Source: Acutalibacteraceae bacterium
GTDB lineage: Bacteria > Bacillota > Clostridia > Oscillospirales > Acutalibacteraceae
Assembly (NCBI GenBank): GCA_050953725.1
Contig: JBMNNB010000003.1
Location: forward strand, 463,244 to 527,243
Length of the DNA stretch: 64,000 nucleotides
Direction of reading: 5' to 3'
In this document: positions 1 to 64,000 of the stretch, piece by piece
How positions within the stretch are numbered: the first letter of the stretch is position 1
How the letters are laid out: the number at the start of each line of letters is the position of its first letter
Translations under genes and position numbers: made by a program
Notes under the pieces: generated by a model
Told to the model about the DNA's origin: nothing
Seen by the model: the letters and a program-made list of their open reading frames with translations, nothing else
The model's database searches: none

Positions 1-381
1 AAAAAGGCCCTGATTCCGATTTATGTCTCGGTCTTACTGACCGGACTGTATTTCGGCTTTAATATGTGGTGGCTGCCCTACATCTATATTTGGACAATAC
101 TGTGGGCTGTTACTATGGCGCTGCCACGGAATATGTCGAAAAAGGCAAGGTATATTGTATATCCAATAGTCTGCTGCCTGCACGGTCTGCTTTACGGCAC
201 ACTCTACGCCCCTGCTCAGGCGCTTATGATGGGGCTCGGCTTCAAGGCCATGCTCGCCTGGATTGTGTCCGGCCTGCCGTGGGATTTGGTACACGGCGCA
301 GGAAACCTCGTGGCGGGGCTGCTGCTTGTCCCATTGGCAGAGCTACTGGGGAAATTACAGAAGGCGAATATAAGCATATAA
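1..381 (+). CDS. C-terminal part of a polytopic membrane protein (5' end outside window)
   Basis: Frame 1 is open from base 1 (KKALIPIYVSVLLTGLYFGFN) into listed ORF 64..381. Hydrophobic helices throughout. Stop TAA 379-381 is followed by a terminator. Confidence 0.5.
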   Translation, partial: KKALIPIYVSVLLTGLYFGFNMWWLPYIYIWTILWAVTMALPRNMSKKARYIVYPIVCCLHGLLYGTLYAPAQALMMGLGFKAMLAWIVSGLPWDLVHGAGNLVAGLLLVPLAELLGKLQKANISI

Positions 382-414
382 AAACTCCGCTGCGTGGTTC
401 AGCGGAGTTTTTTT
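382..414 (+). terminator. Rho-independent terminator
   Basis: AAACTCCGCTG (382-392) pairs with CAGCGGAGTTT (400-410), an 11-bp stem followed by a T-run to 414. Confidence 0.8.
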
Positions 415-459
415 GGTGGGTGAGCAATGCTTCCGATATTAAGTGAATAGAATGCACAA

Positions 460-487
460 AGCCCCGACAAGCTTACTTGCCGGGGCT
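460..487 (-). terminator. possible terminator hairpin of the giant adhesin gene
   Basis: AGCCCCG (460-466) pairs with CGGGGCT (481-487), 14 nt past the stop at 501. The trailing T-tract on the minus strand is weak. Confidence 0.35.
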
Positions 488-500
488 GTTTCAGATATAC

Positions 501-3500
501 TTAGCCGCCAAAGGATCTGCCGGTTACGTCGAAGAGCTTCTGGATAGCAATTATTATGCTTTCGAACCACTTTGCGATCTTCTCCCAGAAGGTGAGGGTG
601 ATCTCTTTGATGGTATCGGTTACGGCAAGCTGCTCGGGAGCGAAGAAGGGCTGAACCTCATTGTCGCCGATATTTACCTTCAGGTAAATCTTGCTTCCGA
701 CATCCTGCGAGCTGATTACATACGTTGCGTCGGTTCCGATGATTGTGTATGTGCCCTCCGGGCCTTCCGGATCGCCTCTGAACCATGTGTACTTGACATA
801 GGGCTTGGCTTCATTGGGTATGCCCCTGACCGATGCATAGATTGTCTTTGTCTCTTCAAAGGTACCGACTATTGAAATCTGCGGAGTCAGCTGCCTGATA
901 TTTACAACAAGCGGAACGAGCTGACTGATGCTGTTGTAGTTGGCGTACTCGTCGGGCTGGAACACTACCATGTAGCTTCTGCCTGAGCCGAGCTCGGTCG
1001 GGACTATTGAGATGTCCTCGAATACAAACTGGCCGGGTGTTGCAACAGGTATCTGATAGTCGTCCCTGAACTGGGCGCTTGCAAGCGGCAGACCGTACTC
1101 AATCGTCGCCTGTGACGGGAATACAACGCCTGTCGGGGTGGCCTTTACGATTTCAACCACGATGCCTGTATCAATTGAAAGGTTGTAGTTATTTGCCCTT
1201 GCACCCGTGAGAATCGGAGGAGTGAAGGTGACCGCTCTTAAGCCTACATTGGGTGAAGGAATGGTACCTGTGGTTGAGGTGAAGGACAGGGAAACATCGT
1301 CGTTGTTGACTACTCCGTTGATTGCGCTGAAGTTTACGGTTACGGTTGTATTGGCAGGAGCATATGGCCTTGAAACTGCCGTTGCAACTGCGGATACATT
1401 CTTCTTAACGACTGTGAGTGTACCTGTCTGAAGTACGAACTGATAGTTATTGCTGGTGTATCCGCCGGAAAGGGTTATCAGGTACTCGCCTACATCGGCA
1501 TACTGTGCATAAGGTGTGTTGAAGTTTACGTTACCGCCGGTGATTGAGTTAAGAGCGTTGTCGTTGCCCTTGAAGCCCGTAAAGCTCAAGGTAAAGCTCG
1601 GAACGGGTGAGCCGTACACAAGGCCGATTACATCGTTGGGCTTGACATATACTGTTGCCTTATTTACCATGAGCGGAACGGCAACATTTATGCTGTTGTA
1701 GTTATGAGTATCTGCCGGTACAAACAGTGCCATGTATGCGGCAACATCGGGAGTGGGTATGATTTCGGGGTCTACCCAGCTCCAGCCGCCCGTAAGCGGG
1801 ATGTCCGCAAGTGTGGTTGCCGGGTCGTAGACTAAATCAGCAAGCTGCGGCAGTACATAAGACGGGTCTGCCTTGGTGATTGTAACCGTCGGATTGTTTA
1901 CGATTACTCTCAGCTTGTAGTTGGCAGCATCTGCGCCGATAAGTGCGGGCAGCGTCCACTGGTCTTCGGAAACGAGAGGCTTGTTAACGCCTGCGTCGGG
2001 AGTTTCCACATAGGCGGTTGCAGTGTTCTGAGCATAGTTTACAGTATCGCCTGCAACTACATTGCTGAGGCCGTTCTGGAACGACAGTGTAACACTTGTT
2101 GTGCCGTTATAGGGTCTTGATACGGTCACGGCCGGGACTGTAACCTCACGCTGAAGTATGGTACCTGTGGTATTCTGAATCTTCAGGTTGTAGTTACCTG
2201 CATCGGGGCCCGTAATCAGAAGTCCCGTAAGGGTTACAGGCTTATTCGTTCCGGCGTTTTTATTGTTAAAGGTTGCCGTCACGCCCGTGGTGGTGAGCAA
2301 TACCTGATCGTCGCCAAGCGGGTGGACTAAAAGATTCGAGTAGGTTGCATTTGCATTTCCGTCATAGGTCTTTGTGTTTACGGTGTATGTGGCATAGAGG
2401 TCGACCTTTCTTATTTCGAAGGAGCCGAGATATACGCCGACGGCTGACGCAAACTCATCGTTGCCTGCAAAGTCAACGGTTATAGTATATGTGCCTGCGT
2501 TCTTGGGTGCAATTGTCGAGCCGTTATAGAGAACGGTGAAGGGACCTACATCGTTCCTCGGCAGCACCTCAAGCGGGTGAGTCTGTGCGTCATAGTCGAT
2601 ATTCTGCGGCGGTGTAAATACGAGGTTGCCGACTGAGGGGATTTGCTTGAGCTGTGTTATTACCGGGCTTGTGACCGTGATTACGCCCTCGAAGGGTCCG
2701 TTTGCGGTGACCGTAAGAACGGCTACATAGTTAATGTAATCCTCGGTTAATACGCCCGTGTCGGAGCTTGTGGAGATTTCAACATTGTTTATTACCCATG
2801 AATAGCTCAGGAATTCGTGGGCCTCAGAGGGAACAATACCTGTGACATCGGCTGACAGGGTGCTTGTCGCCATTGCGATACCCTCTATCGAAACGGAGCC
2901 GCTGATGCTGCGCCTGTTGACGATTACAAGAACCTCGCCGACAACATCGTTATAGTTTACCGAGTCCTCGGGACGGAAGGTGGCGGGATAGGTCCCGCCC
3001 TCCTCGAATGTGGGAACCGTTGTCACGTTGTTGAATACGAAGGTGCCGGGGACCGACGCCTGCCACGAGCTCCATGCCGGGGCACTGAGGTTATCAAGGT
3101 AGGTAACGGTGGCTGTGGGCCATGTGGTGATGACCGGGTCAGCCTTGACAACATAAAGTATGCCTCGCTCGAACTCGAAGTTATAGTTATTACTGCTCAA
3201 AGAGCCCTGTGCTACGGAGATGAGATAGCCTCCCGGTGTAACCGGTGAGCCGACTGTATAATCACAGGAGAATGCAGGTGAGCCTATAAGGTCGTTATTG
3301 CTGTCATTGTCGTATGCTACCCAGCCGGAATAGGAGACAGTGAAGGCGGGAACAGGCGAACCGTAAGGAATTGAAACATCGTCGCCCTTGACTCTTAAGG
3401 TTGCCTTTGTTACGGTCAGGGTGCCGGGGATGTAGTTAAAGGTGTAGTTAGCAGATGTAAGTCCGCTGAAGTTGATGGCATAGGTTCCGACAGGAGAGCC

Positions 3501-6014
3501 GACTGCATAGGCGCAGTTAAAGGTGACGCCCGATGTGTTGACGCTGCTTGCCGGAGTGTCGCCGTAGAAGAAGTTAGCGGCGTTGTAGGTAAAGGTATAT
3601 TGCGGTGCGGCGGAGCCGTAAACCACTGACTTATTCTCTGCGGTTACATTTACGGTTGCCTTGTTGACTGTGAGAATACCGCTCTCGAAGGTGTAGTAGT
3701 AGTTGTCACTCATCGGGTTGCCCGAAAGGATAATCTGGTATGTGCCTACGCCTCTCTTAGCCGGGTCATCCCTGTCATAGTCGGTGGAGGCGGTGATGTT
3801 GCCGGTTCTCGGAGGAGGATTTGCAATATCCGGGCCGATAAAGCCGCTGAAGGTATAGGTGAAGGCAGGCTCTGCCTGGCCGTAGGTCGTGGACTTATTG
3901 TCCGCTTTGATAACAACGGGAGCCTTAGTTATGGTAATGGGTATATTAAAGTTTACTATGTTGTAGTTTACCGTATCCGCAGGAGTGAAGGTTGCGGGAT
4001 AGCTTGCAACACTTACAGTCGGAACAGTCGACGGAGAATCCCATGTTACGCCTGCCGGCAGTGAGAGCGATGAGAGAACCCTTGTGGGGTCATAGGACAT
4101 GGGGCTGAAGGAAACGGCCGGCGGCGTGGGAGTTGCCTTGGAGATGTTCACTCTTACGGGCAGGTTGCTGACGCTGACCGCATAGTTGCCTGCCTTTGCG
4201 CCTGCAAGTGCGGGAATGGTGAAGGTTACCTCCTTGCCGGAGCCGACATTCATATCGGCAACGGTTCCCGTTACCGTAGAGGTTGAAAGATAAACCTGGT
4301 CATTATTGAGTATGCCTAAGAGCGTGCCGAAGTTGACGGTGACATTTGCAGTGCCGTCATAGACACGGTCTACTGCTGTGGCAGTAACGGTAAGAGGAGC
4401 CGGAGTTACCGTAACGTTTGAAGCGGGGCCTACAACGAAGTTATAGTTCGGGCCGCTGACGCCTGCAACGGAAACATTTATCGGATAAGTGCCCACATTC
4501 GCATACTGAACATAGGAGCTGCTTGCGGTGGGTCTTGTGCTGCCGGTAAATACGCCGGCTGTATTTTCATTCTCGCCTAATACAAAGCCAGAGTAGACTA
4601 TCTCATAGGTTCTGGGGTTGGTACCGTATTCCTGAGTGACGGGCTTTGCCGTAACGGTAACGGTTGCCTTGTTTACGGTTATGGTGAATGTACGGTATAC
4701 GGTGTTATAGTTTGTGTCGGTCGGGATAAAGGTTGCGCCGTAGAGTGTGGTGTTGCTGTTTGCAACGGCGGGAGTTACATCGGGACTGTCGAATGCCCAG
4801 GTACCGGTAAGTCCGGGCGCAAGCTGTACCGTAGCCTGAGCTAAGCTCTGGCCGTAGGTCAGGGTTACCGTCGGGTTTCCCGGGTTAGGCGTTGCCTTTT
4901 GTATCGTGACCGTGCCTGTCGCAGTTGCCGCATTTACATTTCGGCCGCCGTTTCGGACAGCCGTATCGTCCGCCAGGGTTACCCTGACATCATATGTACC
5001 CGCATTTGTCGGATAGGAAGACAACCAGACGCCGGTTCCCTGAATGCTGAACTCATAAGTTACGCCTATCTTGCCGGGGGTGCTGCCGTCGACATTGTAG
5101 TAGGAGGTAATGTCATCGGTTCCCGCAAATACGTTAATGTTAAATAAGGTATTATAGCCTCTCGCTGAGCCCGTATAGACAGGACTCAGGTCATTTATCG
5201 TAATGGTCGGAGTCGAGGCCGTACTCTTTCTGTAAACAACTCTGATAATATAGTTATTGGTGGCATTGACAGTAAACACGTTATTGGCAGGGATGGCGGA
5301 TGTAGAAACACTGGCTGCATTAGCGTTCGACCTTGCCATATAGTTTCTGGCGTCAATATAGTAATAATATGTATAACCGGGAGTTACTATCGGGTTAATT
5401 GTTATATTGGCGCCGTTTGCAACATTGTAAATCTGGCTGCCTGTGCTTGGATTTGTAACAGCAGATTTCCAGCCTACATTGCTTGAAACAGTAACGGTAC
5501 CTATGTTTGCATTCGGCGATGAGGTGATTGTGCCGAGATAGTCATATTCGATACGAAGAACTGTGCTGCCGCTGTAAGGAGTACCGCCGGAAATGAATGT
5601 CTGACCGCCGTGGCTGGTGGGCGAGCCGCCGTTAGCGGCTGAGACATTCGATACAGTATTGCCGTATGCGTCTATGTAACTGTTAGTCTGAATAGCCTGG
5701 TGTACCCATGTTGAGGAGCCGTAGGAGCCGTCACGGGAAATAGTCGAGGTTGCATTACCGCCTGTGATAACCGGGGATTTGGAACCTGCGAATATGTACT
5801 GATAGTGAGTTACTCTGGGCTTCTTGGTAGAACGGGACTGGGCCCAATGAGTAATAGTACCGCCGTTGAATGTGAAGGAACCCTCGTTGACTATGGCGTA
5901 TGAATAATGCTCTATACGCTTATCTTCTTTACCGGTGTTTTTTGCACCGGCATCTGAGCTGATATCAAGTGTACCGGCGTTCATCTCTGCAGGTGGCACC
6001 GGATTCAACAACAA
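501..6014 (-). CDS. giant MBG/YDG-repeat surface (adhesin-like) protein, main body (1,837 codons)
   Basis: Longest ORF in the window. Many tandem ~80-90 aa modules carry the MBG/YDG signature (e.g. VYGSPVPSFTLSFTGFKGNDN...VGEYLITLSGGYTSNNYQFVLQTGTLTVVKK; VDRVYDGTANVTV). There is no LPXTG. It ends in the amphipathic helix FWEKIAKWFESIIIAIQKLF. The listed TTG start at 6014 has no RBS and lies 2 codons after an in-frame TAA, so it is probably not a real start. Confidence 0.85.
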   Translation of the reverse strand: MLLNPVPPAEMNAGTLDISSDAGAKNTGKEDKRIEHYSYAIVNEGSFTFNGGTITHWAQSRSTKKPRVTHYQYIFAGSKSPVITGGNATSTISRDGSYGSSTWVHQAIQTNSYIDAYGNTVSNVSAANGGSPTSHGGQTFISGGTPYSGSTVLRIEYDYLGTITSSPNANIGTVTVSSNVGWKSAVTNPSTGSQIYNVANGANITINPIVTPGYTYYYYIDARNYMARSNANAASVSTSAIPANNVFTVNATNNYIIRVVYRKSTASTPTITINDLSPVYTGSARGYNTLFNINVFAGTDDITSYYNVDGSTPGKIGVTYEFSIQGTGVWLSSYPTNAGTYDVRVTLADDTAVRNGGRNVNAATATGTVTIQKATPNPGNPTVTLTYGQSLAQATVQLAPGLTGTWAFDSPDVTPAVANSNTTLYGATFIPTDTNYNTVYRTFTITVNKATVTVTAKPVTQEYGTNPRTYEIVYSGFVLGENENTAGVFTGSTRPTASSSYVQYANVGTYPINVSVAGVSGPNYNFVVGPASNVTVTPAPLTVTATAVDRVYDGTANVTVNFGTLLGILNNDQVYLSTSTVTGTVADMNVGSGKEVTFTIPALAGAKAGNYAVSVSNLPVRVNISKATPTPPAVSFSPMSYDPTRVLSSLSLPAGVTWDSPSTVPTVSVASYPATFTPADTVNYNIVNFNIPITITKAPVVIKADNKSTTYGQAEPAFTYTFSGFIGPDIANPPPRTGNITASTDYDRDDPAKRGVGTYQIILSGNPMSDNYYYTFESGILTVNKATVNVTAENKSVVYGSAAPQYTFTYNAANFFYGDTPASSVNTSGVTFNCAYAVGSPVGTYAINFSGLTSANYTFNYIPGTLTVTKATLRVKGDDVSIPYGSPVPAFTVSYSGWVAYDNDSNNDLIGSPAFSCDYTVGSPVTPGGYLISVAQGSLSSNNYNFEFERGILYVVKADPVITTWPTATVTYLDNLSAPAWSSWQASVPGTFVFNNVTTVPTFEEGGTYPATFRPEDSVNYNDVVGEVLVIVNRRSISGSVSIEGIAMATSTLSADVTGIVPSEAHEFLSYSWVINNVEISTSSDTGVLTEDYINYVAVLTVTANGPFEGVITVTSPVITQLKQIPSVGNLVFTPPQNIDYDAQTHPLEVLPRNDVGPFTVLYNGSTIAPKNAGTYTITVDFAGNDEFASAVGVYLGSFEIRKVDLYATYTVNTKTYDGNANATYSNLLVHPLGDDQVLLTTTGVTATFNNKNAGTNKPVTLTGLLITGPDAGNYNLKIQNTTGTILQREVTVPAVTVSRPYNGTTSVTLSFQNGLSNVVAGDTVNYAQNTATAYVETPDAGVNKPLVSEDQWTLPALIGADAANYKLRVIVNNPTVTITKADPSYVLPQLADLVYDPATTLADIPLTGGWSWVDPEIIPTPDVAAYMALFVPADTHNYNSINVAVPLMVNKATVYVKPNDVIGLVYGSPVPSFTLSFTGFKGNDNALNSITGGNVNFNTPYAQYADVGEYLITLSGGYTSNNYQFVLQTGTLTVVKKNVSAVATAVSRPYAPANTTVTVNFSAINGVVNNDDVSLSFTSTTGTIPSPNVGLRAVTFTPPILTGARANNYNLSIDTGIVVEIVKATPTGVVFPSQATIEYGLPLASAQFRDDYQIPVATPGQFVFEDISIVPTELGSGRSYMVVFQPDEYANYNSISQLVPLVVNIRQLTPQISIVGTFEETKTIYASVRGIPNEAKPYVKYTWFRGDPEGPEGTYTIIGTDATYVISSQDVGSKIYLKVNIGDNEVQPFFAPEQLAVTDTIKEITLTFWEKIAKWFESIIIAIQKLFDVTGRSFGG

Positions 6015-6708
6015 TACCCTTTAAGCGAAGATAAACAGTGGGGTCGGATTTTCCGTTCATTGTACCTTTGGGAGAAAGGTGAAGGTAAGACTTAACATTG
6101 ACTGCGCCGCCGTTCTGAACAAAGCGGCCGCCGGATTTTACGGCGACACCGAGGGGGTCGGAATAACCGTCGGCGCCTTTGTCGAAGGTGCCGGTATCAT
6201 TACCGCTGACATAGGTTTCAGCCTTGATGTTGCCGCTTTCGAGAATAACGGTTCCGCTTGTACGGATAAACTCAACCGAAGCATTGCAGTTAATCTGACC
6301 CGTATGGTCCTGATAAGCACTGAGAGTACCGGAAGAGCTGCCCCTGATTGTAAGGGTTACTCCGGAACCTACGGTAAAAACAGGAGTAGGGAGCCTGTTG
6401 CTTCTGTCACCGCTCCAAGAAACTGTATAGCTTTGCAAATCAAGGGTTATGGACTTTGACCCTGAAACCGAGAGGGCTGTCCTTGCCATATCAATATTGG
6501 CGGTGACCTTGATTGTATCACCGTTGGCAGCATTGTTCAAAGCAGTCTGTAGTGAAGCGGCGCTGTTTGCCGTCAATTCAGCTGCTTCTGCCTTGGGTGC
6601 GGTCTGGGTAATTACCGCTGCCATTACGCCTGCAACCATACATAAAGTCAAAACCATAACTACCGTTTTGCTGAAGGCAGCTTTAAGGTTTTCAGGCTTT
6701 GTCCTCAT
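5965..6708 (-). CDS. signal-peptide-bearing N-terminal segment of the giant adhesin-like protein (separated by a frameshift)
   Basis: ATG at 6708 is preceded by AAGGAGG. N-terminal TM/signal peptide VVMVLTLCMVAGVMAAVITQTAPKAEA. GG/NGG-rich beta-helix-like repeats continue in ORF 501..6014. Stop TGA 5965-5967 overlaps that ORF by 50 nt. Confidence 0.7.
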   Translation of the reverse strand: MRTKPENLKAAFSKTVVMVLTLCMVAGVMAAVITQTAPKAEAAELTANSAASLQTALNNAANGDTIKVTANIDMARTALSVSGSKSITLDLQSYTVSWSGDRSNRLPTPVFTVGSGVTLTIRGSSSGTLSAYQDHTGQINCNASVEFIRTSGTVILESGNIKAETYVSGNDTGTFDKGADGYSDPLGVAVKSGGRFVQNGGAVNVKSYLHLSPKGTMNGKSDPTVYLRLKGIVVESGATCRDERRYT

Positions 6709-6815
6709 AATTTGTTCCTCCTTAATTTTTGCGGGATAAGAAAGGCCTTTAAAAATCAGTTTGGTACACTTCACTAAAAAAAGTCAAAAATACAACTATA
6801 TAATGATTCATACTA

Positions 6816-6844
6816 ATTATATAATCTGAGAATCGCTGTGTCAA
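6816..6844 (-). promoter_or_regulatory. consensus sigma-A-type promoter for the giant adhesin gene
   Basis: On the minus strand: TTGACA (6844-6839), 17-nt spacer, TATAAT (6821-6816). Lies about 100 nt upstream of ATG 6708. Confidence 0.7.
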
Positions 6845-7001
6845 GCTATTTAAGGGACTGAATGTTAATTTCCCCCACATTCCGTCGGGAGTTTGGCTGC
6901 TGTTCTCTCTGCCCCAAACGCCCTTTTTTTGCGGCGCTTATTCTCACCTTAAAAACACCTTTTGCATAACTTTCGGCAAGGGATATTTTTACCTTTTTTT
7001 G

Positions 7002-7030
7002 TTGACACTTTTTGTTTTGGCGGATAGAAT
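7002..7030 (+). promoter_or_regulatory. promoter of the PHP gene
   Basis: TTGACA (7002-7007), 17-nt spacer, TAGAAT (7025-7030). Confidence 0.6.
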
Positions 7031-7074
7031 AGCCCTTGTTGATACTTCGCCGCTTGGCAGCAGAAAAGAGGAGC

Positions 7075-8106
7075 ATGATGAGAACATATCTTTTGCCCGA
7101 AGAAGGCAGGTTTTACAAGGCAAATCTGCACTGTCACAGTACGCTTTCCGACGGGGACCTAACGCCCGAGCAGCTTAAAGAGGCCTACAAGCGCAAGGGC
7201 TATTCGATTTTATCCATAACTGACCATGAACGACTCAATAATCACTCATATCTTGATGACGAGGATTTTCTCACAATTACGGGCTTTGAGCTTGAGGTGC
7301 TGGAAAAGTCAGAGCTGCCCAACAAGCTTAAAAGGACCTGCCACATCAACTTCTTTGCAAAGGACAGAAACAACACCTCGCTGTTTGCCTTTGACACCAT
7401 GTATTTCTGGCGCCAGGACCCCGAGAAGGTAAAGCAGCTTAAGCACACCGGGCCCGACGACTATGAGCGTGTATATTCTGCCGAGGGCGTCAACGAAGTT
7501 TTGAGATTAGCTAAGGAAAACGGCTTTTTGTCCTCGTTCAATCATCCCCAGTGGTCGCTTCAGAACTATGAGGATTACCGTGACTATGAGGGCTTCACAA
7601 TGATGGAGATATATAACTTCTCCAGTGACATTGACGGCTCCTTTGCCTATGCGGCCAAGGATTATGACAATATGCTCAGAGACGGAAAGCGCCTCTTTGT
7701 CTGCGCCACGGACGACAACCACAACCGTTTCCCGGAGGGACATCCCCATTGCGACTCCTTCGGCGGCTTTACCTTTATTAAGGCCAAAGAGCTTACATAC
7801 GAAGCGGTCATAAATGCCCTCGAAAAGGGCGACTTCTACGCTTCAATGGGTCCTGAGATTTATGAGCTTTATGTGGAGGACGGCAAGGTGCATCTGACCT
7901 GCTCGCCGGCGCAGCGCATAATCATGACGCCCAAGGGCAGAAACTTCGAGTGCGTATCCGCCCGTGAGGGTGAGTTTGTTACCGAAGCGGTCTATGAGCT
8001 GAATGACTTACAGTATGAGGAATATTTCCGCTTTGAGGTGATTGACGGCAGGGGCAAGCGTGCCGCCACAAGGGCCTACTACTTAGACGAAATGGGTCTG
8101 AAATAA
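7075..8106 (+). CDS. PHP-domain metal-dependent phosphoesterase
   Basis: NLHCHSTLSDG and ILSITDHE motifs typical of the PHP fold. ATG 7075 follows AGAGGAG; the listed TTG at 7036 has no RBS. Confidence 0.75.
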   Translation: MMRTYLLPEEGRFYKANLHCHSTLSDGDLTPEQLKEAYKRKGYSILSITDHERLNNHSYLDDEDFLTITGFELEVLEKSELPNKLKRTCHINFFAKDRNNTSLFAFDTMYFWRQDPEKVKQLKHTGPDDYERVYSAEGVNEVLRLAKENGFLSSFNHPQWSLQNYEDYRDYEGFTMMEIYNFSSDIDGSFAYAAKDYDNMLRDGKRLFVCATDDNHNRFPEGHPHCDSFGGFTFIKAKELTYEAVINALEKGDFYASMGPEIYELYVEDGKVHLTCSPAQRIIMTPKGRNFECVSAREGEFVTEAVYELNDLQYEEYFRFEVIDGRGKRAATRAYYLDEMGLK

Positions 8107-8119
8107 GAGCAAATATACG

Positions 8120-8143
8120 AACCGCCCATTCGGGCGGTTTTTT
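8120..8143 (+). terminator. Rho-independent terminator (PHP gene)
   Basis: ACCGCCC (8121-8127) pairs with GGGCGGT (8132-8138), followed by a T-run. Confidence 0.8.
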
Positions 8144-8151
8144 GATTTATG

Positions 8152-8180
8152 CAAACAAAAATCCCCCTTGACGGGGGATT
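8152..8180 (-). terminator. Rho-independent terminator for the minus-strand gene ending at 8193
   Basis: ATCCCCC (8161-8167) pairs with GGGGGAT (8173-8179). On the minus strand it is followed by TTTTGTTTG. Confidence 0.75.
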
Positions 8181-8192
8181 TGGTTTTGTGAG

Positions 8193-8489
8193 TTATCTTG
8201 AGAAGATGGTCTCAAAGAAAATCTTAATCTTAGCGAAGAAATCCTTTAACAGCTGGATTATCGAGCCGAACATGGTCAGCGGCGAATCCGGGTCGGAGGG
8301 AATATTGCCTCTTATGTCGTTGATTATCAGCATAAGTCCGGAGGTGTCGCCCTCAAAGACGTTCGGCAGCTCGGAGATCAAATCCATAAGTCCGTACTGC
8401 GAATTCTCAAACAGCTCTACTATATCCTGAGTATACGGGAATATCATCTGTATGACCGTATACAGCATCGACAGAACCTGGTCGTCCAA
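8193..8489 (-). CDS. probable frameshifted C-terminal segment of the 8407..12633 protein
   Basis: No RBS before the TTG start. The frame opens only 4 codons upstream (TAA at 8502-8504). The real terminator lies just after this ORF, not after the stop at 8407. The C-terminus FFAKIKIFFETIF resembles the C-terminus of the MBG giant. Confidence 0.5.
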   Translation of the reverse strand: MDDQVLSMLYTVIQMIFPYTQDIVELFENSQYGLMDLISELPNVFEGDTSGLMLIINDIRGNIPSDPDSPLTMFGSIIQLLKDFFAKIKIFFETIFSR

Positions 8490-11400
8490 GGCGTTTTTCG
8501 TTTATCTGCTTGTTGAAGTATCGCAATACCTCAAACAAGGTCGCCGAATCCTCTTCGCTCAAATTAAAGTAAGCGGTACAGTATTCGCCGAGGGCTTCAG
8601 CGTTTTCCGCATAGAACAGTACGCTGAAGAAGTACTTCATAATGACCGTCAGAAGGTCAGCGCCGTTGTCGCCCTGGATGTAGATGACGCCGGGACGCAT
8701 TGTCCTTGACATGGTCTTGTTGCCCTTGCGCTGCTCGTAGTAGACAGGCTCGCCGGATGCAAGCATCGTAACATCAACATTCGGGAGCTTCAGCATAAGC
8801 TTAACTGAGCTGCCGCCTACCTCGATGCCGTCACCGATGAAGCCTGCAAAAATATTGTCGACAAGCTGGTTAATGTTCAATTCGAGCGGGAGCGAGAGTC
8901 CGAGCTTGACGCCGCCGATTTCAAGGTTCTGCAGGAACTTGTTGACTAACGGTGTTGCGTCGATTATCGGGCTTAGGATGTCAAGAAGCACATATACGAC
9001 GTGTATCAGGTTGTTGAGTACTATATTCAGTCCGCCGATAGAGATAAAGTACATAAGGTTAGGCAGTATATCAAGGGCTGTGCCTATCGGATTGGAAATG
9101 AATCTGTCAAAGAGGCTGAGCAGCGGGTTGAGAATCAGGTAGAAGGTATCAATAGCACCGGTGGTGGGGTTGCTGATTGCAGCCTTGTACTGTGCGTAGG
9201 TTTTTACGTTCTGGCAGCTTAAAGCCTCAAGCAGCGGGATGATTGCATACTGATAGCCCGCATAGCCGGGAATGTGGACAAGGTCCACAAGGTTGAGGTC
9301 ACGGTCTGCAAGGAGAAGCTGAATAATGTCGGCGAAGGGTGAGAGCAATGCAACAAGGTTGTCAAGCCATGCGGCTCTGTCGCCGTCCTCAAAGCCCCAG
9401 TCAAGAGGCCTGTCGCTTGTGGCTACGACTACATGGTTGTTCTCGGTTCTGGTTTCGACCTCGCCGGTCTCCGGGTTGACCTCCAAGACTGTTTCGATAT
9501 AAGGCATGAAGCTGTGCTCAAAGAGCAGTGCGGGATCCCACTTGTTGTAAACATTTGAATATGCCAAATTGTTCTCCCAGTCGGGACGGGCAACATTCTG
9601 GAGCGCCAGCTGTACCTCGGAGGCGGGTCTGCCCGCTCTTGTGTTGAGGTATGCCATTCTTTCGGCAATGGTCTTGGGTGTATAGTCAAGTCCTGCGGCG
9701 ACAGAGAGAATTGCGTCAATATTAAGCCCTGTTATCGCCGGATAGACCATCATGGCTATATTTGTGAGCATTTCCTGAGTGAAGACATTCTCGGCAAGCA
9801 TATCGTTGACATACTGCTCCAGATCCGTCAAGCCTTCGATTTTAAGCACTTTAAGCATGCGCTCAGTCAGAACCGGAATAGCGGCAGCTAAGTATGTTGC
9901 CTTTTCCTTTGTCCAGATATCCGAATACTGTGCCGATGTGCCGAAGGACTTAGCTTCGACTATGGCGGGAGAATAGGTTATCTCCTGCATGGGATATTTA
10001 TAGGGATTGGACACATAGGAGCCGTCTGTGGGATATTTGCCGTTCTCGTTCGGGAAGAAGAACTCCTCAAGTGCAAGAATTACATCGTTAGGATGGATGG
10101 CAACGCCTGCTATCGCTTCGGCTGCAACCTTGCTCGTTACGGGCAGACCGAGCAGGTCGCCCAGTTGGGCGTCAAGGTCCGCTATATCAAGTCCGAAGCT
10201 TTCAAGCAGAGTCTTGCTTGCCCAGGTCTGAGCATTCTGATTATATGCTCTGTAGTTAATGCCTGTTAAGAGCCATCTGAGCATTGCAAAGAGGACCTGA
10301 CCTCTGAAATCCACGCCGGTCGCCTGGTCATATACCACGACCACATCTCGGGTCTGGGTTCCCGACGGGAATACCTTGTTGGTTATTATCTGGCCTCTGG
10401 TATGCAGGACTCTGTCGAGAATCGGGGGAAGGTATTTGATGTTGAAGCCGTCTTCCTCCTCTTCCTCATCCTCGTCGTCGCCGCCGACCAGCTTCAAGAC
10501 GCCGTTAATGCCGCCGCCGAGATTGGGATAGAAGTCATCAACTACGTCCCTGAGGGGCATGTCGTAGTTGTAAACCACAATACCGGAAACCTTTGCCTCA
10601 AGATGAATATTTATATTATTAATGATGTTCTGTACGGGGCTTACACCGTTCTTTGCGGTCAGGAAAATCGAAAGGTTCGGCAGAATCGAGGTGATTGTGC
10701 TTATCGGCTTTGATGCGACATCATTAAGAACCCAGTCGATTATCGGGTTAAGAATCGCACCCATAATATCGGTGTGTGAGCGCAGAGCCTTAAAGTCATT
10801 CCAGCTTATGAAGTTTGTGATTCCGAGGGTCTCGAACAGCGGAATGATGAGCTTCTGATAGGCCTCGATTCTCTGTACGGAAACATAGGCCAGCTGTCCT
10901 GCAAGCTCGATGTAGAGCTTAACATCGCCGAGCAATGTCCAGAGCAGAGGCTCAACCGGTGCAAAGATTGCGCCCATGGCGTTGATGAAGGCAGTCTTCT
11001 GGTCGTATGCGCTGTCAACGCCCCAGTCAAGCTCGACTCCCTTGGGCAGCGATTCGAGGTATTCCTCAAAGCCGACCCACTTGTTCGGGTCTGTAACATA
11101 GCCCTGACTGATGGCAGCATTCATGTGGTTCTTGATATTTGAATATTTGGCGGGGAGCCTGTCCCTTACATACTGGTACTGGAGGTAAATGCCCTCGTCT
11201 CTCAGCTCCTTGTAAAGGCCGATTGTATAGTTGTCAAGGGTGTCAGCCATATCCTCAAGCATCTCGTATACCATGGGATAAAGCATAAGGAAGAGGGATG
11301 TGACAATATTGTCACGGAAGATGAAGTCCTTTAACAGAACCTCGATAAGCTCCTTGCCGTTAGTGTATTTTAAGCCGTAGATGGGGCTGTCCTTATAATC

Positions 11401-12633
11401 GTCGCTGGAGGTATCAATGAAGGAGTTAAGTAAGGTACCGACATCATTTGAAAGCAACAGCGAGTCAATTTTATCTACCGTCTGATTAAGCCGTGAAAGA
11501 GTTGCGGAATATGTAACGCCCTCTGTTACCTCTCTTGTAATCGGATATGTGAAGGGCATTTCGGTTGAATAGTACCAGTTCATCAGGTTGGCAATCTTAT
11601 CGCCGAAGAAGTGGACAAGCAGCTTGTCGGAGTGCTGAAGAAGGTCTTCCACATAGGGCTTGTATGTATTGCGCTCGGTGGCGAGCTGGGCTGTGGTATA
11701 GCCGGAATAATCCCTTGTCAGAAGCTGTGAGGTTGCGCCGAACAGGTTCATGTTGGCCTGCTGAAGGGCTACCTGGACATTGATTTCCTGATAGTTATAG
11801 GGAGCGCCCTGCGGAGCTTCGGTGATGATATCCGAAAGGACATAGTTTACGACTGTGCCTTTTTCGTTGGTGATTCTTGCGTGCTTCCAGGTATACTTTG
11901 TATATCTGACATTAATGCTGTTGGGCAGGCTTTCAACCGATTCATAGGCCATAAGAGCCTCGTCGATGTCCGTCTGAACAACGAAGCTGTAGTCATAGTA
12001 CCAGTTGACGACGCTGACGCCGAGCTGGCCTGCTATGAAGTTTGTCAAGATTGCGGAAACGTTGTAGTAAAGATATCTCTCATAATCAACGGGCTTGTAA
12101 AGAGTGACATATTCCATTACTGTCCTGACCTCGGTGGTCTGGATGTATGTACCGGGGTTGTTCGGGTCCTCGACAACAACGGAAACCTCCTTCTGAACGG
12201 GAATCTCCTCCCTGTAAGGCTCCATTACCGTAATTGTGTCGCCCATTCTCAAGGCAAGCTCCTGCTTTATCTCATTGGCAATCATTACGGCGTTGTAGCT
12301 GCCCACACCGTATTCCGTGCTCTTTATAAGATTAGCTATCTCATAAAATTTCTGAGCGGCAAGAGTGATGTCACCGTTAAGGTTGTCCCTTGCGGTAACG
12401 GTGGAATAAACCTTATATCCGCCGTTGGGAATAAGGTCGTCCTCATCCGTATAGTTGGTTACGGAATAGTTGGAAGTATCCCTTACATATTCATTTGAAA
12501 GCAATTCAGCAAGCTCATCATATTTTTCAGAAAGCCCGGTCTCCTGAGCTGCCCCGACGATTCCAACCGCTGCGGAGGAAATAAGCATCAACGCAGCCAG
12601 AAGGGCGCTCAAAATTTTAGTGGAACGCTTCAT
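8407..12633 (-). CDS. large secreted protein of unknown function (1,408 aa as listed)
   Basis: AAGGAG RBS before ATG 12633. Signal peptide MKRSTKILSALLAALMLISSAAVGIVGA. Acidic tract GGDDEDEEEEEDG. Contains an internal ~100 aa duplication. I recognise no domain family. Confidence 0.8.
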   Translation of the reverse strand: MKRSTKILSALLAALMLISSAAVGIVGAAQETGLSEKYDELAELLSNEYVRDTSNYSVTNYTDEDDLIPNGGYKVYSTVTARDNLNGDITLAAQKFYEIANLIKSTEYGVGSYNAVMIANEIKQELALRMGDTITVMEPYREEIPVQKEVSVVVEDPNNPGTYIQTTEVRTVMEYVTLYKPVDYERYLYYNVSAILTNFIAGQLGVSVVNWYYDYSFVVQTDIDEALMAYESVESLPNSINVRYTKYTWKHARITNEKGTVVNYVLSDIITEAPQGAPYNYQEINVQVALQQANMNLFGATSQLLTRDYSGYTTAQLATERNTYKPYVEDLLQHSDKLLVHFFGDKIANLMNWYYSTEMPFTYPITREVTEGVTYSATLSRLNQTVDKIDSLLLSNDVGTLLNSFIDTSSDDYKDSPIYGLKYTNGKELIEVLLKDFIFRDNIVTSLFLMLYPMVYEMLEDMADTLDNYTIGLYKELRDEGIYLQYQYVRDRLPAKYSNIKNHMNAAISQGYVTDPNKWVGFEEYLESLPKGVELDWGVDSAYDQKTAFINAMGAIFAPVEPLLWTLLGDVKLYIELAGQLAYVSVQRIEAYQKLIIPLFETLGITNFISWNDFKALRSHTDIMGAILNPIIDWVLNDVASKPISTITSILPNLSIFLTAKNGVSPVQNIINNINIHLEAKVSGIVVYNYDMPLRDVVDDFYPNLGGGINGVLKLVGGDDEDEEEEEDGFNIKYLPPILDRVLHTRGQIITNKVFPSGTQTRDVVVVYDQATGVDFRGQVLFAMLRWLLTGINYRAYNQNAQTWASKTLLESFGLDIADLDAQLGDLLGLPVTSKVAAEAIAGVAIHPNDVILALEEFFFPNENGKYPTDGSYVSNPYKYPMQEITYSPAIVEAKSFGTSAQYSDIWTKEKATYLAAAIPVLTERMLKVLKIEGLTDLEQYVNDMLAENVFTQEMLTNIAMMVYPAITGLNIDAILSVAAGLDYTPKTIAERMAYLNTRAGRPASEVQLALQNVARPDWENNLAYSNVYNKWDPALLFEHSFMPYIETVLEVNPETGEVETRTENNHVVVATSDRPLDWGFEDGDRAAWLDNLVALLSPFADIIQLLLADRDLNLVDLVHIPGYAGYQYAIIPLLEALSCQNVKTYAQYKAAISNPTTGAIDTFYLILNPLLSLFDRFISNPIGTALDILPNLMYFISIGGLNIVLNNLIHVVYVLLDILSPIIDATPLVNKFLQNLEIGGVKLGLSLPLELNINQLVDNIFAGFIGDGIEVGGSSVKLMLKLPNVDVTMLASGEPVYYEQRKGNKTMSRTMRPGVIYIQGDNGADLLTVIMKYFFSVLFYAENAEALGEYCTAYFNLSEEDSATLFEVLRYFNKQINEKRLGRPGSVDAVYGHTDDIPVYSGYSRAV

Positions 12634-12720
12634 GAAACATTCACTCCTTCGGTACCCATTTATTAAGATTTGTTAAAAGAGCATATCTCTCCATAATTCT
12701 TTAGACTTATATCCACTTTA

Positions 12721-12748
12721 ATTATAAAGGATTGGGACAAGATTTCAA
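12721..12748 (-). promoter_or_regulatory. candidate promoter of the 1,408-aa protein gene
   Basis: Minus strand: TTGAAA (12748-12743), 16-nt spacer, TATAAT (12726-12721). Confidence 0.45.
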
Positions 12749-12914
12749 GCGACAATACGGGGCAATTTGTCCATTAACATAACTTCTGACAATTTCGGTT
12801 TGTTCAGCTTGACCAAAATGAGGGTGTAAAATTCATCATTTTGCAGGGCCCGGTGCAGAATTTGGTTTTATTTTCATATCGCTTTGTGCGCCTAAAGACA
12901 ATATGTCCCCTGAA

Positions 12915-13272
12915 GCGCAGCGGGATATGACGAGCCGGCGGGGGGGCGCGGGTCGCAGGGTGAAGGCGGGGCGCAAGACGCAGGTGAGACGGGGTGAAGG
13001 GCGGCAGGCAAGTTGCCCGCTCCCCTCGCCTGCAAGCACGGTGTGGCGAACATCGGGTCGGGGCGCAGGCGGCGGGGGGTGCGGGTCGCAGGGTGCGGGT
13101 GCGGGCGGCGGCGGGGAGTGCCGTTGCGGGAATGGCGGGGCGGGAGTACCTCTCCCACGGGCGGGGGCGCAGGCGGCGGGGGGGCTGCCGTTCCATTCGG
13201 GGTTGGGGCGTGGTGCGGGGAGAAACAGCGGAGGGGTTGCTTTTCGCTTTCCTTTGGCTGGGGGGGTGGGCT
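12915..13272. repeat. G+C-rich, G-skewed repeat island A
   Basis: GGCGGGGGG(C/T)GCGGGTCGCAGGGTG occurs at about 12937 and 13070. GGGGCGCAGGCGGCGGGGGG occurs at about 13060 and 13165. All six frames give P/G/R/A-rich low-complexity ORFs. Confidence 0.8.
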
Positions 13273-13449
13273 TTGTGAAAAAAGAATATGCTGTTTTCTA
13301 AATAAACTTTCACAAACACTCTGCTTATGTTATAATGTTATCAGGTTTTCGGCGGTCTGATTGGGGTAATTATCAATCGGGCTGCTTTGGGTATAATAAA
13401 TGCCGGCATACGGCTTCTCACAATCGTAGATAAAATAGGATGTGAATAA

Positions 13450-14142
13450 GTGACGCAAAATCAGAAAGACACCGCAGTGGCGCTTATTAAAGCCGCTGTT
13501 GCCATGACCCTTTTCTTTATCGCAATTTTCAATTACAACGACCTTCGTAATGTGGATGTTGAGGGCATTGTGGCAAAGGCGGGCAGCATATATTCGGCGG
13601 CCCTGGTAGTGCTTATAATCTTCTTCGTAAAGGCAGTTTTGTTTATATTGCCCGCATCTTTAATCTATGTTGCGGTGGGCGCCGCCCTTTCGCCGATTGA
13701 TGCGGTTATCATAAATCTTCTGGGCATCGTGCTTGAGGTGACGGCCACTTACCTCCTCGGCCTCTTTCTCGGCGGAGCCTATGTGGAAAAGCTCCTCAGC
13801 AAGCGTAAAAAGACCCGCAAGCTTCTCGAAATGGAGCTTCAGAACAAGCCTCTGCTGCTTCTGGGCATACGCTTTCTGCCCGTCTTCCCCATTGACTTCG
13901 TAAGCCTTTTTTACGGTGCTTCAAAGGCGAATTTCCTTAAATACCTTCTGCTGTCCGTGGCGGGTCTTGCCCCACGGGTCATAGCATTTACAATACTCGG
14001 CGATGCGATTTTTGAGAAAATCCCCATGCACATAATTATCCTCGTTGTCATCTGCCTTATCCCCGTTTTCGCCGGCTGGACACTTTTCAAGAGCTTTGTG
14101 CTGGACAGGAGAAGACAGGAAAATCAGCCCCGCCCTGAGTAA
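13450..14142 (+). CDS. TVP38/TMEM64 (DedA-superfamily) membrane protein
   Basis: 230 aa, multi-TM, with LRFLPVFPIDFVSLFYGASK-type segments typical of SNARE-associated/DedA-like proteins. GTG start is uncertain. Confidence 0.5.
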   Translation: MTQNQKDTAVALIKAAVAMTLFFIAIFNYNDLRNVDVEGIVAKAGSIYSAALVVLIIFFVKAVLFILPASLIYVAVGAALSPIDAVIINLLGIVLEVTATYLLGLFLGGAYVEKLLSKRKKTRKLLEMELQNKPLLLLGIRFLPVFPIDFVSLFYGASKANFLKYLLLSVAGLAPRVIAFTILGDAIFEKIPMHIIILVVICLIPVFAGWTLFKSFVLDRRRQENQPRPE

Positions 14143-14211
14143 GCGACATTATTTTCTTTTGCATCGGTCTAAACTTATAGCAACCCGGCTTAAAATGCGA
14201 AATAAGCTTTT

Positions 14212-15090
14212 GTGGTGATGAATATGAAAATTTTTACTAATTCAAGGCATAAAGCTGCGGCACTTGTGCTTATCCTTATGCTGCTGTTAAGCTCCTGCAA
14301 TAACGGCAGCGTTGACTCCTATTACCGCATGTCCGAAAAGGCCAAGGAAAACTCCTCCGAGACGCACACCGAGCAGACGACAGTGGAGGACACCTCGCCG
14401 GTTCAGATTGAAATGTCGACAAGTGATATTCTGCGGATTTACACCCAGGCCGCAAACAAGGTCAAGACCGAGCTGCCCGGCTTTAAGCGTGTGGCCGACA
14501 AAAATCTGGTGGAGGTCAGGACTGACAGCGGCAGATCTGAGGTCATAAAGAGCATAATGGACGGCATTATGGGCGATATTCTGGCCGACGGCAGCAGCGT
14601 TTTTGAAAGCCCTATGGCCATAATCCCTAAGGGCAACAGCTCCGGCGTTAAGACATACTTCCCCATTTTCGGCGAGAGCTACGGCTGCGGCATTTCCGGC
14701 ACGGACATAATAAGCGCCGCCCAGTGCGTGAAAACGGGCGATACATACGAGCTGACTATTTACTTCCACGACATAAGCAATCCTGAGCCGGCCTCAGGCG
14801 AATTCGGCAGGATAATGTCCCCCGTAAGAAAGTCCGCCATAGAGGACGCCGCCGCAAAGCACGCCGCAACCCCCGGCAGGGACATACTCTCCTTCGAGAC
14901 CAATTACACAAACAGCTATCTTAAATGCAAGGTTGAAATCAGCTCGGGCAGGATGCTCTCTTTAGAGCAGAACATGACAATCAACATAGCGGTCAAGGCA
15001 ACGCTCAACATTTTCGGCATTGTCACGACCCTTTACAGCGGAAACGGAATGGTAAGATATGTACTGAACTTCAGCGATTTTGCCTGGTAA
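14212..15090 (+). CDS. lipoprotein of unknown function
   Basis: Signal peptide with lipobox LLLSSC (AALVLILMLLLSSCNNG). No recognised domain. Confidence 0.6.
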   Translation: MVMNMKIFTNSRHKAAALVLILMLLLSSCNNGSVDSYYRMSEKAKENSSETHTEQTTVEDTSPVQIEMSTSDILRIYTQAANKVKTELPGFKRVADKNLVEVRTDSGRSEVIKSIMDGIMGDILADGSSVFESPMAIIPKGNSSGVKTYFPIFGESYGCGISGTDIISAAQCVKTGDTYELTIYFHDISNPEPASGEFGRIMSPVRKSAIEDAAAKHAATPGRDILSFETNYTNSYLKCKVEISSGRMLSLEQNMTINIAVKATLNIFGIVTTLYSGNGMVRYVLNFSDFAW

Positions 15091-15101
15091 TCATTAAATC
15101 A

Positions 15102-15131
15102 AAGCCGGCAGCTTAACTGCCGGCTTTTTTA
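15102..15131 (+). terminator. Rho-independent terminator
   Basis: GCCGGCAG (15104-15111) pairs with CTGCCGGC (15117-15124), followed by T6. Confidence 0.8.
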
Positions 15132-15173
15132 TTTGCAGACTGTTAAACTTTCTCATTTTTATCCGCAGTTTTG

Positions 15174-15202
15174 TTGACTTTAAGCCGCCGTAGCAATATA
15201 AT
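15174..15202 (+). promoter_or_regulatory. promoter of the ATP-grasp/racemase/asnB operon
   Basis: TTGACT (15174-15179), 17-nt spacer, TATAAT (15197-15202). Confidence 0.6.
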
Positions 15203-15307
15203 TTACAGAGTATTATTCTAAGGCTTATTTTACCTATTTTACCGAATCAATCGGCAAAAATGAGTGAATAATTTTTATAGACCTGTCATCAGAAAAGAGG
15301 CCTTTGT

Positions 15308-16519
15308 ATGAAGTTTAACGAAACCGAATTTCTGCCTGTAATATTGGGCGCAGATATAACCGCATACAGCCACGCAAGGAGCTTTCATCAGGAGTACGGC
15401 ATAAAGTCCCTTGTGCTGAGCATGCTCAAATCGGAGTTCATTGCCCGCAGCAGTATTATCGAGAACAGAGTTATAGAAGGCCTTGAAAAAGAAGAGGTTC
15501 TTATTGACACGCTCATTAAGGTGGGAAAAGAGTTCGAGGGCAAGAAGAAGCTCATTGTTCTGGGCTGCGGCGACTGGTATGTGCGTATCCTTATCGAGAA
15601 CAAGGAAGTATTAAAGCCCTATTACATCATCCCCTATATCGACGAGTCCCTTTTAAACCGCATTGTCTTAAAGGACAAGTTCTATGCCATCTGCGAGGAG
15701 CTGGGTATACCCTACCCCAAGACCTATGTATATAACTGCCGACAGGAGAACGACCTTAAATTCGACTTCCCCTACCCTGTCATTGCAAAGCCCGCTAACT
15801 CCGCCCTCTATCACTATGCAAAGTTTGAGGGCAAGAAGAAGGTTTTCCGCTTTCAGGACGAGCAGAGCCTTCGCACAATGCTGGACAGGCTTGAGCAGAC
15901 AAGCTATGACTATAAATTCTTAATTCAGGACTACATCCCCGGCGCTGATACGAATATGCGGGTGCTGACCTGCTATTCGGACAGAAACGGCAAGGTGCGC
16001 TTTGCCGCTCTCGGCCATGTTCTGCTTGAGGACCATACCCCCAGCGCAATAGGCAATCCCGTAGTCATAATCAACGAGAGAAACGACGAAATCGTAAGGC
16101 AGGCCACGAAGTTCTTAGAGCATGTGGGCTATACGGGCTTTTCCAACTTTGACATAAAGTACGACCCCCGTGACAATACCTACAGATTTTTTGAGATTAA
16201 TGTACGCCTCGGCAGGAGCAACTTCTATGTGACCGGCAGCGGCTACAACACGGTAAAGTGGATTGTTGACGACCTTGTCTACGGCAAGGAGCTTGACTAT
16301 ACAATTGCGGACAACGAGCATCTTTACACCGTTGTACCCAAGGGCGTTATAAAGAAGTATGTGGCGGACAAAGAGCAAAGGGAGAGGGCGCTTCGGCTCT
16401 TTAAGGAGAACAAGGTCTCCTACCCGCTCATTTACCCGGTTGACAGAAACCCCGTAAGAGATTTCTATGTCTATGCGGCGCTATACAATCAGTACAGGAA
16501 GTTTAATATGTACTTCTGA
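15308..16519 (+). CDS. ATP-grasp carboxylate-amine ligase, D-aspartate ligase-like
   Basis: 403 aa with ATP-grasp architecture. N-terminus FLPVILGADITAYSHARSFHQEYG resembles the D-Asp ligase family. It lies immediately upstream of an aspartate racemase gene, as in Enterococcus faecium asl-rac. Confidence 0.6.
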   Translation: MKFNETEFLPVILGADITAYSHARSFHQEYGIKSLVLSMLKSEFIARSSIIENRVIEGLEKEEVLIDTLIKVGKEFEGKKKLIVLGCGDWYVRILIENKEVLKPYYIIPYIDESLLNRIVLKDKFYAICEELGIPYPKTYVYNCRQENDLKFDFPYPVIAKPANSALYHYAKFEGKKKVFRFQDEQSLRTMLDRLEQTSYDYKFLIQDYIPGADTNMRVLTCYSDRNGKVRFAALGHVLLEDHTPSAIGNPVVIINERNDEIVRQATKFLEHVGYTGFSNFDIKYDPRDNTYRFFEINVRLGRSNFYVTGSGYNTVKWIVDDLVYGKELDYTIADNEHLYTVVPKGVIKKYVADKEQRERALRLFKENKVSYPLIYPVDRNPVRDFYVYAALYNQYRKFNMYF

Positions 16520-16554
16520 TTTTGCTCTCGGATTATCGTAAAGGATGACCGGAT

Positions 16555-17271
16555 ATGAAAGAAAAGATTTTAGGCGTTCTCGGCGGAGTCGGCCCCCTGG
16601 CGACAGTCTATTTTGCAAAGCTGCTTGTGGAAATGACCAAGGCTGACTGCGACCAGAACCACATTTCATCAATAATTCTGAATCACTCCTCCATCCCCGA
16701 CAGGACGGAGTATATTCTCGACAATACAAAGCCGAACCCCCTGCCCGTAATGTCTGAGGATGCTAAGATGCTCGAGAGAATGGGTGCGGATTTCATTGTA
16801 ATCCCCTGCAACACGGCTCATTATTTTTATGAGCAGATTCAAAAGCAGGTCAATATCCCCCTTGTGAACATCATAGAGGAGACGGTGGAGTACGCTTTGA
16901 AAAATGTGCCCTCTCTTAAAAAGCTCGGCATACTTGCAACGAAGGGTACTATCTCCGCAAGGTCATACCAGCGTGCCTGCGAGAGCAGGGACATAGTCCC
17001 CGTAGTCCCCTCCATTCAGGACGAGCAGGCCTTGATGCACATCATCTACAATCAGGTCAAGGCGGGCAAGAAGGTTGATTTTGAGCTGTTTATGAGCATT
17101 ATCGATACCATGAAAAACGACGGCTGCGACGCAATAGTGCTGGGCTGCACTGAGCTTTCGGTCATAAAGCATGACTTTAACATCACACGGCCGGACATTA
17201 TCGATTCGATGGAGGTCCTTGCAAAGAGGAGCATTGAGCTTTGCGGCAAGGAACTGGCTGTGACAATTTGA
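16555..17271 (+). CDS. aspartate racemase (Asp/Glu racemase family)
   Basis: LGGVGPLATVYF N-terminus and two catalytic Cys motifs (CNTAHYF and LGCTELS); 238 aa. Confidence 0.8.
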   Translation: MKEKILGVLGGVGPLATVYFAKLLVEMTKADCDQNHISSIILNHSSIPDRTEYILDNTKPNPLPVMSEDAKMLERMGADFIVIPCNTAHYFYEQIQKQVNIPLVNIIEETVEYALKNVPSLKKLGILATKGTISARSYQRACESRDIVPVVPSIQDEQALMHIIYNQVKAGKKVDFELFMSIIDTMKNDGCDAIVLGCTELSVIKHDFNITRPDIIDSMEVLAKRSIELCGKELAVTI

Positions 17272-17307
17272 AAACAAACAGGGCTTTGCCCTTTTAAGGA
17301 GATTAAT

Positions 17308-19158
17308 ATGTGCGGTTTTGTGGGCTTTCTGAATGATACGAGCGACATCGAGCTGAATAAGCAGAGTGTTCGTCAAATGGCGGATAAAATCACTCATAGA
17401 GGCCCTGACGATGACAATTACTATGTTGACGAGGGCGTTTCGATTGGCTTCAGGAGACTTAGCATTATAGACCTTCAGGGCGGCGCTCAGCCCATTTTTA
17501 ACGAGGACGGCACGATGGTGCTTGTCTTTAACGGTGAGATTTATAACTATCAGACCATCAGAACTGAGCTTATCGAAAGGGGTCATATTTTTAAGACCAA
17601 GTCGGATTCTGAGGTACTTCTCCACGGCTATGAGGAGTACGGCACTAAGCTGTTCGATAAGCTTCGTGGCATGTTTGCCTTTGTTATATGGGATAAGCAG
17701 ACAAACACCCTGTTCGGCGCAAGGGATATCTTCGGCATCAAGCCCTTTTTCTATTACAAAAACGGGGATACCTTCCTTTTCGCATCGGAAATCAAGGCCT
17801 TCCTGCCCCACCCCTCATTCAAAAAGGAGTTTAACAAGGAAAGACTTCCCGAATACCTCTGCTTTGAGTACATACCCTCGGAGCAGACAATGTTTAAGAA
17901 TGTATTCAAGCTGCCGCCTGCCTCATATTTTATTCTTCGTGACGGCAAGCTGGAGATAAACAGCTATTTCGAGATGAAATACGACATTGACGACTCAAAG
18001 AGCATTGAGTATTTTGAGAACCTGATTGCCGAGACCTTCTCCGGCTCTGTTGACGCCCACGGGGTCAGCGATGTCGAGGTGGGCTGCTTCCTTTCCGGCG
18101 GCGTGGACTCCAGCTATGTTGTGGCTGAGGTGGCAAAGCGCAACAACAGCGTTAAGACCTTCTCTGTCGGCTTTGCTGAGGAGCAGTACAGCGAGCTGCC
18201 CTTTGCCGAGGAGTTTGCAAAGACCGTCGGCGTAGCAAATTACGCTAAGAAAATCACCGCTGACGAGTATTTTGACATAGCCCCCACGGTGCAGTACTAC
18301 ATGGACGAGCCGCTGCCGAATCCGTCGGCGCTGCCGCTTTTCTTCCTTGCCCGCTGCGCCGCAGAGCATGTCAAGGTGGTGCTTTCGGGCGAGGGTGCAG
18401 ACGAGCTTTTCGGCGGCTATCACTATTATGTGGAGCCTCTTGATTTTGAGAATTACAGAAAGATACCGAAGCCCATAAGGAAGGCCGCCGCATTGGCGGC
18501 AAGGGCGCTTCCGAGAAGTGTTCACGGCAGGCGCTTCCTTGTAAGGGGCGCACAGGACATTGAGGAGAGGTATATCAGAAACAACTACGTCTTTGACTAT
18601 ATTGAGCGTGAGCATGTGTTGAAGCATAAATCCAATGCGCCGAACCCCGCAGCCTTTACAAAGCCCTATTTTGACAAGGCGAAGGGTCTTGACGACATTA
18701 CCAAGATGCAGTATGCGGACATAAGGGTCTGGATGGTGCACGACATACTTGTCAAGGCCGACCGTATGAGCATGGCAAGCTCGCTGGAGCTGCGTGTTCC
18801 CTTCCTTGACAAAGAGGTGCTGAAAGTTGCGCTGTCTATTCCCTCGAAATACAGGGTTTCAAAGAGCAACACGAAAATAGTGCTTCGCCGTGCCGCCGCA
18901 AGGCAGCTGCCCGAAAAGACCTCCGGCATGAGGAAAAAGGGCTTTGCCACTCCCTTAAACGACTGGCTCAGGCAGGATAAGTTCTACAACAGGGTCAAGG
19001 CGAGCTTTGAAAGCGACATAGCAAGGGAATTCTTTGATGTGGACTATATAATGAAGCTGCTTAATGACCATAAGGCCGGCAGAGCTAAGAACATGAAGAA
19101 GATATGGACCATATATTCCTTCATCATCTGGTACGAACAGTACTTTGTGAAGAACTGA
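17308..19158 (+). CDS. asnB: asparagine synthase (glutamine-hydrolysing) family amidotransferase
   Basis: MCGF N-terminal nucleophile Cys2 and SGGVDSS PP-loop; 616 aa; AAGGAG RBS. Confidence 0.85.
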   Translation: MCGFVGFLNDTSDIELNKQSVRQMADKITHRGPDDDNYYVDEGVSIGFRRLSIIDLQGGAQPIFNEDGTMVLVFNGEIYNYQTIRTELIERGHIFKTKSDSEVLLHGYEEYGTKLFDKLRGMFAFVIWDKQTNTLFGARDIFGIKPFFYYKNGDTFLFASEIKAFLPHPSFKKEFNKERLPEYLCFEYIPSEQTMFKNVFKLPPASYFILRDGKLEINSYFEMKYDIDDSKSIEYFENLIAETFSGSVDAHGVSDVEVGCFLSGGVDSSYVVAEVAKRNNSVKTFSVGFAEEQYSELPFAEEFAKTVGVANYAKKITADEYFDIAPTVQYYMDEPLPNPSALPLFFLARCAAEHVKVVLSGEGADELFGGYHYYVEPLDFENYRKIPKPIRKAAALAARALPRSVHGRRFLVRGAQDIEERYIRNNYVFDYIEREHVLKHKSNAPNPAAFTKPYFDKAKGLDDITKMQYADIRVWMVHDILVKADRMSMASSLELRVPFLDKEVLKVALSIPSKYRVSKSNTKIVLRRAAARQLPEKTSGMRKKGFATPLNDWLRQDKFYNRVKASFESDIAREFFDVDYIMKLLNDHKAGRAKNMKKIWTIYSFIIWYEQYFVKN

Positions 19159-19189
19159 CAAAGGGTGCGAAAGCACCCTTTGATTTTTG
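19159..19189 (+). terminator. Rho-independent terminator (asnB operon)
   Basis: AAGGGTGC (19161-19168) pairs with GCACCCTT (19173-19180), followed by TGATTTTT. Confidence 0.8.
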
Positions 19190-19191
19190 TC

Positions 19192-19226
19192 AGGACAAAA
19201 AGACCCCCTCCGAGAGCGGAGGGGGC
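19192..19226 (-). terminator. Rho-independent terminator (GH78 gene)
   Basis: CCCCCTCCG (19204-19212) pairs with CGGAGGGGG (19217-19225). The minus strand continues TCTTTTTGT. Confidence 0.8.
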
Positions 19227-19235
19227 ATTGTTATT

Positions 19236-21491
19236 TTATGCTTTTATGCAGACGAGGTCGGTTACGGACACAAGGGGCAGCAGGCTGTAGCCGTCTTCGT
19301 CTGTGTAGCCTGCGGGCAGGACTATCTCGCCCTTCATACCTTCGGGTACGTTGACGCTGAGGAGAACCTTCTCGCCGTCACGCCTCCAGCTGACTTCGAT
19401 TTTGCCTAAAGGTGCGTTATGCCAGGCCTTAGCCCACCGAAGGTCTGTTATGAATTCAGGTGAAATCCTGACGCAGTTTACATCGTCAGCATTCGGGTTC
19501 AGTTTGATGCCGCCTATTGCCTGAATGAACCAGTTGCTTATATCTCCGAGGAAGTGGTGATTGTATGAGGTTGCAAAGTCCGTGTAGTCCATCCTGAACT
19601 CCTCGGGCAGGGAGGTAAAGCCCTGTGCGACCCAGTGGCCGTAGGAAGGCGGGTCCTTTCTGACTATCATCTTAAAGGCAATATCCGCATAGCCTGCGTC
19701 GGAAAGAACATGGAAGATGACCCGAAGACCGAGCATTCCTGCGTCTATGTGATAGTCCTTTTCCTCTATGAGCTTAAGCAGGACTTCGAGGGCTTTCGCT
19801 CTTTCGCCCTCCTCAAAGACCCCGTAATAGATTGCAAGTGCCTGTGAGGTCTGGCAGCGTCCTGCTACGGTCATTGTGGCGAAGTTAATAAGGTGCTTCC
19901 TTATATTCCTCCTGATTTTATCCTTAAAGGCTCTTGCAAACTGCATCTGCAGCTCCTTGCCTAAGACCTTGAATATATGCTCCGCCATGGCGGCGATATT
20001 CATGGAGACTATGCTGTTTGTGACCTCAACGGGGGCTATGGGCTTGTCGGCGTGGCGGTTTGCATGTACCCAGTCGCCCAGACCGAAGTCAATAAGACCT
20101 CTTTCATTCAGGTGCTCATCAAGGTAGTTGATATATCTCATTATGGAGGTTGCGTTCTCTTTAAGAATCTTTGTCGTACCTCTGTACTTATAGACCATGT
20201 AGGGCAGCATTGTCATAACCTGGTCCCAGCAGGGGCCGTTGCCCCACTTATAGCCCCAGCCGCCTGTGGGGATTATGCCCGGCAGCTTGCCTGTTTCAGT
20301 CTGGGTGTCACGGATATTGAAAAGCCACTCACGGTAAGCATTTTCGGGGGTGAGGTTAAGCAGCATATGCTCTGCGGAGACTGCCGCATCGCCGGTCCAG
20401 CCGTTCTTTTCCCTATGGGGGCAGTCCGTGGGAAAATAATAGAAGTTTGCAAGGTCGGAGACTCTGACCATTTTCTGAAGGGCGTTGATTATTTCATCCG
20501 AGCATTCAAAGTCGCCGTTTTCCTTCAAATCCGTGTGCATTACAAGGTAGGTCAGCAGCTCCTCTGTGGCCTGCTCCTCGGTGATGCCCGTTACATAGGC
20601 GTATCTGAAGCCGTAGTATGTAAAGGAGGGGACATGTACTTCCGTTTCGCCGCCTTTGAGGGTATAGACTGTCTTCTGTGAATAGCCCTCAGGGTAGAAT
20701 TTATGATAGTTGGAGGTGTCGAACTCGCCTCTGTGTATCCAGTCACCGTGGTCGACTGTTATGGTCTGACCGCTTTCGCCCCTGATTTTTATCCTTGTTA
20801 CGCCCGCATAGTTTACTCCGAAGTCATATAGCCAGCCGTCCTTGTGCTTCACGACGGAAACGGGCTTTAATTCACGGCTTACTACAATAGGCTCGCACTC
20901 GCACACTTTAGCCTTGCCTCTGGGAACCTCGGAGATAATGCAATTGTCCCATGAGCTGTCGTCAAATCCTACATCACACCATGAGTCGATTTCAAGCCTT
21001 GCGTCGTAAATCTCGCCGCAGCGAAGGGAGTCAAACAGAATCGGCGAGGGGTGGGTTTTAAATGAGGTGTCGGAGGTCAGAAGAACATTATCTTCCTCCT
21101 TTGCGGTGTCAGTAATAGAAAGGGCGACCCTCGGCGCTCCCCTGTGCTTTGCGGTATCAAAATCCCAGACATAGCCGTCGAAGCCGTTTGTCATGCCGTT
21201 GCCGAGAATGACGCCGATTACGTTTTCGCCGACCTGAAGCAAATCAGTTAAATCATACTTATCGAAATATGTATAGCTGTCGGGGTTTGAGGTGTAGGGC
21301 GCAAGGGGGCCCTTTGTGATTTCTCTGCCGTTGACAAATACACGGTAATAGCCGAGTCCGCAGATGAGCAGCTCAGGCTTTTCGGGCATTTTTTCGAGGG
21401 TAAAAGCCTTGCGGATGCAGGGTGCGGGAATGTGATTGTCAAAGCCGCCCCATTCTCTTGTAGCGCCTATAAAAACAGTTGGGAAGTCCAT
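19236..21491 (-). CDS. alpha-L-rhamnosidase (GH78)
   Basis: About 750 aa. N-terminus FIGATREWGGFDNHIPAPCIRKAF is typical of bacterial rhamnosidase N-domains. No signal peptide. ATG 21491 is preceded by GGAGGA. Confidence 0.7.
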   Translation of the reverse strand: MDFPTVFIGATREWGGFDNHIPAPCIRKAFTLEKMPEKPELLICGLGYYRVFVNGREITKGPLAPYTSNPDSYTYFDKYDLTDLLQVGENVIGVILGNGMTNGFDGYVWDFDTAKHRGAPRVALSITDTAKEEDNVLLTSDTSFKTHPSPILFDSLRCGEIYDARLEIDSWCDVGFDDSSWDNCIISEVPRGKAKVCECEPIVVSRELKPVSVVKHKDGWLYDFGVNYAGVTRIKIRGESGQTITVDHGDWIHRGEFDTSNYHKFYPEGYSQKTVYTLKGGETEVHVPSFTYYGFRYAYVTGITEEQATEELLTYLVMHTDLKENGDFECSDEIINALQKMVRVSDLANFYYFPTDCPHREKNGWTGDAAVSAEHMLLNLTPENAYREWLFNIRDTQTETGKLPGIIPTGGWGYKWGNGPCWDQVMTMLPYMVYKYRGTTKILKENATSIMRYINYLDEHLNERGLIDFGLGDWVHANRHADKPIAPVEVTNSIVSMNIAAMAEHIFKVLGKELQMQFARAFKDKIRRNIRKHLINFATMTVAGRCQTSQALAIYYGVFEEGERAKALEVLLKLIEEKDYHIDAGMLGLRVIFHVLSDAGYADIAFKMIVRKDPPSYGHWVAQGFTSLPEEFRMDYTDFATSYNHHFLGDISNWFIQAIGGIKLNPNADDVNCVRISPEFITDLRWAKAWHNAPLGKIEVSWRRDGEKVLLSVNVPEGMKGEIVLPAGYTDEDGYSLLPLVSVTDLVCIKA

Positions 21492-21665
21492 GTTTATCCT
21501 CCGTTTCGTCATTTGCTGTCATTAAACTGAGTATACATTGACCGCTCTGCTAAGGCAAGAATTTTGTGGAAGCTGAGAAAAAAAGTCCGTGCCTGCGGAA
21601 GTCCCATTCAAAGGACTTAAATGGAAAATAAACGGGAATTTCAGTATAAACAGCCATTATTTATA

Positions 21666-21694
21666 TTGACAAGCACCATTCCCGCCGATACAAT
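21666..21694 (+). promoter_or_regulatory. near-consensus promoter firing rightward into repeat island B
   Basis: TTGACA (21666-21671), 17-nt spacer, TACAAT (21689-21694). No ORF with an RBS follows for about 1 kb. Confidence 0.6.
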
Positions 21695-21839
21695 GTAATC
21701 AGAACCGAACAAATGTTCTGTTTGTGCGGCGAATCCCCGAACAGGAAAACCAAAAGTGGGGAGGATTAGCCTTCACGCTTAAAGCCGAAATCAATAGCCC
21801 CGTTGATTTCTTCCGCTCAGAAGCCGGGCTGCCCCTCTT

Positions 21840-22400
21840 GCCCTCAACCTGTATAAAGCGTCGCCCCGTGCGGCGGGCGGGGGGTGCACGAACGCCGAAC
21901 GGGTGCGGGCGGCAACAAAGCCCCGTGGTCGCTTTGCCCTTTTGGAGTATCGCCTATCCAGCGTGGGCGGGCGGAAATTGTACCGCACGCCGGCGGGCGG
22001 GGGTTGCCCCACCGTTGGGGGGTGCGAGAGGTGAACGCAAAGCCCCGTGTTCGCCTTGCCCCGATTGAAGCGTGTTGCCTATTCCGTGCGCGGGCGGGCT
22101 GGGGGGGTGCCCCACCGTCGGGCGGGTGCGAGAGGTGAACGCAAAGCCCCGTGGTCGCCTTGCCCTTTAGCGGTTGCCTATCCAGCGTGGGCGGGCGGAA
22201 ATTGTACCGCACGCCGGCGGGCGGGGGTTTCCCCTCCGTTGGTGGGAGGGGAACAGATACAAAACCCCGTGTTCGCCTTGCCCCGGTTGAGGTGTTAACC
22301 TACCCTTGCAGCGGGCGGGCTGGGGGGGTGCACGAACGCCGAACGGGTGCGGGCGGCGGACAATAAGCCCCTTGTTCGCCCTGCCCCGTGTTTCAGGCTT
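21840..22400. repeat. G+C-rich tandem-repeat island B (five 100-125 bp modules, super-period about 222-224 bp)
   Basis: TATCCAGCGTGGGCGGGCGGAAATTGTACCGCACGCCGGCGGGCGGGGG starts at 21955 and 22179. GTGCACGAACGCCGAACGGGTGCGGGCGGC starts at 21884 and 22328. GTGCGAGAGGTGAACGCAAAGCCCCGTG starts at 22022 and 22126. Confidence 0.85.
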
Positions 22401-22545
22401 ACCCTTTGCCCCGTGTGACATACACTTTACTTTGCCCCGTTTGAGTGTATGCGCTGTACCCCGTTTGCCTTTTTGCCCCGTTTGGGGTGTGACAATTCGC
22501 CCCGATTTCCACTCGTTATAAGCCCCGTTAAATAAGAACTCCCGT
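22383..22545 (+). repeat. iteron-like ladder of 8 direct (T)TGCCCCGT(T/G) boxes
   Basis: GCCCCGT-type cores start at 22383, 22408, 22434, 22458, 22475, 22499, 22522 and 22540, giving spacings of 25, 26, 24, 17, 24, 23 and 18 bp. Confidence 0.75.
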
Positions 22546-22728
22546 ATATCCCTGCCCTTTTTCACAGTTTTTATAGCTTACATTTGCGTTTAGCTTATGT
22601 GGGTCTTTTATTTTTATCCTTTTTGCCCCTTCACGATTTCAGGGCGGGTCTTTCCCTCTGCCCGCTCTGGACGCTGCCTTTTTAATCTTGGACAACATCC
22701 TTACGGAGAAACAGAGAGGATGAGAAAA

Positions 22729-23166
22729 ATGAAGCATAAGAACATTCACATAAACTGCGAGCTGATTGCCGACGATTCGCAGCTTGAGGCTCTCAGAAAA
22801 ATCGAGGAGGACTGCTCAGGCCTCGGCAAGCGGCGTCTGAATCTCACGGAGCTTATCAGCATCGCCATTCGTGACGAGCTGACCGAGGCGGAAAGAAAGG
22901 CCGTAGAGCTTTTCTGGTTCAAGGGTCTGAAGGTCAGCGAAGCCGCCCGTTACTTAGGCGTCAGCAGCGCAACGATAACAAAAACCCTTGACAGAGCAAA
23001 GCTCAGGCTCTTCAACGCACTGAAATATGCCGTGCTTTACAGTCTTGACCTGACGGACTGCCCGGAGATTACCGAAAACGCCTCGGAAATCGCCAGAAAC
23101 GCACAGCTTTTCATCTGCCGAAGGCCTGACAACAAAAATCCCACCGAAAGGGCTGAGAAAACTTGA
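22729..23166 (+). CDS. sigma-70 region-4-like HTH regulator (phage late-gene activator-like)
   Basis: RKAVELFWFKGLKVSEAARYLGVSSATITKTLDRAKLRLFNAL is a sigma region-4 type HTH. GAGAGGA lies 8 nt before ATG 22729; the listed start 22597 lies in non-coding-looking sequence. Confidence 0.6.
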   Translation: MKHKNIHINCELIADDSQLEALRKIEEDCSGLGKRRLNLTELISIAIRDELTEAERKAVELFWFKGLKVSEAARYLGVSSATITKTLDRAKLRLFNALKYAVLYSLDLTDCPEITENASEIARNAQLFICRRPDNKNPTERAEKT

Positions 23167-23387
23167 GCACAAAGTCACTTGCTGCCCTTGCGGGCGAATA
23201 CATAGAGAGCGCAAGGCTGCAGACTCAGATTATAAACAAGTACAACGAGCGAAAACGAGAAGCTTTAAAGAGCCGCAACAGGGATGAGCTGCTTGTCTGC
23301 TCAAGGGCTCTTGCCGTTTTGTATTCCGCAAGGCGTGATTTGCTCGAAACTGCGGATTTACTTAGCAGTTACTATGACCGAAGCTGA
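23163..23387 (+). CDS. small helical protein, unknown function (phage-associated)
   Basis: 74 aa. TTG start overlaps the stop of the upstream gene, suggesting translational coupling. Confidence 0.4.
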   Translation: MSTKSLAALAGEYIESARLQTQIINKYNERKREALKSRNRDELLVCSRALAVLYSARRDLLETADLLSSYYDRS

Positions 23388-23403
23388 ATTGTGAGGTTTT
23401 AAT

Positions 23404-24099
23404 ATGTTAATGAGAGATATAGAAATTGAAATAAGCGACGGGCTGCAAAGCCCCATTACCGTCGAAAACGCCGGCTTTGCCGGTGAGCACAACGCCGCCT
23501 GCCTTGTCTTTATTCCCGATGAGAGCTTTAATACTACGGGCTTAAAGTTTTATGTGGAGTATCAGAACAGGTCGGGCAGAACAGTGAGAAGCCATTATCT
23601 CGAAGAGGACATCTTCGGCAAGATTCGCTTCCCGATTCCGTCCGAAATAAGCTCACAGCTTCTCTGCGAATGCACCTTCAACATCGTGGAGTTTGACGGC
23701 TATGAGCTTGTGAAAAAGGCAAAGCCCATAAAGATTATTCTCAAGTTCGTCCCCTCCCCCGATGCGGCGGCCATTTACGGGGAAGGCTCCGGCGTTGCCT
23801 TTGAGGAGCTTATCGAGCTGCTGGGCAGCATCGGCAAGGGCATTTTCAGGTACGAAAAGGCTGTCAATCCCTCAAGCTGGACATTCAGGGACAACATTTA
23901 CAGGTGCACTACGCCCGCAAGCGAGCACAAGCTCGGCGAAAAGGCGGCGCTCGTTTTGTCCGAGGCCGCAGACGAAGAAGGCTATAAGGGAGTCACCTGC
24001 GCTTATTACAGGGAAGCAGACGGCGATGTGGTGGTTCTGTCCCATGTGCCATTTGAGGGACGGCTTGTCTTTTCTCTGTCCGAGGACAGGATTCATTAA
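23404..24099 (+). CDS. phage-associated protein, unknown function
   Basis: 231-aa ORF with an RBS-like GTGAGG upstream. Lies in an operon with a tail-fibre-like gene. Confidence 0.5.
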   Translation: MLMRDIEIEISDGLQSPITVENAGFAGEHNAACLVFIPDESFNTTGLKFYVEYQNRSGRTVRSHYLEEDIFGKIRFPIPSEISSQLLCECTFNIVEFDGYELVKKAKPIKIILKFVPSPDAAAIYGEGSGVAFEELIELLGSIGKGIFRYEKAVNPSSWTFRDNIYRCTTPASEHKLGEKAALVLSEAADEEGYKGVTCAYYREADGDVVVLSHVPFEGRLVFSLSEDRIH

Positions 24100-24119
24100 T
24101 TAAGGAGTAGGATGTTGAG

Positions 24120-24953
24120 ATGATAAAGCAGATAAGGCTCGGAACCGAGCCGCTTCAGAACATAAATGACATAAACTCGAATTTCAGCACTCTGGACAGC
24201 AGCATAAACGCCCTGAAGCCCGGTCAGCCCGGCGGCGTTGCGACCCTTGACAACGGCGGAAAGCTGAATAAGAGTCAGCTGCCGCTTATAGATGCGGTAC
24301 CAGTCGAAAAAAGGGAACTGCTCCCCCTTTCGCACATAGGCTATGAGCTGCCTTCAGAAGCGCCGGAGGACAGCTATTGCTATCAGCTGTCAGAAAACAA
24401 GCTGTATCGCCGTCAGGGCGGCGAATGGCTCGGCCCCTATGAGCCGATGACCGACAAGCTGTATATCGGCCCGTACTACGACCAGCTTTACTGGTGCGCA
24501 GGGGACTTCGGTCTGCTGGAGTTAATCTATGAGCCGCCGAACCTCAATACCCTTCTGAAAATAACCGCTTCCGCCACCCCGCCCTATAACCTCACATATA
24601 ACGGGGACCCGCTCATGCAGCACTATAAGGACTACTGGACATACAAGGACATTGTAAAGTTCACTGCTGTAAGCGGCTGGCCGGACATTGAGGGCAACCT
24701 CGGAGATATGGCCTATGACGCCGCCGCAAAGACCCTTTACGTCTATACGGCATGGGGCTGGGACGAGGTAATCTGCGACAGCGAGGCAAGCGAATACTAC
24801 CCGCCCACCTTTGCGGATTTTATCGTAAAAAAGCCGGGGCTTCTGTTCTTTGACAAGGAGAACTCAAGGCTTTACGGCTTTACTGCGGACATTGTCAGGG
24901 ATGAGAACGACGAGGCTGTGAAGATTGATATTGAATTAATACCTGTAAGCTGA
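24120..24953 (+). CDS. phage tail-fibre-like protein
   Basis: AAGGAG RBS. N-terminus INSNFSTLDSSINALKPGQPGGVATLDNGGKLNKSQLP matches the common GGVA-LD-GK-LP motif of phage fibre proteins. Confidence 0.55.
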   Translation: MIKQIRLGTEPLQNINDINSNFSTLDSSINALKPGQPGGVATLDNGGKLNKSQLPLIDAVPVEKRELLPLSHIGYELPSEAPEDSYCYQLSENKLYRRQGGEWLGPYEPMTDKLYIGPYYDQLYWCAGDFGLLELIYEPPNLNTLLKITASATPPYNLTYNGDPLMQHYKDYWTYKDIVKFTAVSGWPDIEGNLGDMAYDAAAKTLYVYTAWGWDEVICDSEASEYYPPTFADFIVKKPGLLFFDKENSRLYGFTADIVRDENDEAVKIDIELIPVS

Positions 24954-24997
24954 CGGCGGCTGTTTTTGCAATTTATTCTTTGAAAGGAACAAGACGC

Positions 24998-25663
24998 ATG
25001 TTTAAGAATAATATAGAATTAGCAGCATGGTGCAAGGAGAAGGCAGGTTGTCCGTATTGGTACGGCACCTTCGGACAGACAGCCTCTGAGTCCCTGCTGC
25101 AGCAGAAAAAGGCGCAGTACCCGAAGCATTACGCTGACAGCAGGCTTAAAAAAATGCGCAGTCATTTCGGACGTCAGGTCTTTGACTGCGTGGGTCTGAT
25201 AAAGGGCTATGTATGGGAGCAGGGAGGCAAAATCATATATGACCCGGCTCAGGATGTCAGTGCCGATGCTATGTACCTGCGCTGTACCGAGAAGGGCGAC
25301 ATTAATACCATGCCCGAAATTAAGGGCCTGCTTGTCTTTAAAAAGGGGCACACGGGAGTATATATAGGAGACGGCAGGGTGGTAGAGGCCAAGGGCTTTG
25401 ACTACGGAGTCGTGATATCAAAGCTTTCCGGCAGCGGCTTTACGGTATGGGGCAAATGTCCCTTCATAACCTATCTCGAAAAATACGATGTTGACGGCGA
25501 CGGCAAGGTCACTCCCGCCGATGCAAGAGCAGTATTGCGCCACAGCGCAAGGCTCATTAAGCTGACCGCCGCCGAACAATACTCTGCTGATGTGAACTCC
25601 GACGGCAAGGTTGACGCTGCCGATGCAAGGCTGATAATGCGGCAATCACAGGGTCTGAGTTAG
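24998..25663 (+). CDS. NlpC/P60 (C40) peptidoglycan endopeptidase with C-terminal dockerin-like repeats (endolysin)
   Basis: Catalytic Cys context FDCVGLIKGY and His context GHTGVYIGDG. Two Ca-binding repeats: DVDGDGKVTPADARAVLRHSA and DVNSDGKVDAADARLIMRQS. Followed by XhlA-like and holin genes. Confidence 0.75.
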   Translation: MFKNNIELAAWCKEKAGCPYWYGTFGQTASESLLQQKKAQYPKHYADSRLKKMRSHFGRQVFDCVGLIKGYVWEQGGKIIYDPAQDVSADAMYLRCTEKGDINTMPEIKGLLVFKKGHTGVYIGDGRVVEAKGFDYGVVISKLSGSGFTVWGKCPFITYLEKYDVDGDGKVTPADARAVLRHSARLIKLTAAEQYSADVNSDGKVDAADARLIMRQSQGLS

Positions 25664-25687
25664 CTGTGCTTCAAATGAGGTGGATTA

Positions 25688-25981
25688 ATGGAAATATCGG
25701 AAAAGCTGTGGGATGAAAGCAGACGAGGTATTGAGGCACGCTTTGAAAGAAACGAGAGGGACATTGACGAGCTGTATAAAAGGCAGTGCGAAATCGAAAA
25801 GCTTTCGATTCAGATAGGCGAAATGCTTAAAAATCATCACAAGACGCAGGAAGACCACGGCAAAAGAATAGAAGCTCTGGAGAAAAGACCCGTAAAGTTC
25901 TTTGACAAGATAGTAAGCGGCATAATAGGTGCGGCGACAGGCTCTCTGACGGGAGCATTGATTTCGCTGTTCATCAAATAG
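25688..25981 (+). CDS. XhlA-like lysis accessory protein (coiled coil plus C-terminal TM)
   Basis: 97 aa. N-terminal coiled coil and C-terminal TM helix IVSGIIGAATGSLTGALISLFI. GAGGTGG RBS. Sits between the lysin and holin genes. Confidence 0.5.
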   Translation: MEISEKLWDESRRGIEARFERNERDIDELYKRQCEIEKLSIQIGEMLKNHHKTQEDHGKRIEALEKRPVKFFDKIVSGIIGAATGSLTGALISLFIK

Positions 25982-26029
25982 CCTGCCGCTGCTTCTTTCC
26001 TTTACGGAAATCCGCTGAGGAGGTTTATA

Positions 26030-26281
26030 ATGGAGATACTTCACTATTTAACGGAACATTCGCTTGTGCTGGTTCCGGCTTTATTGATTATAGGACAGAT
26101 AATAAAAGAGATAGAGAAAATTCCGGATAAATTCATCCCCCTCATTTTGCTGCCGATTGGCATCTTAGGCGCAGTGGGGATTAACGGACTCAGCGCAGAC
26201 TCGGTACTTCAGGGAATCCTGGTTACCGGCGTCAGCGTATACGGAAACCAGCTTGTGAAGCAGCTTAAAAAGCCGGAATAG
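26030..26281 (+). CDS. phage holin
   Basis: 83 aa with 2-3 TM helices and a charged C-terminus KQLKKPE. GAGGAGG RBS. Adjacent to the lysin. Confidence 0.65.
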   Translation: MEILHYLTEHSLVLVPALLIIGQIIKEIEKIPDKFIPLILLPIGILGAVGINGLSADSVLQGILVTGVSVYGNQLVKQLKKPE

Positions 26282-26292
26282 AGTATAATAAC

Positions 26293-26332
26293 AGCAGGGA
26301 GAGGCAATAGCTTCTCCCTGCTTTGATTTTTT
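26293..26332 (+). terminator. bidirectional terminator
   Basis: AGCAGGGAGA (26293-26302) pairs with TCTCCCTGCT (26313-26322), followed by TTGATTTTTT. Confidence 0.7.
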
Positions 26333-26335
26333 CTT

Positions 26336-27808
26336 TCAGTTATTACTTCTTATGGCAAGCTTTATCTCCGAGATATTCTCCTCTGAAGGATAGTCCTTGA
26401 GCACGATGATATTCGTTTTCTTCAAATCGGGGAGCATTGAGGCGATGTTCGGCACGGTGGAGGCCACAAGGTCATATCTGTCCGGCTCGGGCAAGGGCTG
26501 GCCGGAGTGCAGATAGTAGGGTATTGTTTCGACCTTGCGGGTCTTTGCGCCGTTGATGGTCTCCTCGATGATGTCTGCGATAAAGCCCGTATGTCTCTCG
26601 CTGAAATCGCCTATTACAAGAAGCCTTTTCTTTATTGCCACTCCCGAAAAATCCGGATGCCTGACGCACAGCCAGAAAAGTATGTTGTGGAAGCTTTCGG
26701 TCAGATTCACGCCGAGTTTAGCGGACAGCAGCTCGGTCTGCCGATACAGATAGTCGTAGACATCTTTGTTTCTGCTCTTAAACAGGCTGGCGAAGTATTC
26801 CACCCTGTTAAACAGGGTCGAGGCCTTCATATTAAAGAAAACACCGAGGTTGTACGCCCCGCCAAGAACCGTATAGCCCTCCTCAAGCCAGGATTCGTCG
26901 GGTGGCAGGTCAATGATTTTGAGGGAATTTGTCAAGAACTCATCGAAGTGTATACGGATGTTGTTCCATTCCTTACAGGTCCTTATGTCCCTGTGGTGCA
27001 TCTTCAGGCCTGCACATATGGCTTTAAGGGTGTTTTTCGTAGCATCGGGGAACTTTTTTCTGACAAGGTTTAACGTGCTGTCGGAAATTTCCTCTTCAAA
27101 CTCAGGCGGGAAAGACTGAGCATGAAAGCCCTGCATCTCCCTTAACATCGAGACTAAGAAGAAGATTGCATCATATATGCGTGAGTGCTCGCTTAACAGT
27201 CTGTCATAATGCGGGTTAAGCTCTCGAAGCACCTGACTCATATAATCGCCGCTCAGGTCAATTTCATTATCTTTAAGCCACTGCTCAAACATGCTCCTTT
27301 CAAGCCCCCGAATCTCAAGGCTGAACCAGGCGCAAAGCCGTCTGAACTGCTGCTCGTCCGGGGCATGCAGATAATAGCCTTCCTTGTTTTTTACGATTCT
27401 GACGCCCGTGTCGTCGTGCCTTTTGCCGTTGAACTTCAGAATCATTCTGGCAAGGGTCGACTGGCTTGCAAAGACATTCGACTTGTGAAATTCGGCATTC
27501 TTGAAGGGGTAGAAGAAAATGCCCTGAAAAAGCAGTAAAGGCTGAGACTCGATAAAAATCTCCTTGCAGATTGTTTCGAGGGTATAGATGCTGCAGGACT
27601 TAATGGAAACGCCGCTTTTGGCGGAAACGTCGACAACAAGCCGGTCGCCCCACCTTTCACGGATAAAGGCAATGTCATCATGGACTGTTCTGACGCTTGC
27701 CTTCACGCTCTTGGCGATTTCCTTGAAGGTCAGACTTTGCTCTCTTAGTGCAAAAAGCTCGAGAATCTTTATTATCCTTTGTGATGAAATATCAAGCAAC
27801 CTGCGCAT
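26336..27808 (-). CDS. Mga/BglG-like HTH transcriptional regulator
   Basis: N-terminal wHTH (RIIKILELFALREQSLTFKEIAKSVKASVRTVHDDIAFI) and a C-terminal EIIB-like segment. About 490 aa counted from ATG 27808. Confidence 0.5.
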   Translation of the reverse strand: MRRLLDISSQRIIKILELFALREQSLTFKEIAKSVKASVRTVHDDIAFIRERWGDRLVVDVSAKSGVSIKSCSIYTLETICKEIFIESQPLLLFQGIFFYPFKNAEFHKSNVFASQSTLARMILKFNGKRHDDTGVRIVKNKEGYYLHAPDEQQFRRLCAWFSLEIRGLERSMFEQWLKDNEIDLSGDYMSQVLRELNPHYDRLLSEHSRIYDAIFFLVSMLREMQGFHAQSFPPEFEEEISDSTLNLVRKKFPDATKNTLKAICAGLKMHHRDIRTCKEWNNIRIHFDEFLTNSLKIIDLPPDESWLEEGYTVLGGAYNLGVFFNMKASTLFNRVEYFASLFKSRNKDVYDYLYRQTELLSAKLGVNLTESFHNILFWLCVRHPDFSGVAIKKRLLVIGDFSERHTGFIADIIEETINGAKTRKVETIPYYLHSGQPLPEPDRYDLVASTVPNIASMLPDLKKTNIIVLKDYPSEENISEIKLAIRSNN

Positions 27809-28003
27809 TTTATCATCTTCTCTCCGGAAATAGAATATTTTCGGATTTTGCAGCCTGCGCTGCTTTTTCTGACATTGTATCACAAGCTTGTGTCATTGTC
27901 CAATAGTCAAACGACACAATATGATATTTTTTCACATTTTAGACGGTGATATTATCACTGACGGCTTTGTCTGAAAACTATTTAACACCCGGCTGAATTT
28001 AAG

Positions 28004-28034
28004 ACAAAAAAAGGCACTGCATTTAAGCAGTGCC
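28004..28034 (-). terminator. Rho-independent terminator (histidine kinase operon)
   Basis: GGCACTGC (28013-28020) pairs with GCAGTGCC (28027-28034). The minus strand continues with T7. Confidence 0.8.
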
Positions 28035-28047
28035 GGTGTTATTTTTA

Positions 28048-30885
28048 TCAGGCTTGCGGGGGTTCGCCTCTGTAAATCGGCAGGCAGACCTTAGCTTTAA
28101 ACAAATCTCCGTCAATATGAATCGTAAACTGTCCCTTTTGCAGCTCGCAGAGGCTTTCGGCGATTGACAGTCCGAGGCCGCTGCCCTCGCCCGTTCTTGC
28201 CTCGTCCGCTCTCACGAACCTCTGGGTCAGCTCCTCTACGGGGATGTTGAGGGCATGGGCGGAGATGTTCTTGACAGAGAAGCAGCCGTAGCCGTTCTCC
28301 ACGTTTGTTTCCACATAGACCCTTGTGCCGGGCATGGTGTACTTGCGGACATTCGAGAACAGGTTCTCGAAAATGCGCCATGTCTGCTGGCTGTCGGCTA
28401 AAACTATGGGCTGGACTTCGGGGCTTGCGATTATGATTTCTATGCCCTTTTCCTCAAGCACGTCGCTGTTTTCGCCGCTAATCTGCATCGCAAGCTCGTA
28501 GAGGTTGACCGGTGAGAGGTTCAGCTTTACGTTGCCCGTGGACACCTTTGAGGCCTCCATCAAGTCCTCGATAAGTCCTTTAAGGCGGTTGGATTTTTCC
28601 TTTAATATGCCGATATACTCGTTTGCAGGCTCGCCGTATTCGCCGCTGCGCTGGAGCAGGTCAACATAGTTTACAATCGAGGTCAGCGGGGTTTTAAGGT
28701 CGTGGGACACGTTTGTGATAAGCTCCGCTTTAAGCCTTTCGCCCTTTACGGCGGTTTCGACTGCGGCCTTTGTGCCCTCGTTTATATTCATGATGTCGCT
28801 TGCAAGACCCGCTAAGGGCCGGGGCATGGCAGCCGGATTGAGGACATTGTCGTATTTGCCGAGCGCAATCTGCGAGGCGGCAAAGGCAATATTGTCAAGT
28901 GCTGAGATGAACATGAAAATCTTATACAGGCAGGCGGCGTTAAAGGCTAAGGTCAGGCCTATAAGAATAAGAGCCAATAAGCCGTATTCTCCGTAGACGA
29001 TTACCTGCACCATAAAAATACCCGTGATGAGAATGAGTACGCCGTTTGCGCCTACAAACAGCAGTCCGAAGAGCAGAAGGTTCTTCTTGAGTGCTTTAAG
29101 GCTGTCGGTGGTGACCATCTTTGCCATTTGGGCGATTCGCTTGAAGGGTTTAAAGATAAAAGCAAAGAAGCGTTTTATGAGCTTGACAAGCTTTCTGAAC
29201 AGCCTGCCCAGAAGTGCGAGGATTTTCGCCGTCAGTGAGTGGGAGAAGTATCTTTTGAGCCTTGTGTTTCTTGAAATCGAGCTGAACAGCTCAAGGCCGG
29301 CGGCTGCAGCAATCATCAAGGCCGACGGCACAATCAGGCCAAAGGACTGATTAATCTCTTCAAAGCGGTATTCCGGCGAATCGTAGCCTATAAACGGTAT
29401 GGCGATGTTTTCCGCAAGGCTCACCGTCATTCCGCTGACAATTACAATCATTGTCGCAATAACACCGCCGGACACGATGAAATGTATGTCGTTGAATATG
29501 CGGTCTATGAAGTACAGCCTGCCGCCGTCCGGGCTTTCGCCGGAGGTAAGAATAAGAGCAAGGCTCAGAATAATCGAGATTATGAAGCCTATAAGGAAGA
29601 GAATCAGATTTGAGTTAAAGGTGGACGCAAGATAATTGTAGTCCTCAAAGGGGACGCTCAGCCTGTCGCTCTGCTCGAAGGTCTGCGGCAGGGCGAGATA
29701 CAGGATATACCTGTCCGAGCAGAAACGCTGAAGGCTGCTTATGGTTTTATCCGCAAGGTCGTTTCTGTTGTACTGGGAGGGCGTTAAGGTAAGAGCAGTG
29801 CCGTTTTCATAAACGGGCTTGCCGATTTTAAGCCCCTGCTCCGAGGAGAAAACAAGCATCCACGAGAAATCTGCGGCTGCATCGCCTATGTCGAGGGGGT
29901 TTTCGGGCTTAATGCTTCCCTCATAGAAATTGCTCTCCGTTTTGCCCGTCAGCTTGTCATATAAGATGTATTTGAAGTTGCTGTAACTGTTTACGCCCTG
30001 CTTTGCGTTTTCGAAGCCGGCCTTAAAATTGTTTAAGATATTCAGCTCGGTATTCTGCATCCGCTCAAAATAATAGTCGTCGATGCTGTCGCTTGAATAA
30101 TCCCTTATAAGCTCCTTTTCGGAAAAAAGCTGCACGGTGTCCGAATAGAGATTATATAAGCTGTCTGCTAAGTCGTCGAACGAGTAATAATCTTTGTTTA
30201 TGGCATTATAGTATTGCTCCAGAAGCTCCTCGGCACGGCTCATATTGTCCGTGTCGGGCTTGTCGGGCAGGGTCACTGAGTATTTTATTATAAAGGCGGT
30301 TATCTTTTCGCTGCTTTGGACGTCGCCCGTTTCACCGATGTTCAGATCGTCGCTTACCTCATCGGGGACTTTGGTCGGCGACGGCTCGGTAGTTTCATGG
30401 TATTCGGTTGCGTATCTTTGCTCAGGATGTGTGGTGTGCAAATTGCCGTCACTGAATGACTGACCGAAGAGCTTGGTTACAAAGGCATTATAGGAGACCT
30501 TGCTGTAAGGTTCAGCCTTGCCGACAGCTCTCTCTATTTCGCCGAACATCCTTGCGAGCTTCAGCATGGCGATATATTCCTCATACCTGTCCTTTATCGA
30601 GTTTTGTATGCCGTTCTCTATGGCATAAGCGACAAAAGATTCCGAGTCGACGGTTATTTCCTTGTCCTTGTGCTTTAAATAGGTGGTGAGCATATTCGCA
30701 TACTCGATATACTGCTCGTAGAATCTGCGTGTGTCCGTATAGGCGGTGCCTGCGGGAGAGGGCAGGTTATATACAAATACGGATTTTAAGAGGGGCGTAA
30801 AGCCCATGGAGGTAATCAGATAGACGACCAGTACAAAGCAAAGAAATACGGTCCTCTTGAAACCAAAAGATGTCTTGCCCTTCAT
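28048..30885 (-). CDS. sensor histidine kinase with large N-terminal extracytoplasmic region
   Basis: H-box ITNVSHDLKTPLTSI and a C-terminal HATPase region (GSGLGLSIA). Several TM helices. GGAGG RBS. Confidence 0.85.
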   Translation of the reverse strand: MKGKTSFGFKRTVFLCFVLVVYLITSMGFTPLLKSVFVYNLPSPAGTAYTDTRRFYEQYIEYANMLTTYLKHKDKEITVDSESFVAYAIENGIQNSIKDRYEEYIAMLKLARMFGEIERAVGKAEPYSKVSYNAFVTKLFGQSFSDGNLHTTHPEQRYATEYHETTEPSPTKVPDEVSDDLNIGETGDVQSSEKITAFIIKYSVTLPDKPDTDNMSRAEELLEQYYNAINKDYYSFDDLADSLYNLYSDTVQLFSEKELIRDYSSDSIDDYYFERMQNTELNILNNFKAGFENAKQGVNSYSNFKYILYDKLTGKTESNFYEGSIKPENPLDIGDAAADFSWMLVFSSEQGLKIGKPVYENGTALTLTPSQYNRNDLADKTISSLQRFCSDRYILYLALPQTFEQSDRLSVPFEDYNYLASTFNSNLILFLIGFIISIILSLALILTSGESPDGGRLYFIDRIFNDIHFIVSGGVIATMIVIVSGMTVSLAENIAIPFIGYDSPEYRFEEINQSFGLIVPSALMIAAAAGLELFSSISRNTRLKRYFSHSLTAKILALLGRLFRKLVKLIKRFFAFIFKPFKRIAQMAKMVTTDSLKALKKNLLLFGLLFVGANGVLILITGIFMVQVIVYGEYGLLALILIGLTLAFNAACLYKIFMFISALDNIAFAASQIALGKYDNVLNPAAMPRPLAGLASDIMNINEGTKAAVETAVKGERLKAELITNVSHDLKTPLTSIVNYVDLLQRSGEYGEPANEYIGILKEKSNRLKGLIEDLMEASKVSTGNVKLNLSPVNLYELAMQISGENSDVLEEKGIEIIIASPEVQPIVLADSQQTWRIFENLFSNVRKYTMPGTRVYVETNVENGYGCFSVKNISAHALNIPVEELTQRFVRADEARTGEGSGLGLSIAESLCELQKGQFTIHIDGDLFKAKVCLPIYRGEPPQA

Positions 30886-30948
30886 TATAATTAGCCTCCG
30901 TAATAACGCTTTAAGCGTAAGATGTACACTTTGCCCTTCCCGGTAGAT

Positions 30949-31638
30949 TTACTGCTTTTCTATTTTATATCCCACGCCCCATACGACCTTTATGTAGCGG
31001 GGCTCCTTCGGGTTAATCTCAATCTTTTCCCTTATGCGCCTTATGTGCACCGTCACGGTCTTTTCGCCCGTGATAAAGGGCTCGTTCCAGACCGCCTCGT
31101 AAATCTGTGCGGTGGAAAGCACCCTGCCCATGTTCCGCATAAGGCACTCCACTATGCCGTATTCTGTGGCGGTCAGCTTGACCGGCTCGCCGTCGACGGT
31201 GACCTCATGCGCTTTCAGGTCAACCACAAGGCCGCCGTTTACAAGCACGTCCTCCTTGATTTCGATGCTGCCGAGGGACGTGAAGCGTCTTATCTGTGAT
31301 TTTACCCTTGCCATAAGCTCAAGGGGATTAAAGGGCTTTGTCACATAGTCGTCGGCGCCGAAAGACAGCCCCGTAATCTTGTCGCTGTCCTCACTCTTTG
31401 CCGAGAGAAGTATTATAGGAATATTGTTTGTTTCACGAAGCTTGAGAGTCGCCCTAAGGCCGTCGGTGCCGGGCATCATAATGTCCAGTATCATGCAGTG
31501 GATTTCGTTTTCGGCTGCAATCTTTAAAGCCTTGTCGCCGTTTTCCGCCTTCAGGACGTTGTAGCCCTCCAGCTTCAGATATATCTCCAATGCGTCGAGT
31601 ATGGCCTTGTCGTCATCGCAAACAAGAACATTGTACAT
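30949..31638 (-). CDS. OmpR-family response regulator
   Basis: Receiver domain (VLVCDDD ... ILDIMMPGTDG) plus winged-helix output (VWGVGYK). GGGAGG RBS. Confidence 0.9.
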   Translation of the reverse strand: MYNVLVCDDDKAILDALEIYLKLEGYNVLKAENGDKALKIAAENEIHCMILDIMMPGTDGLRATLKLRETNNIPIILLSAKSEDSDKITGLSFGADDYVTKPFNPLELMARVKSQIRRFTSLGSIEIKEDVLVNGGLVVDLKAHEVTVDGEPVKLTATEYGIVECLMRNMGRVLSTAQIYEAVWNEPFITGEKTVTVHIRRIREKIEINPKEPRYIKVVWGVGYKIEKQ

Positions 31639-31830
31639 TAAGACTTCCTCCCAAAGACAGTTGTCTGTCCCTATTCTAAGCCCCTGCCGCCCTCCGGCGG
31701 TTTTACCGGCTTAGCTTAATTATACATAAAAATAAAATATTGTCACGGGCAAACATTTTTCCTTATGATTATTGTAGGGGAAAATTTCAAAGAAAAAGGC
31801 GATAAAAGTATTAAGATTCGGTAAAAAGCG

Positions 31831-31861
31831 CAAAAAAAATCAGCAAAGATTTCTTTGCTGA
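31831..31861 (-). terminator. Rho-independent terminator
   Basis: TCAGCAAA (31840-31847) pairs with TTTGCTGA (31854-31861). The minus strand continues with T8. Confidence 0.8.
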
Positions 31862-31890
31862 CTTGTATGGCTTTTGCGGAATACACGGCG

Positions 31891-32061
31891 CTAATCTATT
31901 TCACAAACCTGCTGCACGTTGACGCAGCACAGGGCTTCCTCAAACTTTTTGTCTTCATGAGTCTTTTTTACAACAAAGGTGGTGGCGAAAAAGGCACCCG
32001 ACAGTAAGAGTGCGGTCAGAAAAATAACAAACCGTTTAAAAGTATCCCTTCCCATTCTCAT
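31891..32061 (-). CDS. small membrane protein (about 56 aa)
   Basis: AAGGAG (32074-32069) lies upstream of tandem ATGs at 32067, 32061 and 32055. One TM helix FVIFLTALLLSGAFFATTFVV. Confidence 0.35.
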   Translation of the reverse strand: MRMGRDTFKRFVIFLTALLLSGAFFATTFVVKKTHEDKKFEEALCCVNVQQVCEID

Positions 32062-32153
32062 TCTCATTCTCCTTTTTTCTTCTCTCGCCCATATAATACC
32101 ATAATGCTCCAAAAATGTAAACAATAAGACAGAATTTTTTTCTTTTCAGGACG

Positions 32154-32188
32154 CAAAAAAAGCCGAAGAATCATCTTCGGCTTTTTTT
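32154..32188 (-). terminator. bidirectional terminator (gdhA)
   Basis: AGCCGAAGA pairs with TCTTCGGCT, flanked by A7 and T7. Confidence 0.85.
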
Positions 32189-32209
32189 ATTCGGTTTGCG
32201 CCTTAAGGC

Positions 32210-33556
32210 TTAGTAAACTCCCTGTGCTATCATAGCATCCGCAACCTTTTTAAAGCCTGCTATGTTTGCACCTGCTATCAGGTTGTATCCGAAGCCGTAC
32301 TCCTCTGCGGCCCTTGCGCTGTTAAAGTGTATGTTCTTCATAATTTCCATCAAAAGCTCGTCGACAGCGTCTGCAGTCCAGCTTCTGCGCTCGGAGTTCT
32401 GGCTCATTTCAAGGGCGGAGACCGCTACGCCGCCTGCGTTGGCCGCCTTTGAGGGAGCGACTGCCCTGAGATTTTCGGAGAGGTAGCCGAGAGCGCCGTT
32501 GGAGGTGGGCATATTTGAAACCTCGATGTAATACTTTACGCCGTTAGCAACGATTTTCTTTGCATCCTCCATGTCGACCTCGTTCTGCGTGGCGCAGGGC
32601 ATGATGATGTCGACCTTTTCGCCCCACGGCTTCTGGCCGGGATGGAAGGAGGCGCCGAACTCCTTTGCATAGTCCGAGAGCTGTACGTCGCCCACATAGC
32701 GAAGTCTGTTAAGGTAATCGAATTTTTCCTGTGTGTTTACGCCGTTTTTGTCGTAAACATAGCCCGTCGGGTCGGAGATAGTTACGACCTTTGCGCCGAG
32801 CTGGGTTGCCTTAACCGCAACGCCCCATGCCACGTTGCCGTAGCCGGAGATAGCTATGGTCTTGCCCTCAAGACTGTCGCCGAAGTGTTTAAGCACCTCG
32901 TTTGTATAATATATTGCTCCGAAGCCCGTAGCCTCGGGACGAAGCAGGGAGCCGCCGTATTCAAGTCCCTTGCCGGTGAATACTCCGTTCTCGAAATTGC
33001 CCCTGATTCGTTTGTACTGTCCGAAGAGATAGCCGATTTCCCTGCCGCCGACGCCTATGTCGCCTGCGGGAACGTCCGTGTCCGGACCTATATGGCGGTA
33101 AAGCTCTGTCATAAAAGCCTGACAGAAGCGCATTACCTCGCCTTCGCTTTTTCCGATGGGGTCAAAGTCCGAGCCGCCCTTGCCGCCGCCTATGGGCAGG
33201 CCCGTAAGGCTGTTTTTAAAGACCTGCTCAAAACCGAGGAACTTTATTATGCCGGGATAAACGGAGGGGTGAAAGCGGAGTCCGCCCTTGTACGGGCCTA
33301 TCGCACTGTTAAACTGCACCCTGTAACCGGTGTTTACTCTGATGTTGCCGCTGTCGTCTGTCCAGCATACTCTGAAGGAAATGAAACGCTCGGGCTCAAC
33401 CATGCGGGCGAGAATATTGTACTTCTCGTATTCGGGATGCCTTGCTATTACAGGCTCAAGGGAGGTGAAAACCTCCTCTACCGTCTGTAAAAACTCAGGC
33501 TCGTTTGCATACTTCTTTTTTGTGTCACTGATAACCCTTGCTATGTACTGATTCAT
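32210..33556 (-). CDS. gdhA: NADP-specific glutamate dehydrogenase
   Basis: 448 aa. GLPIGGGKGGSDFDP active-site region and a Rossmann motif (ISGYGNVAWG). Confidence 0.9.
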   Translation of the reverse strand: MNQYIARVISDTKKKYANEPEFLQTVEEVFTSLEPVIARHPEYEKYNILARMVEPERFISFRVCWTDDSGNIRVNTGYRVQFNSAIGPYKGGLRFHPSVYPGIIKFLGFEQVFKNSLTGLPIGGGKGGSDFDPIGKSEGEVMRFCQAFMTELYRHIGPDTDVPAGDIGVGGREIGYLFGQYKRIRGNFENGVFTGKGLEYGGSLLRPEATGFGAIYYTNEVLKHFGDSLEGKTIAISGYGNVAWGVAVKATQLGAKVVTISDPTGYVYDKNGVNTQEKFDYLNRLRYVGDVQLSDYAKEFGASFHPGQKPWGEKVDIIMPCATQNEVDMEDAKKIVANGVKYYIEVSNMPTSNGALGYLSENLRAVAPSKAANAGGVAVSALEMSQNSERRSWTADAVDELLMEIMKNIHFNSARAAEEYGFGYNLIAGANIAGFKKVADAMIAQGVY

Positions 33557-34272
33557 GATTTGCCCCTTCAAAACTTCGCTGCATTCAAAATCAGCAAAAA
33601 TAACGCTTAAAACCGTAACTTTTAAGCAATGAGTATTGTACCCCTATTTTTCTAAAAAAACAACGGATAAATTCCCATTGTATACAATTTGTAATAAGCG
33701 ACAAAGCACAGCGCATTTTACCAGATAATTTTATACTTTTTACAAAATTCTGCTGAAATCAATATGTCATTTTATGTAATTTAATTGCATTAAATGGCAA
33801 ATATTGTATTAAAAATGAAATCAGGGTGCGGGGAATTAAATATAAGAATTGGCATTTTATGCATAACGCAATTGTAAGAACTGCCAATTCGGCGGAAACA
33901 AGGCGTATTTTTATACTTTTGCGCTGATTTTATGAGAGCCTGAGTAAATAAGGAGCATCAAAAAGGAAATAACTATACAGTCCTTAAAATCGCACAAAAT
34001 TTAAGCTGATTTCGGATAATTTTATTGAAAAATCACTTTTTTCCGCAATAATATGCAAAGTATGAAAATCGTATTTACAATATAAGAAAAAGGTGTTAAA
34101 CTATTTTTGTTATAAAAATAACGGTCGGAAAGCAAGATTGCTCCCTGCAGTTTTGAGTTCCGCCGTATTTGCGTGTTCATTTCCTTTTCATTTGGAGCTG
34201 GACATGCTTATAAGCGGGTCACACTTTACCGTTTAACAGTCGGCAAATTAATACAGGAGGAAACAATATAAA

Positions 34273-37200
34273 ATGGCCAGAAAAATGAAGACATTAAAGG
34301 GTAACTCTGCGGCCGCATATGTGTCATATGCGTTTACCGAAGTTGCAGCGATTTATCCTATCACTCCCTCCTCGGACATGGCGGAAGAAACCGACAAGAT
34401 GTCCACTGACGGAGTGAAAAACATTTTCGGACAGACTGTAAGAGTTGCGGAAATGCAGTCTGAGGCAGGCGCAGCAGGTGCTGTTCACGGTTCCCTCGCA
34501 GCAGGCGCACTTACAACTACCTACACCGCTTCTCAGGGTCTGCTTCTCATGATTCCCAACATGTATAAAATCGCCGGTGAGCTTTTACCGAACGTTATCC
34601 ACGTTTCGGCCCGTGCGGTTGCAAGCCATGCGCTTAGCATCTTCGGCGACCATTCGGACATCTATGCCTGCCGCCAGACAGGCTATGCAATGCTCTGCTC
34701 CGGCAACGTTCAGGAAGTTATGGACCTCGGCGCCGTTGCTCACCTTGCAACAATCAAGAGCCGTGTTCCGTTCCTTCACTTCTTTGACGGCTTCCGTACC
34801 TCTCACGAAATCCAGAAGATTCACGTCTGGGATTACAACGAGCTCAGAGATATGGTCGACATGGACTGCGTAAACGCATTCCGCCGCCGTGCTCTCAACC
34901 CAGAGCGTCCGGTACTTCGTGGCTCCGCTCAGAACCCGGACATCTTCTTCCAGGCAAGAGAGGCCTCCAACCCCTTCTATGACGACGTTGTTGTTGCAAC
35001 AGAGCATTATCTTGCAGAGGTCAACAAGCGTGCCGGCACGGATTACAAGCTCTTTAACTACTACGGCGCTCCCGACGCCGACAGAGTCATCATCGCAATG
35101 GGCTCGGTCTGCGACACAATCGAGGAGACAATAGACTATCTCAACGCAAACGGCGAAAAGGTCGGTCTTGTAAAGGTTCGCCTTTATCGTCCCTTCTCCG
35201 CAAAGCACCTTATCGAAGCTATCCCCGAGACTGTTAAGTCAATCTCCGTACTTGACAGGACAAAGGAGCCCGGCTCACTGGGCGAGCCCTTATACCTTGA
35301 CGTTGTTGCAGCTCTGCATGACTCAAAGTTTAAGGATGTTACGATTCTTTCAGGCCGCTACGGTCTCGGCTCAAAGGATACAAACCCCACCTGCGTATTC
35401 GCAGTATATGACAACATGAAGGCTTCCGAGCCGAAGAAGAGATTCACAGTCGGCATCAACGACGACGTTACAAATCTCTCTCTGCCCCTTACAAACCATG
35501 TTGACACCACTCCCGAGGGCACACATTCATGTAAGTTCTGGGGTCTGGGCGCAGACGGTACCGTCAGTGCTAACCAGAACTCCATTAAGATTATCGGCGA
35601 CACCACCGATATGTACGCTCAGGGCTATTTCGCATACGACTCCAAGAAGTCCGGCGGCGTAACAATTTCTCACCTTCGCTTCGGCAAGAAGCCCATTAAG
35701 TCAACCTACTATGTCAACAAGGCTGACTTTGTCGCCTGCCACAACCCGTCATATGTTGATAAATATGATATGGTTCAGGACCTTAAGAAGGGCGGCGTAT
35801 TCCTGCTTAACTGCGGCTGGAGCGAGGACGAGCTGTCACATCACCTGCCCGCAAAGATGAAGAAGTATATCGCAGAGAACGATATTAAGTTCTATACAAT
35901 CGACGCTACCTCGATAGCTAAGGAACTGGGACTCGGCGGAAGGGTCAACACCATTCTTCAGGCCGCATTCTTCAAGCTCTCCGGAATTATCCCCGTTGAT
36001 AAGGCCGTCGTGCTGATGAAGGACGCAGCGACCCGCTCCTACGGCAAGAAGGGCGAGAAGATTGTCGCCATGAACCACGCCGCTATCGACAAGGGCATTG
36101 ACAGCGCAGTTGAGGTTAAGGTCCCCGCAGAGTGGAAAGACGCTGTTGATGAAGCTGTCGTTCATGAAGTTAAGACAGACCGTCCCGAGCTGAAGAAGTT
36201 CGTTGAGGATGTTCTTAACCCCGTCAGCGCTCAGAAGGGCGACGAGCTGCCTGTTTCAGTCTTTAAGGATTCTCCCGACGGAACCTTCCCGCAGGGCAGC
36301 GCAGCCTTTGAAAAGAGAGGCATCGCAGTCGATGTTCCGAACTGGATACCCGAAAACTGCATCCAGTGTAACTTCTGCTCTTATGTATGCCCGCACGCCG
36401 TTATCCGTCCCGCCGTTACAAACGAGGAGGAGCTCAAAAACGCTCCCGAGGGCATGGAGACACTTCCGATGACAGGCGTTCCCGGACTTAACTTCTCCAT
36501 CACCGTTTCCACGCTCGACTGCACAGGCTGCGGCTCATGCGCCAGCGTATGCCCCGGCAAGAAGGGCGCAAAGGCTCTTGAGATGAAGCCCATCGAGCAG
36601 CAGCTCCCGAAGCAGAAGTACTTCGATTACGGCCTTACACTTTCCGACAAGCCTGAGGTCCTTGAGAAGTTCAAGCCCACAACCGTTAAGGGCAGCCAGT
36701 TCAAGCAGCCCTTACTTGAGTTCTCCGGCGCATGCGCAGGCTGCGGCGAGACTCCCTATGCAAAGCTTGTTACCCAGCTCTACGGCGACAGAATGTATAT
36801 CGCCAACGCTACGGGCTGTTCGTCAATCTGGGGCGGCAGCGCACCCAGCACACCCTACACCGTCAACAAAGAGGGCAAGGGCCCCGCATGGGCAAACTCC
36901 CTGTTTGAGGACAACGCAGAATACGGCTACGGCATGATGCTTGCAAATACTCAAATCAGAAACAGGCTTGAGGAGTGCGTAAAGCTTCTTGCCGATGAGA
37001 ATATCACAGAGGCACTCACCGAGGCCGCCAATAAGTGGCTCGAGACCAAGGAGAACGGCAGCGAGAACACCGCAGCTTCTAAGGCTCTGCTTGCAGCTCT
37101 CTCCGATGCTCAGAAGGGCAGCGACGACGCTAAGGCAGCGGCAGCTGAGATTATGAACGACGCCGACTTCCTTGCCAAGAAGTCCGTATGGATTTTCGGC

Positions 37201-37848
37201 GGCGACGGCTGGGCATACGACATCGGCTTCGGCGGTCTTGACCATGTAATCGCAGCCGGCGAGGATGTAAACATTCTCGTATTCGATACTGAGGTTTACT
37301 CCAACACGGGCGGTCAGGCTTCCAAGGCTACTCCGACAGGCGCAATCGCCAAGTTTGCTGCTGCCGGTAAGAGCGGAAAGAAGAAGGACCTTGCTCAGAT
37401 AGCCATGAGCTACGGCTATGTCTATGTAGCACAGATCGCTATCGGCGCCGACTACAACCAGACAATCAAGGCTATTACGGAGGCCGAGAGCTACAACGGA
37501 CCTTCAATCATCATCGCTTACGCCCCCTGCATCAACCACGGCATTAAGGGCGGCCTGACGGCAGGTATTGCCGAGGAGAAGAAGGCTGTTGAGTCCGGCT
37601 ACTGGCATACCTTCCGCTTCAATCCGCTGCTTGCTGCTGAGGGCAAGAATCCGTTCTCGCTCGACAGCAAGGCTCCGACGGCTGACTACCGTGAGTTCCT
37701 GCTCAACGAGGTACGTTACGCTTCGCTTATGAAGGCTATGCCCGAAAGAGCAGAGGCACTCTTCGCAGCATCCGAGAGCTACGCTAAGGATAAGTATGCA
37801 AGCCTCGTAAGGCTCAAGGATTACTATGAGCCGAAGACTGAAGCCTAA
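34273..37848 (+). CDS. nifJ: pyruvate:ferredoxin (flavodoxin) oxidoreductase
   Basis: 1,191 aa. Two 4Fe-4S motifs (CIQCNFCSYVCPHA and CTGCGSCASVCP). TPP-binding GGDGWAYDIGFGGLDH. AGGAGG RBS. Confidence 0.95.
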   Translation: MARKMKTLKGNSAAAYVSYAFTEVAAIYPITPSSDMAEETDKMSTDGVKNIFGQTVRVAEMQSEAGAAGAVHGSLAAGALTTTYTASQGLLLMIPNMYKIAGELLPNVIHVSARAVASHALSIFGDHSDIYACRQTGYAMLCSGNVQEVMDLGAVAHLATIKSRVPFLHFFDGFRTSHEIQKIHVWDYNELRDMVDMDCVNAFRRRALNPERPVLRGSAQNPDIFFQAREASNPFYDDVVVATEHYLAEVNKRAGTDYKLFNYYGAPDADRVIIAMGSVCDTIEETIDYLNANGEKVGLVKVRLYRPFSAKHLIEAIPETVKSISVLDRTKEPGSLGEPLYLDVVAALHDSKFKDVTILSGRYGLGSKDTNPTCVFAVYDNMKASEPKKRFTVGINDDVTNLSLPLTNHVDTTPEGTHSCKFWGLGADGTVSANQNSIKIIGDTTDMYAQGYFAYDSKKSGGVTISHLRFGKKPIKSTYYVNKADFVACHNPSYVDKYDMVQDLKKGGVFLLNCGWSEDELSHHLPAKMKKYIAENDIKFYTIDATSIAKELGLGGRVNTILQAAFFKLSGIIPVDKAVVLMKDAATRSYGKKGEKIVAMNHAAIDKGIDSAVEVKVPAEWKDAVDEAVVHEVKTDRPELKKFVEDVLNPVSAQKGDELPVSVFKDSPDGTFPQGSAAFEKRGIAVDVPNWIPENCIQCNFCSYVCPHAVIRPAVTNEEELKNAPEGMETLPMTGVPGLNFSITVSTLDCTGCGSCASVCPGKKGAKALEMKPIEQQLPKQKYFDYGLTLSDKPEVLEKFKPTTVKGSQFKQPLLEFSGACAGCGETPYAKLVTQLYGDRMYIANATGCSSIWGGSAPSTPYTVNKEGKGPAWANSLFEDNAEYGYGMMLANTQIRNRLEECVKLLADENITEALTEAANKWLETKENGSENTAASKALLAALSDAQKGSDDAKAAAAEIMNDADFLAKKSVWIFGGDGWAYDIGFGGLDHVIAAGEDVNILVFDTEVYSNTGGQASKATPTGAIAKFAAAGKSGKKKDLAQIAMSYGYVYVAQIAIGADYNQTIKAITEAESYNGPSIIIAYAPCINHGIKGGLTAGIAEEKKAVESGYWHTFRFNPLLAAEGKNPFSLDSKAPTADYREFLLNEVRYASLMKAMPERAEALFAASESYAKDKYASLVRLKDYYEPKTEA

Positions 37849-37913
37849 TTAAGAAAGTCCGGTTTAGAACTCTGTTGAGTTTTCTAAGACTGTTCTTTAA
37901 AGATTTATATAGG

Positions 37914-37946
37914 AAAAGGCAAGCTTAATAGCTTGCCTTTTTCTTT
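37914..37946 (+). terminator. Rho-independent terminator (PFOR)
   Basis: AAGGCAAGC (37916-37924) pairs with GCTTGCCTT (37931-37939), followed by a T-run. Confidence 0.85.
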
Positions 37947-38035
37947 TGCGCTTTGTTTGGGACTGTCCACTACATTAGCGAACGCACGGTGCCAAAAGAA
38001 AGAGAAAGATTACCGTTCTCAAAAGATGCTCATTG

Positions 38036-38076
38036 CTATTCCCCAAAAGTGAGTATTTTTTCGAATTTGGGAATAG
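38036..38076. repeat. 41-bp palindromic element (left copy) flanking the AAA ATPase gene
   Basis: CTATTCCCCAAA (38036-38047) pairs with TTTGGGAATAG (38066-38076). Loop is AGTGAGTATTTTTTCGAA. Confidence 0.7.
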
Positions 38077-38096
38077 GAACTTTTCTCTTTCGCATT

Positions 38097-39287
38097 TTAC
38101 CGCATAAGCCAATCAGCAATATCGATTACCCGTATTCCGTCAATATCATATTCAGGATATCCGGTTCTGGTAATGATAATTTTGGGATACGCATCTTTAA
38201 TTGCTTTCAAAGGAGCCAACTCCCTTTCCTTTGTTTTCTCTTCTTCGATGCTGTTTGATACCTGAATATACAACTTTTCATTACCTTTTATAGCTACAAA
38301 GTCGATCTCCTTTTTATATAGAATCCCAACATAAAGCTCATATCCGCGCCGCAATAATTCGAGTGCAACAATATTCTCCAAAGACCTGCCGAAGTCCATA
38401 TTCTTTGTGCCGAGTTTCGCATATTTGAAGGAATGATCGGCTAAATAGTACTTTTCCGTGCTTGACAGGTATTTTTTACCTTGAATGTCATACCTGCGGA
38501 CCTTATAAAATGCGAACGCCCTGCACAAATACTCAATATATTTGCTGATTGTTTTATGATCGGCCTTTTCGCCCTTTGCATTTATCTCTTTTGTAAGTTT
38601 GCGAGGAGATGTGAGATTTGCGATATTGTCTGTAAGGTAATCGGTAAGCGTGGAAAGAACATCAATGCTCCTGACTTTGTATTTCTGCTTAATATCCCGT
38701 AAAATCAAAGTAACAAACACATTTCGGATGTATTTTCGTTTATCGATATCTGTATGATAAACATATGAACCGGGCATCCCGCCTTCAAGCAAATACCTGC
38801 GATATGCTTCTTGTGTATCTGCGAGCTCATAGTAAGACACGAACTCTTTAAATGAAAAGGGGTAGACTTCTATTTCATAGGTGCGTCCGGTGAACAAAGT
38901 AGCCAGATCACTGCTCAGTAAAAACGCATTGGAGCCGGTAATATAAATATCATACTTTTCCGACGCATGAAGACTGTTAATTGCTTTCTCAAAACCGCTG
39001 CACATTTGAATTTCGTCAATGAATAAATAATTGACTGTTCCGCTGATATATCTGTCTTTGACATAATCCAATAAAGAGTGATACTCCATTAACGGTTCAA
39101 ATCTGTCGTCATTGAAATTAATATAAATTATATTGGCATTTGCTTCCTTTTGAGTAATCTTTGCTATAAAAGCCTCGAGCAGTTTGGATTTACCGCAGCG
39201 CCGAATACCGGTTATAACTTTTATATCCGGAGTTCCCTTTACAGCTTCAAGTTTTTGCAGATATTCCGGTCGTTCTATCAGCTTCAT
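38097..39287 (-). CDS. AAA+ ATPase with DUF4143-type C-terminal domain
   Basis: Walker A GIRRCGKSKL and Walker B YLFIDEIQ, with a restriction-endonuclease-like C-terminal region (EIDFVAIKGNEKLYIQV). AGGTGAG RBS before ATG 39287. Confidence 0.75.
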   Translation of the reverse strand: MKLIERPEYLQKLEAVKGTPDIKVITGIRRCGKSKLLEAFIAKITQKEANANIIYINFNDDRFEPLMEYHSLLDYVKDRYISGTVNYLFIDEIQMCSGFEKAINSLHASEKYDIYITGSNAFLLSSDLATLFTGRTYEIEVYPFSFKEFVSYYELADTQEAYRRYLLEGGMPGSYVYHTDIDKRKYIRNVFVTLILRDIKQKYKVRSIDVLSTLTDYLTDNIANLTSPRKLTKEINAKGEKADHKTISKYIEYLCRAFAFYKVRRYDIQGKKYLSSTEKYYLADHSFKYAKLGTKNMDFGRSLENIVALELLRRGYELYVGILYKKEIDFVAIKGNEKLYIQVSNSIEEEKTKERELAPLKAIKDAYPKIIITRTGYPEYDIDGIRVIDIADWLMR

Positions 39288-39318
39288 TTCTCTCACCTCG
39301 CAATGATTATACCATAAA

Positions 39319-39358
39319 TATTCCCCAAAATCAAAAAATTTATCACTTTTGGGGAATA
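39319..39358. repeat. 40-bp palindromic element (right copy, inverted relative to left copy)
   Basis: Perfect 12-bp arms TATTCCCCAAAA (39319-39330) and TTTTGGGGAATA (39347-39358). The reverse complement of the loop, GTGATAAATTTTTTGA, resembles the left-copy loop. Confidence 0.75.
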
Positions 39359-39392
39359 AAATATTTCAGATGAGACCAAATGGAATAAAAGT

Positions 39393-40112
39393 GTGCGGGC
39401 GAGGCTTGGCTCACGCTCACTCTTGACGATTTTCTTCCCTCGCCGGCGGGTCGTGCGAGCGGCGGGGCGAGGTGCGGGGAGATTGCTCGTCGTGCGGGCT
39501 TCGGCGGGGACTTCCTCCCACAACAGCAGGCGGGCGGTGGCGAAGAACGAAAAAAAAAGGGGCGGGGACGGCGGATTATTAGCCCCGTGCGGCAGGGCGG
39601 CGGTTTTTTCGCTCACCTCTCCCCATTGCAGCAAGGCAGGCAGGTGGGTGGAGTAAACGGCGTGCGGTGGCGGGGTGCGGGGAGATTGCTCGTCGTGCGG
39701 GCTTCGGCGGGGACTTCCTCCCACAACAGCAGGCGGGCGGTGGCGAAGAACGAAAAAAAAAGGGGCGGGGACGGCGGATTATTAGCCCCGTGCGGCAGGG
39801 CGGCGGTTTTTTCGCTCACCTCTCCCCATTGCAGCAAGGCAGGCAGGTGGGTGGAGTAAACGGCGTGCGGTGGCGGGGTGTCGCTCTCGTACGGCGCAAG
39901 AGGTGAAAGAAATAGGCGGAGACGGTGGGCGGAGCTGTCCGCTCCCCTCGCAATTGGATGACAGGGCGGGAAAAGAAAAAAGACGGGGCGTTCCCCTCGC
40001 CGGCGGGTCGTGCGAGCGGCGGGGCGGGGTGCGGCGGGGATGTACACTTCACTCGCAATCGGGTGCAGGCGGGTGGGCGCTCCCGTATGGGTGGGAGAGG
40101 GTGGATTCGGGC
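39393..40112. repeat. G+C-rich repeat island C with a perfect 203-bp tandem duplication
   Basis: 39471-39673 is identical by eye to 39674-39876 (the ORF track shows identical translations). A 33-bp direct repeat CCCTCGCCGGCGGGTCGTGCGAGCGGCGGGGCG occurs at 39437-39469 and 39994-40026. Confidence 0.9.
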
Positions 40113-40140
40113 ATGAAAAAGGGACGCATGATGCGTCCCT
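40113..40140 (-). terminator. Rho-independent terminator (beta-galactosidase)
   Basis: GGGACGCAT (40121-40129) pairs with ATGCGTCCC (40131-40139). The minus strand continues TTTTTC. Confidence 0.8.
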
Positions 40141-40172
40141 TCATTTGTGCGTTTTTTTGCCGTAGTTGCTTA

Positions 40173-43100
40173 TTAAAGCGGGAGGATTGTGAAGCTGAAG
40201 GCAAGGCCCTCCGAGGCGTCGATTACATATTCGGGGAGGGTGTCGGGGCCGCAGCTTGCGGTACCCGTGCCTCTGATAGCGCCGTCAAGGGTCAGCACCG
40301 TGGTCGGCTGCTCTTTAAGGTCCTCCTGATGCTGTGCTTCATAGAGGGCATTGACCGTGTAGTTGTGGGCGTTGAAAGCGAACTTGTCGTTCGCATAGAC
40401 CTTAATTCCCCTGCCCTGCTCGTCGGTTATGCTCAGCCACTTTACCTCTGTTCTCTCGCCGTTGTCCTGCGGGTAGATGTACGGCTCGTGCATAGCCTCG
40501 ACGGTTGTCTCGTAAATGCCCACCGGGGCGTGCGCCTTCATGTCGGGCAGGTTCTCCCTCTCGCCACGACCGAAGTATTTCACCTTGTCGAACTCCTTTT
40601 TGAGCTGGAGCACAAGGCCGAATCTCGGAATCTCGTTCGGTGCCTTGCTGTTTTTCGGCATTGTAAGCTCACTGCTTACCTCAACTGCGCCGAAGCCGCT
40701 TACAAGGTACTCGGTCTTAACATTGTACAGTGCCTTCTTCTTATAAACGATGTCGATATCGGTCAGAATCTGTACCTCACGCTCAAGAAGGCGGGTCTCA
40801 AAGCTCTTGAGAACCGGCTGTGCCTTATCGAGTCCCGCATCGAGCCACTTCTGCCTCTGCTTTGCGTCGTTGTCGAGAAGCGCCCTGAATACAAGCGGAA
40901 GCAGACCCGTAAGTCCCTCGGCGGGAGTCTGATTGATATACTCCTTGCCGTCCTTTACATATGAGGTGAGTGCGCCGGTTTCGGCGTTGAATCTGACCTC
41001 GCCGCCCTCAAAGCCGACGGTTACAAACTCGTTCTCTCTTGATACGGCAATAGCGTCTGAAATCTCAAACTCGTACTCAATCGGCACATCCCTTAATGTT
41101 ATCTGCTCGGTTGCGACGTGCCTGTCGCCGTCGGTATAGATAAAGTTGATATGCCAGCTGTTCCAGTCAGTCAGAGTCATATGCGGGATTTTTATAGTCT
41201 TAGAGCTGTTTGCGGGGATGTCGAGCTTTAATGTGCCGCTCTCCCTGACTTCGCCGTCGCAGAGAAGCTCCCAACGTATATCAAGATAGTCGGTTGAAAT
41301 GAAGTTATTCGTATTTGTAAAGACGAACTCGTCGTCTGAAACAGCCTTTGCGGTGACGGGCCTGTAAACCGTCTTTATAAGAATTGCTCCGGTGTGGGGG
41401 GTTCTGTCGGGATAGACCATGCCGTCCACGCAGAAGTGGCCGTCGTGCATCTTTTCGCCGTGGTCGCCGCCGTAGGTGTACTTAAAGGGATACTTCTTGT
41501 CGCCGGGCTCGTGATATACGGCGTGGTCAGCCCACTCCCAGACGCAGCCGCCCATGAACTGGTCGCTTGCGTTGAAGATGTCCCAATACTCCTGTAAGCC
41601 GCCGGGGCCGACGCCCATGGCATGGACATACTCGCAGAGGACCTCCGGCTTGCCCGTAAACTGCTTGCCCCTCTTGTGATTTATCATCTTTCTGAGGTTC
41701 TCGTGTGAGGGGTACATCTCGGAAATAACATCGTATGAGTGACGCCTTGTGCGGACAACGCCCTCATAATGAACGGGTATCTCTGTCACGGATTTAAGAT
41801 AGGCGTAGCACTTGTCGTGGCACTTGTAGCCGCCCGCCTCGTTGCCTAAAGACCATAAGGTGACGCAGGCGTGGTTCCTGTCACGGTAGAACATACGCTT
41901 GACCCTGTCCACATAGTGCTTGGCCCATTTAAGGTCGTGGCTTATGAAGCAATAGTCGCCTGTAAGCCTGCCGATTCCGTGGGTTTCGATATCCGCCTCG
42001 TCAATAACATAAATGCCGTAGACATCAGCAAGAGTCAGGAAGAAGGGGTCGGGAGGATAGTGTGATGTCCTGACTGTGTTGACATTAAGCTCCTTCATAA
42101 GCTTTATGTCACGCTCAAGGTCGTCAAGTCCCATGGCATAGCCCTTAGTCGGGTGGGTGTCGTGGTGGTTTACGCCCTTCATCTTTATCTTGCTGCCGTT
42201 GACGGTAAAGACCTCGCCCCTTATCTCTATTGTCCTGAAGCCCGTGAAGTTCCTGATGCTCATAAGCTCTTTGCCGCTCTGCTTCAGGGTAATATATACG
42301 TCGTAAAGCTCGGGGGTTTCGGCTGTCCACTCCTTAACACTAAGGTCGGTGAACTTAATTACCGTATGCTCCTCCGCTCCCGCTCCGGCTGTGGCAAACT
42401 CCTTGCCGTCCTTTATAATTTCAATCTCAACTTCGCAGTCCTTTGTGTCGCCCTTTAGCTCTACTTCGGCTGTGAGGTTGTACTTGTCGCCCTGCTTTGC
42501 GGTCTTGAGTTGATAATCGTAGACGAAGACAGGCTCATTTACCGTGATATATACGTCACGGAAGATGCCGTTTTCACGGAACATGTCCTGAGCCTCAAGG
42601 AAGGAGCCGTTGCACCACTTAAAGGATACGGCAAGAAGCTCGTTCTCGCCCTCCTTAAGATATTTTGTTATATCAAATTCCGCAGAATTGTGTGAGCCTT
42701 CCGAATAGCCCACAAAGCTGCCGTTGACATAGAGGTCAATGCAGGAGGACACGCCGAGGAAGGTTAAGATATAGTTCTTTGACACATCCCTTACGTCAAA
42801 GAGCTTTCTGTAAACGCCCACGGGCATATCCTCGGGGATGTTCGGGGGCTGCGAGATGAACTCATAGCGCTCGTTCAGATAAACAGGCTCCTGATAGCCT
42901 GTCCGCTGCCATGTTGAGGGCACATGTATTTTATCAAACTTAACCCTTGAGGTGTTAATGGTGTCGGGGAGCTTGGACTTTTTGGGATAGAACTTAAAAT
43001 CCCATTCGCCTGAGAGTACCTTCACCATATCGCTGGAATAACGCTCGCTTCTGAAATCCGTTGCCTTTAAAACGCTTTTTTCTTTAAAGGGGATAAAATA

Positions 43101-43175
43101 CGCTCTGGGGAAAAGCTTGTTCTTTTCAAAAATCGAAAAGGTGCAGTGATTGCTTTTCTCTATTGTGTACTTCAT
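40173..43175 (-). CDS. lacZ: GH2 beta-galactosidase
   Basis: About 1,000 aa. WSLGNEAG (acid/base Glu) and LCEYVHAMG (nucleophile Glu) motifs. GGGAGG RBS before ATG 43175. Confidence 0.9.
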   Translation of the reverse strand: MKYTIEKSNHCTFSIFEKNKLFPRAYFIPFKEKSVLKATDFRSERYSSDMVKVLSGEWDFKFYPKKSKLPDTINTSRVKFDKIHVPSTWQRTGYQEPVYLNERYEFISQPPNIPEDMPVGVYRKLFDVRDVSKNYILTFLGVSSCIDLYVNGSFVGYSEGSHNSAEFDITKYLKEGENELLAVSFKWCNGSFLEAQDMFRENGIFRDVYITVNEPVFVYDYQLKTAKQGDKYNLTAEVELKGDTKDCEVEIEIIKDGKEFATAGAGAEEHTVIKFTDLSVKEWTAETPELYDVYITLKQSGKELMSIRNFTGFRTIEIRGEVFTVNGSKIKMKGVNHHDTHPTKGYAMGLDDLERDIKLMKELNVNTVRTSHYPPDPFFLTLADVYGIYVIDEADIETHGIGRLTGDYCFISHDLKWAKHYVDRVKRMFYRDRNHACVTLWSLGNEAGGYKCHDKCYAYLKSVTEIPVHYEGVVRTRRHSYDVISEMYPSHENLRKMINHKRGKQFTGKPEVLCEYVHAMGVGPGGLQEYWDIFNASDQFMGGCVWEWADHAVYHEPGDKKYPFKYTYGGDHGEKMHDGHFCVDGMVYPDRTPHTGAILIKTVYRPVTAKAVSDDEFVFTNTNNFISTDYLDIRWELLCDGEVRESGTLKLDIPANSSKTIKIPHMTLTDWNSWHINFIYTDGDRHVATEQITLRDVPIEYEFEISDAIAVSRENEFVTVGFEGGEVRFNAETGALTSYVKDGKEYINQTPAEGLTGLLPLVFRALLDNDAKQRQKWLDAGLDKAQPVLKSFETRLLEREVQILTDIDIVYKKKALYNVKTEYLVSGFGAVEVSSELTMPKNSKAPNEIPRFGLVLQLKKEFDKVKYFGRGERENLPDMKAHAPVGIYETTVEAMHEPYIYPQDNGERTEVKWLSITDEQGRGIKVYANDKFAFNAHNYTVNALYEAQHQEDLKEQPTTVLTLDGAIRGTGTASCGPDTLPEYVIDASEGLAFSFTILPL

Positions 43176-43373
43176 TTTCTGTCCTCCCTGTTTTAGAGCT
43201 TGCCAGCTCTGAATTAACCTTATGAATAGTAACACAGTCAGGAAAATATTTCAACAAAACCCTGCGATTTGTAAAGGTTTTAGGGTGATTTGCGGATTTG
43301 TTATATCTGTGTGAACAGAAAACGGGGAAAATCGACAGGGAAATCTTTGTCAAAAAGCTTTCACAAAAAAGGC

Positions 43374-43402
43374 TTGCTAAATGGAAAGTTTTTGTTTATA
43401 AT
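43374..43402 (+). promoter_or_regulatory. promoter of the 47-aa small ORF
   Basis: TTGCTA (43374-43379), 17-nt spacer, TATAAT (43397-43402). Confidence 0.6.
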
Positions 43403-43464
43403 TAATACACAAAGCTATAATATATTGCGACAGACTGCTGATTCCATTGAAAGGAGGCATATTA

Positions 43465-43608
43465 ATGGGTAGAGCTTTCTGGGTAGCCAAGATGGCTGCT
43501 AAAATAGCAAAGATTCTGTACAAGCTTTCTAACATTTCTTTCTTCCAGTTCCTTATCTCTTACTTCGGTCCGGAGGAAACAACTGAGCCCGAATCCGAGC
43601 GCGACTAA
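43465..43608 (+). CDS. 47-aa amphipathic small protein (below the ORF-track length cutoff)
   Basis: AAGGAGG lies 7 nt upstream of ATG 43465. Sequence MGRAFWVAKMAAKIAKILYKLSNISFFQFLISYFGPEETTEPESERD. It has its own promoter and terminator. Confidence 0.55.
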   Translation: MGRAFWVAKMAAKIAKILYKLSNISFFQFLISYFGPEETTEPESERD

Positions 43609-43631
43609 CTTTTATATAATGTGCACATATT

Positions 43632-43662
43632 AAAAAGGCAACGAACTGTCGTTGCCTTTTTA
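43632..43662 (+). terminator. bidirectional terminator
   Basis: AGGCAACGA (43636-43644) pairs with TCGTTGCCT (43649-43657), flanked by A5 and T5. Confidence 0.85.
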
Positions 43663-43675
43663 ATTTGCCTTATTA

Positions 43676-45268
43676 TTATTTTATTTTGCCCTTGTGGACC
43701 GGCTCGACAATTACGGGCAGGTAGTCTATTACTATCTGTGCCAGCTTTACAAGGAACTCGTTGGGCAGGATGTCCTTTGCGCCGTCCTTTATGAATTTTG
43801 TTATGTTTACGACCTCCGGCGTGCTGGAGGGCTTCATTTTGACCTTATTGCCGTCGAAGGTAAAGGCAAGCCTGCGCTTTGCAATTGTTTCTATCGGGCG
43901 GATGTCTAAGATAAGCGTGTTTCTCGGCCTCCAGCATGCGCTTGCAAGCACCCTGTAATCAATTCCGCCGAGCCTCATTACGCCCTCTCTGTACTTGCCG
44001 TCCATGCCGCAGGCGACCGTGTTCTTCTCGTCGCCCTCGGTCCATGTGAAGCTGCATTCGTCGTCGCCGAAGTTAAAGACGATGTTGTCTATATTGCCCG
44101 CCTTGTCGGTGGTCATATAGGTGACCGCAAGGGGCAGTACGCTCATGGGGAAGCCCGCAATATTCAGCAGGAGCTTCTTTCGCATCTTTATCCTTCTGCC
44201 ATCAAGCCTTTTCTCCAGAATGCTCCTTGAGTTATAAAGTGGCTTTTCTAAACAGAGCTTTGAAAGCTCTTCACTTAAATTCTCGACCACATAGCCCTCT
44301 TTACCAGCGTTGTCAAAGGCTGCGGGGAAGAATTTCCACATGCTGTCAAGCACTCTCTGGGTTATGGCCTCTGCGCCCGTAAAGGCGACGACTGCGTTAT
44401 ACTCCTTGAAAACTATGCCGAACTGACCGAACAGTCCCTCGCAGCGGTATGAGGGGGTATTCAGATTGCACATCCAGAAGCAGTAGCCGTAGCCTGCGCT
44501 TGAGTCGGGGGCGGTGCCTAAGTTGTTGTCGACGTGCTTAACCGTAGCCGTCCTGGTCCACTCCTCGGGGATGACCTGCCTGCCCTCGAATTTGCCGTCC
44601 TGCAGATAGCAGAGCATAATCTTTGCAATGTCCTCGGTCTTAAGGTAGATGCCCCAGCCGCCTGCCTCTATGCCGTTTCTGTCGGTCTCCCAGAAGGGGT
44701 AATCGATGCCCAGCGGCTCGAAAAGACGGGGCTGAAGGTAATCCCTTATGCACATGCCGGTGACCTTATGTATGATTGCGCTCAAGACATAAATATTCTC
44801 ATTGACATACCTGAAGTCCGTGCCGGGCTTTGCATACCAGGGGGATTTCATGAAATCGTCCAGCCAGTCGATTTTGCCCTTGTCCTTTAAGATATCCACA
44901 TTCTTGCCCGAACACATGGAAACAAGGTGCCTGATATTGAGCTGATTTAAGTAACTGTCCTTCTTATTCTCCCTGTACTCCGGGAAGATATCAACCACAA
45001 GGGTGTCAAGGCTTATAAGCCCTTCGCTTACCGCAAAGCCTATGGCCGTAGAGGTTACGCTCTTTGAAACCGAATAGCAGGAATGGGGTCTGTTAGCTGA
45101 AAAGGGATGATTGTAGCATTCGACGGCTACCTTGCCGTCACGGATGACCATGAGTGAGTGCATCTCGATATTGTTTGCCTTTAAATCATCAATAAATTCC
45201 TTAATGCAACCCGAAGAAACGCCGACAGCCTCCGGGCTTTCGGCTCTTGGTATTTTGATTGCCGACAT
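43676..45268 (-). CDS. serine hydrolase, beta-lactamase/PBP-like family
   Basis: SxxK motif (YSVSKSVTS) and a class-C-like N-terminal domain plus an extra C-terminal domain. AGGAGG RBS. Confidence 0.7.
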   Translation of the reverse strand: MSAIKIPRAESPEAVGVSSGCIKEFIDDLKANNIEMHSLMVIRDGKVAVECYNHPFSANRPHSCYSVSKSVTSTAIGFAVSEGLISLDTLVVDIFPEYRENKKDSYLNQLNIRHLVSMCSGKNVDILKDKGKIDWLDDFMKSPWYAKPGTDFRYVNENIYVLSAIIHKVTGMCIRDYLQPRLFEPLGIDYPFWETDRNGIEAGGWGIYLKTEDIAKIMLCYLQDGKFEGRQVIPEEWTRTATVKHVDNNLGTAPDSSAGYGYCFWMCNLNTPSYRCEGLFGQFGIVFKEYNAVVAFTGAEAITQRVLDSMWKFFPAAFDNAGKEGYVVENLSEELSKLCLEKPLYNSRSILEKRLDGRRIKMRKKLLLNIAGFPMSVLPLAVTYMTTDKAGNIDNIVFNFGDDECSFTWTEGDEKNTVACGMDGKYREGVMRLGGIDYRVLASACWRPRNTLILDIRPIETIAKRRLAFTFDGNKVKMKPSSTPEVVNITKFIKDGAKDILPNEFLVKLAQIVIDYLPVIVEPVHKGKIK

Positions 45269-45501
45269 GACTGCCTCCTGATTATATTAAATTTGGATTT
45301 CGCCAAATAACTTTACACAAACACATATATTTTAATACGCTCTTAATGCAAATTCTTTTATTAGGTGTGAACAAATAATAAAAAATTACTAAAATTTACA
45401 TTTTCCTTCCCCCGTCGAGATTTTTTTGTGTTAATACTTGTACAATAAAGAATATGAAGCTAAACTTAATAGCATAACCATTCGCACTGAAAGGTGAAGA
45501 A

Positions 45502-46386
45502 ATGTCAAGACGGCTTGAGTTTATAATAGGCGAGGACTTTGACGGCAAGAAGGTCGTGCAGTTTTTAAGGGGACATTTAAAGATGTCAGCCCGACTCACC
45601 GCCTCATTAAAGCGTGTGGACAGAGGAATCTGCCTTAACGGGGAGCATGCCCGCACTATTGACATAATGAAGCGGGGCGATGTGCTGTCTGTGCTTATCC
45701 CCGACGAGGAGCACAATGTAATCCCCTCCGGCGAAATGCCCGCTATTATATATGAGGACAACGACCTTCTTGTGGTGAACAAGCCGGCTCTCCTCCCCAT
45801 GCATCCGAGTCACAGCTACCCGGAGGGTACGCTCGCAAATGCCGTCGCCGCCTATCTTAAATCAAAGGGACGTTCAGGCTCCTTCAGGGCCGTGGGACGT
45901 CTTGACAAAGGCACCTCCGGAGTTGTTATCTGCGCATTAAACCGCTTTGCCGCCGCAGCTTTATCCGGCAAGGTAGAGAAGGAATATATCTGCGTGGCTC
46001 AAGGTATTTTTGAAGGCTCTGGGACCATTGACCGCCCCATTTACAGGCCCGACCCGATGAAGACACTAAGGGCTGTGGGGGACAAGCCGAATGCCGTGCC
46101 GGCTATAACACACTGGCAGGCGATTGCCGCCGGAAAGGGTCATTCGGTCCTGCGAATAAAGCTCGAAACAGGCAGGACACATCAGATAAGGGTGCATTTT
46201 GCCTCCCTCGGCTCGCCCCTTGCAGGTGACGACATGTACGGGGGCAGCAGGGAGTATATATCCCGCCCCGCCCTGCACTGCGAAAAGGCGGCTTTGTTTC
46301 ACCCGGTAACAAAGGAAAGCATGACCTTCTTTGCTCCCCTGCCTTCCGATATGGAGAAATTAATAGAGTTTATCGCACAAAAATAA
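45502..46386 (+). CDS. RluA-family 23S rRNA pseudouridine synthase
   Basis: S4-like N-terminus, GRLDKGTSGVVI catalytic Asp motif, and RTHQIRVH. Confidence 0.85.
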   Translation: MSRRLEFIIGEDFDGKKVVQFLRGHLKMSARLTASLKRVDRGICLNGEHARTIDIMKRGDVLSVLIPDEEHNVIPSGEMPAIIYEDNDLLVVNKPALLPMHPSHSYPEGTLANAVAAYLKSKGRSGSFRAVGRLDKGTSGVVICALNRFAAAALSGKVEKEYICVAQGIFEGSGTIDRPIYRPDPMKTLRAVGDKPNAVPAITHWQAIAAGKGHSVLRIKLETGRTHQIRVHFASLGSPLAGDDMYGGSREYISRPALHCEKAALFHPVTKESMTFFAPLPSDMEKLIEFIAQK

Positions 46387-46522
46387 GCTCTCTTTCCTTT
46401 AATCTCCTTGTTATTAATTGCCTCTTTGCTTGCTCATATAAACACATTATGCTATCATTACATTGATATATTTTGACCTAACCTCTTTCAGACGCTCCTG
46501 TAGCTTAGAAGGGACAGAAAAA

Positions 46523-48712
46523 ATGAAACCGACTTTAAGAAAATTTATACATATTATGCTGTCTGTGTTAATGCTCTGCCTTGTTTTCCTGCCCGCCTGC
46601 TCGTCGGGCAAGCCTACTAAAATCAAGGCAAACACGGGCAATGTCATAAGCGCAAAGACTGCCGACGCAAGGCTTCACACCACCGATGTCACCGCTTTAA
46701 AAAAGGTCGCTTCATCGGGACTGTTGGAGCTTTACATCGACGAAATCTCCCTTGCTGTCGCCGTCAAGGAGACGACCAACGGCAAGATGTGGCTCTCGCT
46801 GCCCGCAGAAAGCAATACCTATGCCGGCGTTCTGAGCCTGAATGTTCTTACTAAGAACGGAATACTGTATCTTAACTCTCAGGACAACAGCGTTGCCATG
46901 GGGGGAGCGACCTTTGAGCAGACCGAAAACGGAGTTAAAATCTCTTATGTATTTACCCTTGATGAGAATTCCGAAAAGATTTTCAATAAGGAAAAGGACG
47001 CAAAAGCGGCGCAGATTAAGGCCGAAGCGAACTTTTACTTAACCGACGGCAACTTCTATTTCTCTGCCGACTGCTCAAATCTTACAGCTACCGACGGACT
47101 TTACATAGAAAAGCTCGCACCGCTGCCCTACTTCGGCAGCACCTTCGGGGGAGGAGCGGAGGAATACTTCCTCCTGCCCGACGGCCCCGGCGCACTGATG
47201 CATGTAAACAGTAATGACCACAATACCTCCTTTGTGAATCTGCCCGTATACGGCGCAGACCAGTCCGCCATTTTCGGCGAGTCCGTCTCCGACTATCCGA
47301 CGGTTATTATGCCCGTGTTCGGAGTCAAGAGCGCCGACAACGCCTTTACCGCAATCATTGAGGACGGCGACGCCTTAGCGGAGGTACAGGCTCGCAGGGC
47401 AACCGCCTCAACGCCTGCCCGTGTGGGCGCCTACTTCAGAATGCGAAGCTCAAACTCTCTTAATAAAAAGTCATATATCTCAGAGCAGTACGACGGCAAT
47501 ATAAAGCTCTGCTATCGCTTCATAACCGGCAAGAGCGCAAATTACAGCGGTATGGCGAGGGCCGCAAGGGAACAGCTTATCCGTGAGGGCATACTCTCCA
47601 CAAAGACCGTAAACTATTCCGACAAGTACCCCTTTAACCTGAGTATTATTGGCGCCGGCAAGAAGAAAACCGGCTTTTACCACAGCCTTACGAAAATCGA
47701 CCAGGCGCAGGACTTGGCTACTATTTTAAAGGGCAAGGGCATTGACAGCATTAATATGCGCTATATCGGCCTTCTGTCCGGAGGAATTGTGCAGCATGAC
47801 TCCTCAAGGGCCTCTGTGCTTACGATACTCGGCGGCAAAAGCTCTTTGGAGAAGCTAAGCTCATACCTGAGCCGTCAGAAGTCGGGGCTTTACATTGATG
47901 TGAATGTGCTGACCTCGGGCGGACTGACGGGCTATCTGTCCTCAAACTGCGCCCGTACCTCCTCTGGAGATGTATTGAGCTTTGAAAACGATAACCCCCT
48001 CTACCCCTACGTGGGCGCAAAGAGCTTCTTTACGGAGGGTCTTGCCCTTGCTAAGCTTGAAATTAAAATTGTTGACCTGCTGACCAACTCTAAGAACATA
48101 AGCTTCACGGGCTTCTGCATTAACGATGCGGGCAGGCTTTTATACTCGGACTTCGGCGACGGATATATCAACCGTCAGGAGGCAAAGAGGCGGATAGCCT
48201 CCCACGTTCAGGCACTTGCCACACAGCGCGGGCTTATGGTGGACACGGGCAACTTCTATCTTGTTAAAAACGCCGACATTATTAGCAATCTGCCGAGTTC
48301 CACCTTCTACTCAGAGAGCGACGCATACGAGTCCGTACCCGCCGCACCTATAATACTTCACGGCATTGTGGACTATTCGGGCAGGGCGGTGAACCTTACG
48401 GGCGACAGGCAGAAGGCAATGCTCAAATCCATAGAGTACGGCATGCTGCCCGCTTATGAATGGGTATTTGACAGCGAAAGCACCCTTTATTATAATCCTT
48501 ATATAACCGAGGCGGTGGACTTCTATAATAAGAGCATGGAGCTTTTATCCGACCTTCGCACCTCGGCAATTACAAACAGCTATACGGTGCAGAAGGGAGT
48601 CCGCTGCACGCAGTATGACACCGGTGCGGTAATCTATGTAAACTACAACACGGAACCCGTTACAATCAACGAAATCACCATTCCCGCACAGGACTGCATA
48701 AGAGTAAGCTAA
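46523..48712 (+). CDS. large lipoprotein of unknown function
   Basis: ATG 46523 with a lipobox (LCLVFLPACSSG). 729 aa. I cannot assign a domain with confidence. Confidence 0.6.
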   Translation: MKPTLRKFIHIMLSVLMLCLVFLPACSSGKPTKIKANTGNVISAKTADARLHTTDVTALKKVASSGLLELYIDEISLAVAVKETTNGKMWLSLPAESNTYAGVLSLNVLTKNGILYLNSQDNSVAMGGATFEQTENGVKISYVFTLDENSEKIFNKEKDAKAAQIKAEANFYLTDGNFYFSADCSNLTATDGLYIEKLAPLPYFGSTFGGGAEEYFLLPDGPGALMHVNSNDHNTSFVNLPVYGADQSAIFGESVSDYPTVIMPVFGVKSADNAFTAIIEDGDALAEVQARRATASTPARVGAYFRMRSSNSLNKKSYISEQYDGNIKLCYRFITGKSANYSGMARAAREQLIREGILSTKTVNYSDKYPFNLSIIGAGKKKTGFYHSLTKIDQAQDLATILKGKGIDSINMRYIGLLSGGIVQHDSSRASVLTILGGKSSLEKLSSYLSRQKSGLYIDVNVLTSGGLTGYLSSNCARTSSGDVLSFENDNPLYPYVGAKSFFTEGLALAKLEIKIVDLLTNSKNISFTGFCINDAGRLLYSDFGDGYINRQEAKRRIASHVQALATQRGLMVDTGNFYLVKNADIISNLPSSTFYSESDAYESVPAAPIILHGIVDYSGRAVNLTGDRQKAMLKSIEYGMLPAYEWVFDSESTLYYNPYITEAVDFYNKSMELLSDLRTSAITNSYTVQKGVRCTQYDTGAVIYVNYNTEPVTINEITIPAQDCIRVS

Positions 48713-48740
48713 ACCGATTTGAATACTGGAGTGATGTGCT

Positions 48741-49655
48741 ATGCCAATTAAGATTCCGTCAACCTTACCTGCAAAAAAGCATCTTGAGGATGAAAACGTC
48801 TTCGTCATGACCGAGGATAGGGCATTGCGTCAGGATATCCGTCCTCTGAGGATACTTATTCTGAATCTGATGCCCACTAAAATTGCGACCGAAACCCAGC
48901 TGTTAAGGCTCCTCGGCAATACTCCGCTGCAGGTGGATATTGAGCTGATGCACATGGAAAGCCATAAGAGCAAGAACACAAGTCAGGAACACTTGCTTAA
49001 ATTCTATAAGACCTTCAGCGAGCTGAAGGACGAGAAGTTCGACGGTCTTGTCATTACCGGCGCTCCCGTGGAGCAGATGGAGTTTGAGCAGGTTGACTAC
49101 TGGCCGGAGCTTTGTCAGGTCTTTCAGTGGTGCAGAAAGAATGTCTACTCCACATTCTATATCTGCTGGGGCGCTCAGGCGGGGCTTTACTACAACTACG
49201 GCATAAAGAAGTACCCCCTTGAGAAGAAGCTCTTCGGCATCTTCCCCCACCGCAACCTCGACCCCTATCATCCGCTCATGAGGTGCCTTGACGATGTGTT
49301 CCTCGCTCCCCATTCGAGGCATACCGAAATAAGAATGCACGATATAGCCCTTGTGAAGGACCTGCAGGTGCTGTCCTATTCCGACACTGCGGGCGTGCAT
49401 ATTGTGTCAGACATGGATTGCCGGCACTTCTTCATCACGGGGCATTCCGAGTATGATGCGGACACATTGAAGCTCGAATACGAAAGGGATTTAAGCAGAG
49501 GGCTTCCGATTGAAATTCCCGTAAACTACTTCCCCGACGACGACCCCGCAAAGAGGCCCTTAGTCACATGGCGGCAGAGCGGCAGTCAGATTTTTGCCAA
49601 CTGGCTCAACTACTTTGTCTATCAGCGTACTCCGTACGACTTATCAACTCTATAA
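48741..49655 (+). CDS. metA: homoserine O-acyltransferase (MetA family)
   Basis: [11 protein letters not shown]...[14 protein letters not shown]-terminus and the [10 protein letters not shown] active-site Cys region. Confidence 0.9.
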
Positions 49656-49667
49656 CAGGGTGGTTTT

Positions 49668-50255
49668 ATGCAAAACAGCGGTGATTCAAACAGATTTGAT
49701 GCGTTCGCAGAGGGCATTGAGCCGGGCGGACTCAGAAATCGTGACGACATTAAGCTGCTTATCTGCTATATGCTTAAGAGTCTCGGCAAGGCAGTGCCGA
49801 AAAGGCTCATAACCGAGAGCCTGACATTGGAGGCTCTGGCGAACTACTTTGAAATAAACAACGCCGTTTCAGAGCTGGAAAAGGCGGGGCATATTATAAA
49901 GACCGACGAGGAGACGGAGAGCTATGTAATCTCCCCCACAGGCGAAACAATAGCGCAGGGACTTGACGTGATGCTGCCCCGCACGGTCAGGGAAAAGGCA
50001 ATATCCGCCGTACTTAAACTGACTACTCTTGCCCGCAGAGAGCTTGAAAACAACATAACCATAGAAAAGGGCAAAAGCGGTTATCACATAAACTTCAGCA
50101 GCGTGGAAAGCGGCGAGGAGATTATAGGCATTAGGCTCTTTGCCTCGGATATGATGCAGATTCAAAGGCTGCGTGACGGCTTTCTGCAAAACCCCTCACG
50201 GGTATATGAGGCGGTCATAAACGCCCTTTCGGAAAACGAAAAAGAGAATATATAA
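49668..50255 (+). CDS. conserved Clostridia protein, DUF4364-like
   Basis: 195 aa, soluble. Family assignment is from memory of similar N-termini (GGLRNRDDIKLLICYML). Confidence 0.45.
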   Translation: MQNSGDSNRFDAFAEGIEPGGLRNRDDIKLLICYMLKSLGKAVPKRLITESLTLEALANYFEINNAVSELEKAGHIIKTDEETESYVISPTGETIAQGLDVMLPRTVREKAISAVLKLTTLARRELENNITIEKGKSGYHINFSSVESGEEIIGIRLFASDMMQIQRLRDGFLQNPSRVYEAVINALSENEKENI

Positions 50256-50265
50256 CTGCAAATCA

Positions 50266-50298
50266 AAGCAGGGTCTCAATAGAGACCCTGCTTTTTTG
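50266..50298. terminator. bidirectional terminator
   Basis: AGCAGGGTCTC pairs with GAGACCCTGCT, followed by T6. Confidence 0.85.
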
Positions 50299-50308
50299 AG
50301 TTCATATG

Positions 50309-52438
50309 TTAAAGTGTCTGGAGCTTTGCGGCTACACGAAGGATTATTCGGGCATCGGAGGCTTTGACGCCTGCCTCGCCGTCTGTGTTGGCCGAAAGCT
50401 GTTCAAGCTCGCCGAGGGTGGTTAATTTCGCCGCATGCCTTAATACCTGCCTTGCATCGCTTGCCAGAACCTTGCCGTCGCCGTCAATATCGCCGAGGAC
50501 AGCCAAAGTGAGCGTATCGACTACCTTGCCGCCTGCTATCAGATTAAGCTTTGCGCCCGAGCCGAAGGTCTTATCGCCTGACAGCAGCGTTCCGTTTTTG
50601 TCTCTCACTTCGAGTGTGCCGCCCTCAAAGTTCTTTAACAGGTCGCTTACCTTAGTGCCGGGCTTGACATTATAGACTATAGAGCCTGAGGTATTGAGCT
50701 TATATCCTGCGCCTGATTTCATTTTTATTACAGGCTCCTTAACGGTTACTGTGCATTGGGCTGTCTTGCTGCCGTCTGTTGTGGTTACGGTTATTACGGT
50801 CGTTCCTGTGCTTATGGCGGTAACAACGCCGTTTTCGTTAACCGTTGCAACCGCAGTGTTGCTCGAAGACCATGTGACTCTTTTATCAGTGGCGTCTGCG
50901 GGCGAAACTGTGGCATTCAGTGTTTTAGTCTCGCCGACACTCATTGTAAGGCTTGTCATGTTAAGGCTGACACCTGTGACAGCTATCTCGAGAGCGACAT
51001 GGGAAAGCCCTGCCAAGGTGGGATAGGGGTAGGCTGCCGAAGAGTCAATCATCCAGACAGTATCAAAGTCAAAACCGCCAAAACTCGCCGAATTTCTCAT
51101 CTGAGCATCGGTTAATGCAACCCCGAAGGAGTTTGTGGGATTTGAGACACTGGTATTAAGATAATAGCAGTTTGATATTGTGGAGGAGGAGTTAAATCCA
51201 ACCACGCCGCCGACCTCATTTATGCCCGAAACACTGCCGGTGTTATAACTGTCTGTGACTGTGGAGAAGAAGTTAGCTCCAACCACGCCGCCGACATAAT
51301 AAGAACCTGAAACCGTGCCGCTGTTATAGCTGTCTGTTACTGTGGCTCTGGAGTCGTTATGTCCGACCACGCCGCCGACCTCATTTATGCCCGAAACACT
51401 GCCGGTGTTATAACTGTTTGTCACTGTGGAGTTGTAGTAGTTATATCCCACCACGCCGCCGACATAATAAGAACCTGAAACCGTGCCGCTGTTATAGCTG
51501 GCTGTCACTGTGGAGTTGTCGTAGTTATATCCAACCACACCGCCGACATAATTGTTGCCCGAAACACTGCCGGTGTTATAGCTGTTTGTTATTGTGGAGC
51601 CGAATTTGTTATATCCAACCACGCCGCCGACAAAATAAGAACCTGAAACCGTGCCGCTGTTATAGCTGTTTGTTACTGTGGAATTCCGTTCGTTATATCC
51701 AACCACGCCGCCGACCTCATTTATGCCCGAAACACTGCCGGTGTTATAGCTGTCTGTGACTGTGGAGAAGAAGTTAGCTCCAACCACGCCCGCCGACCTC
51801 ATTATAGCCGGAACACAGCCTGCAAAACCGCATTCGAACAACGTGCCTTCATCGTTGTAACCGACAATGCCGCCGACAGATATATAGCCTTTGATATAGG
51901 ACATCTCAATTTCGACTTCTGAAACTGAGCCCTTAACAATCATTCCGAAAAACCCCTGATACGATTCATCGGTATCAATGTATATTCCGCTGATTTTGTG
52001 GTGGTCGCCTCTGTAATGTCCGTAAAAGGTAAAAGCTCTGTCGGCAATACTTCCGCCCGGATTATAGATAGCCTTGCCTATTGGCTTCCATTGTTTCGGG
52101 GACTTGCCCGCAGCTATGCCGGTTACCCTGCCGTCGCTGTCAAAGGTGAACATATCCTGTGTGTTCAGCACTATGTCCGCCGTCTGTTCAAAGTATTTGC
52201 CCTCTGAGTAATTTTTTATTTCCTGTGTGTTGACTGAAAGCTGAGCCAGATCCTTCGCCGTGGCGATTTTGTACGGGTCCGTTTTTGTTCCCTTGCCGCC
52301 CGAATATTTGGCGCTGCCGTTCACTGCGGGGAACGTGCCGTCCCAGACGCTTTGGGCCGCCGATGATTGAATTGACACAAAACCGATTAAAATCGCAAGA
52401 CACAGCAAAACCGCAAGACTTTTTCTGATTGCTTTCAT
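50309..52438 (-). CDS. secreted GLUG-repeat / Big_2 / dockerin surface protein
   Basis: Signal peptide MKAIRKSLAVLLCLAILIGFVSIQSSAA. About 10 GLUG-type repeats (VGGVVGYN...NSYNTGSVSG). One Big_2 domain (VTGVSLN...TVTV). C-terminal dockerin (GDIDGDGKVLASDARQVLR, NTDGEAGVKASDARIILR). GGAGGGG RBS before ATG 52438. Confidence 0.85.
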   Translation of the reverse strand: MKAIRKSLAVLLCLAILIGFVSIQSSAAQSVWDGTFPAVNGSAKYSGGKGTKTDPYKIATAKDLAQLSVNTQEIKNYSEGKYFEQTADIVLNTQDMFTFDSDGRVTGIAAGKSPKQWKPIGKAIYNPGGSIADRAFTFYGHYRGDHHKISGIYIDTDESYQGFFGMIVKGSVSEVEIEMSYIKGYISVGGIVGYNDEGTLFECGFAGCVPAIMRSAGVVGANFFSTVTDSYNTGSVSGINEVGGVVGYNERNSTVTNSYNSGTVSGSYFVGGVVGYNKFGSTITNSYNTGSVSGNNYVGGVVGYNYDNSTVTASYNSGTVSGSYYVGGVVGYNYYNSTVTNSYNTGSVSGINEVGGVVGHNDSRATVTDSYNSGTVSGSYYVGGVVGANFFSTVTDSYNTGSVSGINEVGGVVGFNSSSTISNCYYLNTSVSNPTNSFGVALTDAQMRNSASFGGFDFDTVWMIDSSAAYPYPTLAGLSHVALEIAVTGVSLNMTSLTMSVGETKTLNATVSPADATDKRVTWSSSNTAVATVNENGVVTAISTGTTVITVTTTDGSKTAQCTVTVKEPVIKMKSGAGYKLNTSGSIVYNVKPGTKVSDLLKNFEGGTLEVRDKNGTLLSGDKTFGSGAKLNLIAGGKVVDTLTLAVLGDIDGDGKVLASDARQVLRHAAKLTTLGELEQLSANTDGEAGVKASDARIILRVAAKLQTL

Positions 52439-52554
52439 TAGAAGCCCCTCCTGCAACAAAATAATCAAAGATATACTCCAAAAAAACACTAACATATTAT
52501 TCCGTATATGGCAATAAATTGAAGAAATATTTCGAACGTATGTTATTTGCGCAA

Positions 52555-52582
52555 ACAAAAAAGGGCCTTCGAAGAAGGCCCT
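52555..52582 (-). terminator. Rho-independent terminator retained behind the dockerin gene remnant
   Basis: AGGGCCTTC (52562-52570) pairs with GAAGGCCCT (52574-52582). The minus strand continues TTTTTTG. Confidence 0.75.
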
Positions 52583-52599
52583 GAATGCTGTGTTTACTG

Positions 52600-52694
52600 T
52601 TAAAGCGTCTGGAGCTTTGCGGCCACACGAAGGATTATTCGTGCGTCGGAGGGTTTTACACCCGCCTCTCCGTCAGTGTTGTCGGGAAAGACAT
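52600..52694 (-). pseudogene. 3'-terminal remnant of a dockerin-protein paralogue
   Basis: About 90 bp, roughly 80% identical by eye to 50309-50400. Translates to FPDNTDGEAGVKPSDARIILRVAAKLQTL*, versus ANTDGEAGVKASDARIILRVAAKLQTL* in the intact gene. Similarity stops abruptly at repeat island D. Confidence 0.8.
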
Positions 52695-52835
52695 GGCGGG
52701 TGGGGATGCTGTCCTCTCCCTCGACTGTGCTGACGGAAGCGGATGGGGTGCGGGGCGGAACGCCTCCCCTTTTCCCGTCATGGAGGGGACGAGGGGCGTA
52801 CAGGCTGGGGTGGAGCGGATTCTGCCGTTAGGAAC
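52695..52835. repeat. G+C-rich island D (short member of the family)
   Basis: G-rich + strand with GGGGTGCGGGGCGG, CTCTCCCTCG and GGAGGGGACGAGGGGCG. Lies between the gene remnant and the CDGSH terminator. Confidence 0.55.
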
Positions 52836-52868
52836 AAAAAACGGCGGGAGGGGTTACCTTCCGCCGTG
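52834..52868 (-). terminator. Rho-independent terminator (CDGSH gene)
   Basis: ACGGCGG (52841-52847) pairs with CCGCCGT (52861-52867). The minus strand continues with T6. Confidence 0.65.
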
Positions 52869-52907
52869 TGGGTTATTCTGTTGGTCTGAGTTTTGCCTTT
52901 GGGTCTG

Positions 52908-53615
52908 TTACAGCAAATCGAGGAGTCCCTTTTTCTTATCCCTGTATCTGTACGACACGTGGGAGGCGTCGCAGAAGGGGGTGTTCTCGCTCTGACCGCA
53001 GCGGCAGAGTACCGACCTGCCTCTGTGTTCGTAAAGCTCCCCGTCGGCGGACTCGATTTCTATATCGCCCTTTACATAGATGCCGCCGCTGCAGCCCCTG
53101 TCCGGGTCCTGCACGATGATGATTTCCGGCTCGTAATGCGGCTCTATCAGGTTGCCGCTCTTGTCGGCTGCGACAAGCCTGCCCGTGGGGCAGTCGGAGG
53201 CCGCCTTAATCGCCTCCTCCTTTAAATAAGGGTCGTCGGAGCCTCTTATAAGCTCCCATATGTTTCCGCTGTCCCTGTGGCAGAAGCGGGCGAAGGCGCA
53301 GCGGCTGTCGTCATACAAATCAAGCTCAGGCCCCTCGAATACGGTGGCCCTGTCCATGAATTTGTTTCTCTCGGCTGTCTCCTCGCCGGTAAAATGGGTC
53401 TTCACATGAAAGCCGTCGCAGAAGGGGGGATTCTTGCTCTTTCCGCAGCGGCAAAGGGCGTAGACCTCGCTCTGGGGTATAGGCTCGCCGTCCGTCCATT
53501 CATAACCGTCGCCCACGGGGGTGATGATTTTCTCCGAAATCTTCACTCCGCCCGTCACTATGTAGGGGCCCTTTGCGGTGATTTTTATCTTGGGCTTCTG
53601 CTTGCAGTCTGACAT
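52908..53615 (-). CDS. CDGSH iron-sulfur domain protein (two CDGSH motifs plus a central Cys cluster)
   Basis: CRCGKSKNPPFCDGFH and CRCGQSENTPFCDASH, plus a central CAFARFC...CPTG cluster. GGAGG RBS. Confidence 0.85.
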   Translation of the reverse strand: MSDCKQKPKIKITAKGPYIVTGGVKISEKIITPVGDGYEWTDGEPIPQSEVYALCRCGKSKNPPFCDGFHVKTHFTGEETAERNKFMDRATVFEGPELDLYDDSRCAFARFCHRDSGNIWELIRGSDDPYLKEEAIKAASDCPTGRLVAADKSGNLIEPHYEPEIIIVQDPDRGCSGGIYVKGDIEIESADGELYEHRGRSVLCRCGQSENTPFCDASHVSYRYRDKKKGLLDLL

Positions 53616-53676
53616 AAAAGTCCTCCGATTTCGGAATTAATAAGCTTATTATAACCGTAAGAGTTGCCTCAGGCAA

Positions 53677-53705
53677 GAAAAAAAGCGGGGATTTTAACCC
53701 CGCTT
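53677..53705 (-). terminator. Rho-independent terminator (pot operon)
   Basis: AAGCGGGG (53683-53690) pairs with CCCCGCTT (53698-53705). The minus strand continues with a T-run. Confidence 0.8.
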
Positions 53706-53710
53706 TAAAT

Positions 53711-54775
53711 TTATTCTGCCTTTATTTCCTTCCAGGCGTTGTTGTAGTAGTCCGCAATATCCTGACCGAGGTATTTCAGGCTGTGGCAGCGGGCTAACTG
53801 CTCTTCGGAAAGGAACAGCTCGCTGTTGTTCTGAAGCTCCTCGTCAAGGCTGTCGATGACAGCCTGATTCGGGGTCGAATAGTAGATTGCCTCAAAGTTC
53901 AAGGTTGCGATATCTTTTCTGCAAAGGAAGTTCAAAAAGGCCTCTGCGCCCGCCTTGTTCTGGCTGGTGTCGGGGATGACCCATGAGTCGAACCAGAAGC
54001 TGGAACCCTCGTCGGGGATTACGAACCTGAGGTCCGGATTGCCCTGTGTGCCGATATAGGCCTCGCCGGAGTATACGACTGCGATGTCCGCATTGCCTGC
54101 GATGACCTCGTCCCTGGCCTCGTCAACAAGGTAACGCTGAACAAGGGGCTTCTGCTTAATGAGCATATCCTTAGCCTTATTTAACTCGTCAAGATTTGTG
54201 GTGTTGATGTCATAGCCTAAAAGTGACAGGGGAACGATGAAGGCCTCTCTCATGCTGTTCTGCATTATGATTCTCTGTGAATATGCCTCGTCCCAGAGGA
54301 TGTTCCAGCTCTTAACCTTTGTTTCGTCGACCTTCTTGCTGTTGTAAAGCAGGCCGATTGCGCCGTAGAAGTGAGGGACATTGTACTTTCTTTCAGGGTC
54401 GAACTCCTCTGACATCTTCCAGTATCTTTCGCCGATGTTCTTTGATTCGGGCACGTTGTTATAGTCAACCTCAAGGAGCCTGCCCTCATTCATAAGCCTT
54501 TCAATCATATAGTCCGAAAGGCAGAGAACATCGTATTTGACCGATGCGGTCTGAAGCTTTGTATATATATCCTCGTTTGTGGAAAGCTCGTCGTATTTAA
54601 CCTCAATGCCCGTTTCCTTCTCAAAGGTCTTGAGTATGTTCATGTCGATATAGTCACCGAGGCTGAGAACATTGATGCTGCCGTTTTTAGCTTTACCGCA
54701 GCCGGAAAGAGCAAAAATTCCTAAAACCATTGCAACTGCAAGTACAAGGCTGACTGATTTTCTTACATTTTTCAT
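53711..54775 (-). CDS. potD: spermidine/putrescine ABC transporter substrate-binding lipoprotein
   Basis: Lipobox LSGCGK and PotD-like SBP length. Last gene of the potABCD cluster. ATG 54775 follows GGAGTG. Confidence 0.85.
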   Translation of the reverse strand: MKNVRKSVSLVLAVAMVLGIFALSGCGKAKNGSINVLSLGDYIDMNILKTFEKETGIEVKYDELSTNEDIYTKLQTASVKYDVLCLSDYMIERLMNEGRLLEVDYNNVPESKNIGERYWKMSEEFDPERKYNVPHFYGAIGLLYNSKKVDETKVKSWNILWDEAYSQRIIMQNSMREAFIVPLSLLGYDINTTNLDELNKAKDMLIKQKPLVQRYLVDEARDEVIAGNADIAVVYSGEAYIGTQGNPDLRFVIPDEGSSFWFDSWVIPDTSQNKAGAEAFLNFLCRKDIATLNFEAIYYSTPNQAVIDSLDEELQNNSELFLSEEQLARCHSLKYLGQDIADYYNNAWKEIKAE

Positions 54776-54825
54776 AACAAACACTCCATTCAAAATTAAT
54801 AAAAGAAAATGCCTTATACCCGATA

Positions 54826-55665
54826 TCACTTTTTATAGCGCATTGTATAAGCGTGCTTTTTGGCCGAAACCTTTGCGCTTGCGGGCTTTGTGGACACGGG
54901 CGAGCTCTTGAGATTGACAAACACGAGCAGAATAAGCACCGCAAGGAACATTAAGGTAGAGAGCGCATAAAGCTCTGGCTTTACGCCCTTTCTCAGCTCT
55001 GAATAAATCATGGTCGGCAGGGTGTATACGCCGGGTCCCTTTGTGAAATATGAAATCGTGAAGTCGTCAAGGGACATTGTGATGGCCATTATAAAGCCGG
55101 TGATTATGCCGGGGACAATTTCCGGCAGGGTTATCTTAAAGAAGGCGTAGAGGGGCGTTGCGCCGAGATCTAAAGCCGCATTATAGGCGTTTGTGTTTAT
55201 CTGCTTTAAGCGGGGCATTACGCTTAAAATCACATAGGGCAGCTCAAAGGTAATGTGCGAAATAAGCAGTGACGGATAGCCTAAGTCAAAGAACCTTGAA
55301 AAGAAGAGCATCAGGGTAATACCCGTGACTATATCCGCATTTAAAAGCGGTATGTTTGTAGCGCCCAGGACAATCTGCTTATTTCTCCTTCGCATGGCAT
55401 CTATGCCGACACAGGCGGCGGTGCCGAGTATGACCGAAACAAGCGCAGAGAACACCGCTATGGACATAGTTGTCCAGAAGGCCTCGCCTATGACGCTGCT
55501 GGTGAACATCCTCGAATACCATTTGAACGTAAAGCCGCCCCAGATTACCCTTGATTTTGAGTCGTTGAAGGACAGCACCATGAGCACGATGACCGGTGAA
55601 TAGAGAATCAGAAAGATGAGCGCAACATAAAACTTCTGAATAAAGCCCGAAATGCGCTTTACCAT
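54826..55665 (-). CDS. potC: spermidine/putrescine ABC transporter permease
   Basis: 6-TM BPD-transporter permease whose ends overlap potD and potB. Confidence 0.85.
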   Translation of the reverse strand: MVKRISGFIQKFYVALIFLILYSPVIVLMVLSFNDSKSRVIWGGFTFKWYSRMFTSSVIGEAFWTTMSIAVFSALVSVILGTAACVGIDAMRRRNKQIVLGATNIPLLNADIVTGITLMLFFSRFFDLGYPSLLISHITFELPYVILSVMPRLKQINTNAYNAALDLGATPLYAFFKITLPEIVPGIITGFIMAITMSLDDFTISYFTKGPGVYTLPTMIYSELRKGVKPELYALSTLMFLAVLILLVFVNLKSSPVSTKPASAKVSAKKHAYTMRYKK

Positions 55666-56483
55666 AGTGTAGCCCCCTCTCCTTCACGGTCATACCGCTG
55701 CATGATTATCATGCTGAATACGATGAAAATCATAAGCACGACGGAAAGTCCCGAACCCAAATGCCAGTTGCTGCCCGTGGTGAACTCCTGCTCTATGACA
55801 TTGCCTATAAGCAGGGTCTTGCTGCCGCCGAGCATATCGGCGATAACGAATTCTGAGATAGACGGCACGAACACCATTGTAATGCCGCTTATGATTCCGG
55901 GCAGTGACAAAGGCAGGATGATACGCCTGAAAACCGTAGCGCCGCTTGCGCCTAAGTCATAGGCTGCGTCTATTACTCCGTCGTCGATTTTTACGATTGC
56001 GTTGTATATGGGCAGAATCATAAAGGGCAGATAGGTATATACCATGCCTATTATTATTGCCGTCGGAGTATTCATAATATTCAAGGTAGGCAGCTTAATA
56101 GCCTCAAGTATGCCGTTGATAACGCCCGTGTTTGAAAGCAGGTTCTGCAAAGCAAGGGTGCGCAGAATATGGTTCATCCACATGGGCAGGACAAAAAGAA
56201 ATACGACAAATCTGCCCTTGCCGTTTTTAAGCTTTGACAAAATAAGTGCCAAAGGATAGGCCAGCAAAAAACAAATAAGCGTACTGATAAATGCCACTAT
56301 CAGCGACATGATAAGGGCATTGTAATGTATTGATTCGTTTATGGCAAGAACGTTCTTCAGTGTGAAAGAACCGGTCTTGCGGTCGGTGAAGGCATAGTAA
56401 ACTATCGTGATTAAGGGCAGAATTGTAAAGCCGATAATCCAGAAAATATACGGTGTCGCAACTAAGCGTCTGCTACTCCTCAT
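55659..56483 (-). CDS. potB: spermidine/putrescine ABC transporter permease
   Basis: BPD-transporter permease with EAA-like loop ([15 protein letters not shown]). Confidence 0.85.
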
Positions 56484-57549
56484 CTGTCACCGCCTCCTCG
56501 TCCTCGGATAGAGGCTTGTGCATTATCTGGATGTTAAAGGGGTCAACGGAAATACCCACCTCCCTGCCTACGGGAACCATATCGGTGCTGTGGACAAGCC
56601 ACTCATATCCGTTTGCCATTACATCCATTTCATAATGTACGCCTTTAAACAATAGAGAGGTGACTACGCCCGTAATAGTGCCCTTTTCGGGCTCTACCAG
56701 GTCTACATCCTCAGGTCTTATGACCACGTCGACGGGCTTGTTTCTGCCAAAGCCGGAGTCGACGCAGGGGAATTTTGCGCCGAGTATCTCTACCAGCTTA
56801 TCTTCAAGCATAATGCCGTCGATTATGTTGCTCTCGCCTATAAAGTCAGCGACGAAAGCGTTCTTGGGCTCGTTGTATATATCCTCGGGAGTGCCTATCT
56901 GCTGTATGTTACCCTTGTTCATAACGACAATGGTATCAGACATGGTCAGGGCTTCCTCCTGGTCATGGGTTATATAAATAAAAGTTATGCCCAGCTCGTT
57001 CTTTAGCCTGATGAGCTCATACTGCATGCTCTGACGCATTTTAAGGTCCAGAGCGCCCAGCGGCTCGTCAAGCAGCAAAACCTTAGGCTCGTTGACTATC
57101 GCCCTTGCGATGGCTATTCTCTGCTGCTGGCCGCCGCTTAGCGACTGGGGCATACGGTCCTCATAGCCCTCAAGGTTTACAAGCTTCAAGGCATACTTTA
57201 TTTTATCGTTGATATAGTCTTTGCTCTTTTTCTTGATTTTGAGACCGAATGCAATGTTCTCGGCTATCGTCAGGTTCGGGAACAGAGCATAGTTCTGAAA
57301 GACCGTGTTCAGCTGTCTCTTGTTCGGCGGGAGATTAGTGATATCTTCACCGTTAAAAATCACCCGTCCCGTATCCGGCTTCAAAAAACCTCCGATAATG
57401 CGTAACGTGGTGGTTTTTCCGCAGCCGGACGGACCGAGCAGAGTTATGAATTCGTTGTCACGAATATATAGATTGATATTGTTCAGTACAGGCTCGCCGT
57501 CAAAGGACACCGAAATGTCTTTCAGGTCGATGATAATGTTTTTTTCCAA
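56473..57549 (-). CDS. potA: spermidine/putrescine ABC transporter ATPase
   Basis: Walker [10 protein letters not shown], signature LSGGQQQR, Walker B LLLDEP, and a TOBE-like C-terminus. TTG start follows GAGAGGGG. Confidence 0.9.
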
Positions 57550-57616
57550 TTATGCAGCCCCTCTCGCAATATTCGTATTCTCTACGGAAGAACGACATAA
57601 GCAGTCGACAAATTAC

Positions 57617-57645
57617 AATATAGAGTTTATTTGTCGGAATGTCAA
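57617..57645 (-). promoter_or_regulatory. promoter of potABCD
   Basis: Minus strand: TTGACA (57645-57640), 17-nt spacer, TATATT (57622-57617). Confidence 0.55.
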
Positions 57646-57899
57646 TAATTTTAATAAAATAAATTCCCCCGCCGAGCTTAGAAGGCTCTAAGGCTCAGAG
57701 CGATTTTTTCCCTGCCGGTTTTAAGGCGGAAAAATACCCGAAAAACCCTTAAAAAATCGATAATTTTCGACAGAGAATTTGCCTAAGCTGTTTGTATATT
57801 AATACAGGTTATGTGACTGAATTATGCATTTTCTTACAGGGTTTTCCTTTTGCCGTACTATACGGATATATTTATTATGCTACCAAAAAGCCTCATAAT

Positions 57900-57936
57900 A
57901 CAAAGATACCGCCCTGCTTTTGCAGGACGGTATCTC
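57900..57936 (-). terminator. terminator closing the phage head module
   Basis: AGATACCGCCCTGC (57904-57917) pairs with GCAGGACGGTATCT (57922-57935), a 14-bp stem with 1 mismatch and a TTTT loop. Lies 18 nt past the stop at 57954. Confidence 0.65.
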
Positions 57937-57953
57937 TTATTGTTTTACTCTCT

Positions 57954-58409
57954 CTAAATCTCCAAGGGTGAAGAATAGCCGCCGTTCGGATTTCGCACTA
58001 TATCCGCCCTGAGAGTCACGAAGCCGACCATTTTTATGCTGTCGGTCAGTCTTACATACTCCATCTTGCCGCTGCCGATTTCGAGGATGTCGAGATTTGT
58101 GTTAAACAGCAGCAGGTCCGTAATTTCAGAGAAAATCGTATGAAGCCTGTATCCGCCGATTCGCACGGGGTTATGTATGCTTATGTCGAATGTAGCTATC
58201 ATCTCCATAACGCCGTGTACCTTCTCGCCGTACTCGTCGTACTTCTGCTTTATGCTGGAGCTTTTTACGCCGATTGCAATGGTCGGGGCGATAATCGGCT
58301 CATTGTTCTGCCAGCGCGGGAACTCGGTCATAAGGTCATAGCCCTTGCCGTCAAGCTGCAGCGCCAGCCAGTTTTTAAGAGTTTCGGGAAAGGAATCAGT
58401 TATATACAT
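57954..58409 (-). CDS. phage head-tail joining region protein (unknown family)
   Basis: 151-aa ORF overlapping the upstream gene by 14 nt. Last gene of the head module. Confidence 0.45.
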   Translation of the reverse strand: MYITDSFPETLKNWLALQLDGKGYDLMTEFPRWQNNEPIIAPTIAIGVKSSSIKQKYDEYGEKVHGVMEMIATFDISIHNPVRIGGYRLHTIFSEITDLLLFNTNLDILEIGSGKMEYVRLTDSIKMVGFVTLRADIVRNPNGGYSSPLEI

Positions 58410-58743
58410 CTTGCCCCTCCATATCCTTTATTACCGCCCAGATATAGAACACGCTGTTGCCCTTATAGATTTTCTCGAATCTGTCCACAAGGAATCTCTT
58501 GCCCGCAGACTCGATATAATAGCCGCTCGGCAGATGCTCAAAGCTGTGCTCCGGGGGACCGATGTAAAGATAATAGCCGGAATCGATAACGCCGATTTCG
58601 GTGGGCGTTCCCTCAAGATACATCTTGTTCTTATATCTGAGCGGCTGTATGAAGGCTCTGAAGGACTTTGTGCTCCAGCCCGTTGTGTCCTTAATCCGGG
58701 TGTCCCTGCCGTATTTAGATAAAATCGCATTTACCGCTGCCAA
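58396..58743 (-). CDS. putative head-closure / head-tail adaptor protein
   Basis: 115 aa. Assigned by position after the gp6-like connector. Confidence 0.4.
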   Translation of the reverse strand: MAAVNAILSKYGRDTRIKDTTGWSTKSFRAFIQPLRYKNKMYLEGTPTEIGVIDSGYYLYIGPPEHSFEHLPSGYYIESAGKRFLVDRFEKIYKGNSVFYIWAVIKDMEGQDVYN

Positions 58744-58768
58744 AAAAGCACCTCCCCTTATTTGCCCG

Positions 58769-59131
58769 CTATATTCGCCCGAATAAAAAGGCGTCGTCCT
58801 TTAAAAGATGCGCCGCCTCCTTAAAGGCCGCCGCCTCAAGGTCTGAGGCTGCCTGAAGGGTCTCCTTATAGCCCTTTTTGACCGTCACGTCCCCTGCCCT
58901 GAAGCTTGTGAACTCCTGGTCTGTGGCGGAGCGTGAGAGCAGGAACCTATGCAGGGCAGTCATGGCGCAAAGCATGATAATGAGCTGATTACCCGAATCC
59001 CTTTTGTATTTAAGCCGACGCTCAACACTCAATGCCGCAGCCTTGCAGAAGGGCAGCAGGGCGGGTGCATCCTCGTCCGATATGCTTATCACCTGCCTGA
59101 GCCTTTCAAAAACCTCCCACTGACTTATCAT
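58769..59131 (-). CDS. gp6-like head-tail connector protein
   Basis: 120 aa. N-terminus ISQWEVFERLRQVISISDEDAPALLPFCKAAALSVERRL is typical of the phage gp6-like connector family. Lies directly after the capsid gene. Confidence 0.55.
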   Translation of the reverse strand: MISQWEVFERLRQVISISDEDAPALLPFCKAAALSVERRLKYKRDSGNQLIIMLCAMTALHRFLLSRSATDQEFTSFRAGDVTVKKGYKETLQAASDLEAAAFKEAAHLLKDDAFLFGRI

Positions 59132-59185
59132 AAACTCACCTTTTTCTTAAAATCTGCCCTGTACCTGTCGGCACAGGGCAAGGGC

Positions 59186-60199
59186 TTATGCTCTCTCCAG
59201 AACGATAACCTTGGAGGCGTCGTCGAAAATCTTGGAGAAGCCGAAGGTGCAGGTGATGGCCGCTCTCTCAAGCTGTCTGTCAATGAGCTTGTCATACTCG
59301 GTCACAATGCCGCCGGCTCTTACCAGCTCAAGGGCGCAGTTTTTGTCAAGGCCTATAAGGACATCCGCAGCGAAGGAGGGGATTTTGACAAGCTCTGCTC
59401 CGAGGGGTGTCACGAGCTTGCCCGTGGCGTGGAAGGAAAGTCCCGCAACGGAGTCTCTGAACTCCTCCATGGCAAGTATCGTCCTCAAGACTTCGGGCGT
59501 GGCGAGTATGGCGTTGAGCTCATAGGGGTCGAACTTGCCCCAGAAATCAAGAAGGTCTGAGTAAGTAAGAACGCCTTCCTCCTTTGTATCCACGATTTCT
59601 GCCGGATTTTCGTTGCCGTCGCCTAAGAGAATGGTGGCAATGGCGTGCTGAACCTGACTTCTTGCAATCTGTGCGCCTATCTGCTTTAAGGTGACGGTGA
59701 ACAGGTCAATCCTCTGGAAGCGGATAGCTTCGTATGAGGCCACAAGCATCCTGCCCATTTTCTTTAGGCGGACAAGGTTCTCCTTGGTCTTGATGCTGGT
59801 TTCGGGGATAATAGCGCCCTCGGCAACCATTTTAAGCTCCTTGTCGTCCTCTGAAGGAATGGAGGTGATTGTCCTGTAATCAAGTGCGTCGATGTCTGTG
59901 ACCGTTGCGACGATTTTCGGGAGGATATTCGCATCCTCCATGCCCTGCCTTACGGCGCGGGAGACATATTCGGGGAAGAGGGCTGCGGACTCGGAGGTAC
60001 TGAAGAACTTCTCTACCTTGTCGCTGCCGGGGCCGCCCACTCTGATGTCGAATCTTTTAAGCTGACGCTGGTATGCGTCAAGACCCTCAAGGGCGGTACC
60101 CTTGTAATTCTCGGAAGGGTCAAGTGCCTCAAGAGCCGCCGTAAAGCCGCCCTTTGCCGAGTACATGCCCTTTTCGAGCCTGATGTTTTCATAAGACAT
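59186..60199 (-). CDS. major capsid protein
   Basis: 337 aa counted from ATG 60199 (GAGAGGAG RBS). Assigned by position after the protease/scaffold and small head protein. Composition is typical of a capsid protein. Confidence 0.65.
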   Translation of the reverse strand: MSYENIRLEKGMYSAKGGFTAALEALDPSENYKGTALEGLDAYQRQLKRFDIRVGGPGSDKVEKFFSTSESAALFPEYVSRAVRQGMEDANILPKIVATVTDIDALDYRTITSIPSEDDKELKMVAEGAIIPETSIKTKENLVRLKKMGRMLVASYEAIRFQRIDLFTVTLKQIGAQIARSQVQHAIATILLGDGNENPAEIVDTKEEGVLTYSDLLDFWGKFDPYELNAILATPEVLRTILAMEEFRDSVAGLSFHATGKLVTPLGAELVKIPSFAADVLIGLDKNCALELVRAGGIVTEYDKLIDRQLERAAITCTFGFSKIFDDASKVIVLERA

Positions 60200-60218
60200 A
60201 GTATTTCTCCTCTCTGAA

Positions 60219-60563
60219 TTAAAGAATAATTCCGATTGTGCCGTCTGTCTCGTTGACACTGAGAATAAAGACCTTGCGGCCGCTGTCGTCTATGGAGACG
60301 GCGCCGTCGTCGGCACCTGTAATGCCCTGATAACCGACGCTTGCATCCTCAATGTTCGCACAGGGTAAGGTGGCAAAGCCGCCCACCTGAACAGCCGCAT
60401 AGCCCTCCCTGACGCTTAAAGCAAGTCCGAAGACATCGGTGCCTTCAGAAGCGGCTGTGACCTCGTTGTTGCCGGAGATGCTGACTGCGACGCCCGCCGT
60501 AACCGAATCCGAGGCCTGCAAGGTAATAATTTTCTCGTCAAAGCCTTTTAATGAAACTAACAT
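60219..60563 (-). CDS. small head protein (decoration or scaffold-associated?)
   Basis: 114 aa, beta-rich, lying between the protease/scaffold and capsid genes. Confidence 0.35.
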   Translation of the reverse strand: MLVSLKGFDEKIITLQASDSVTAGVAVSISGNNEVTAASEGTDVFGLALSVREGYAAVQVGGFATLPCANIEDASVGYQGITGADDGAVSIDDSGRKVFILSVNETDGTIGIIL

Positions 60564-60581
60564 AAAAACATCCTTTCTTAC

Positions 60582-61556
60582 TTAAATTCTGAACCCGCTG
60601 TTGTCGGGTGAGGCTGTTTTAGCCTCGGGAATAAGCTGAGGAGCAAAATCAAGGCCATCCTCATCCGCAAAGCCCTTAACAAGTGCTTCCAAATCCTTTG
60701 CGGGAAGGCTTTCCAGAACGGTTTTGAAAACGGCGGTGTCCATTTTGGGCAGCCTTACTGCCGACAGGGACAGCGCCTTTTTCATAAGGCTGCTTTTGTA
60801 ATGCTCGCCGTCCGCAGCCGCCCTTTCGAGGGTTGCGATATAGCTTTTAAGCTGCGCCGTTTCAAAGGCGTCGAGCACCGTTTCACCCTTTTGCTCACCG
60901 AGTTTTTTAAGTATGTCTGTCACGCTTTTTTCACCTCTTTTGCTTTCCTCTGTTTTTCCGAACTGCTTTGTTACACGGGCGCCCTTCTGGGCGGGAACCG
61001 CTACAAAGGACCACTCGTATGCGTCGACAGCATCATAGAGAATCCTGTGACACAGCCTGCCCTCGACCTGTGTGCCGGGTCTGTGGGAGCAGGAAGAGTT
61101 TTCCGCCTTACAGACAGAGCAGACAGCCCTTTTGACACTGCAGGATACGCTGACCTCACGCTTAATGCCCGCTTCGATTTCAGCTATCAGGCTCTTGTTT
61201 TTTTCGTTTCTCAGCATATAGCAGTGTGCCTTGAGATAGGTATAAGGCTCCCCTGCGGAGGTTGTCCGCTCTTTGTCCGTAATAAGCTCAGTGTCGAATA
61301 TCCTTGCGGTCTGGTTTTCGGCCCTCATGCTGTGGTCGAAGATGCCCGTCACGCCCTTGAACAGCTCCTTTAAGGCTTTAAGGCTCTCAACAGAGAAGCG
61401 CTCAAAGTCCCTGTCTATCTCGTTGTCACAGAGGATGACGCTGAAGACGAAGACCTCCTCCTCAGACAGCGGCTTTAAGGAGTAGCTGTTGATTTTCTCA
61501 ATGTCCGATTTCGTAACGGAAAAAACAGCTTCATTTAATCTCTTTTCTTTTTTCAA
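60582..61556 (-). CDS. prohead protease / scaffolding protein
   Basis: 324 aa, immediately after portal with a 4-nt overlap. The N-terminal half has DRDFERF...GIFDHS and a Cys cluster; the C-terminal half is helical and scaffold-like. Confidence 0.5.
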   Translation of the reverse strand: MKKEKRLNEAVFSVTKSDIEKINSYSLKPLSEEEVFVFSVILCDNEIDRDFERFSVESLKALKELFKGVTGIFDHSMRAENQTARIFDTELITDKERTTSAGEPYTYLKAHCYMLRNEKNKSLIAEIEAGIKREVSVSCSVKRAVCSVCKAENSSCSHRPGTQVEGRLCHRILYDAVDAYEWSFVAVPAQKGARVTKQFGKTEESKRGEKSVTDILKKLGEQKGETVLDAFETAQLKSYIATLERAAADGEHYKSSLMKKALSLSAVRLPKMDTAVFKTVLESLPAKDLEALVKGFADEDGLDFAPQLIPEAKTASPDNSGFRI

Positions 61557-62749
61557 AAAGTTTCCTCCTGTTCCGTTAAGCTCTCATCAGTGACGATTTC
61601 AGGCTCTAACCCCTGCTCGATTTCGGCGGCTCTTGCGTTGTTGAGCCTTGCCTTTGACAGCTCCACCTCGTCCTGAAGGCTGATTTCGTTCCACTTTACA
61701 GAAAAGCCGCCTTTAAGGCCGTTAAGCCTGATATACGTGCCGACGACCCTCTGAAGCACCGGATTTAAAAGCTTTCTGTAAAACTGCAGCTCGCTTGTGA
61801 GCATGTCGGTCTGCTGGGCGGCCATTCGCTCCGTGGTGGACCAGTTAAGTCCCAGCATAAAGGGCGGCAGGCCGAGCTTTGCTATTATCTGCTCGAGCAG
61901 CTGCCTGACGGGGACCTCGCTGTCAAGAACCTGATTGTCCGCACCGATTACTTTGATGTCCACATCGCCCACGGCAATGAAGTCCTTGATTTCGCTGCCG
62001 CTCTGCATGGCCGCCGACCACTCGGAGGCAATCTGCATGGCCCTCTCTTTGGCGTAGAGCTTGTCATTAGGGTCGTTCTTCGGTCTGTAAGTCACCGCAT
62101 AGCGCAGATTCCCCACACGCTCGAAGTTAAGGCCGATTGTGTTGTAAATCTTCATCAGCACACTGCTTATAAATGGCAGACCCTTTAATATGGAGTTGCC
62201 CTGAAGGCTGCCCGCATCGGGATTTAGCAGTGTCAGAAGGATAAGCTCCTGATGCCGCACGGGTACGGGCTGTGAGCCGGTCATGGTGCAGACAAGCACC
62301 TTTGAGCTGTCACTCTTGTCCCTTGTGAGCACTATGTCCCTTAAATCCGCCCGATACAGCGACATTTCTGCGGGCGAAGCCCTGCCCGGAAGGATTTCGG
62401 CCACCGCAGTGCCGTATGTAAGAAGCTGCTCGAAATAAGCGCTTACGAAGCTGTGAATACCCCGCTGGCAGCCGTCGACGACCACATTTTTCAGAAATTC
62501 ATCGACCTGCCTTTGCGTGTATGAGTTCTCGCAGCGAATCTCAAAGCCGCCTATGAGCCTTGCTAACTTCCTTATGCCCGCATCGATAATGGGAACGCTC
62601 TCTCTGAGGGTCTTGTAGAGATTTGCGTCGCCGTGAAAGCTGCACATATTCATATAGTCATCGAAAAAGCTCTTCTGCCCTTTAGCCCTTGTCTGGGGAG
62701 CGGCTGCCGCCCCCGTTGATAAGGGCTCTTTTTTGCTGAACAGTCCCAA
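61553..62749 (-). CDS. phage portal protein
   Basis: 398 aa, with size and position typical of portal. TTG start follows GAGGTG. Confidence 0.7.
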   Translation of the reverse strand: MGLFSKKEPLSTGAAAAPQTRAKGQKSFFDDYMNMCSFHGDANLYKTLRESVPIIDAGIRKLARLIGGFEIRCENSYTQRQVDEFLKNVVVDGCQRGIHSFVSAYFEQLLTYGTAVAEILPGRASPAEMSLYRADLRDIVLTRDKSDSSKVLVCTMTGSQPVPVRHQELILLTLLNPDAGSLQGNSILKGLPFISSVLMKIYNTIGLNFERVGNLRYAVTYRPKNDPNDKLYAKERAMQIASEWSAAMQSGSEIKDFIAVGDVDIKVIGADNQVLDSEVPVRQLLEQIIAKLGLPPFMLGLNWSTTERMAAQQTDMLTSELQFYRKLLNPVLQRVVGTYIRLNGLKGGFSVKWNEISLQDEVELSKARLNNARAAEIEQGLEPEIVTDESLTEQEETF

Positions 62750-62865
62750 ATTCTCACCTCAATTTTCAAAATTAACCCCAGCCCGCCCATTAAACTGCGA
62801 TGGCAGAGCGCAGGGTGTCGGAAAGCCCGAACCTCCGCAACGCATGGAAAGCCCTGCCCTGAACC

Positions 62866-63800
62866 GAACCTAAGTCAAGCCCCGTTTGCCGCCCCGCACA
62901 TCAGACGGCGGAGGGGGGAAGACGGCGGAGGGGGAAAGGCGGCGGGAGGGGGGGCAACGGGAAACATTGACCCCGTACACCGCATGCCGCCCGCCTGTCC
63001 GCCTACAAGCGGCGTGGGGGGGGTGGAGACGTAGCACCGCACACCGCAATCCCGCATGCCCGCCGACGGTGATTTCTTTTTTCTTCCCGCCCCGCAAATC
63101 AGGCGGCGGAGGGGGAAGACGGCGGAGGGGGAAAGGCGGCGGGAGGGGGGCAACGGGAAACATTGACCCCGTACACCGCATGCCGCCCGCCTGTCCGCCT
63201 ACAAGCGGCGTGGGGGGGGTGGAGACGTAGCACCGCACACCGCAATCCCGCATGCCCGCCGACGGTGATTTCTTTTTTATCCCCGCCCCGCAAATCAGAC
63301 GGCGGAGGGGGAAGACGGCGGAGGGGCGGGAGGGAAACCCGACGCCGCAATCCCGCATGCCCGCCGACGTGATTTCTTTTTTCCCCGCCCCGCAAATCAG
63401 ACGGCGGGGGGGGAAGAGGCGGAGGGGGCGGGAGGCGAAAAGCCCGCACACCGCAATCCCGCATGCCCGCCGACGGTGATTTCTTTTTTCTCCCCGCCCC
63501 GCACATCAGACGGCGGAGGGGGAAACGGCGAAAAGGCGGCGAGGGGGGGCAACGGGAAACATTGACCCCGTACACCGCATGCCGCCCGCCTGTCCGCATA
63601 CAAGCGGCGTGGGGGGGGTGGAGACGAAACCCCGCACGCCGCAATCCCGCATGCCCGCCGACGGTGATTTCTTTTTGCTCACCGCCCCGCACATCAGGCG
63701 GCGGAGGGGGAAGACGGCGGAGGGGGCGGGAGGAGAAAAGCCCGCACGCCGAAAACAGGAAAAACCCTGCCCCACGCCGCCCCGCCTGCCGCACTTCCCC
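62866..63800. repeat. G+C-rich tandem-repeat island E (six units: three long of 188-198 bp, two short of 102-109 bp, one partial)
   Basis: GCCCCGCA(C/A)ATCAG anchors at 62891, 63089, 63285, 63387, 63496 and 63684. Five of the six units end in GGTGATTTCTTTTT(T), or a 1-nt variant. About 70% G+C in line 63001-63060 (hand count 42/60). Confidence 0.9.
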
Positions 63801-63816
63801 GCTGCCCTGCGGTCAA

Positions 63817-64000
63817 TCAAGCCCTGCGGCGGACTGCGCCTGAAGCAAGGGCGAAGAAGGCTTCGTCGCCGCCGTCGCTTAGTACGGTGCTGACAAAATA
63901 GCGCATATCGTCCATGGCGTGGTCGTGCTCCTTCCTTACGCTGTCCTTCGTCTGCGCCGTGTCCCACCTGTAAAGACCGAACTCCCGTATAATGTCCTTG
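63817..64000 (-). CDS. terL: terminase large subunit, C-terminal end (5' part outside window)
   Basis: The minus-strand frame reads KDIIREFGLYRWDTAQTKDSVRKEHDHAMDDMRYFVSTVLSDGGDEAFFALASGAVRRRA* with stop at 63819-63817. YRWD...DHAMDxxRY is the characteristic C-terminal motif of large terminases. Not in the ORF track because its start lies outside the window. Confidence 0.75.
   Translation of the reverse strand, partial: KDIIREFGLYRWDTAQTKDSVRKEHDHAMDDMRYFVSTVLSDGGDEAFFALASGAVRRRA

Follow-up and report, generated by a model that had tools for sequence, protein, structure and literature searches.

G+C-rich intergenic islands of an Acutalibacteraceae bacterium vary in length within the species and are positioned differently in a sister species

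The DNA analysed here (hereafter the window) is a stretch of 64,000 nt from an Acutalibacteraceae bacterium (GCA_050953725.1 JBMNNB010000003.1:463244-527243). Between its genes lie five islands, A to E, which are listed with their neighbouring features in Table 1. The G+C content of the islands is 61-68%; the window as a whole has 50% and the remaining non-genic DNA 42%. The original prediction had delimited five such islands, and all five were confirmed by composition; the extents of two of them, however, had been drawn too short, since the box array of B reaches to about 22541 and the spacer of E covers 62750-63816.

Table 1. Positions of the islands and of the features beside them in the window.
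Feature	Position	Strand	Description
Promoter-like site TTGAAA-16-TATAAT	12721..12748	-	For the 1408-aa gene 8407-12633; outside island A
Island A	12915..13272		G-rich spacer separating two divergent promoters; + strand G 0.51, C 0.24
Promoter-like site TTCACA-16-TG-TATAAT	13309..13336	+	For the VTT-domain gene 13450-14142; outside island A
Island B	21797..22541	+	Twelve direct (G/A)CCCCGT boxes; upstream of the sigma-region-4 HTH gene 22729-23166
Island C	39393..40112		G-rich spacer directly behind the beta-galactosidase terminator, up to before the AAA_14 promoter
Tandem duplication in island C	39466..39871		Exact 203-nt unit, private to the strain of the window
Intrinsic terminator of the beta-galactosidase gene (40173-43235)	40113..40141	-	AGGGACGCATCATGCGTCCCT then T-run; read from sequence
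Remnant's own terminator	52562-52582		Belongs to the gene remnant of the next row
Gene remnant	52598..52688	-	Duplicates the final ~30 codons of the dockerin gene 50309-52438 at 86-88% identity
Island D	52695..52835		Short G-rich stretch with a terminator on one side and the gene remnant on the other
Island E	62750..63816		Spacer from the terminase large-subunit stop 63817-63819 (minus strand) to the portal start 62749

Islands A, C, D and E had been described as G-rich on the + strand. This holds for A (G+C 0.68, skew +0.34), C (0.63, +0.24) and D (0.61, +0.23). It does not hold for E (0.67, +0.01), in which 17 G-runs stand against 18 C-runs; the skew of B is also small (0.65, +0.07). On the + strand of the window GGGGGG occurs 34 times, 31 of them inside the islands, and CCCCCC does not occur at all. 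Six canonical G-quadruplex motifs (G3+N1-7 x4) were predicted. Islands A (two motifs), B, C and E contain them all, on the + strand; none was found elsewhere in the window or on its minus strand.

Tandem duplications of about 100-220 bp had been expected in every island but D. They were found in B, C and E. The left part of B (21863-22400) consists of expanded, G+C-rich units of 104-122 nt arranged as 224-nt dimers, and its right part carries boxes in ordinary sequence. The array of C contains 2.1 copies of the 203-nt unit (99% identical), and that of E (62889-63726) about six copies of 196- and 102-nt units. The units of B, C and E are mutually unrelated, with no MIRU-like common consensus. 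Island A, in contrast, has no clean tandem duplication; its repeats are scattered, imperfect and direct (23-nt period; 68% identity at 133-nt spacing). No tandem units were found in D. Rearrangement scars lie beside some islands: D adjoins the gene remnant, and C adjoins an inserted AAA_14 cassette. Island B also adjoins a cassette, the one tested protein of which (277 aa) has no database relative.

Searches for known elements agreed with the claim that the islands belong to no described class. Rfam gave no match in the whole window at the gathering score, and at E<=1 per island just three matches at chance level, to miRNAs or frameshift elements and far below threshold. No island matched the plasmid and phage collections. 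RNA folding showed no excess over dinucleotide shuffles (z -1.65 to +1.6; 10 segments, both strands). The islands are non-coding: their ORFs had no Pfam hits, and the indels that separate strains (1-2, 53, 65 and 203 nt) have lengths not divisible by three. As had also been predicted, no inverted repeats flank any island and no transposase is present in the window; neither a reverse transcriptase nor a RAYT was found there, and no palindromic REP/BIME-like units were found in the islands. A CRISPR array was rejected: the tandem units are contiguous, 45-220 nt long and, as claimed, without unique spacers.

A syntenic sister species carries similar islands, mostly at other intergenic sites. Six of the seven comparable orthologous sites have an island in one species only, and the islands of the sister species show no sequence relationship to those of the window beyond composition. 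The islands are fixed within the species and positioned differently in the two sister species. Island A is absent at the orthologous site, where the surroundings of the promoter-like site at 12721..12748 and the site at 13309..13336 itself are kept. The whole segment of the Glug/dockerin gene, remnant and island D is missing, leaving a gap of 73 nt. At the site of E the spacer is 71 nt; in related phages the terminase and portal genes abut with no spacer. Both species have an island behind the beta-galactosidase terminator. There the terminator, which a consensus scanner missed, is kept, and the sister species has an island that is C-rich in the sense direction of the gene (L203 13101-13390); the composition is preserved and the sequence is almost lost. 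With a crude detector the two species yielded 7.8 and 7.1 candidates per 100 kb, as against 1.9 elsewhere, where the inspected candidates proved to be coding sequence or other repeat types. Inspection of about 2.4 Mb from other relatives revealed no islands. The islands are lineage-restricted.

The islands lie either between divergent promoters or directly behind terminators, and neither promoters nor ribosome-binding sites nor terminators fall within the gaps that they occupy. Islands C and D, and F, G2 and H of the sister species, start about 0-15 nt from an intrinsic terminator. In the sense of the upstream gene these five have C contents of 0.36-0.43 against G contents of 0.25-0.28, so that RNA read from them in this sense would have the excess of C over G that is used as a criterion for rut sites. 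The main rival to the interpretation that we prefer, unlikely in our judgement, is built on this arrangement: the islands may be candidate fail-safe terminators or insulators, coded by composition and placed behind the intrinsic ones. Two routes can be proposed. Minus-strand transcripts that leak through, C-rich and relatively G-poor, would offer a candidate Rho loading site; in addition, the G-rich, quadruplex-prone template would stall RNA polymerase, and all six predicted quadruplex motifs are indeed on the + strand, the template for minus-strand genes. It fits this proposal that F and H are located between convergent genes, that the beta-galactosidase site keeps its composition while its sequence diverges, as Rho loading sites should, and that E and G1, which lie within the terminase operon, have about as much C as G, as expected if C-rich tracts harm operons. 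However, the turnover at six of the seven orthologous sites would be odd if the islands were needed, and with about 25% G the islands do not qualify as "G-poor". Island A, located between divergent promoters, has no upstream minus-strand gene. The upstream genes are all on the same strand, so the sense of the gene is inseparable from a regional strand effect. Other Oscillospiraceae, moreover, do without such islands.

The original prediction had treated the five islands as a single repeat family on the basis of shared strings, every one of which was found at its place. In the window CCGGCGGG occurs only at 12935, 21990, 22214, 39443 and 40000, the 13-mer CCGCTCCCCTCGC at 13017 and 39939 (islands A and C), and GCCCCGTGCGGC at 21863, 39582 and 39785. 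GCCGGCGGG occurs five times, in A, B and C only, and stands at the left edge of A and C; B and C also share 18 of 19 nt. The similarity among A, B and C is weak and patchy, and lies on the same strand. About 300 nt of A align colinearly with the right part of C (z=4.5), B resembles C (z=5.1), and nhmmer gave E=4e-4 for A against C and E of about 0.008 between B and C. Only these two pairs, A-C2 and B2-C2 by segment, exceeded their composition-matched nulls. The remaining cross-island pairs stayed at z<=3.8, none of them above the maximum of its null; the highest was B2-F, on opposite strands (z 3.8), and the others were below 3. With strict local alignment every island pair gave z<=3.

These similarities would be explained if all the islands descended from one non-autonomous mobile repeat, moved by some trans-acting function, whose copies have decayed and diverge fast by indels. 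The difference in occupied sites between the two sister species could be read in the same way. We consider this explanation improbable. Islands D and E match no other island, and they and all islands of the sister species are alike in composition only. An HMM built from A plus C2 recovered no further island in 2.4 Mb. An order-3 Markov model of each island fully reproduces the k-mer sharing, which is accounted for by a shared vocabulary of 4-7-mers (cryptic simplicity); the strand-specific words common to the islands include GGCGG, GCGGG, CGGCGGG and GTGCGGG. The single five-member family thus has to be abandoned. In addition to the missing inverted repeats and enzymes, comparison of filled and empty sites of A and F showed no obvious target-site duplication, although the species are too diverged for base-exact junctions.

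The third possibility is that the islands, B above all, are candidate arrays of protein-binding sites, operator- or iteron-like, for a regulator such as the sigma-region-4 HTH protein encoded next to B. Twelve same-strand CCCCGT boxes stand within 732 nt (21797-22528) upstream of the HTH gene, where about 0.3 would be expected from the window-wide rate, and the right-hand boxes of B are spaced 16-26 nt apart. The 1408-aa gene has a TTGCCCCGT box about 15 nt ahead of its -35 element, and the box is kept in the sister species. GCCCCGT cores had been reported for B, C and E, but the enrichment was found in B only; elsewhere the box occurs at about chance frequency. Islands A, C, D and E have no regularly spaced repeated site, and no periodicity was found in the islands beyond lags of 3-7. 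Since the tested cassette protein beside B has no database relative, it allowed no comparison of neighbourhoods across species. We regard binding arrays as a distinctly improbable account of the islands.

The islands recur in assemblies of this species (~99% identical) from ENA, JGI, Logan and NCBI, as the prediction required. Contigs built from short reads frequently break off at islands, and a 100-N gap interrupts one NCBI scaffold at A, but an assembly or sequencing artefact is refuted by independent assemblies from different sources, which read through A, B, C, D and a shorter E with near-identical sequence. Within the species the islands keep their sequence, and their length varies through tandem duplication. 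Indel positions amount to 0.96% in the islands and 0.058% in the flanks, a 17-fold difference, and the duplicated or deleted blocks are 45-220 nt long. In eight independent assemblies island A varies only in G-run length and by one 65-nt deletion. The spacer of B measures 1217 nt in the window and 794, 1212, 1213 or 1311 nt in other strains, a difference of about 420 nt; in L006, 21939-22314 is deleted. Five strains have a single 203-nt copy in C, and L186 has a distinct 53-nt duplication there. The number of units in E is 1, 3 or about 6 by strain, and its spacer in other strains is 277, 306, ~473 or 495 nt. The comparison of close strains thus revealed the gain and loss that had been asked after, in B, C and E, the three islands with head-to-tail units; such units and copy-number polymorphism among strains are what define VNTRs and minisatellites. 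Island C showed no SNPs across 7 strains; in one strain it has none in 637 nt while its flanks differ by 1.5%.

The base composition of the islands resembles that of third codon positions. In the window these positions have A.17, C.37, G.25 and T.21, and the minus strand of island C has.17,.42,.25 and.17; in the sister species the values are.16/.39/.25/.20 for third positions and.17/.39/.26/.18 for island F (A/C/G/T). The match extends to C and D on the minus strand and to F, G2 and H in the sense of the upstream gene, and A is more extreme. This suggests drift under the substitution bias that shapes synonymous sites. The explanation that we prefer, with confidence somewhat short of even, is that the islands are evolutionarily labile, unconstrained, minisatellite-like spacer DNA, predicted to be prone to G-quadruplex formation and occasionally copied. 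This best reading makes them neither RNA genes nor mobile elements of a classical kind. Island DNA would occasionally be copied into another gap, which would explain the patchy similarity among A, B and C; alternatively, islands may start from short G/C-rich seeds. Replication slippage or unequal recombination at numerous G/C-rich microhomologies would then lengthen and shorten them. Their composition would not be sequence-specific, having probably drifted without the constraints that hold ordinary intergenic DNA A+T-rich.

It should be noted that several observations speak against this reading. Bacterial DNA free of constraint should be lost by deletion and move towards A+T. A further force is needed to account for the persistence of 61-68% G+C; biased gene conversion, selection on composition and an expansion bias are examples. 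The occupation of the beta-galactosidase site in both species resembles the outcome of selection on composition, and an SNP-free island C stands beside diverged flanks. The skewed islands are all oriented the same way, a regularity that neutrality alone does not predict. The unskewed E and G1 indicate that the analogy with third positions is not universal, and it may be codon selection, not mutation, that produces the third-position bias. The best reading does not account for where the non-repetitive cores of about 200 nt come from.

The closest known systems differ from the islands in various respects. Bacterial intergenic VNTR loci such as the mycobacterial MIRUs have one recognisable unit consensus genome-wide. 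Like them, islands B, C and E contain strain-variable, non-coding tandem units of tens to hundreds of nucleotides at intergenic or intra-operon positions; the islands, however, differ from one another in sequence, contain a non-repetitive G+C-rich core and show a strong G/C strand asymmetry, and island positions turn over between sister species. REP/BIME elements are short imperfect palindromes in many near-identical copies. They too are G+C-rich, intergenic and often behind terminators, whereas the islands have no palindromes, consensus or excess folding energy. The rut regions of Rho-dependent terminators are about 70-80 nt long, G-poor, defined by composition and poorly conserved. Five islands would likewise give C-over-G-rich RNA by composition, right behind a terminator and in that orientation, but the islands are 140-1000 nt long, have about 25% G, are length-polymorphic and are mostly unconserved at orthologous sites. 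The human minisatellites CEB1 and CEB25 are G+C-rich and form G-quadruplexes, and like the islands they show cryptic simplicity, quadruplex motifs and a G-rich strand asymmetry, and are unstable in that units are gained and lost (PMC3486850, PMC5491262). They are eukaryotic and subtelomeric, with short regular units (PMC3486850, PMC5491262), whereas the islands are mostly irregular and their quadruplexes are predicted from sequence. G-rich heptamer simple-sequence repeats with quadruplex potential are enriched in the lineages of Xanthomonas and Nostoc (PMC4692102). They resemble the islands in being prokaryotic, G-rich, potentially quadruplex-forming and enriched in particular lineages, but they are regular 6-9-nt simple repeats (PMC4692102) and the islands are complex and largely non-periodic.

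The islands constitute a class defined by composition and behaviour, without a consensus sequence. Any effect that they have would be exerted through composition, for example on read-through transcription, and not through a motif. If they did act as terminators, the downstream or convergent gene would be protected.

The five islands of the window (A to E) are all non-genic, and their G+C content of 61-68% compares with a window mean of 50% and with 42% in the remaining non-genic DNA. Every string quoted in the original prediction, in which the islands were taken for one uncharacterised dispersed repeat family, was found in its place. CCGGCGGG occurs five times in the window, each time on the + strand, and is restricted to A, B and C. 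The hexamer GGGGGG occurs 34 times on the + strand of the window, 31 of them inside islands, and CCCCCC does not occur on this strand; the six canonical quadruplex motifs are all on the + strand and all within islands. E, described earlier as G-rich, was found to be balanced in G and C. The GCCCCGT core attributed to B, C and E is enriched in B, and its counts elsewhere are near chance. Internal tandem duplications were clearly observed in B (units of 104-122 nt, arranged as 224-nt dimers), C (a 203-nt unit, 2.1 copies, 99% identical) and E (units of 196 and 102 nt, about six copies); in A, for which they had also been proposed, there are only scattered imperfect direct repeats. Periodicity analysis of the islands showed nothing beyond lags of 3-7. 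The frequencies of A and T in the islands are about equal, and A-to-G editing hypermutation was rejected on this ground.

Islands of the window species (A to E) and of the syntenic sister species (F, G1, G2, H), their sites in both species, and their minus-strand composition beside that of third codon positions
Feature	Position	Detector bounds	G+C	G/C skew	Runs of at least 4, G vs C	Site	Window species	Sister species	A, C, G, T
A	12915-13272	12871-13300	0.68	+0.34	14 vs 2	1408-aa gene/VTT gene	island	none; flanking promoters conserved	
B	21797-22541	21761-22460	0.65	+0.07	7 vs 16				
C	39393-40112	39371-40350	0.63	+0.24	17 vs 6	behind beta-galactosidase terminator	island	island (H)	.17,.42,.25,.17
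D	52695-52835	52611-52890	0.61	+0.23	7 vs 1		island, gene and gene remnant	73 nt	.19,.43,.25,.14
E	62750-63816	62771-63970	0.67	+0.01	17 vs 18	terminase large subunit to portal	277-1067 nt	71 nt	
F						convergent PHP/1408-aa genes	two abutting terminators	340-nt island	.17,.39,.26,.18
G1			0.66-0.69			terminase small to large subunit	17 nt	330-nt island	
G2						binding protein to zf-CDGSH gene	95 nt	~190-nt island	
H	L203 13101-13390					behind beta-galactosidase terminator	island (C)	island	.22,.38,.26,.14
Third codon positions, window species									.17,.37,.25,.21
Third codon positions, sister species									.16,.39,.25,.20

The minus-strand composition of C, D, F and H almost equals that of third codon positions; in E and G1, C is about equal to G. 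In the window, third positions of genes of either orientation are C-rich on the sense strand (GC3 0.62), and the skew at four-fold sites is -0.36. The replication term of the third-position skew was only +0.07 in the first half of the window and -0.02 in the second, as against a coding-strand term of -0.20; the replication strand was therefore rejected as the cause of the island skew. The C-over-G asymmetry of third positions, seen in the window genes and in two of the loci compared (L197 and L203), is unusually large and is tied to transcription or codon usage. The cumulative G/C skew of the window peaks near 30 kb, the replication term shows only a weak sign change between the window halves, and a gap of 32% G+C (33501-34000) separates the divergent glutamate dehydrogenase and pyruvate:ferredoxin oxidoreductase genes.

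The closest other lineage comprises anaerobic-digester MAGs, including 'Clostridiales bacterium DTU053', which are syntenic with the window (protein identities of 81% for asparagine synthase, 80% for portal and 75% for beta-galactosidase). The sequences of its islands are unrelated to those of the window; C and H, at the same site, share two residual patches of similarity (z=0.7). A crude detector returned 1.9 candidates per 100 kb in about 2.4 Mb of other relatives (some 160 loci), as compared with 7-8 in the two species, and those candidates that were inspected proved to be coding sequence or hairpin repeats of another kind. By these counts and the comparison of sites, the class is confined to this small clade and its positions turn over. 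Other Oscillospiraceae carry G+C-rich intergenic hairpin repeats that are unrelated to the islands (L062/L109 2100-2500; L175 5071-5300), with units that end in CGCCCCTACGG or are built around GGATTGCC...CGCAATGAC.

E and G1 are located within a phage-derived terminase-portal operon; the terminase and portal genes of related faecal phages lie directly next to each other. This operon belongs to a head-only cluster (window 57954-64000, minus strand; L096 5383-12246; L197 7850-14760) of small and large terminase, portal, 324-aa, 114-aa, major head (phrog_3922) and three small proteins, with no adjacent tail, integrase or lysis genes. Its place is identical in both sister species, between the glycogen operon and an ABC transporter. 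The head-only content and the same chromosomal place suggest that the element is a relic or has been domesticated. Over 5800 relatives are known for the portal family, many of them located on long chromosomal contigs and some mislabelled 'serine/threonine protein phosphatase'. No record was found of the exact beta-galactosidase or of the long-form capsid proteins.

Within the species, the islands are stable in sequence and unstable in length. Island C showed no SNPs across seven strains; it is 683 nt long in five, 736 nt in one and 886 nt in the window strain, the extra length being a 53-nt and a 203-nt duplication, respectively. The E-bearing spacer measures 277, 306, about 473, 495 or 1067 nt depending on the strain, its lengths corresponding to one, three and about six units, and the B-bearing spacer ranges from 794 to 1311 nt. 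Island A differs among strains in the length of its G-runs and by a deletion of 65 nt between direct repeats. With the strains pooled, indels affect 0.96% of island positions versus 0.058% in the flanks; the SNP figures are 0.83% versus 0.32%, that of the islands being inflated by mis-paired B/E units. One strain (L005 12059-14258) carries an extra WYL-domain gene and four small genes between the asparagine synthase and rhamnosidase genes.

The differences among strains, namely G-run changes of 1-2 nt and indels of 53, 65 and 203 nt, together with the lack of a Pfam match for 10 island ORFs, indicate that the islands are not coding. The whole window gave no Rfam match at the gathering score, and the islands taken singly gave three chance-level matches at E<=1, so that they belong to no Rfam family. 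The tRNA and tmRNA search found none, and folding energies of both strands could not be told apart from those of shuffles. The islands are non-coding, without RNA structure beyond composition, clade-restricted and differently positioned in the two species. We tentatively favour the explanation that they are largely unconstrained spacer DNA, which is seeded, resized and drifting in composition. Seeding might occur by occasional copying of island DNA into new sites, which would account for the similarity traces among A, B and C, or from short G/C-rich seeds; resizing might occur by slippage or unequal recombination at the abundant G/C microhomologies, and composition may drift to the equilibrium of synonymous sites. 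Three observations are left unaccounted for by this explanation: the islands are neither deleted nor A+T-enriched, all skewed islands share a single orientation, and the composition is kept at the beta-galactosidase site in both species.

The position of the islands relative to transcription signals bears on a second explanation. C, D, F, G2 and H start no more than about 15 nt from an intrinsic terminator and end before the next promoter or terminator, and A, which is upstream of two divergent promoter-like sites, occupies the space between them; the islands occupy gaps without promoters, ribosome-binding sites or terminators. They could be read as fail-safe terminators or insulators whose action would depend on Rho loading onto C-rich read-through RNA or on the G-rich template. 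Their adjoining terminators, the fitting orientation and the absence of skew inside operons are consistent with this proposal, and in base composition they resemble Rho loading sites. The turnover of sites, island A and the 25% G content, however, do not fit, and gene sense is confounded with strand in this data set. We consider this explanation rather unlikely.

C adjoins a segment of 38-41% G+C with an AAA_14/DUF4143 ATPase gene (38097-39287) that is missing in the sister species. Inverted repeats of 35 nt lie on either side of the gene (38037-38071 and 39324-39358, 86% complementary), and the segment 38037-39358 looks like an inserted cassette. D adjoins a remnant (52598-52688) of the 3' end of the dockerin gene, covering its last ~30 codons. 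A decayed pseudogene was rejected as the sole origin of D, since the identity of this remnant to its paralogue is still 86-88%. The remnant, which carries its own terminator, lies 2.3 kb away. The Glug/Big_2/dockerin gene itself (50309-52438), absent from the sister species, contains coding 84-nt tandem repeats in about seven copies (51190-51804).

A single decayed mobile family, the third explanation, depends on similarity among the islands. One family of five alignable copies was not borne out, because similarity was detected only for A-C and B-C. Strict local alignment of every island pair on both strands gave z<=3.0 against dinucleotide shuffles. With each island as nhmmer query, A matched C (E=4e-4), B and C matched each other (E about 0.008), and D and E matched nothing. 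Gap-tolerant scoring showed A to be colinear with the right-hand part of C (C2, 39872-40150) with a score of 60, which none of 300 null scores reached (31 +/- 7; z=4.5), and a segment of B (B2) aligned with C2 at z=5.1. B2 and F, on opposite strands, gave z=3.8, below the null maximum, and the remaining cross-island pairs gave values below 3. A, B and C thus retain traces of shared ancestry or of an exchange of sequence. No further island in 2.4 Mb was recovered by an HMM of A and C2, and blastn of all eight islands against the 2.4 Mb of loci gave only chance matches of 20-37 nt. Same-orientation sharing of 8-12-nt k-mers exceeded order-1 and order-2 Markov expectation (z 3-9) and showed no excess over order 3; opposite-orientation sharing was at chance level. 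The common vocabulary is GGCGG, GCGGG, CGGCGGG and GTGCGGG. No inverted repeats flank any island, as the original prediction had stated, and blastn of C against a plasmid collection and of E against a phage collection gave no match; the islands are therefore not classical mobile elements. A single mobile family is thus unlikely, and, since similarity is limited to A, B and C, the five islands together form a class defined by composition. Equally unlikely, in our judgement, is that a clade-specific process makes or installs G+C-rich, strand-asymmetric intergenic DNA, or else that these are rapidly gained and lost, composition-coded, sequence-free fail-safe terminators. Such a process might be biased template-independent or slippage synthesis, or might result from losing a helicase by which quadruplex-prone DNA is normally cleared away.

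Arrays of regulator-binding sites are plausible for B only, and as a general explanation very unlikely. B contains 12 (G/A)CCCCGT boxes on the same strand (21797-22528), upstream of the HTH gene, where about 0.3 CCCCGT would be expected from the window-wide rate. Its right-hand boxes are spaced by 16-26 nt, in an iteron- or operator-like manner. A lone TTGCCCCGT box at 12757 precedes the -35 element of the 1408-aa gene by about 15 nt; it is conserved in the sister species. Island B is followed by a cassette (22729-26044) whose products are a sigma-region-4 HTH protein, three proteins (74, 231 and 277 aa), a dockerin-bearing NlpC/P60 protein and a phage-type holin. The 277-aa protein, adjacent to B and the sole cassette protein tested, has no relative but itself among 5.8 billion sequences.

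An assembly or sequencing artefact has a negligible probability, as the islands are present in independent assemblies: they are carried by about 30 same-species contigs (~99% identical), which come from ENA, JGI, Logan and NCBI. A literature search on the assembly accession and on G-rich intergenic repeats in Clostridia turned up no account of such islands, which are a real and unusual feature and, apparently, a previously undescribed one. Many short-read contigs terminate in E or C. The NCBI assembly GCA_900198705.1 (FZPS01; L001 5830-5929 and 12723-12822, L142) is scaffolded across gaps of 100 N, one of which falls exactly at A, and its gene order conflicts with the window, two genes 42 kb apart in the window being 388 kb apart there. 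This scaffold looks like concatenated contigs. The metagenome collection contains another contig from the same project.

Among known systems, the tandem units and copy-number polymorphism of the islands resemble those of VNTR or minisatellite loci, and their asymmetry and instability resemble those of G-rich, quadruplex-prone eukaryotic minisatellites. They are not MIRU-type elements because no unit is common to them; the lack of a palindrome and of a consensus sets them apart from REP/BIME, and the lack of terminal inverted repeats from MITEs. By the defining test, they are not CRISPR arrays. The islands are a composition-defined class of labile spacers, bacterial minisatellite-like, and not one repeat family.

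The usual view is that bacteria shed DNA without a use and that their genomes drift towards A+T. Here, two sister species retain spacers of 140-1000 nt with a G+C content of 61-68%, which change in size and in position. Short-read assemblies and scaffolds of this uncultured lineage from gut and digesters are broken at the islands, which would be usable as high-resolution strain markers. Should the islands have an effect on transcription, they would be terminators that composition alone defines. Should they be free of constraint, they would reveal directly the composition that neutral DNA attains in this lineage, one that matches third codon positions, strand asymmetry included. This match bears on whether synonymous G+C reflects mutation and biased gene conversion or selection.

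Follow-up and report, generated by a model that had tools for sequence, protein, structure and literature searches.

Ahead of a small sigma-like gene, an uncultured Clostridiales bacterium from a digester has a genuine untranslated cis-regulatory leader. This leader carries a candidate for a new hairpin motif and is lengthened by a variable repeat array; its mode of action we infer from sequence. With moderate confidence, it is read here as the SOS-controlled 5' leader of a domesticated prophage-remnant operon, furnished with a terminator/anti-Shine-Dalgarno (anti-SD) lock and with GCCCC loops that would serve as docking sites. The locus was compared across three closely related species, namely that of the window (the whole 64-kb stretch of DNA analysed; hereafter sp1) and two sister species, sp2 and sp3. 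A preliminary description of the same DNA had proposed a promoter-driven, long ORF-less leader, possibly built of conserved structured RNA modules, before a phage regulator operon. The leader part of that description stands, with both its promoter and a predicted LexA operator kept in the two sister species, and the modules as conserved structured RNA do not. A stand-alone RNA ending at the terminator-like hairpin may also be made. The coordinates of the features are collected in Table 1.

Table 1. Features of the leader and of the first operon gene, in window positions (loops in square brackets; operator, pairing elements and stem-loops as predicted).
Feature	Position	Strand	Remarks
Sigma-70-type promoter TTGACA-17-TACAAT	21666..21694	+	11/12 consensus positions
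Predicted LexA (SOS) operator CGAACAAATGTTC	21706..21718	.	12 nt past -10
First GCCCC-loop stem-loop GAAATCAAT[AGCCCC]GTTGATTTC	21787..21810	+	9 bp, -8.4 kcal/mol, z -6.5
G-rich minisatellite, 5 modules, short and long units alternating	21844..22386	+	
Module 1	21844-21939		96 nt
Module 2	21940-22061		122 nt
Module 3	22062-22165		104 nt
Module 4	22166-22283		118 nt
Module 5	22284-22386		103 nt
Module-terminal stem-loop GAGGTGAACGC[AAAGCCCC]GTGTTCGCCTT	22028..22057	+	-16 kcal/mol, z -5.0
Equivalents of the module-terminal stem-loop	~21909-21936; 22132-22161; 22250-22277		second with one mismatch, third weak
Terminal stem-loop of last module, GGGC GGCGGACAA[TAAGCCCC]TTGTTCGCC ct GCCC	22351..22386	+	-19.1 kcal/mol, z -3.5
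C-rich, G-poor tail with six (T/A)(T/A)RCCCCG(T/A)-type iterons	22387..22560	+	C 31%, G 19.5%, T 34% (174 nt)
Tail stem-loop CATACACTT[..TTGCCCCGTTT]GAGTGTATG	22419-22451	+	z -4.4
Terminator-like hairpin (22576-22604), then U-rich tract CUUUUAUUUUUAUCCUUUUUG	22576..22625	+	kept in 3 species
Anti-SD sequence	22611-22625	+	in U-rich tract
Stem-loop UUCAGGGCGGGU...GCCCGCUCUGGA between anti-SD and SD	22638..22671	+	12 bp in MFE structure
Second, nearby anti-SD CAUCCUU	22696-22702		
Shine-Dalgarno (SD) region CAGAGAGGAUGAGAA	22712..22726	+	predicted pairing with 22611-22625
First operon gene, 145-aa protein, sigma-70 region 4 helix-turn-helix	22729..23166	+	Pfam Sigma70_r4_2, 3.4e-8

Promoter, predicted LexA operator and lysis operon

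The near-consensus rightward promoter named in the preliminary description was confirmed, and it is kept as TTGACAA...CGCCGATACAAT in the sister species (L017 and L016/L020). Just past its -10 element lies the only CGAACN4GTTC sequence in the 64 kb, a predicted LexA operator placed at about +5 to +18 when counted from the presumed transcription start. The operator consensus in Bacillus and Clostridium is GAACN4GTTC/T (PMC4234289). As in Firmicute SOS promoters, a sequence of this form is found at the promoter/start region and is kept in the orthologous loci: the operator core is invariant in the window species, in L017 (sp2) and in L016/L020/L021 (sp3), where it forms the perfect palindrome CGAACAAATGTTCG. 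Promoter and operator are preserved in both sister species though the rest of the leader is largely unalignable. Because the operator stands directly after the -10 element and is conserved in two sister species, the promoter is probably under SOS (LexA) control, with LexA binding predicted at this site.

The claim of about 1 kb of leader without a gene was likewise borne out, in that no credible gene was found before the ATG at 22729 (an ATG at 22720 is an alternative start used by some gene callers). Of the open reading frames in the array, one of 114 aa lies on the + strand and two, of 122 and 132 aa, on the - strand; none gave a PHROG match. The module lengths are mostly not multiples of three so that the reading frame shifts between strains, and the GCCCC motif of the leader falls in all three frames; for these reasons a coding function was rejected. 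No tRNA or tmRNA was found. The whole window was without a match at the gathering thresholds of Rfam 15, and at E<=10 the interval 21400-22900 gave a single match, DUF3800-XI, at 14.7 bits against a gathering score of 37.8 bits. No similarity to phage or plasmid DNA was detected, and viral scans for conserved leader blocks gave no matches. A scan of viral contigs for three spaced GCCCCGT motifs matched at least 120 unrelated stretches, which were treated as noise; GCCCCGT at regular intervals would be consistent with collagen-like Gly-Pro repeats.

The seven-gene operon downstream is a domesticated prophage remnant. Its first gene encodes the 145-aa sigma region 4-like protein; next come three genes for products without known function (74, 231 and 277 aa), then those for a lysin of the NlpC/P60-dockerin type, a 97-aa protein and a holin. 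Neither gene content nor gene order differs among the three species. The first gene product resembles a DNA-binding helix-turn-helix protein, and its matches to the NCBIfam sigma-70/ECF models are confined to region 4. Neither structural phage genes nor packaging genes are left in the cassette, no RNA-binding domain was detected among its proteins, and none of the seven had a toxin match in PADLOC. A split sigma factor of the SigO/RsoA kind, formed by the region 4 protein and the 74-aa protein, was unsupported by structure models: the 74-aa protein was modelled as a plain two-helix hairpin (pLDDT 94) and the model of the sigma-like protein was poor (pLDDT 58). A small-terminase pac site was also set aside, the PHROG match being weak (E 0.009) and the cassette having no packaging genes. 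In a wider homologue search, relatives of the sigma-like and 231-aa proteins were found in only two other species, and for this reason large-scale covariation analysis is impossible at present.

The repeat array and its variation among strains

The five-module array reported earlier was recovered, with module lengths of 96-122 nt and a super-period of 221-224 nt. All five modules end, as had been proposed, in GCCCCGTKKTCGCCYTGCCC with at most one mismatch (five matches against 0.05 expected), and the bracketing repeat AGCCCCGTT was found at both 21796 and 22521. The module end occurs nowhere else in the 64 kb, a confinement that does not fit a dispersed family of the MIRU/REP/BOX kind; a scan of a genome collection returned five single matches in unrelated metagenome-assembled genomes, presumed to be chance. 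The G+C content of the modules is 66-70%, compared with about 50% in the flanks. Units are 67-100% identical, with lengths of 90-123 nt across strains, and the array went unreported by Tandem Repeats Finder because its copies are too divergent.

Module number varies among strains from one to at least seven, while the flanks and the downstream protein are identical. These counts come from 13 complete arrays with one to five modules and one incomplete array with at least seven, all in short-read metagenome assemblies in which many contigs break inside the array and some low counts may be collapsed. The odd upstream context of one locus (L007) is a scaffold gap of 100 N. As judged from sequence, the array behaves as a minisatellite (VNTR), since its units lie head to tail and differ in copy number between strains with identical flanks. 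The G-rich modules are absent from both sp2 and sp3. Given this absence and the variable copy number, the modules are no separate machine and no conserved RNA machine, and they cannot be essential.

The structural claim made for the modules also failed. The preliminary description had noted a small hairpin whose two arms seemed to change together between copies. The three variants (CCCCA/TGGGG, TCCCCTCC/GGAGGGGA and GCAC/GTGC) pair in different registers and are swapped as blocks, and chimeric arms occur, for example in L014 and L023. When 11 module variants were aligned, the common-register hairpin was 68% paired with no compensatory change, and it was not recovered by RNAalifold. The module region as a whole folds no better than shuffled sequence (z -1.3 on the + strand, +0.65 on the - strand). 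A canonical G-quadruplex array was rejected, as the G3+N1-7 x4 motif is present in two of the five modules only, both times as GGGCGGGCTGGGGGGG (at 22092 and 22313).

GCCCC stem-loops and the gene-adjacent hairpin

The conserved structured parts of the leader are, as predicted from folding and comparison, the stem-loops that present GCCCC and a terminator-like/anti-SD element next to the gene. The candidate element is a stem-loop, specific to the + strand, whose loop is about 8 nt long and shows GCCCC. Among 28 motif sites in the three species, seven had stems of 8 bp or more, where flank shuffles gave an expectation of 0.65; stems of at least 9 bp were found at 4 of the 20 RCCCC sites in the leader and at 0 of the 219 elsewhere in the window. 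Single GCCCC hairpins had z-scores of -3.2 to -6.5, and the summed hairpin energy was -129.5 kcal/mol on the + strand versus -98.6 kcal/mol on the - strand. The window has 19 GCCCCGT sites, of which ten fall within the leader region (730 nt), these ten all on the + strand. Outside it the motif is divided between the strands (4 on +, 5 on -), and a strand-skewed motif of the Chi/KOPS type was rejected. The repeat-free sister leaders carry the motif as well, with six RCCCC sites within about 170 nt in sp2 and only one or two motifs in sp3.

G·U pairs occur in the stems, and comparison of the species reveals compensatory changes, a covariation that rests on few independent events, the three species being close and the module copies paralogues. 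The sp2 equivalent of the first stem-loop, CGCAATCA[AAGCCCCG]TGATTGCG, keeps its pairing through changes on both arms. The helix at the module ends is the consensus helix of RNAalifold; 98% of its cells are paired, compared with 41-58% in slid controls. In six of its pairs the variation passes through G·U; in one other both bases are replaced, the pair being CG in eight module variants and AU in three. The pattern overall is that of a multi-hairpin loop motif, recurrent in the loop, strand-specific and borne on stems of unrelated sequence. About three-quarters of the motif copies sit on weak stems of 3-6 bp, and the position of GCCCC in the loop differs by 1-2 nt from one hairpin to another, so the loop may not be what is recognised.

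The same motifs might instead be DNA iterons, about 20 (T/A)RCCCCGT repeats serving as duplex sites for the downstream helix-turn-helix protein or another repressor, with autoregulation or a roadblock within the transcribed leader as the outcome and the hairpins incidental. The repeats are indeed direct and of one orientation, they are kept in the sister species amid diverging sequence, and the first gene encodes a DNA-binding protein of the sigma region 4 type. However, their spacing is irregular (16, 26, 24, 17, 26 and 21 nt) and out of helical phase, and inverted repeats whose arm sequences differ between copies enclose the motifs far above chance. Nor would a duplex site need G·U pairs or a + strand that folds better than its complement, and this explanation is considered unlikely.

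A similarly small probability is given to a neutral minisatellite in a repeat-prone genome, by which the array, and perhaps the motif cluster, would be a functionless island of slippage or unequal recombination. The copy-number range, the absence of the array from the sister species and the unremarkable fold of the module region all agree with it. The window moreover has five GC-rich intergenic islands including the leader array; two others are tandem arrays of units of about 200 nt, and one island lies in a second phage remnant, where it separates terL from the portal gene. These islands, however, share no homology beyond G-rich k-mers (<=19 nt). Neutrality does not account for the GCCCC motifs and stem-loops that sp2 and sp3 retain although their leaders are free of repeats, for the pairing that the module-terminal helix maintains, or for the invariance among strains of the non-repeated tail (22387-22728).

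In the preferred reading, that of a locked SOS leader, the tail leads to the terminator-like/anti-SD element. Its first part, the C-rich interval in Table 1, is identical in all strains, and the segment 22380-22740 folds with z -2.6. The terminator-like hairpin, 190 nt past the array, has predicted energies of -11.4, -9.0 and -11.1 kcal/mol in the three species (z -4.4, -3.0 and -3.2), with pairing-preserving changes among them, and the + strand folds far better than the - strand. Its stem is rich in AU and GU pairs, and it went unflagged by a consensus terminator scan. The anti-SD sequence in the U-rich tract is predicted to pair with the SD region over 15 bp in sp1 and 12 bp in sp3, and sp2 would use the nearer anti-SD. 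The stem-loop between the two partners has its sp2 counterpart in UCGGAGCGGC/GCCGCUCCGA, with other arm sequences in the same place. Hairpin, U-tract and a predicted alternative pairing that masks the SD, with equivalents in sp2 and sp3, together have the sequence features of an intrinsic terminator or translational attenuator, at which the termination point is tentatively placed. A Rho-dependent attenuator, in which the C-rich, G-poor tail would act as a rut site and Rho would end untranslated leader transcripts before the lysis genes, draws on the composition of the tail, on the length of the untranslated leader and on the regular recurrence of a C-rich, CC-containing motif, but is very unlikely given the G-rich module region upstream (G 38%, C 30%), which disfavours Rho loading, the several motifs held within structured hairpins, and the scarcity of motifs in sp3.

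Proposed mechanism and comparison with known systems

Prophage-derived lysis cassettes need very tight repression, and known ones are kept off by repressors and dedicated sigma or antiterminator proteins. The control region described here unites a predicted LexA operator with a terminator-like hairpin that would mask the ribosome-binding site; its third component is a recurring loop motif unmatched in Rfam. In the proposed mechanism, DNA damage would remove LexA and transcription would enter the leader. Most transcripts would then end at the terminator-like hairpin or have their ribosome-binding site sequestered, and the lethal lysis genes would thus stay off unless a second input acted on the leader. 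That input probably docks at the GCCCC loops and would be an RNA-binding factor that antiterminates or unmasks the ribosome-binding site. The modules probably arose by unequal recombination from a leader segment consisting of one GCCCC stem-loop and G-rich filler, and their number alters both the count of GCCCC loops and the length of the leader. If the loops are docking sites, the motif would be a small RNA element not described before, and the locus a simple two-key model of programmed lysis in anaerobic-digester Clostridia.

A more far-reaching version of this mechanism, considered doubtful, is that the GCCCC stem-loops are an undescribed cis-acting RNA element recruiting a factor to override the terminator/anti-SD lock and that the array is a contingency locus for the self-lysis threshold. 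If true, an SOS-induced domesticated lysis cassette would gain a second checkpoint, and the number of docking loops in each strain would set its threshold for self-lysis. The strains with one to at least seven modules form a natural allelic series for relating leader length to expression.

LexA/SOS-induced lysis modules occur in defective prophages and bacteriocin loci, for example Bacillus subtilis PBSX (with the sigma-like Xpf) and Clostridium perfringens uviA/bcn. The present locus resembles these in its DNA-damage-responsive promoter (here predicted), its early gene for a small sigma-related regulator, the holin and lysin downstream, and its nature as a domesticated element fixed at one chromosomal site. 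It differs from them in that LexA appears to act directly at the promoter, that region 4 is the only part of sigma detected in the regulator, that promoter and regulator are separated by about 0.2-1 kb of leader with repeated C-rich loops, and that structural phage genes are gone from the cassette.

Multi-hairpin protein-binding RNAs such as the lambda boxB/nut antitermination sites and the CsrB/RsmZ-type sponge RNAs also present several sense-oriented stem-loops with unrelated stems and a common short loop motif. By a similar logic, the stem-loops here lie ahead of a terminator-like element and of a ribosome-binding site that is predicted to be sequestered; in contrast to those RNAs, many motif copies lie outside convincing hairpins and there is no Rfam match. 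To our knowledge, the GCCCC loop motif matches no described family.

In type III toxin-antitoxin systems (ToxIN, CptIN, TenpIN), near-identical short repeats (36 nt in ToxI) lie upstream of the toxin gene, in the order promoter, tandem repeat array, palindromic terminator and gene (PMC3401426). The present locus, with promoter, tandem array and gene in this succession, would follow the full order if its terminator-like palindrome does act as a terminator. The units here, however, are 96-123 nt long and divergent, the downstream helix-turn-helix protein has no ToxN, CptN or TenpN match, and the orthologous loci of the sister species are without a tandem array.

The array shares with bacterial intergenic minisatellites of the MIRU-VNTR type its co-oriented, head-to-tail intergenic units of about 100 nt and a strain-variable copy number between identical flanks. 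It differs in that the unit is not dispersed (there is no second copy in the 64 kb, and the units of the other islands are unrelated), in its alternation of short and long units, and in a G+C content far above that of the genome. The density of GC-rich intergenic islands, five in 64 kb, is a genome feature of this lineage, and short-read assemblies break there.

Promoter and operon

The leader, an ORF-less stretch of about 1 kb ahead of a small phage operon, is real and unusual, but the "conserved modular RNA" of the preliminary description is replaced here by a variable minisatellite, a candidate hairpin motif and an apparent attenuator. The rightward promoter proposed in that description is strengthened, and a regulator can be added to it. 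Promoter and the adjoining box CGAACAAATGTTC are invariant in two sister species, and the remainder of the leader is largely unalignable among the three. The box fits the LexA operator of Bacillus and Clostridium, GAACN4GTTC/T (PMC4234289), is the sole such box within the 64-kb window, and is a perfect palindrome in species 3. The leader promoter is probably SOS-controlled, with LexA as the predicted repressor. A second promoter-like sequence, back-to-back with the first and overlapping its -35, presumably serves the upstream alpha-L-rhamnosidase gene on the opposite strand.

The downstream genes form a tight operon of seven, with the regulator first and the holin last. Because its content is a regulator plus lysis genes, it looks like a prophage remnant cut down to these functions. 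Two in-frame ATGs are available to the first gene (22720-22731); JGI gene calls start at 22720 (148 aa), whereas Shine-Dalgarno spacing favours 22729. Only three uncultured Clostridiales, closely related to one another and all from anaerobic digesters or bioreactors, proved to carry the cassette, at the same chromosomal position in each. The first protein of species 2 (contigs L017-L019) is 90% identical to that of the window species (species 1), and that of species 3 (L016, L020, L021, L149 and L150) about 85%. The 74-aa protein, for which neither protein families nor PDB sequences gave a match, is predicted with high confidence (pLDDT 94) to fold as a two-helix antiparallel hairpin, and as modeled it does not resemble a partner of the sigma region 2 type.

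Features of the leader, operon and surrounding window
Feature	Position	Strand	Remarks
Promoter-like TTGTCA-18-TATACT	21643-21672	-	10/12 consensus positions
Promoter-like TTGACA-17-TACAAT	21666-21694	+	11/12 consensus positions
LexA operator candidate	21706-21718		12 bases after -10 hexamer
Stem-loop	21787-21810		GAAATCAAT (loop AGCCCC) GTTGATTTC
Module 1	21844-21939	+	
Module 2	21940-22061	+	
Module 3	22062-22165	+	
Module 4	22166-22283	+	
Module 5	22284-22386	+	
Stem-loop	module ends		GAGGTGAACGC (loop AAAGCCCC) GTGTTCGCCTT
Stem-loop	module ends		GGCGGACAA (loop TAAGCCCC) TTGTTCGCC
Stem-loop	tail		CATACACTT (loop ...GCCCC...) GAGTGTATG
Stem-loop	species 2 leader		CGCAATCA (loop AAGCCCCG) TGATTGCG
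Stem-loop	species 2 leader		TGCACTCT (loop ...) GGAGTGCA
Stem-loop	species 3 leader		CCCGATAT (loop TGCCCCGT) ATGTCGGG
Operon gene 1	ATG 22729	+	145 aa, sigma-70 region 4 helix-turn-helix only
Operon genes 2-4		+	74, 231 and 277 aa, no family match
74-aa protein	23163-23387	+	
Operon gene 5		+	NlpC/P60 peptidase with dockerin
Operon gene 6		+	97 aa
Operon gene 7		+	Phage_holin_5_2 holin
1408-aa protein	8407-12633	-	no Pfam match
GC-rich island	12876-13275		intergenic
GC-rich island	39376-40150		intergenic
GC-rich island	52651-52875		intergenic
GC-rich island	62776-63925		intergenic
Second phage remnant	53711-64000	-	
Major head protein	59186-60259	-	
Portal gene	61553-62749	-	phrog_30703, 1e-124
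terL 3' end	runs off window	-	motif ...KDSVRKEHDHAMDDMRY
phrog_16951 protein	second phage remnant	-	

The module array

The five G+C-rich modules with a shared end and a super-period, as first described, were recovered. No credible gene lies between the promoter and ATG 22729: the ORFs of the G+C-rich stretch gave no PHROG match, and with module lengths of 90-123 nt a reading frame would shift from strain to strain. The common end GCCCCGTKKTCGCCYTGCCC is present five times in the array (0.05 expected) and, within the 64-kb window, is confined to it; long direct repeats recur at intervals of 221-224 nt, and G+C reaches 66-70% compared with about 50% in the flanks. Tandem Repeats Finder does not report the array because its copies are too divergent, and the leader had no match in Rfam or among tRNA, phage or plasmid records.

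Among contigs encoding an identical first protein, the arrays differ while the flanks are identical. Module lengths (nt) in complete arrays include 99; 96, 120; 98, 103; 96, 122, 103; 99, 123, 104; 99, 98, 123, 103; 96, 123, 98, 123, 97; and, in the window, 96, 122, 104, 118, 103; these contigs are mostly short-read metagenome assemblies, many ending inside the array, so that individual copy numbers may be collapsed, although several architectures agree among independent assemblies. One incomplete array holds at least seven modules. (Contig L007 shows different upstream genes on account of a scaffold gap.) Short units of about 97-104 nt alternate with long units of about 118-123 nt that carry an extra GGGCGGGCGG-hairpin insert, and variants differ by swapped blocks and chimeras, the product expected of unequal recombination. 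The modules are absent from the leaders of species 2 (about 440 nt) and species 3 (about 230 nt), and the region folds no better than shuffles (z = -1.3 on the + strand, +0.65 on the - strand). Judged by these comparisons, the modules are a strain-variable minisatellite, behaving like a VNTR, rather than a conserved structured RNA.

Such a minisatellite could be functionless, and four further GC-rich islands (63-81%, against 50% G+C for the window overall) lend weight to that reading. All are non-coding and mostly G-rich on the + strand. In one (39462-39880), 2.1 copies of a 203-nt unit are 99% identical; the one at 12876-13275 hardly varies among strains (about 99.5% identical in 8 of 10 other contigs), with a deletion of about 65 nt in one contig and a partial alignment in another. 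No homology links one island to another, and they have only short G-rich k-mers in common with the leader array, which, like the confinement of the shared end to this array, sets the modules apart from a dispersed repeat family. Their unrelatedness speaks for array formation being a trait of the lineage at large, which tempers a functional reading of the modules.

Stem-loops and the conserved 3' part

The small hairpin whose arms were thought to change together did not hold up. Its three variants pair in different registers; in an alignment of 11 module variants the helix in their common register is 68% paired and shows not one compensatory change, and it is missing from the RNAalifold prediction. 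A local hairpin of some kind is open to every variant, as readily happens where G-runs and C-runs are neighbours, and such pairing does not amount to covariation.

A smaller candidate motif is the GCCCC stem-loop. The leader contains about 20 copies of the sequence (T/A)(T/A)RCCCCGT, all in sense orientation, and the motif is kept in the repeat-free leaders (six copies in species 2, one or two in species 3). Most copies have weak stems only; in a subset the motif occupies the loop of a stem-loop, its position sliding by 1-2 nt and the arms varying from copy to copy. Under a single search rule, stems of at least 9 bp were found at 4 of 20 leader sites versus 0 of 219 elsewhere in the window. 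Across the three species, seven sites have stems of at least 8 bp versus 0.65 expected from shuffled flanks. Single hairpins scored z = -3.2 to -6.5. RNAalifold recovers the module-terminal helix, which is 98% paired (41-58% in slid controls), with six pairs varying via G·U and one switching between CG (8 sequences) and AU (3), counts drawn from module copies that are paralogues, not independent samples.

At the 3' end of the leader, a hairpin with folding energies of -9 to -11.4 kcal/mol is common to all three species, with substitutions that keep pairing, and is followed by CUUUUAUUUUUAUCCUUUUU. This U-tract shows complementarity to the ribosome-binding site AGAGAGGAUGAGAA, extending for 15 bp in species 1 and 12 bp in species 3, and a second, nearer anti-Shine-Dalgarno sequence, CAUCCUU, is present in species 1 and 2. 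Segment 22380-22740 folds with z = -2.6; a simple consensus scan did not call the hairpin a terminator. This part resembles an attenuator and a translational lock in one. The C-rich tail following the modules (C 31%, G 19.5%) might alternatively load Rho.

From the promoter with its LexA box, the GCCCC stem-loops and the conserved 3' part, each supported at the sequence level, we infer a model in which LexA cleavage would open the promoter, the leader would then limit expression through termination and masking of the ribosome-binding site, and a factor recognizing GCCCC loops would relieve the block. Were the motif copies instead iterons bound as duplex DNA by the helix-turn-helix protein, the greater summed hairpin stability of the + strand (-129.5 versus -98.6 kcal/mol) would be harder to accommodate, since it fits RNA, or a single-stranded form of the + strand, better. 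The logic resembles that of nut/boxB sites and CsrB-type multi-hairpin RNAs, the GCCCC loops here being putative binding sites for a partner protein. The locus also recalls the promoter, repeats, palindrome, gene order of type III toxin-antitoxin systems (PMC3401426) but departs from them in unit size, unit identity, downstream protein and repeat-free orthologues.

Other features of the locus

Some strains carry an insertion, absent from the window, that separates the asparagine synthase gene from the rhamnosidase gene (L011, 584-2783; L159, 9059-11212); it encodes four small proteins and a regulator with a WYL domain. The 1408-aa protein probably carries variable repeats of its own, because its counterparts in other strains range from 1478 to 1499 aa. 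In the second phage remnant, where ABC-transporter genes follow the phage genes, one of the four GC-rich islands, situated between terL and the portal gene, is a 1.1-kb tandem array of 196-nt units with short variants of 102 nt. In other samples the contigs stop at the border of this array, immediately upstream of the portal gene.

Follow-up and report, generated by a model that had tools for sequence, protein, structure and literature searches.

The question raised by this locus is why about a kilobase of GC-rich tandem repeats should lie between the terminase gene terL and the portal gene of an Acutalibacteraceae bacterium. The window, that is, the whole stretch of DNA analysed here, is 64,000 nucleotides long, and a preliminary description of it had placed the terL stop at 63817 and the portal start at 62749. 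Both boundaries were confirmed from the reading frames, and they enclose a gap of 1067 nt. The terL translation ends in ...DHAMDDMRYFVSTVLSDGGDEAFFALASGAVRRRA*, and its C-terminus is 100% identical to that encoded at four related loci (L021, L034, L037 and L038), where the full-length gene product matches Pfam Terminase_6N/6C. The position of the array is indeed as atypical as had been suggested, since terL and portal abut in relatives: the corresponding gap is 71 nt in a sister lineage of 80% identity, and the two genes overlap in L001 and L002, the two relatives at ~50% that were checked.

Analysis with TRF identified a single array at 62889-63726 (period 196, 4.2 copies, score 1036), inside which a period of 102 (2.8 copies) is nested. 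Exact copies of the head motif GCCCCGCAMATCAGRCGGCGG start at 62891, 63089, 63285, 63387, 63496 and 63684, with spacings of 198, 196, 102, 109 and 188 nt, and the tail CCGCAATCCCGCATGCCCGCCGACGG is present five times, its copy in unit 3 carrying a 1-nt deletion; neither motif was matched in shuffled sequences, and neither has a copy in the remaining 63 kb of the window. Thus, both the TRF periods and the spacing of the six heads describe head-to-tail copies of a unit within the ~10-200 nt range of minisatellites and VNTRs. The gap holds six heads, five tails and three extra blocks of ~87 nt (86-88 nt), the blocks being present in units 1, 2 and 5 and absent from units 3, 4 and 6. When read in the sense direction, the unit is composite, and consists of an A-tract, the 25-nt tail, a linker or the optional block, one to four 16-nt sub-repeats and a GC hairpin head of 10-11 bp, which is the best-conserved element in every unit (Table 1). 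Unit 6 decays into unique sequence in the direction of terL.

The six heads, the tails that close units 1 to 5 and the partial nature of the sixth unit had all been noted in the preliminary description and were reproduced here. Its statement that the array fills the gap holds in so far as the gap is mostly repeat, but the outermost stretches, ~130 nt next to portal and ~80 nt next to terL, consist of unique or degenerate sequence, and the repeats occupy the gap only in part. The edges of the array are found unchanged in Logan short-read contigs (L005-L008 and L032 on the portal side, L021 on the terL side). The portal-proximal spacer is identical across every contig of the same lineage, and the terL-proximal flank is identical in L021, L034, L037, L038 and L043, while in L044 an extra unit takes the place of part of it.

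Table 1. Coordinates of the array, its component elements and the flanking genes in the window.
Feature	Position	Strand	Description
portal gene	61553-62749	-	398 aa; Pfam Phage_portal E = 1.5e-6 (below gathering score); PHROG 30703 portal protein E = 1.3e-124
Portal-proximal spacer	62750-62882	-	Unique; ribosome-binding site GAGGTGAGAA ahead of TTG start
Unit 1	62883-63080	-	Long type, 198 nt; extra block 62933-63020; head fused to portal-side flank
Sub-repeat	62903-62953; second example 63104-63149	-	16-17 nt, sense CCCCCTCCGCCGTCTT; TRF period 17 x 2.9, 16 x 2.7
Unit 2	63081-63276	-	Long type, 196 nt; extra block 63130-63216
Unit 3	63277-63381	-	Short type; head-to-head period 102 nt; 1-nt tail deletion
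Head hairpin (example copy)	63280-63312	-	Sense CCCCCUCCGCC-GUCUGAUUU-GCGGGGCGGGG; equivalent copies at ~62886-62918, 63084-63116, 63382-63414, 63491-63523, 63679-63711
Unit 4	63382-63487	-	Short type; head-to-head period 109 nt
Unit 5	63488-63675	-	Long type, 188 nt; extra block 63530-63615
Unit 6	63676-63740	-	Partial, short type; two 16-nt sub-repeats and head hairpin
terL-proximal flank	63741-63816	-	Unique or degenerate unit remnant; small hairpin CAGGG-TTTTT-CCTG
terL 3' end	63817-64000	-	Last 60 codons and stop at 63819-63817; gene continues beyond window

With the unit lengths given above, the reading frame is not maintained between units, and a 231-aa ORF within the array has no homologue among 5.8 billion proteins. 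The array is thus non-coding, in agreement with the earlier view, in which its ORFs are repeat-derived low-complexity sequence. A mini-ORF, MRDCGVRAFRLPPPPPSSPSAV, was examined as a possible conserved element of each unit and rejected, as only some units have an in-frame ATG...TGA, no Shine-Dalgarno or other ribosome-binding site precedes it, and the length of the C-run shifts the frame.

Searches for the array elsewhere showed that it is restricted to one lineage. A blastn comparison with 50,697 phage records yielded no match, no exact 26-mer of the array was found in viral contigs, and a search of JGI metagenome contigs with an exact 21-mer returned one unrelated chance match only. A search for the locus based on portal gave nothing in viral contigs and only relatives at 48-53% in genome contigs. 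Profiles of 19 distinct units, used with nhmmer, detected no further copies, either in the masked window or among related loci; the many genomic sites of a dispersed repeat were thus not seen within the 64 kb or at these loci. A dispersed mobile element of the MITE or REP type was discounted since there is no second copy and neither terminal inverted repeats nor a target duplication could be recognized by eye. The sister lineage carries a polymorphic GC-rich insert of its own, located between terS and terL, in which GC-rich repeats with GCGGCGGG motifs immediately follow terS and a 46-nt duplication is polymorphic. Short strings common to this insert and the array can be picked out by eye (CCTACAAGCGG, CCGAACC...TTTGCCG), but homology was rejected because blastn gave nothing above chance level and nhmmer gave nothing.

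The genes around the array had been regarded as those of a phage, but the locus is a tail-less, integrase-less cluster of head genes that is fixed in the chromosome, and is not a complete prophage; glgB is the immediate upstream neighbour of terS, and an ABC transporter comes immediately downstream of the cluster. The cluster is inherited with the chromosome, and its operon is under purifying selection (dN/dS 0.09-0.22). Capsid-forming PICIs encode an integrase, a regulator and a primase-replicase together with terS, terL, portal, capsid and head-tail connectors, and have no tail or holin genes (PMC10085698); the present cluster also has head genes and no tail genes, but integrase, regulator and primase are absent.

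According to the preliminary description, random variation of copy number and sequence between strains, combined with a lack of transcription or binding, would point to neutral repeat expansion; the first half of this, the variation, is observed. Copy number ranges from 1 to ~11 heads between close strains, all values, including that of the window, being taken from assemblies rather than from reads. The gap measures 276 nt in L038 (one head), 306 nt in L034 (one head, with four sub-repeats in its single unit), 474 nt in L037 (two heads), 495 nt in L043 (three short units), 1067 nt in the window (six heads) and 1582 nt in L044 (~10-11 units), where the values for L034 and L043 come from SPAdes/JGI assemblies that might under-count units; two noisy assemblies, L035 and L036, have gaps of ~612 and ~811 nt. 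The order of short and long units also differs among alleles. When flank identity was compared for L033, L034, L037 and L038 (L043 and L044 being outside this comparison), only 1-2 substitutions relative to the window were found over 4816 nt of head genes (99.96-99.98% identity), and the last 184 nt of terL show no differences in L034, L037 and L038.

A scan for consensus promoters and terminators found none in the array, and no consensus promoter in the portal-proximal spacer. An intrinsic terminator was considered on either strand and rejected on the basis of geometry, as the sense head hairpin is followed by an A-tract and the T-run of the + strand lies 9 nt past a long imperfect stem; nowhere does a U-tract immediately follow a GC hairpin, as expected of a terminator or insulator. 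Rut sites are C-rich, G-poor and unstructured over ~80 nt. In 78-nt windows, the sense (minus) strand reaches 44-50% C in patches, where G still amounts to 21-29%, and a C/G ratio of at least 2 is found in 7% of the array windows versus 3% of the background. The description of the sense strand as C-rich and G-poor is therefore accurate for C, in patches, and not for G, and the suggested role as a transcription insulator or rut-like element gains no clear support, there being no consensus terminator or promoter either. The attention drawn to the G-tracts of the + strand was well placed: the array has 16 G-runs of at least five on this strand and no C-runs of that length, and all G4Hunter segments (15 at scores of at least 1.5 and 8 at scores of at least 2.0) map to the same strand, which is the template. 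With four or more G-tracts and G4Hunter scores above threshold, the array is predicted to be a G-quadruplex-forming repeat, with one motif under strict rules (loops of 1-7 nt) and four under relaxed ones (loops of up to 12 nt).

The array is non-coding and confined to its lineage, has a composite unit structure, and varies in copy number among near-identical strains. We conclude that it is most likely an unstable minisatellite rather than a dedicated device (RNA, binding or insulator), since copy number goes from 1 to ~11 among almost identical strains; a locus-specific, non-coding, GC-rich minisatellite (VNTR) in the terL-portal spacer is the probable identity of this element. Replication slippage and unequal recombination between units would add, remove and reorder them, slippage may also affect the 16-nt sub-repeats and the G/C runs, and the hairpin-prone and G-quadruplex-prone nature of the sequence probably promotes such changes. 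As no promoter or terminator signal was found, the array is probably a passive passenger on the terL-portal transcript, to which it would add extra intercistronic RNA. Its effect on fitness is probably small or nil, since the head genes tolerate 1 to ~11 units, which points to near-neutrality. Against a neutral reading, there is almost no variation in the head hairpin or the 25-nt tail over the 19 unit variants; this uniformity, and a hairpin that folds more stably than 97% of shuffles, could stem either from constraint or from recent homogenisation.

Other explanations must be weighed against the minisatellite. The repeats might have been made or inflated by the assembler, all the more as the G-run differences between units 1 and 2 resemble homopolymer noise and the copy number of the window is an assembly value. 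Most short-read contigs stop ~30 nt inside the repeat, and the GCA_900198705.1 scaffold has an N-gap at the array. However, junctions, tails and long blocks recur across many independent assemblies, made with different assemblers from different samples, and we give an artefact almost no credence. The alleles also appear, from their own sequences, to be more than simple assembly collapses, because the segments joined at the L038 junction (TTTTCGGCGTACGGGCTTTTCGCCGCC) have far less than 31 nt in common, the four-fold sub-repeat of L034 is absent from every window unit, and L037 has a private head variant (GCGGAGCGGGG). Variation of this kind also bears on a possible protein-binding array, in which the sub-repeats or head hairpins would be putative sites for the small terminase (pac-like), a partition protein or a nucleoid protein. 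The sub-repeat is iterated 2-4 times per unit, the array adjoins terminase genes, and the GC-rich repeats of the sister lineage come right after terS, all of which would suit such a role. It nevertheless sits badly with the range of 1 to ~11 copies among strains with near-identical flanks, which would change the number of sites from ~2 to more than 20; furthermore, the two lineages have no detectable sequence in common, distant relatives are devoid of any spacer, and the motif is found nowhere else in the examined sequence. A binding array is thus very unlikely.

An array of structured small RNAs, each unit being a functional RNA with its own start or processed from the operon transcript, had been among the earlier suggestions, and is consistent with the GC content (68%, 18 percentage points above the 50% of the genome), with the conservation of the head hairpin (-19.2 kcal/mol, z = -2.1, 6 of 200 shuffles being as stable) and with CCUCC motifs that, as read from the sequence, might engage in Shine-Dalgarno pairing. 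However, whole units fold with z-scores of -1.1 to +0.26 on both strands and thus have no unusual stability, and the pairs of the head hairpin are invariant or altered on one side only across units. Compensatory covariation was not supported in either the six window units or nine short units from several alleles (terms of +2.7, +4.0 and -0.04 kcal/mol, that is, approximately zero or positive, with 0-1 compensatory pairs), sets that have little power, as their members are near-identical paralogues. With Rfam, the array matched no family even at E values up to 10, the best candidate being mir-483 (22 bits versus a gathering score of 60, E = 0.48), and nothing across the window reached the gathering threshold. 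Individual units have no promoters or terminators, and no homologous units were found beyond the lineage. The units hence neither belong to an Rfam family nor have the features of a novel structured RNA, and this explanation is extremely unlikely. Contrary to neutrality, copy number could act as an expression tuner: the array would be a contingency-like spacer whose number of GC hairpins and C-rich tracts sets the transcription or translation that reaches the portal and capsid genes, by Rho-dependent attenuation, RNA stability or a G-quadruplex roadblock on the template strand, so that changes in copy number would make capsid output vary in a heritable yet reversible way. Such tuning would fit with a highly variable array placed inside an operon under purifying selection, with G4Hunter scores of at least 1.5 concentrated on the template strand, with a hairpin of -19 kcal/mol and a 44-50% C patch brought by every unit, and with the different variable insert that the sister lineage carries on the other side of terL; in addition, expression of the head genes would require transcription through the array, since no consensus promoter lies between it and portal. 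On the other hand, the C-rich patches retain 21-29% G and the C/G ratios of the array windows are as given above, the array has no terminator-like site, and an attenuator ahead of structural genes would reduce the proteins needed most abundantly. We consider expression tuning unlikely. That two lineages each have a GC-rich variable insert beside terL, on different sides, may be more than coincidence. It is quite improbable, though, that these inserts act as a rapidly switching control of a domesticated capsid cluster without tail genes, in which expansion and contraction of hairpin-prone, G-quadruplex-prone units sets the ratio of terminase to head proteins. If true, particle production would vary heritably and reversibly between cells of one strain and, more broadly, the GC-rich islands of the genome, with G-tracts on a single strand, would form a new class of Acutalibacteraceae spacers, both regulatory and hypermutable.

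Other intergenic islands of this genome are likewise GC-rich, G-tract-rich and unstable. One of these, at 12.9-13.3 kb, displays changes in G-run length and a 64-bp deletion among strains, while its flanking genes are almost invariant. Kinship among the islands was considered and rejected, as they have in common only G-rich strings of 13-19 nt (E = 0.005-0.6), which reflect composition and not homology. The gene adjoining a further island at 39-40 kb gave no exact match on look-up.

Returning to the minisatellite, the array provides a strain marker of high discriminating power for an uncultured lineage of Acutalibacteraceae from anaerobic digesters, and accounts for the breaks or mis-scaffolding that short-read assemblies of this organism show at terL-portal. 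It also indicates that a striking repeat beside phage packaging genes need not mean a packaging or RNA device. The tail-less capsid cluster under purifying selection and the GC-rich, G-tract-rich unstable islands are possibly more interesting than the array itself.

Several known systems can be compared to this array. CRISPR arrays also consist of regularly repeated non-coding units but, as the preliminary description had correctly pointed out, this is not one of them, since here units of 100-200 nt abut head to tail with no unique sequence interspersed. Phage pac and cosB regions likewise have repeated short motifs near terminase genes. Within one phage lineage, however, pac and cos sites are conserved and their number is constant, whereas the array has 1 to ~11 units, is missing from relatives, and is found downstream of terL rather than in or beside terS. 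The REP and BIME elements of enterobacteria are GC-rich hairpins clustered in intercistronic operon spacers and co-transcribed; the array has GC-rich hairpins in a similar spacer, and is probably co-transcribed as well. REPs are palindromes of ~35 nt, associated with RAYT transposases, that alternate in orientation and occupy hundreds of loci, while the array unit is 3-6 times longer and occurs at one locus in a single orientation. The human minisatellites CEB1 and CEB25 are, as described in PMC3486850, GC-rich and unstable with G-tracts on one strand, and the array resembles them to that extent in its GC content, its G4Hunter matches on one strand and its instability. They are eukaryotic, and the G-quadruplexes of the array are predicted from sequence.

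With MIRUs and other bacterial VNTRs, the array has in common tandem repeats of tens to ~100 nt and more that lie between genes of the same direction and whose copy number varies with the strain. In MIRUs, short ORFs extend over the stop and start codons of the neighbouring genes, and no ORF arranged in this manner was found here. MIRUs measure 46-101 bp and occupy 41 loci, 12 of which are polymorphic (PMC3914561), as one family spread over many sites, whereas the array unit is known from one locus, the 64-kb window and relatives having been searched, and has no frame-preserving ORF. The array unit differs further from MIRUs in being composite, since it comes in forms of 100 and 190 nt and has a 16-nt repeat nested inside it, and in its GC content, which stands well above that of the genome.

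The preliminary description, made from the sequence alone, had reported six GC-rich tandem units between terL and the portal gene, and this observation is confirmed: head positions, tails and gap size (1067 nt from terL stop to portal start) were all reproduced. Tandem Repeats Finder detected a single array here (see the table of features). All six copies of the head motif GCCCCGCAMATCAGRCGGCGG lie exactly where they had been placed, and the tail CCGCAATCCCGCATGCCCGCCGACGG is present five times, with the reported 1-nt deletion in the unit 3 copy; no shuffle matched either result, and neither motif has a copy in the rest of the window. When the units, numbered u1 to u6 from the portal side, were aligned with MAFFT, u1 (198 nt), u2 (196 nt) and u5 (188 nt) proved to be long, with an extra block of 86-88 nt each, u3 and u4 short, and u6 a partial short unit decaying into unique sequence beside terL. 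The ends of the gap are unique or degenerate over ~130 nt on the portal side and ~80 nt on the terL side. On its + strand, the template for the head genes, the array carries 16 G-runs of at least 5 nt and no C-run of that length. The sense strand had also been described as G-poor, and this did not hold: in patches the minus strand is 44-50% C per 78 nt, yet it is 21-29% G there.

Positions of features in the window
Feature	Position (nt)	Strand	Remarks
GC-rich island 1	12879-13285	G-tracts on + only	GC 64-70% vs 50%, apparently non-coding
GC-rich island	21820-22520	G-tracts on + only	GC 64-70% vs 50%, apparently non-coding
GC-rich island	39387-40144	G-tracts on + only	GC 64-70% vs 50%, apparently non-coding
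Smaller GC-rich island	~52600-52900	G-tracts on + only	GC 64-70% vs 50%, apparently non-coding
Portal	61553-62749	minus	ORF
Array	62889-63726		period 196, 4.2 copies, score 1036; nested period 102
End of terL frame	63817		

The array is a variable-number repeat. Alleles were taken from variants on long contigs that cluster with the window's portal at 90% identity, and the gap was measured from terL stop to portal start, copy numbers being those of the assemblies. Variation is nested at three levels: C/G runs differ in length, 16-nt sub-repeats in number, and the 100-nt and 190-nt units in both number and order. Gaps of ~612 and ~811 nt are seen in L035 and L036, two assemblies rich in errors.

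Alleles of the array in the window and in related loci (s, 16-nt sub-repeat; H, head hairpin; -, A-tract; T, tail; L, long block)
Locus	Gap (nt)	Modules
L038	276	ssH
L034	306	ssssH
L037	474	sH-TLssH
L043	495	ssH-TssH-TssH
Window	1067	ssH-TLsH-TH-TssH-TLssH-TLssH
L044	1582	ten scored heads, 8-9 tails, 3-4 long blocks

L033, L034, L037 and L038 each carry 1-2 substitutions relative to the window over the 4816 nt of head genes adjoining the array, and the last 184 nt of terL show 0 differences in L034, L037 and L038 (L043 and L044 left out of both comparisons). We rejected the short alleles as simple collapses of the window's array, since the junction segments of L038 share far less than a 31-mer, the four-fold sub-repeat of L034 occurs in no window unit, and L037 has a private head variant. 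In L033 (GCA_900198705.1, FZPS01000057.1), a 1.94-Mb scaffold, an N run lies exactly at the array (5700-5830), the portal is joined to unrelated upstream genes, and terS and terL are absent, which suggests a scaffolding mis-join due to the repeat.

The array is restricted to the window's lineage. The sister lineage has 71 nt between terL and portal, and in two ~50% relatives (L001 and L002) terS, terL and portal overlap. The sister lineage carries a GC-rich, non-coding insert of 330 nt between terS and terL (L009 4327-4654), the corresponding gap in the window's lineage being only 17 nt. This insert contains the repeated motifs GGACGATACACCCCCAC(T/G)GCGGCGGG, varies among assemblies by a 46-nt duplication/deletion (334 vs 288-294 nt), and shares no detectable sequence with the array.

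The array is non-coding: unit lengths keep no frame, the mini-ORF of some units is not conserved, and the 231-aa array ORF has 0 homologues among 5.8 billion proteins. The structured RNA, protein-binding array and transcription insulator proposed in the preliminary description gained no support, and the array is not a CRISPR, an Rfam family member or a canonical terminator. Rfam searches of the array at E up to 10 returned noise only (best mir-483, 22 bits vs a gathering score of 60), and at gathering score nothing was found in the whole window, nor any tRNA. Whole-unit MFE z-scores of -1.1 to +0.26 on both strands indicate no unusual stability, and RNAalifold gave covariation terms of +2.7, +4.0 and -0.04 kcal/mol with 0-1 compensatory pairs, in a test of low power because the units are recent paralogues; we consider a small-RNA array even less probable than a protein-binding or pac-like array, itself very improbable. 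Profiles of 19 distinct units, run with nhmmer, found no other copies in distant relatives, in the sister lineage or in the masked window. Locally, only the head hairpin stands out as a structure (-19.2 kcal/mol, z = -2.1, sense strand), followed on that strand by an A-tract, not a U-tract; the rut-like character of the array looks weak, and no consensus promoter or terminator was found in it on either strand. A contingency-like spacer that tunes expression is an unlikely reading of the array. G-quadruplex potential is predicted from 15 G4Hunter segments of at least 1.5, all on the + strand.

Least probable of these readings is an assembly artefact. Logan short-read contigs that encode an identical portal come from at least five other samples; all of these contigs end ~170 nt upstream of the portal, ~30 nt inside the first unit, and a terL-side contig (L021) has the same kind of end and matches the window exactly. 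Such ends at both edges reflect the behaviour of de Bruijn assemblers at a tandem repeat, and contigs reaching both edges indicate that both junctions exist in nature. We infer that the array is probably a locus-specific GC-rich minisatellite. Replication slippage, together with unequal recombination between repeats, would add, remove and rearrange its units, a turnover that the hairpin-prone and G4-prone sequence probably helps. It is probably carried passively as intercistronic RNA. Since the head genes are intact with 1 to about 11 units, its fitness effect is probably small. Random variation of copy number and sequence between strains, with no transcription or binding, had been named as a mark of neutral expansion, and as far as sequence data reach the array fits this.

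The GC-rich islands of the window all lie between ordinary chromosomal genes, and by our own count ~37 of its 43 G4Hunter hits fall in islands or array, all on the + strand. No homology was detected between islands, which have only short G-rich strings in common. Among strains, island 1 stands out as a mutational hot spot: compared with eight other assemblies it shows changes in G-run length and a 64-bp deletion, with almost invariant flanking genes. Within window 12633-13450, aligned with L024-L031, G-runs change at at least 6 sites, and the deletion (13114-13177) is that of L031. Between its SBP and CDGSH genes, after the SBP gene terminator, the sister lineage carries a GC-rich, C-tract-rich island (CCCGCCCCGCCCCGC...; L022 19038-19252), where the window has 95 nt only, indicating that such islands are gained or lost lineage-specifically. 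Together, the variation of island 1 and this presence or absence indicate that islands come and go and are mutational hot spots. Of these, the array between terL and portal seems to be the locally most expanded case.

Other repeats were observed in the window. The GC-rich island at 39387-40144, which separates an AAA_14/DUF4143 ATPase gene from a beta-galactosidase gene, holds 2.1 copies (99% identical) of a 203-nt unit at 39462-39880; no contigs with the exact neighbouring protein were found for strain comparison. Of the window's 14 + strand copies of the heptamer GCCCCGT, 10 fall within 730 nt (21797-22530), partly inside ~120-nt units AAGCCCCGTG(G/T)TCGCCTTGCCC...GGGCGGGC; they give the impression of an array of iterated sites upstream of divergent genes. 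A coding tandem repeat of 84 nt (also 168 and 252 nt) lies at 51190-51804 in the gene of a 749-aa Glug/Big_2 surface protein, and the 81 nt just upstream of the Glug-protein gene start (52601-52681) are 88% identical to the Glug gene 3' end (50310-50390; E = 4e-18), perhaps as the remains of a paralogue next to it.

The "phage" genes around the array are not a complete prophage, and no tail, lysis, integrase or replication genes were found in the cluster. After glgB come terS, terL and portal, then the genes of a 324-aa protein, of a structural protein of 114 aa, of the major capsid protein and of three small proteins (120, 115 and 151 aa), and last a pot-like ABC transporter; this arrangement is the same in L034, L037, L038, L043 and the sister lineage (L009-L018, L022), whose portal is 80% identical to the window's. 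The head-only cluster spans window 57954-64000 and beyond, at a fixed glgB-to-ABC-transporter position in both ~80%-identical lineages. Between these, the head genes have dS values of 1.0-1.7, like the flanking ABC-transporter genes (1.2-1.65), and dN/dS of 0.09-0.22, indicating inheritance with the chromosome under purifying selection. In contig L021 (sample SRR29050539, ~1105-1140), a 1-nt C-run deletion in terL (GTGGA-CCCTCTGCC, within the IVDPSA motif) splits the gene into ORFs of 323 and 83 aa and is either a real frameshift or an error of this single contig; L034, L037, L038, L043 and L044 all have an uninterrupted terL of 421 aa.

Better leads than the array are this head-only capsid cluster under purifying selection and, second, the family of unstable GC-rich islands with single-strand G-tracts. 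The cluster resembles the head half of a capsid-forming PICI, a family defined by an integrase, regulator and primase half (PMC10085698), but lacks that half and is not a complete cfPICI; it has the look of a capsid module that was domesticated, either GTA-like or descended from the head half of a cfPICI. Among known systems the array comes closest to bacterial intergenic minisatellites or VNTRs, whose generic description it fits, such as MIRU (46-101 bp, 41 loci, 12 polymorphic; PMC3914561). MIRU and REP units are dispersed over many loci, whereas the array's occur at one in the sequence covered (64 kb of the source genome). The array differs further in having a composite unit, with 100-nt and 190-nt forms and a nested 16-nt repeat, in being far more GC-rich than its own genome, and in its place between terL and portal.
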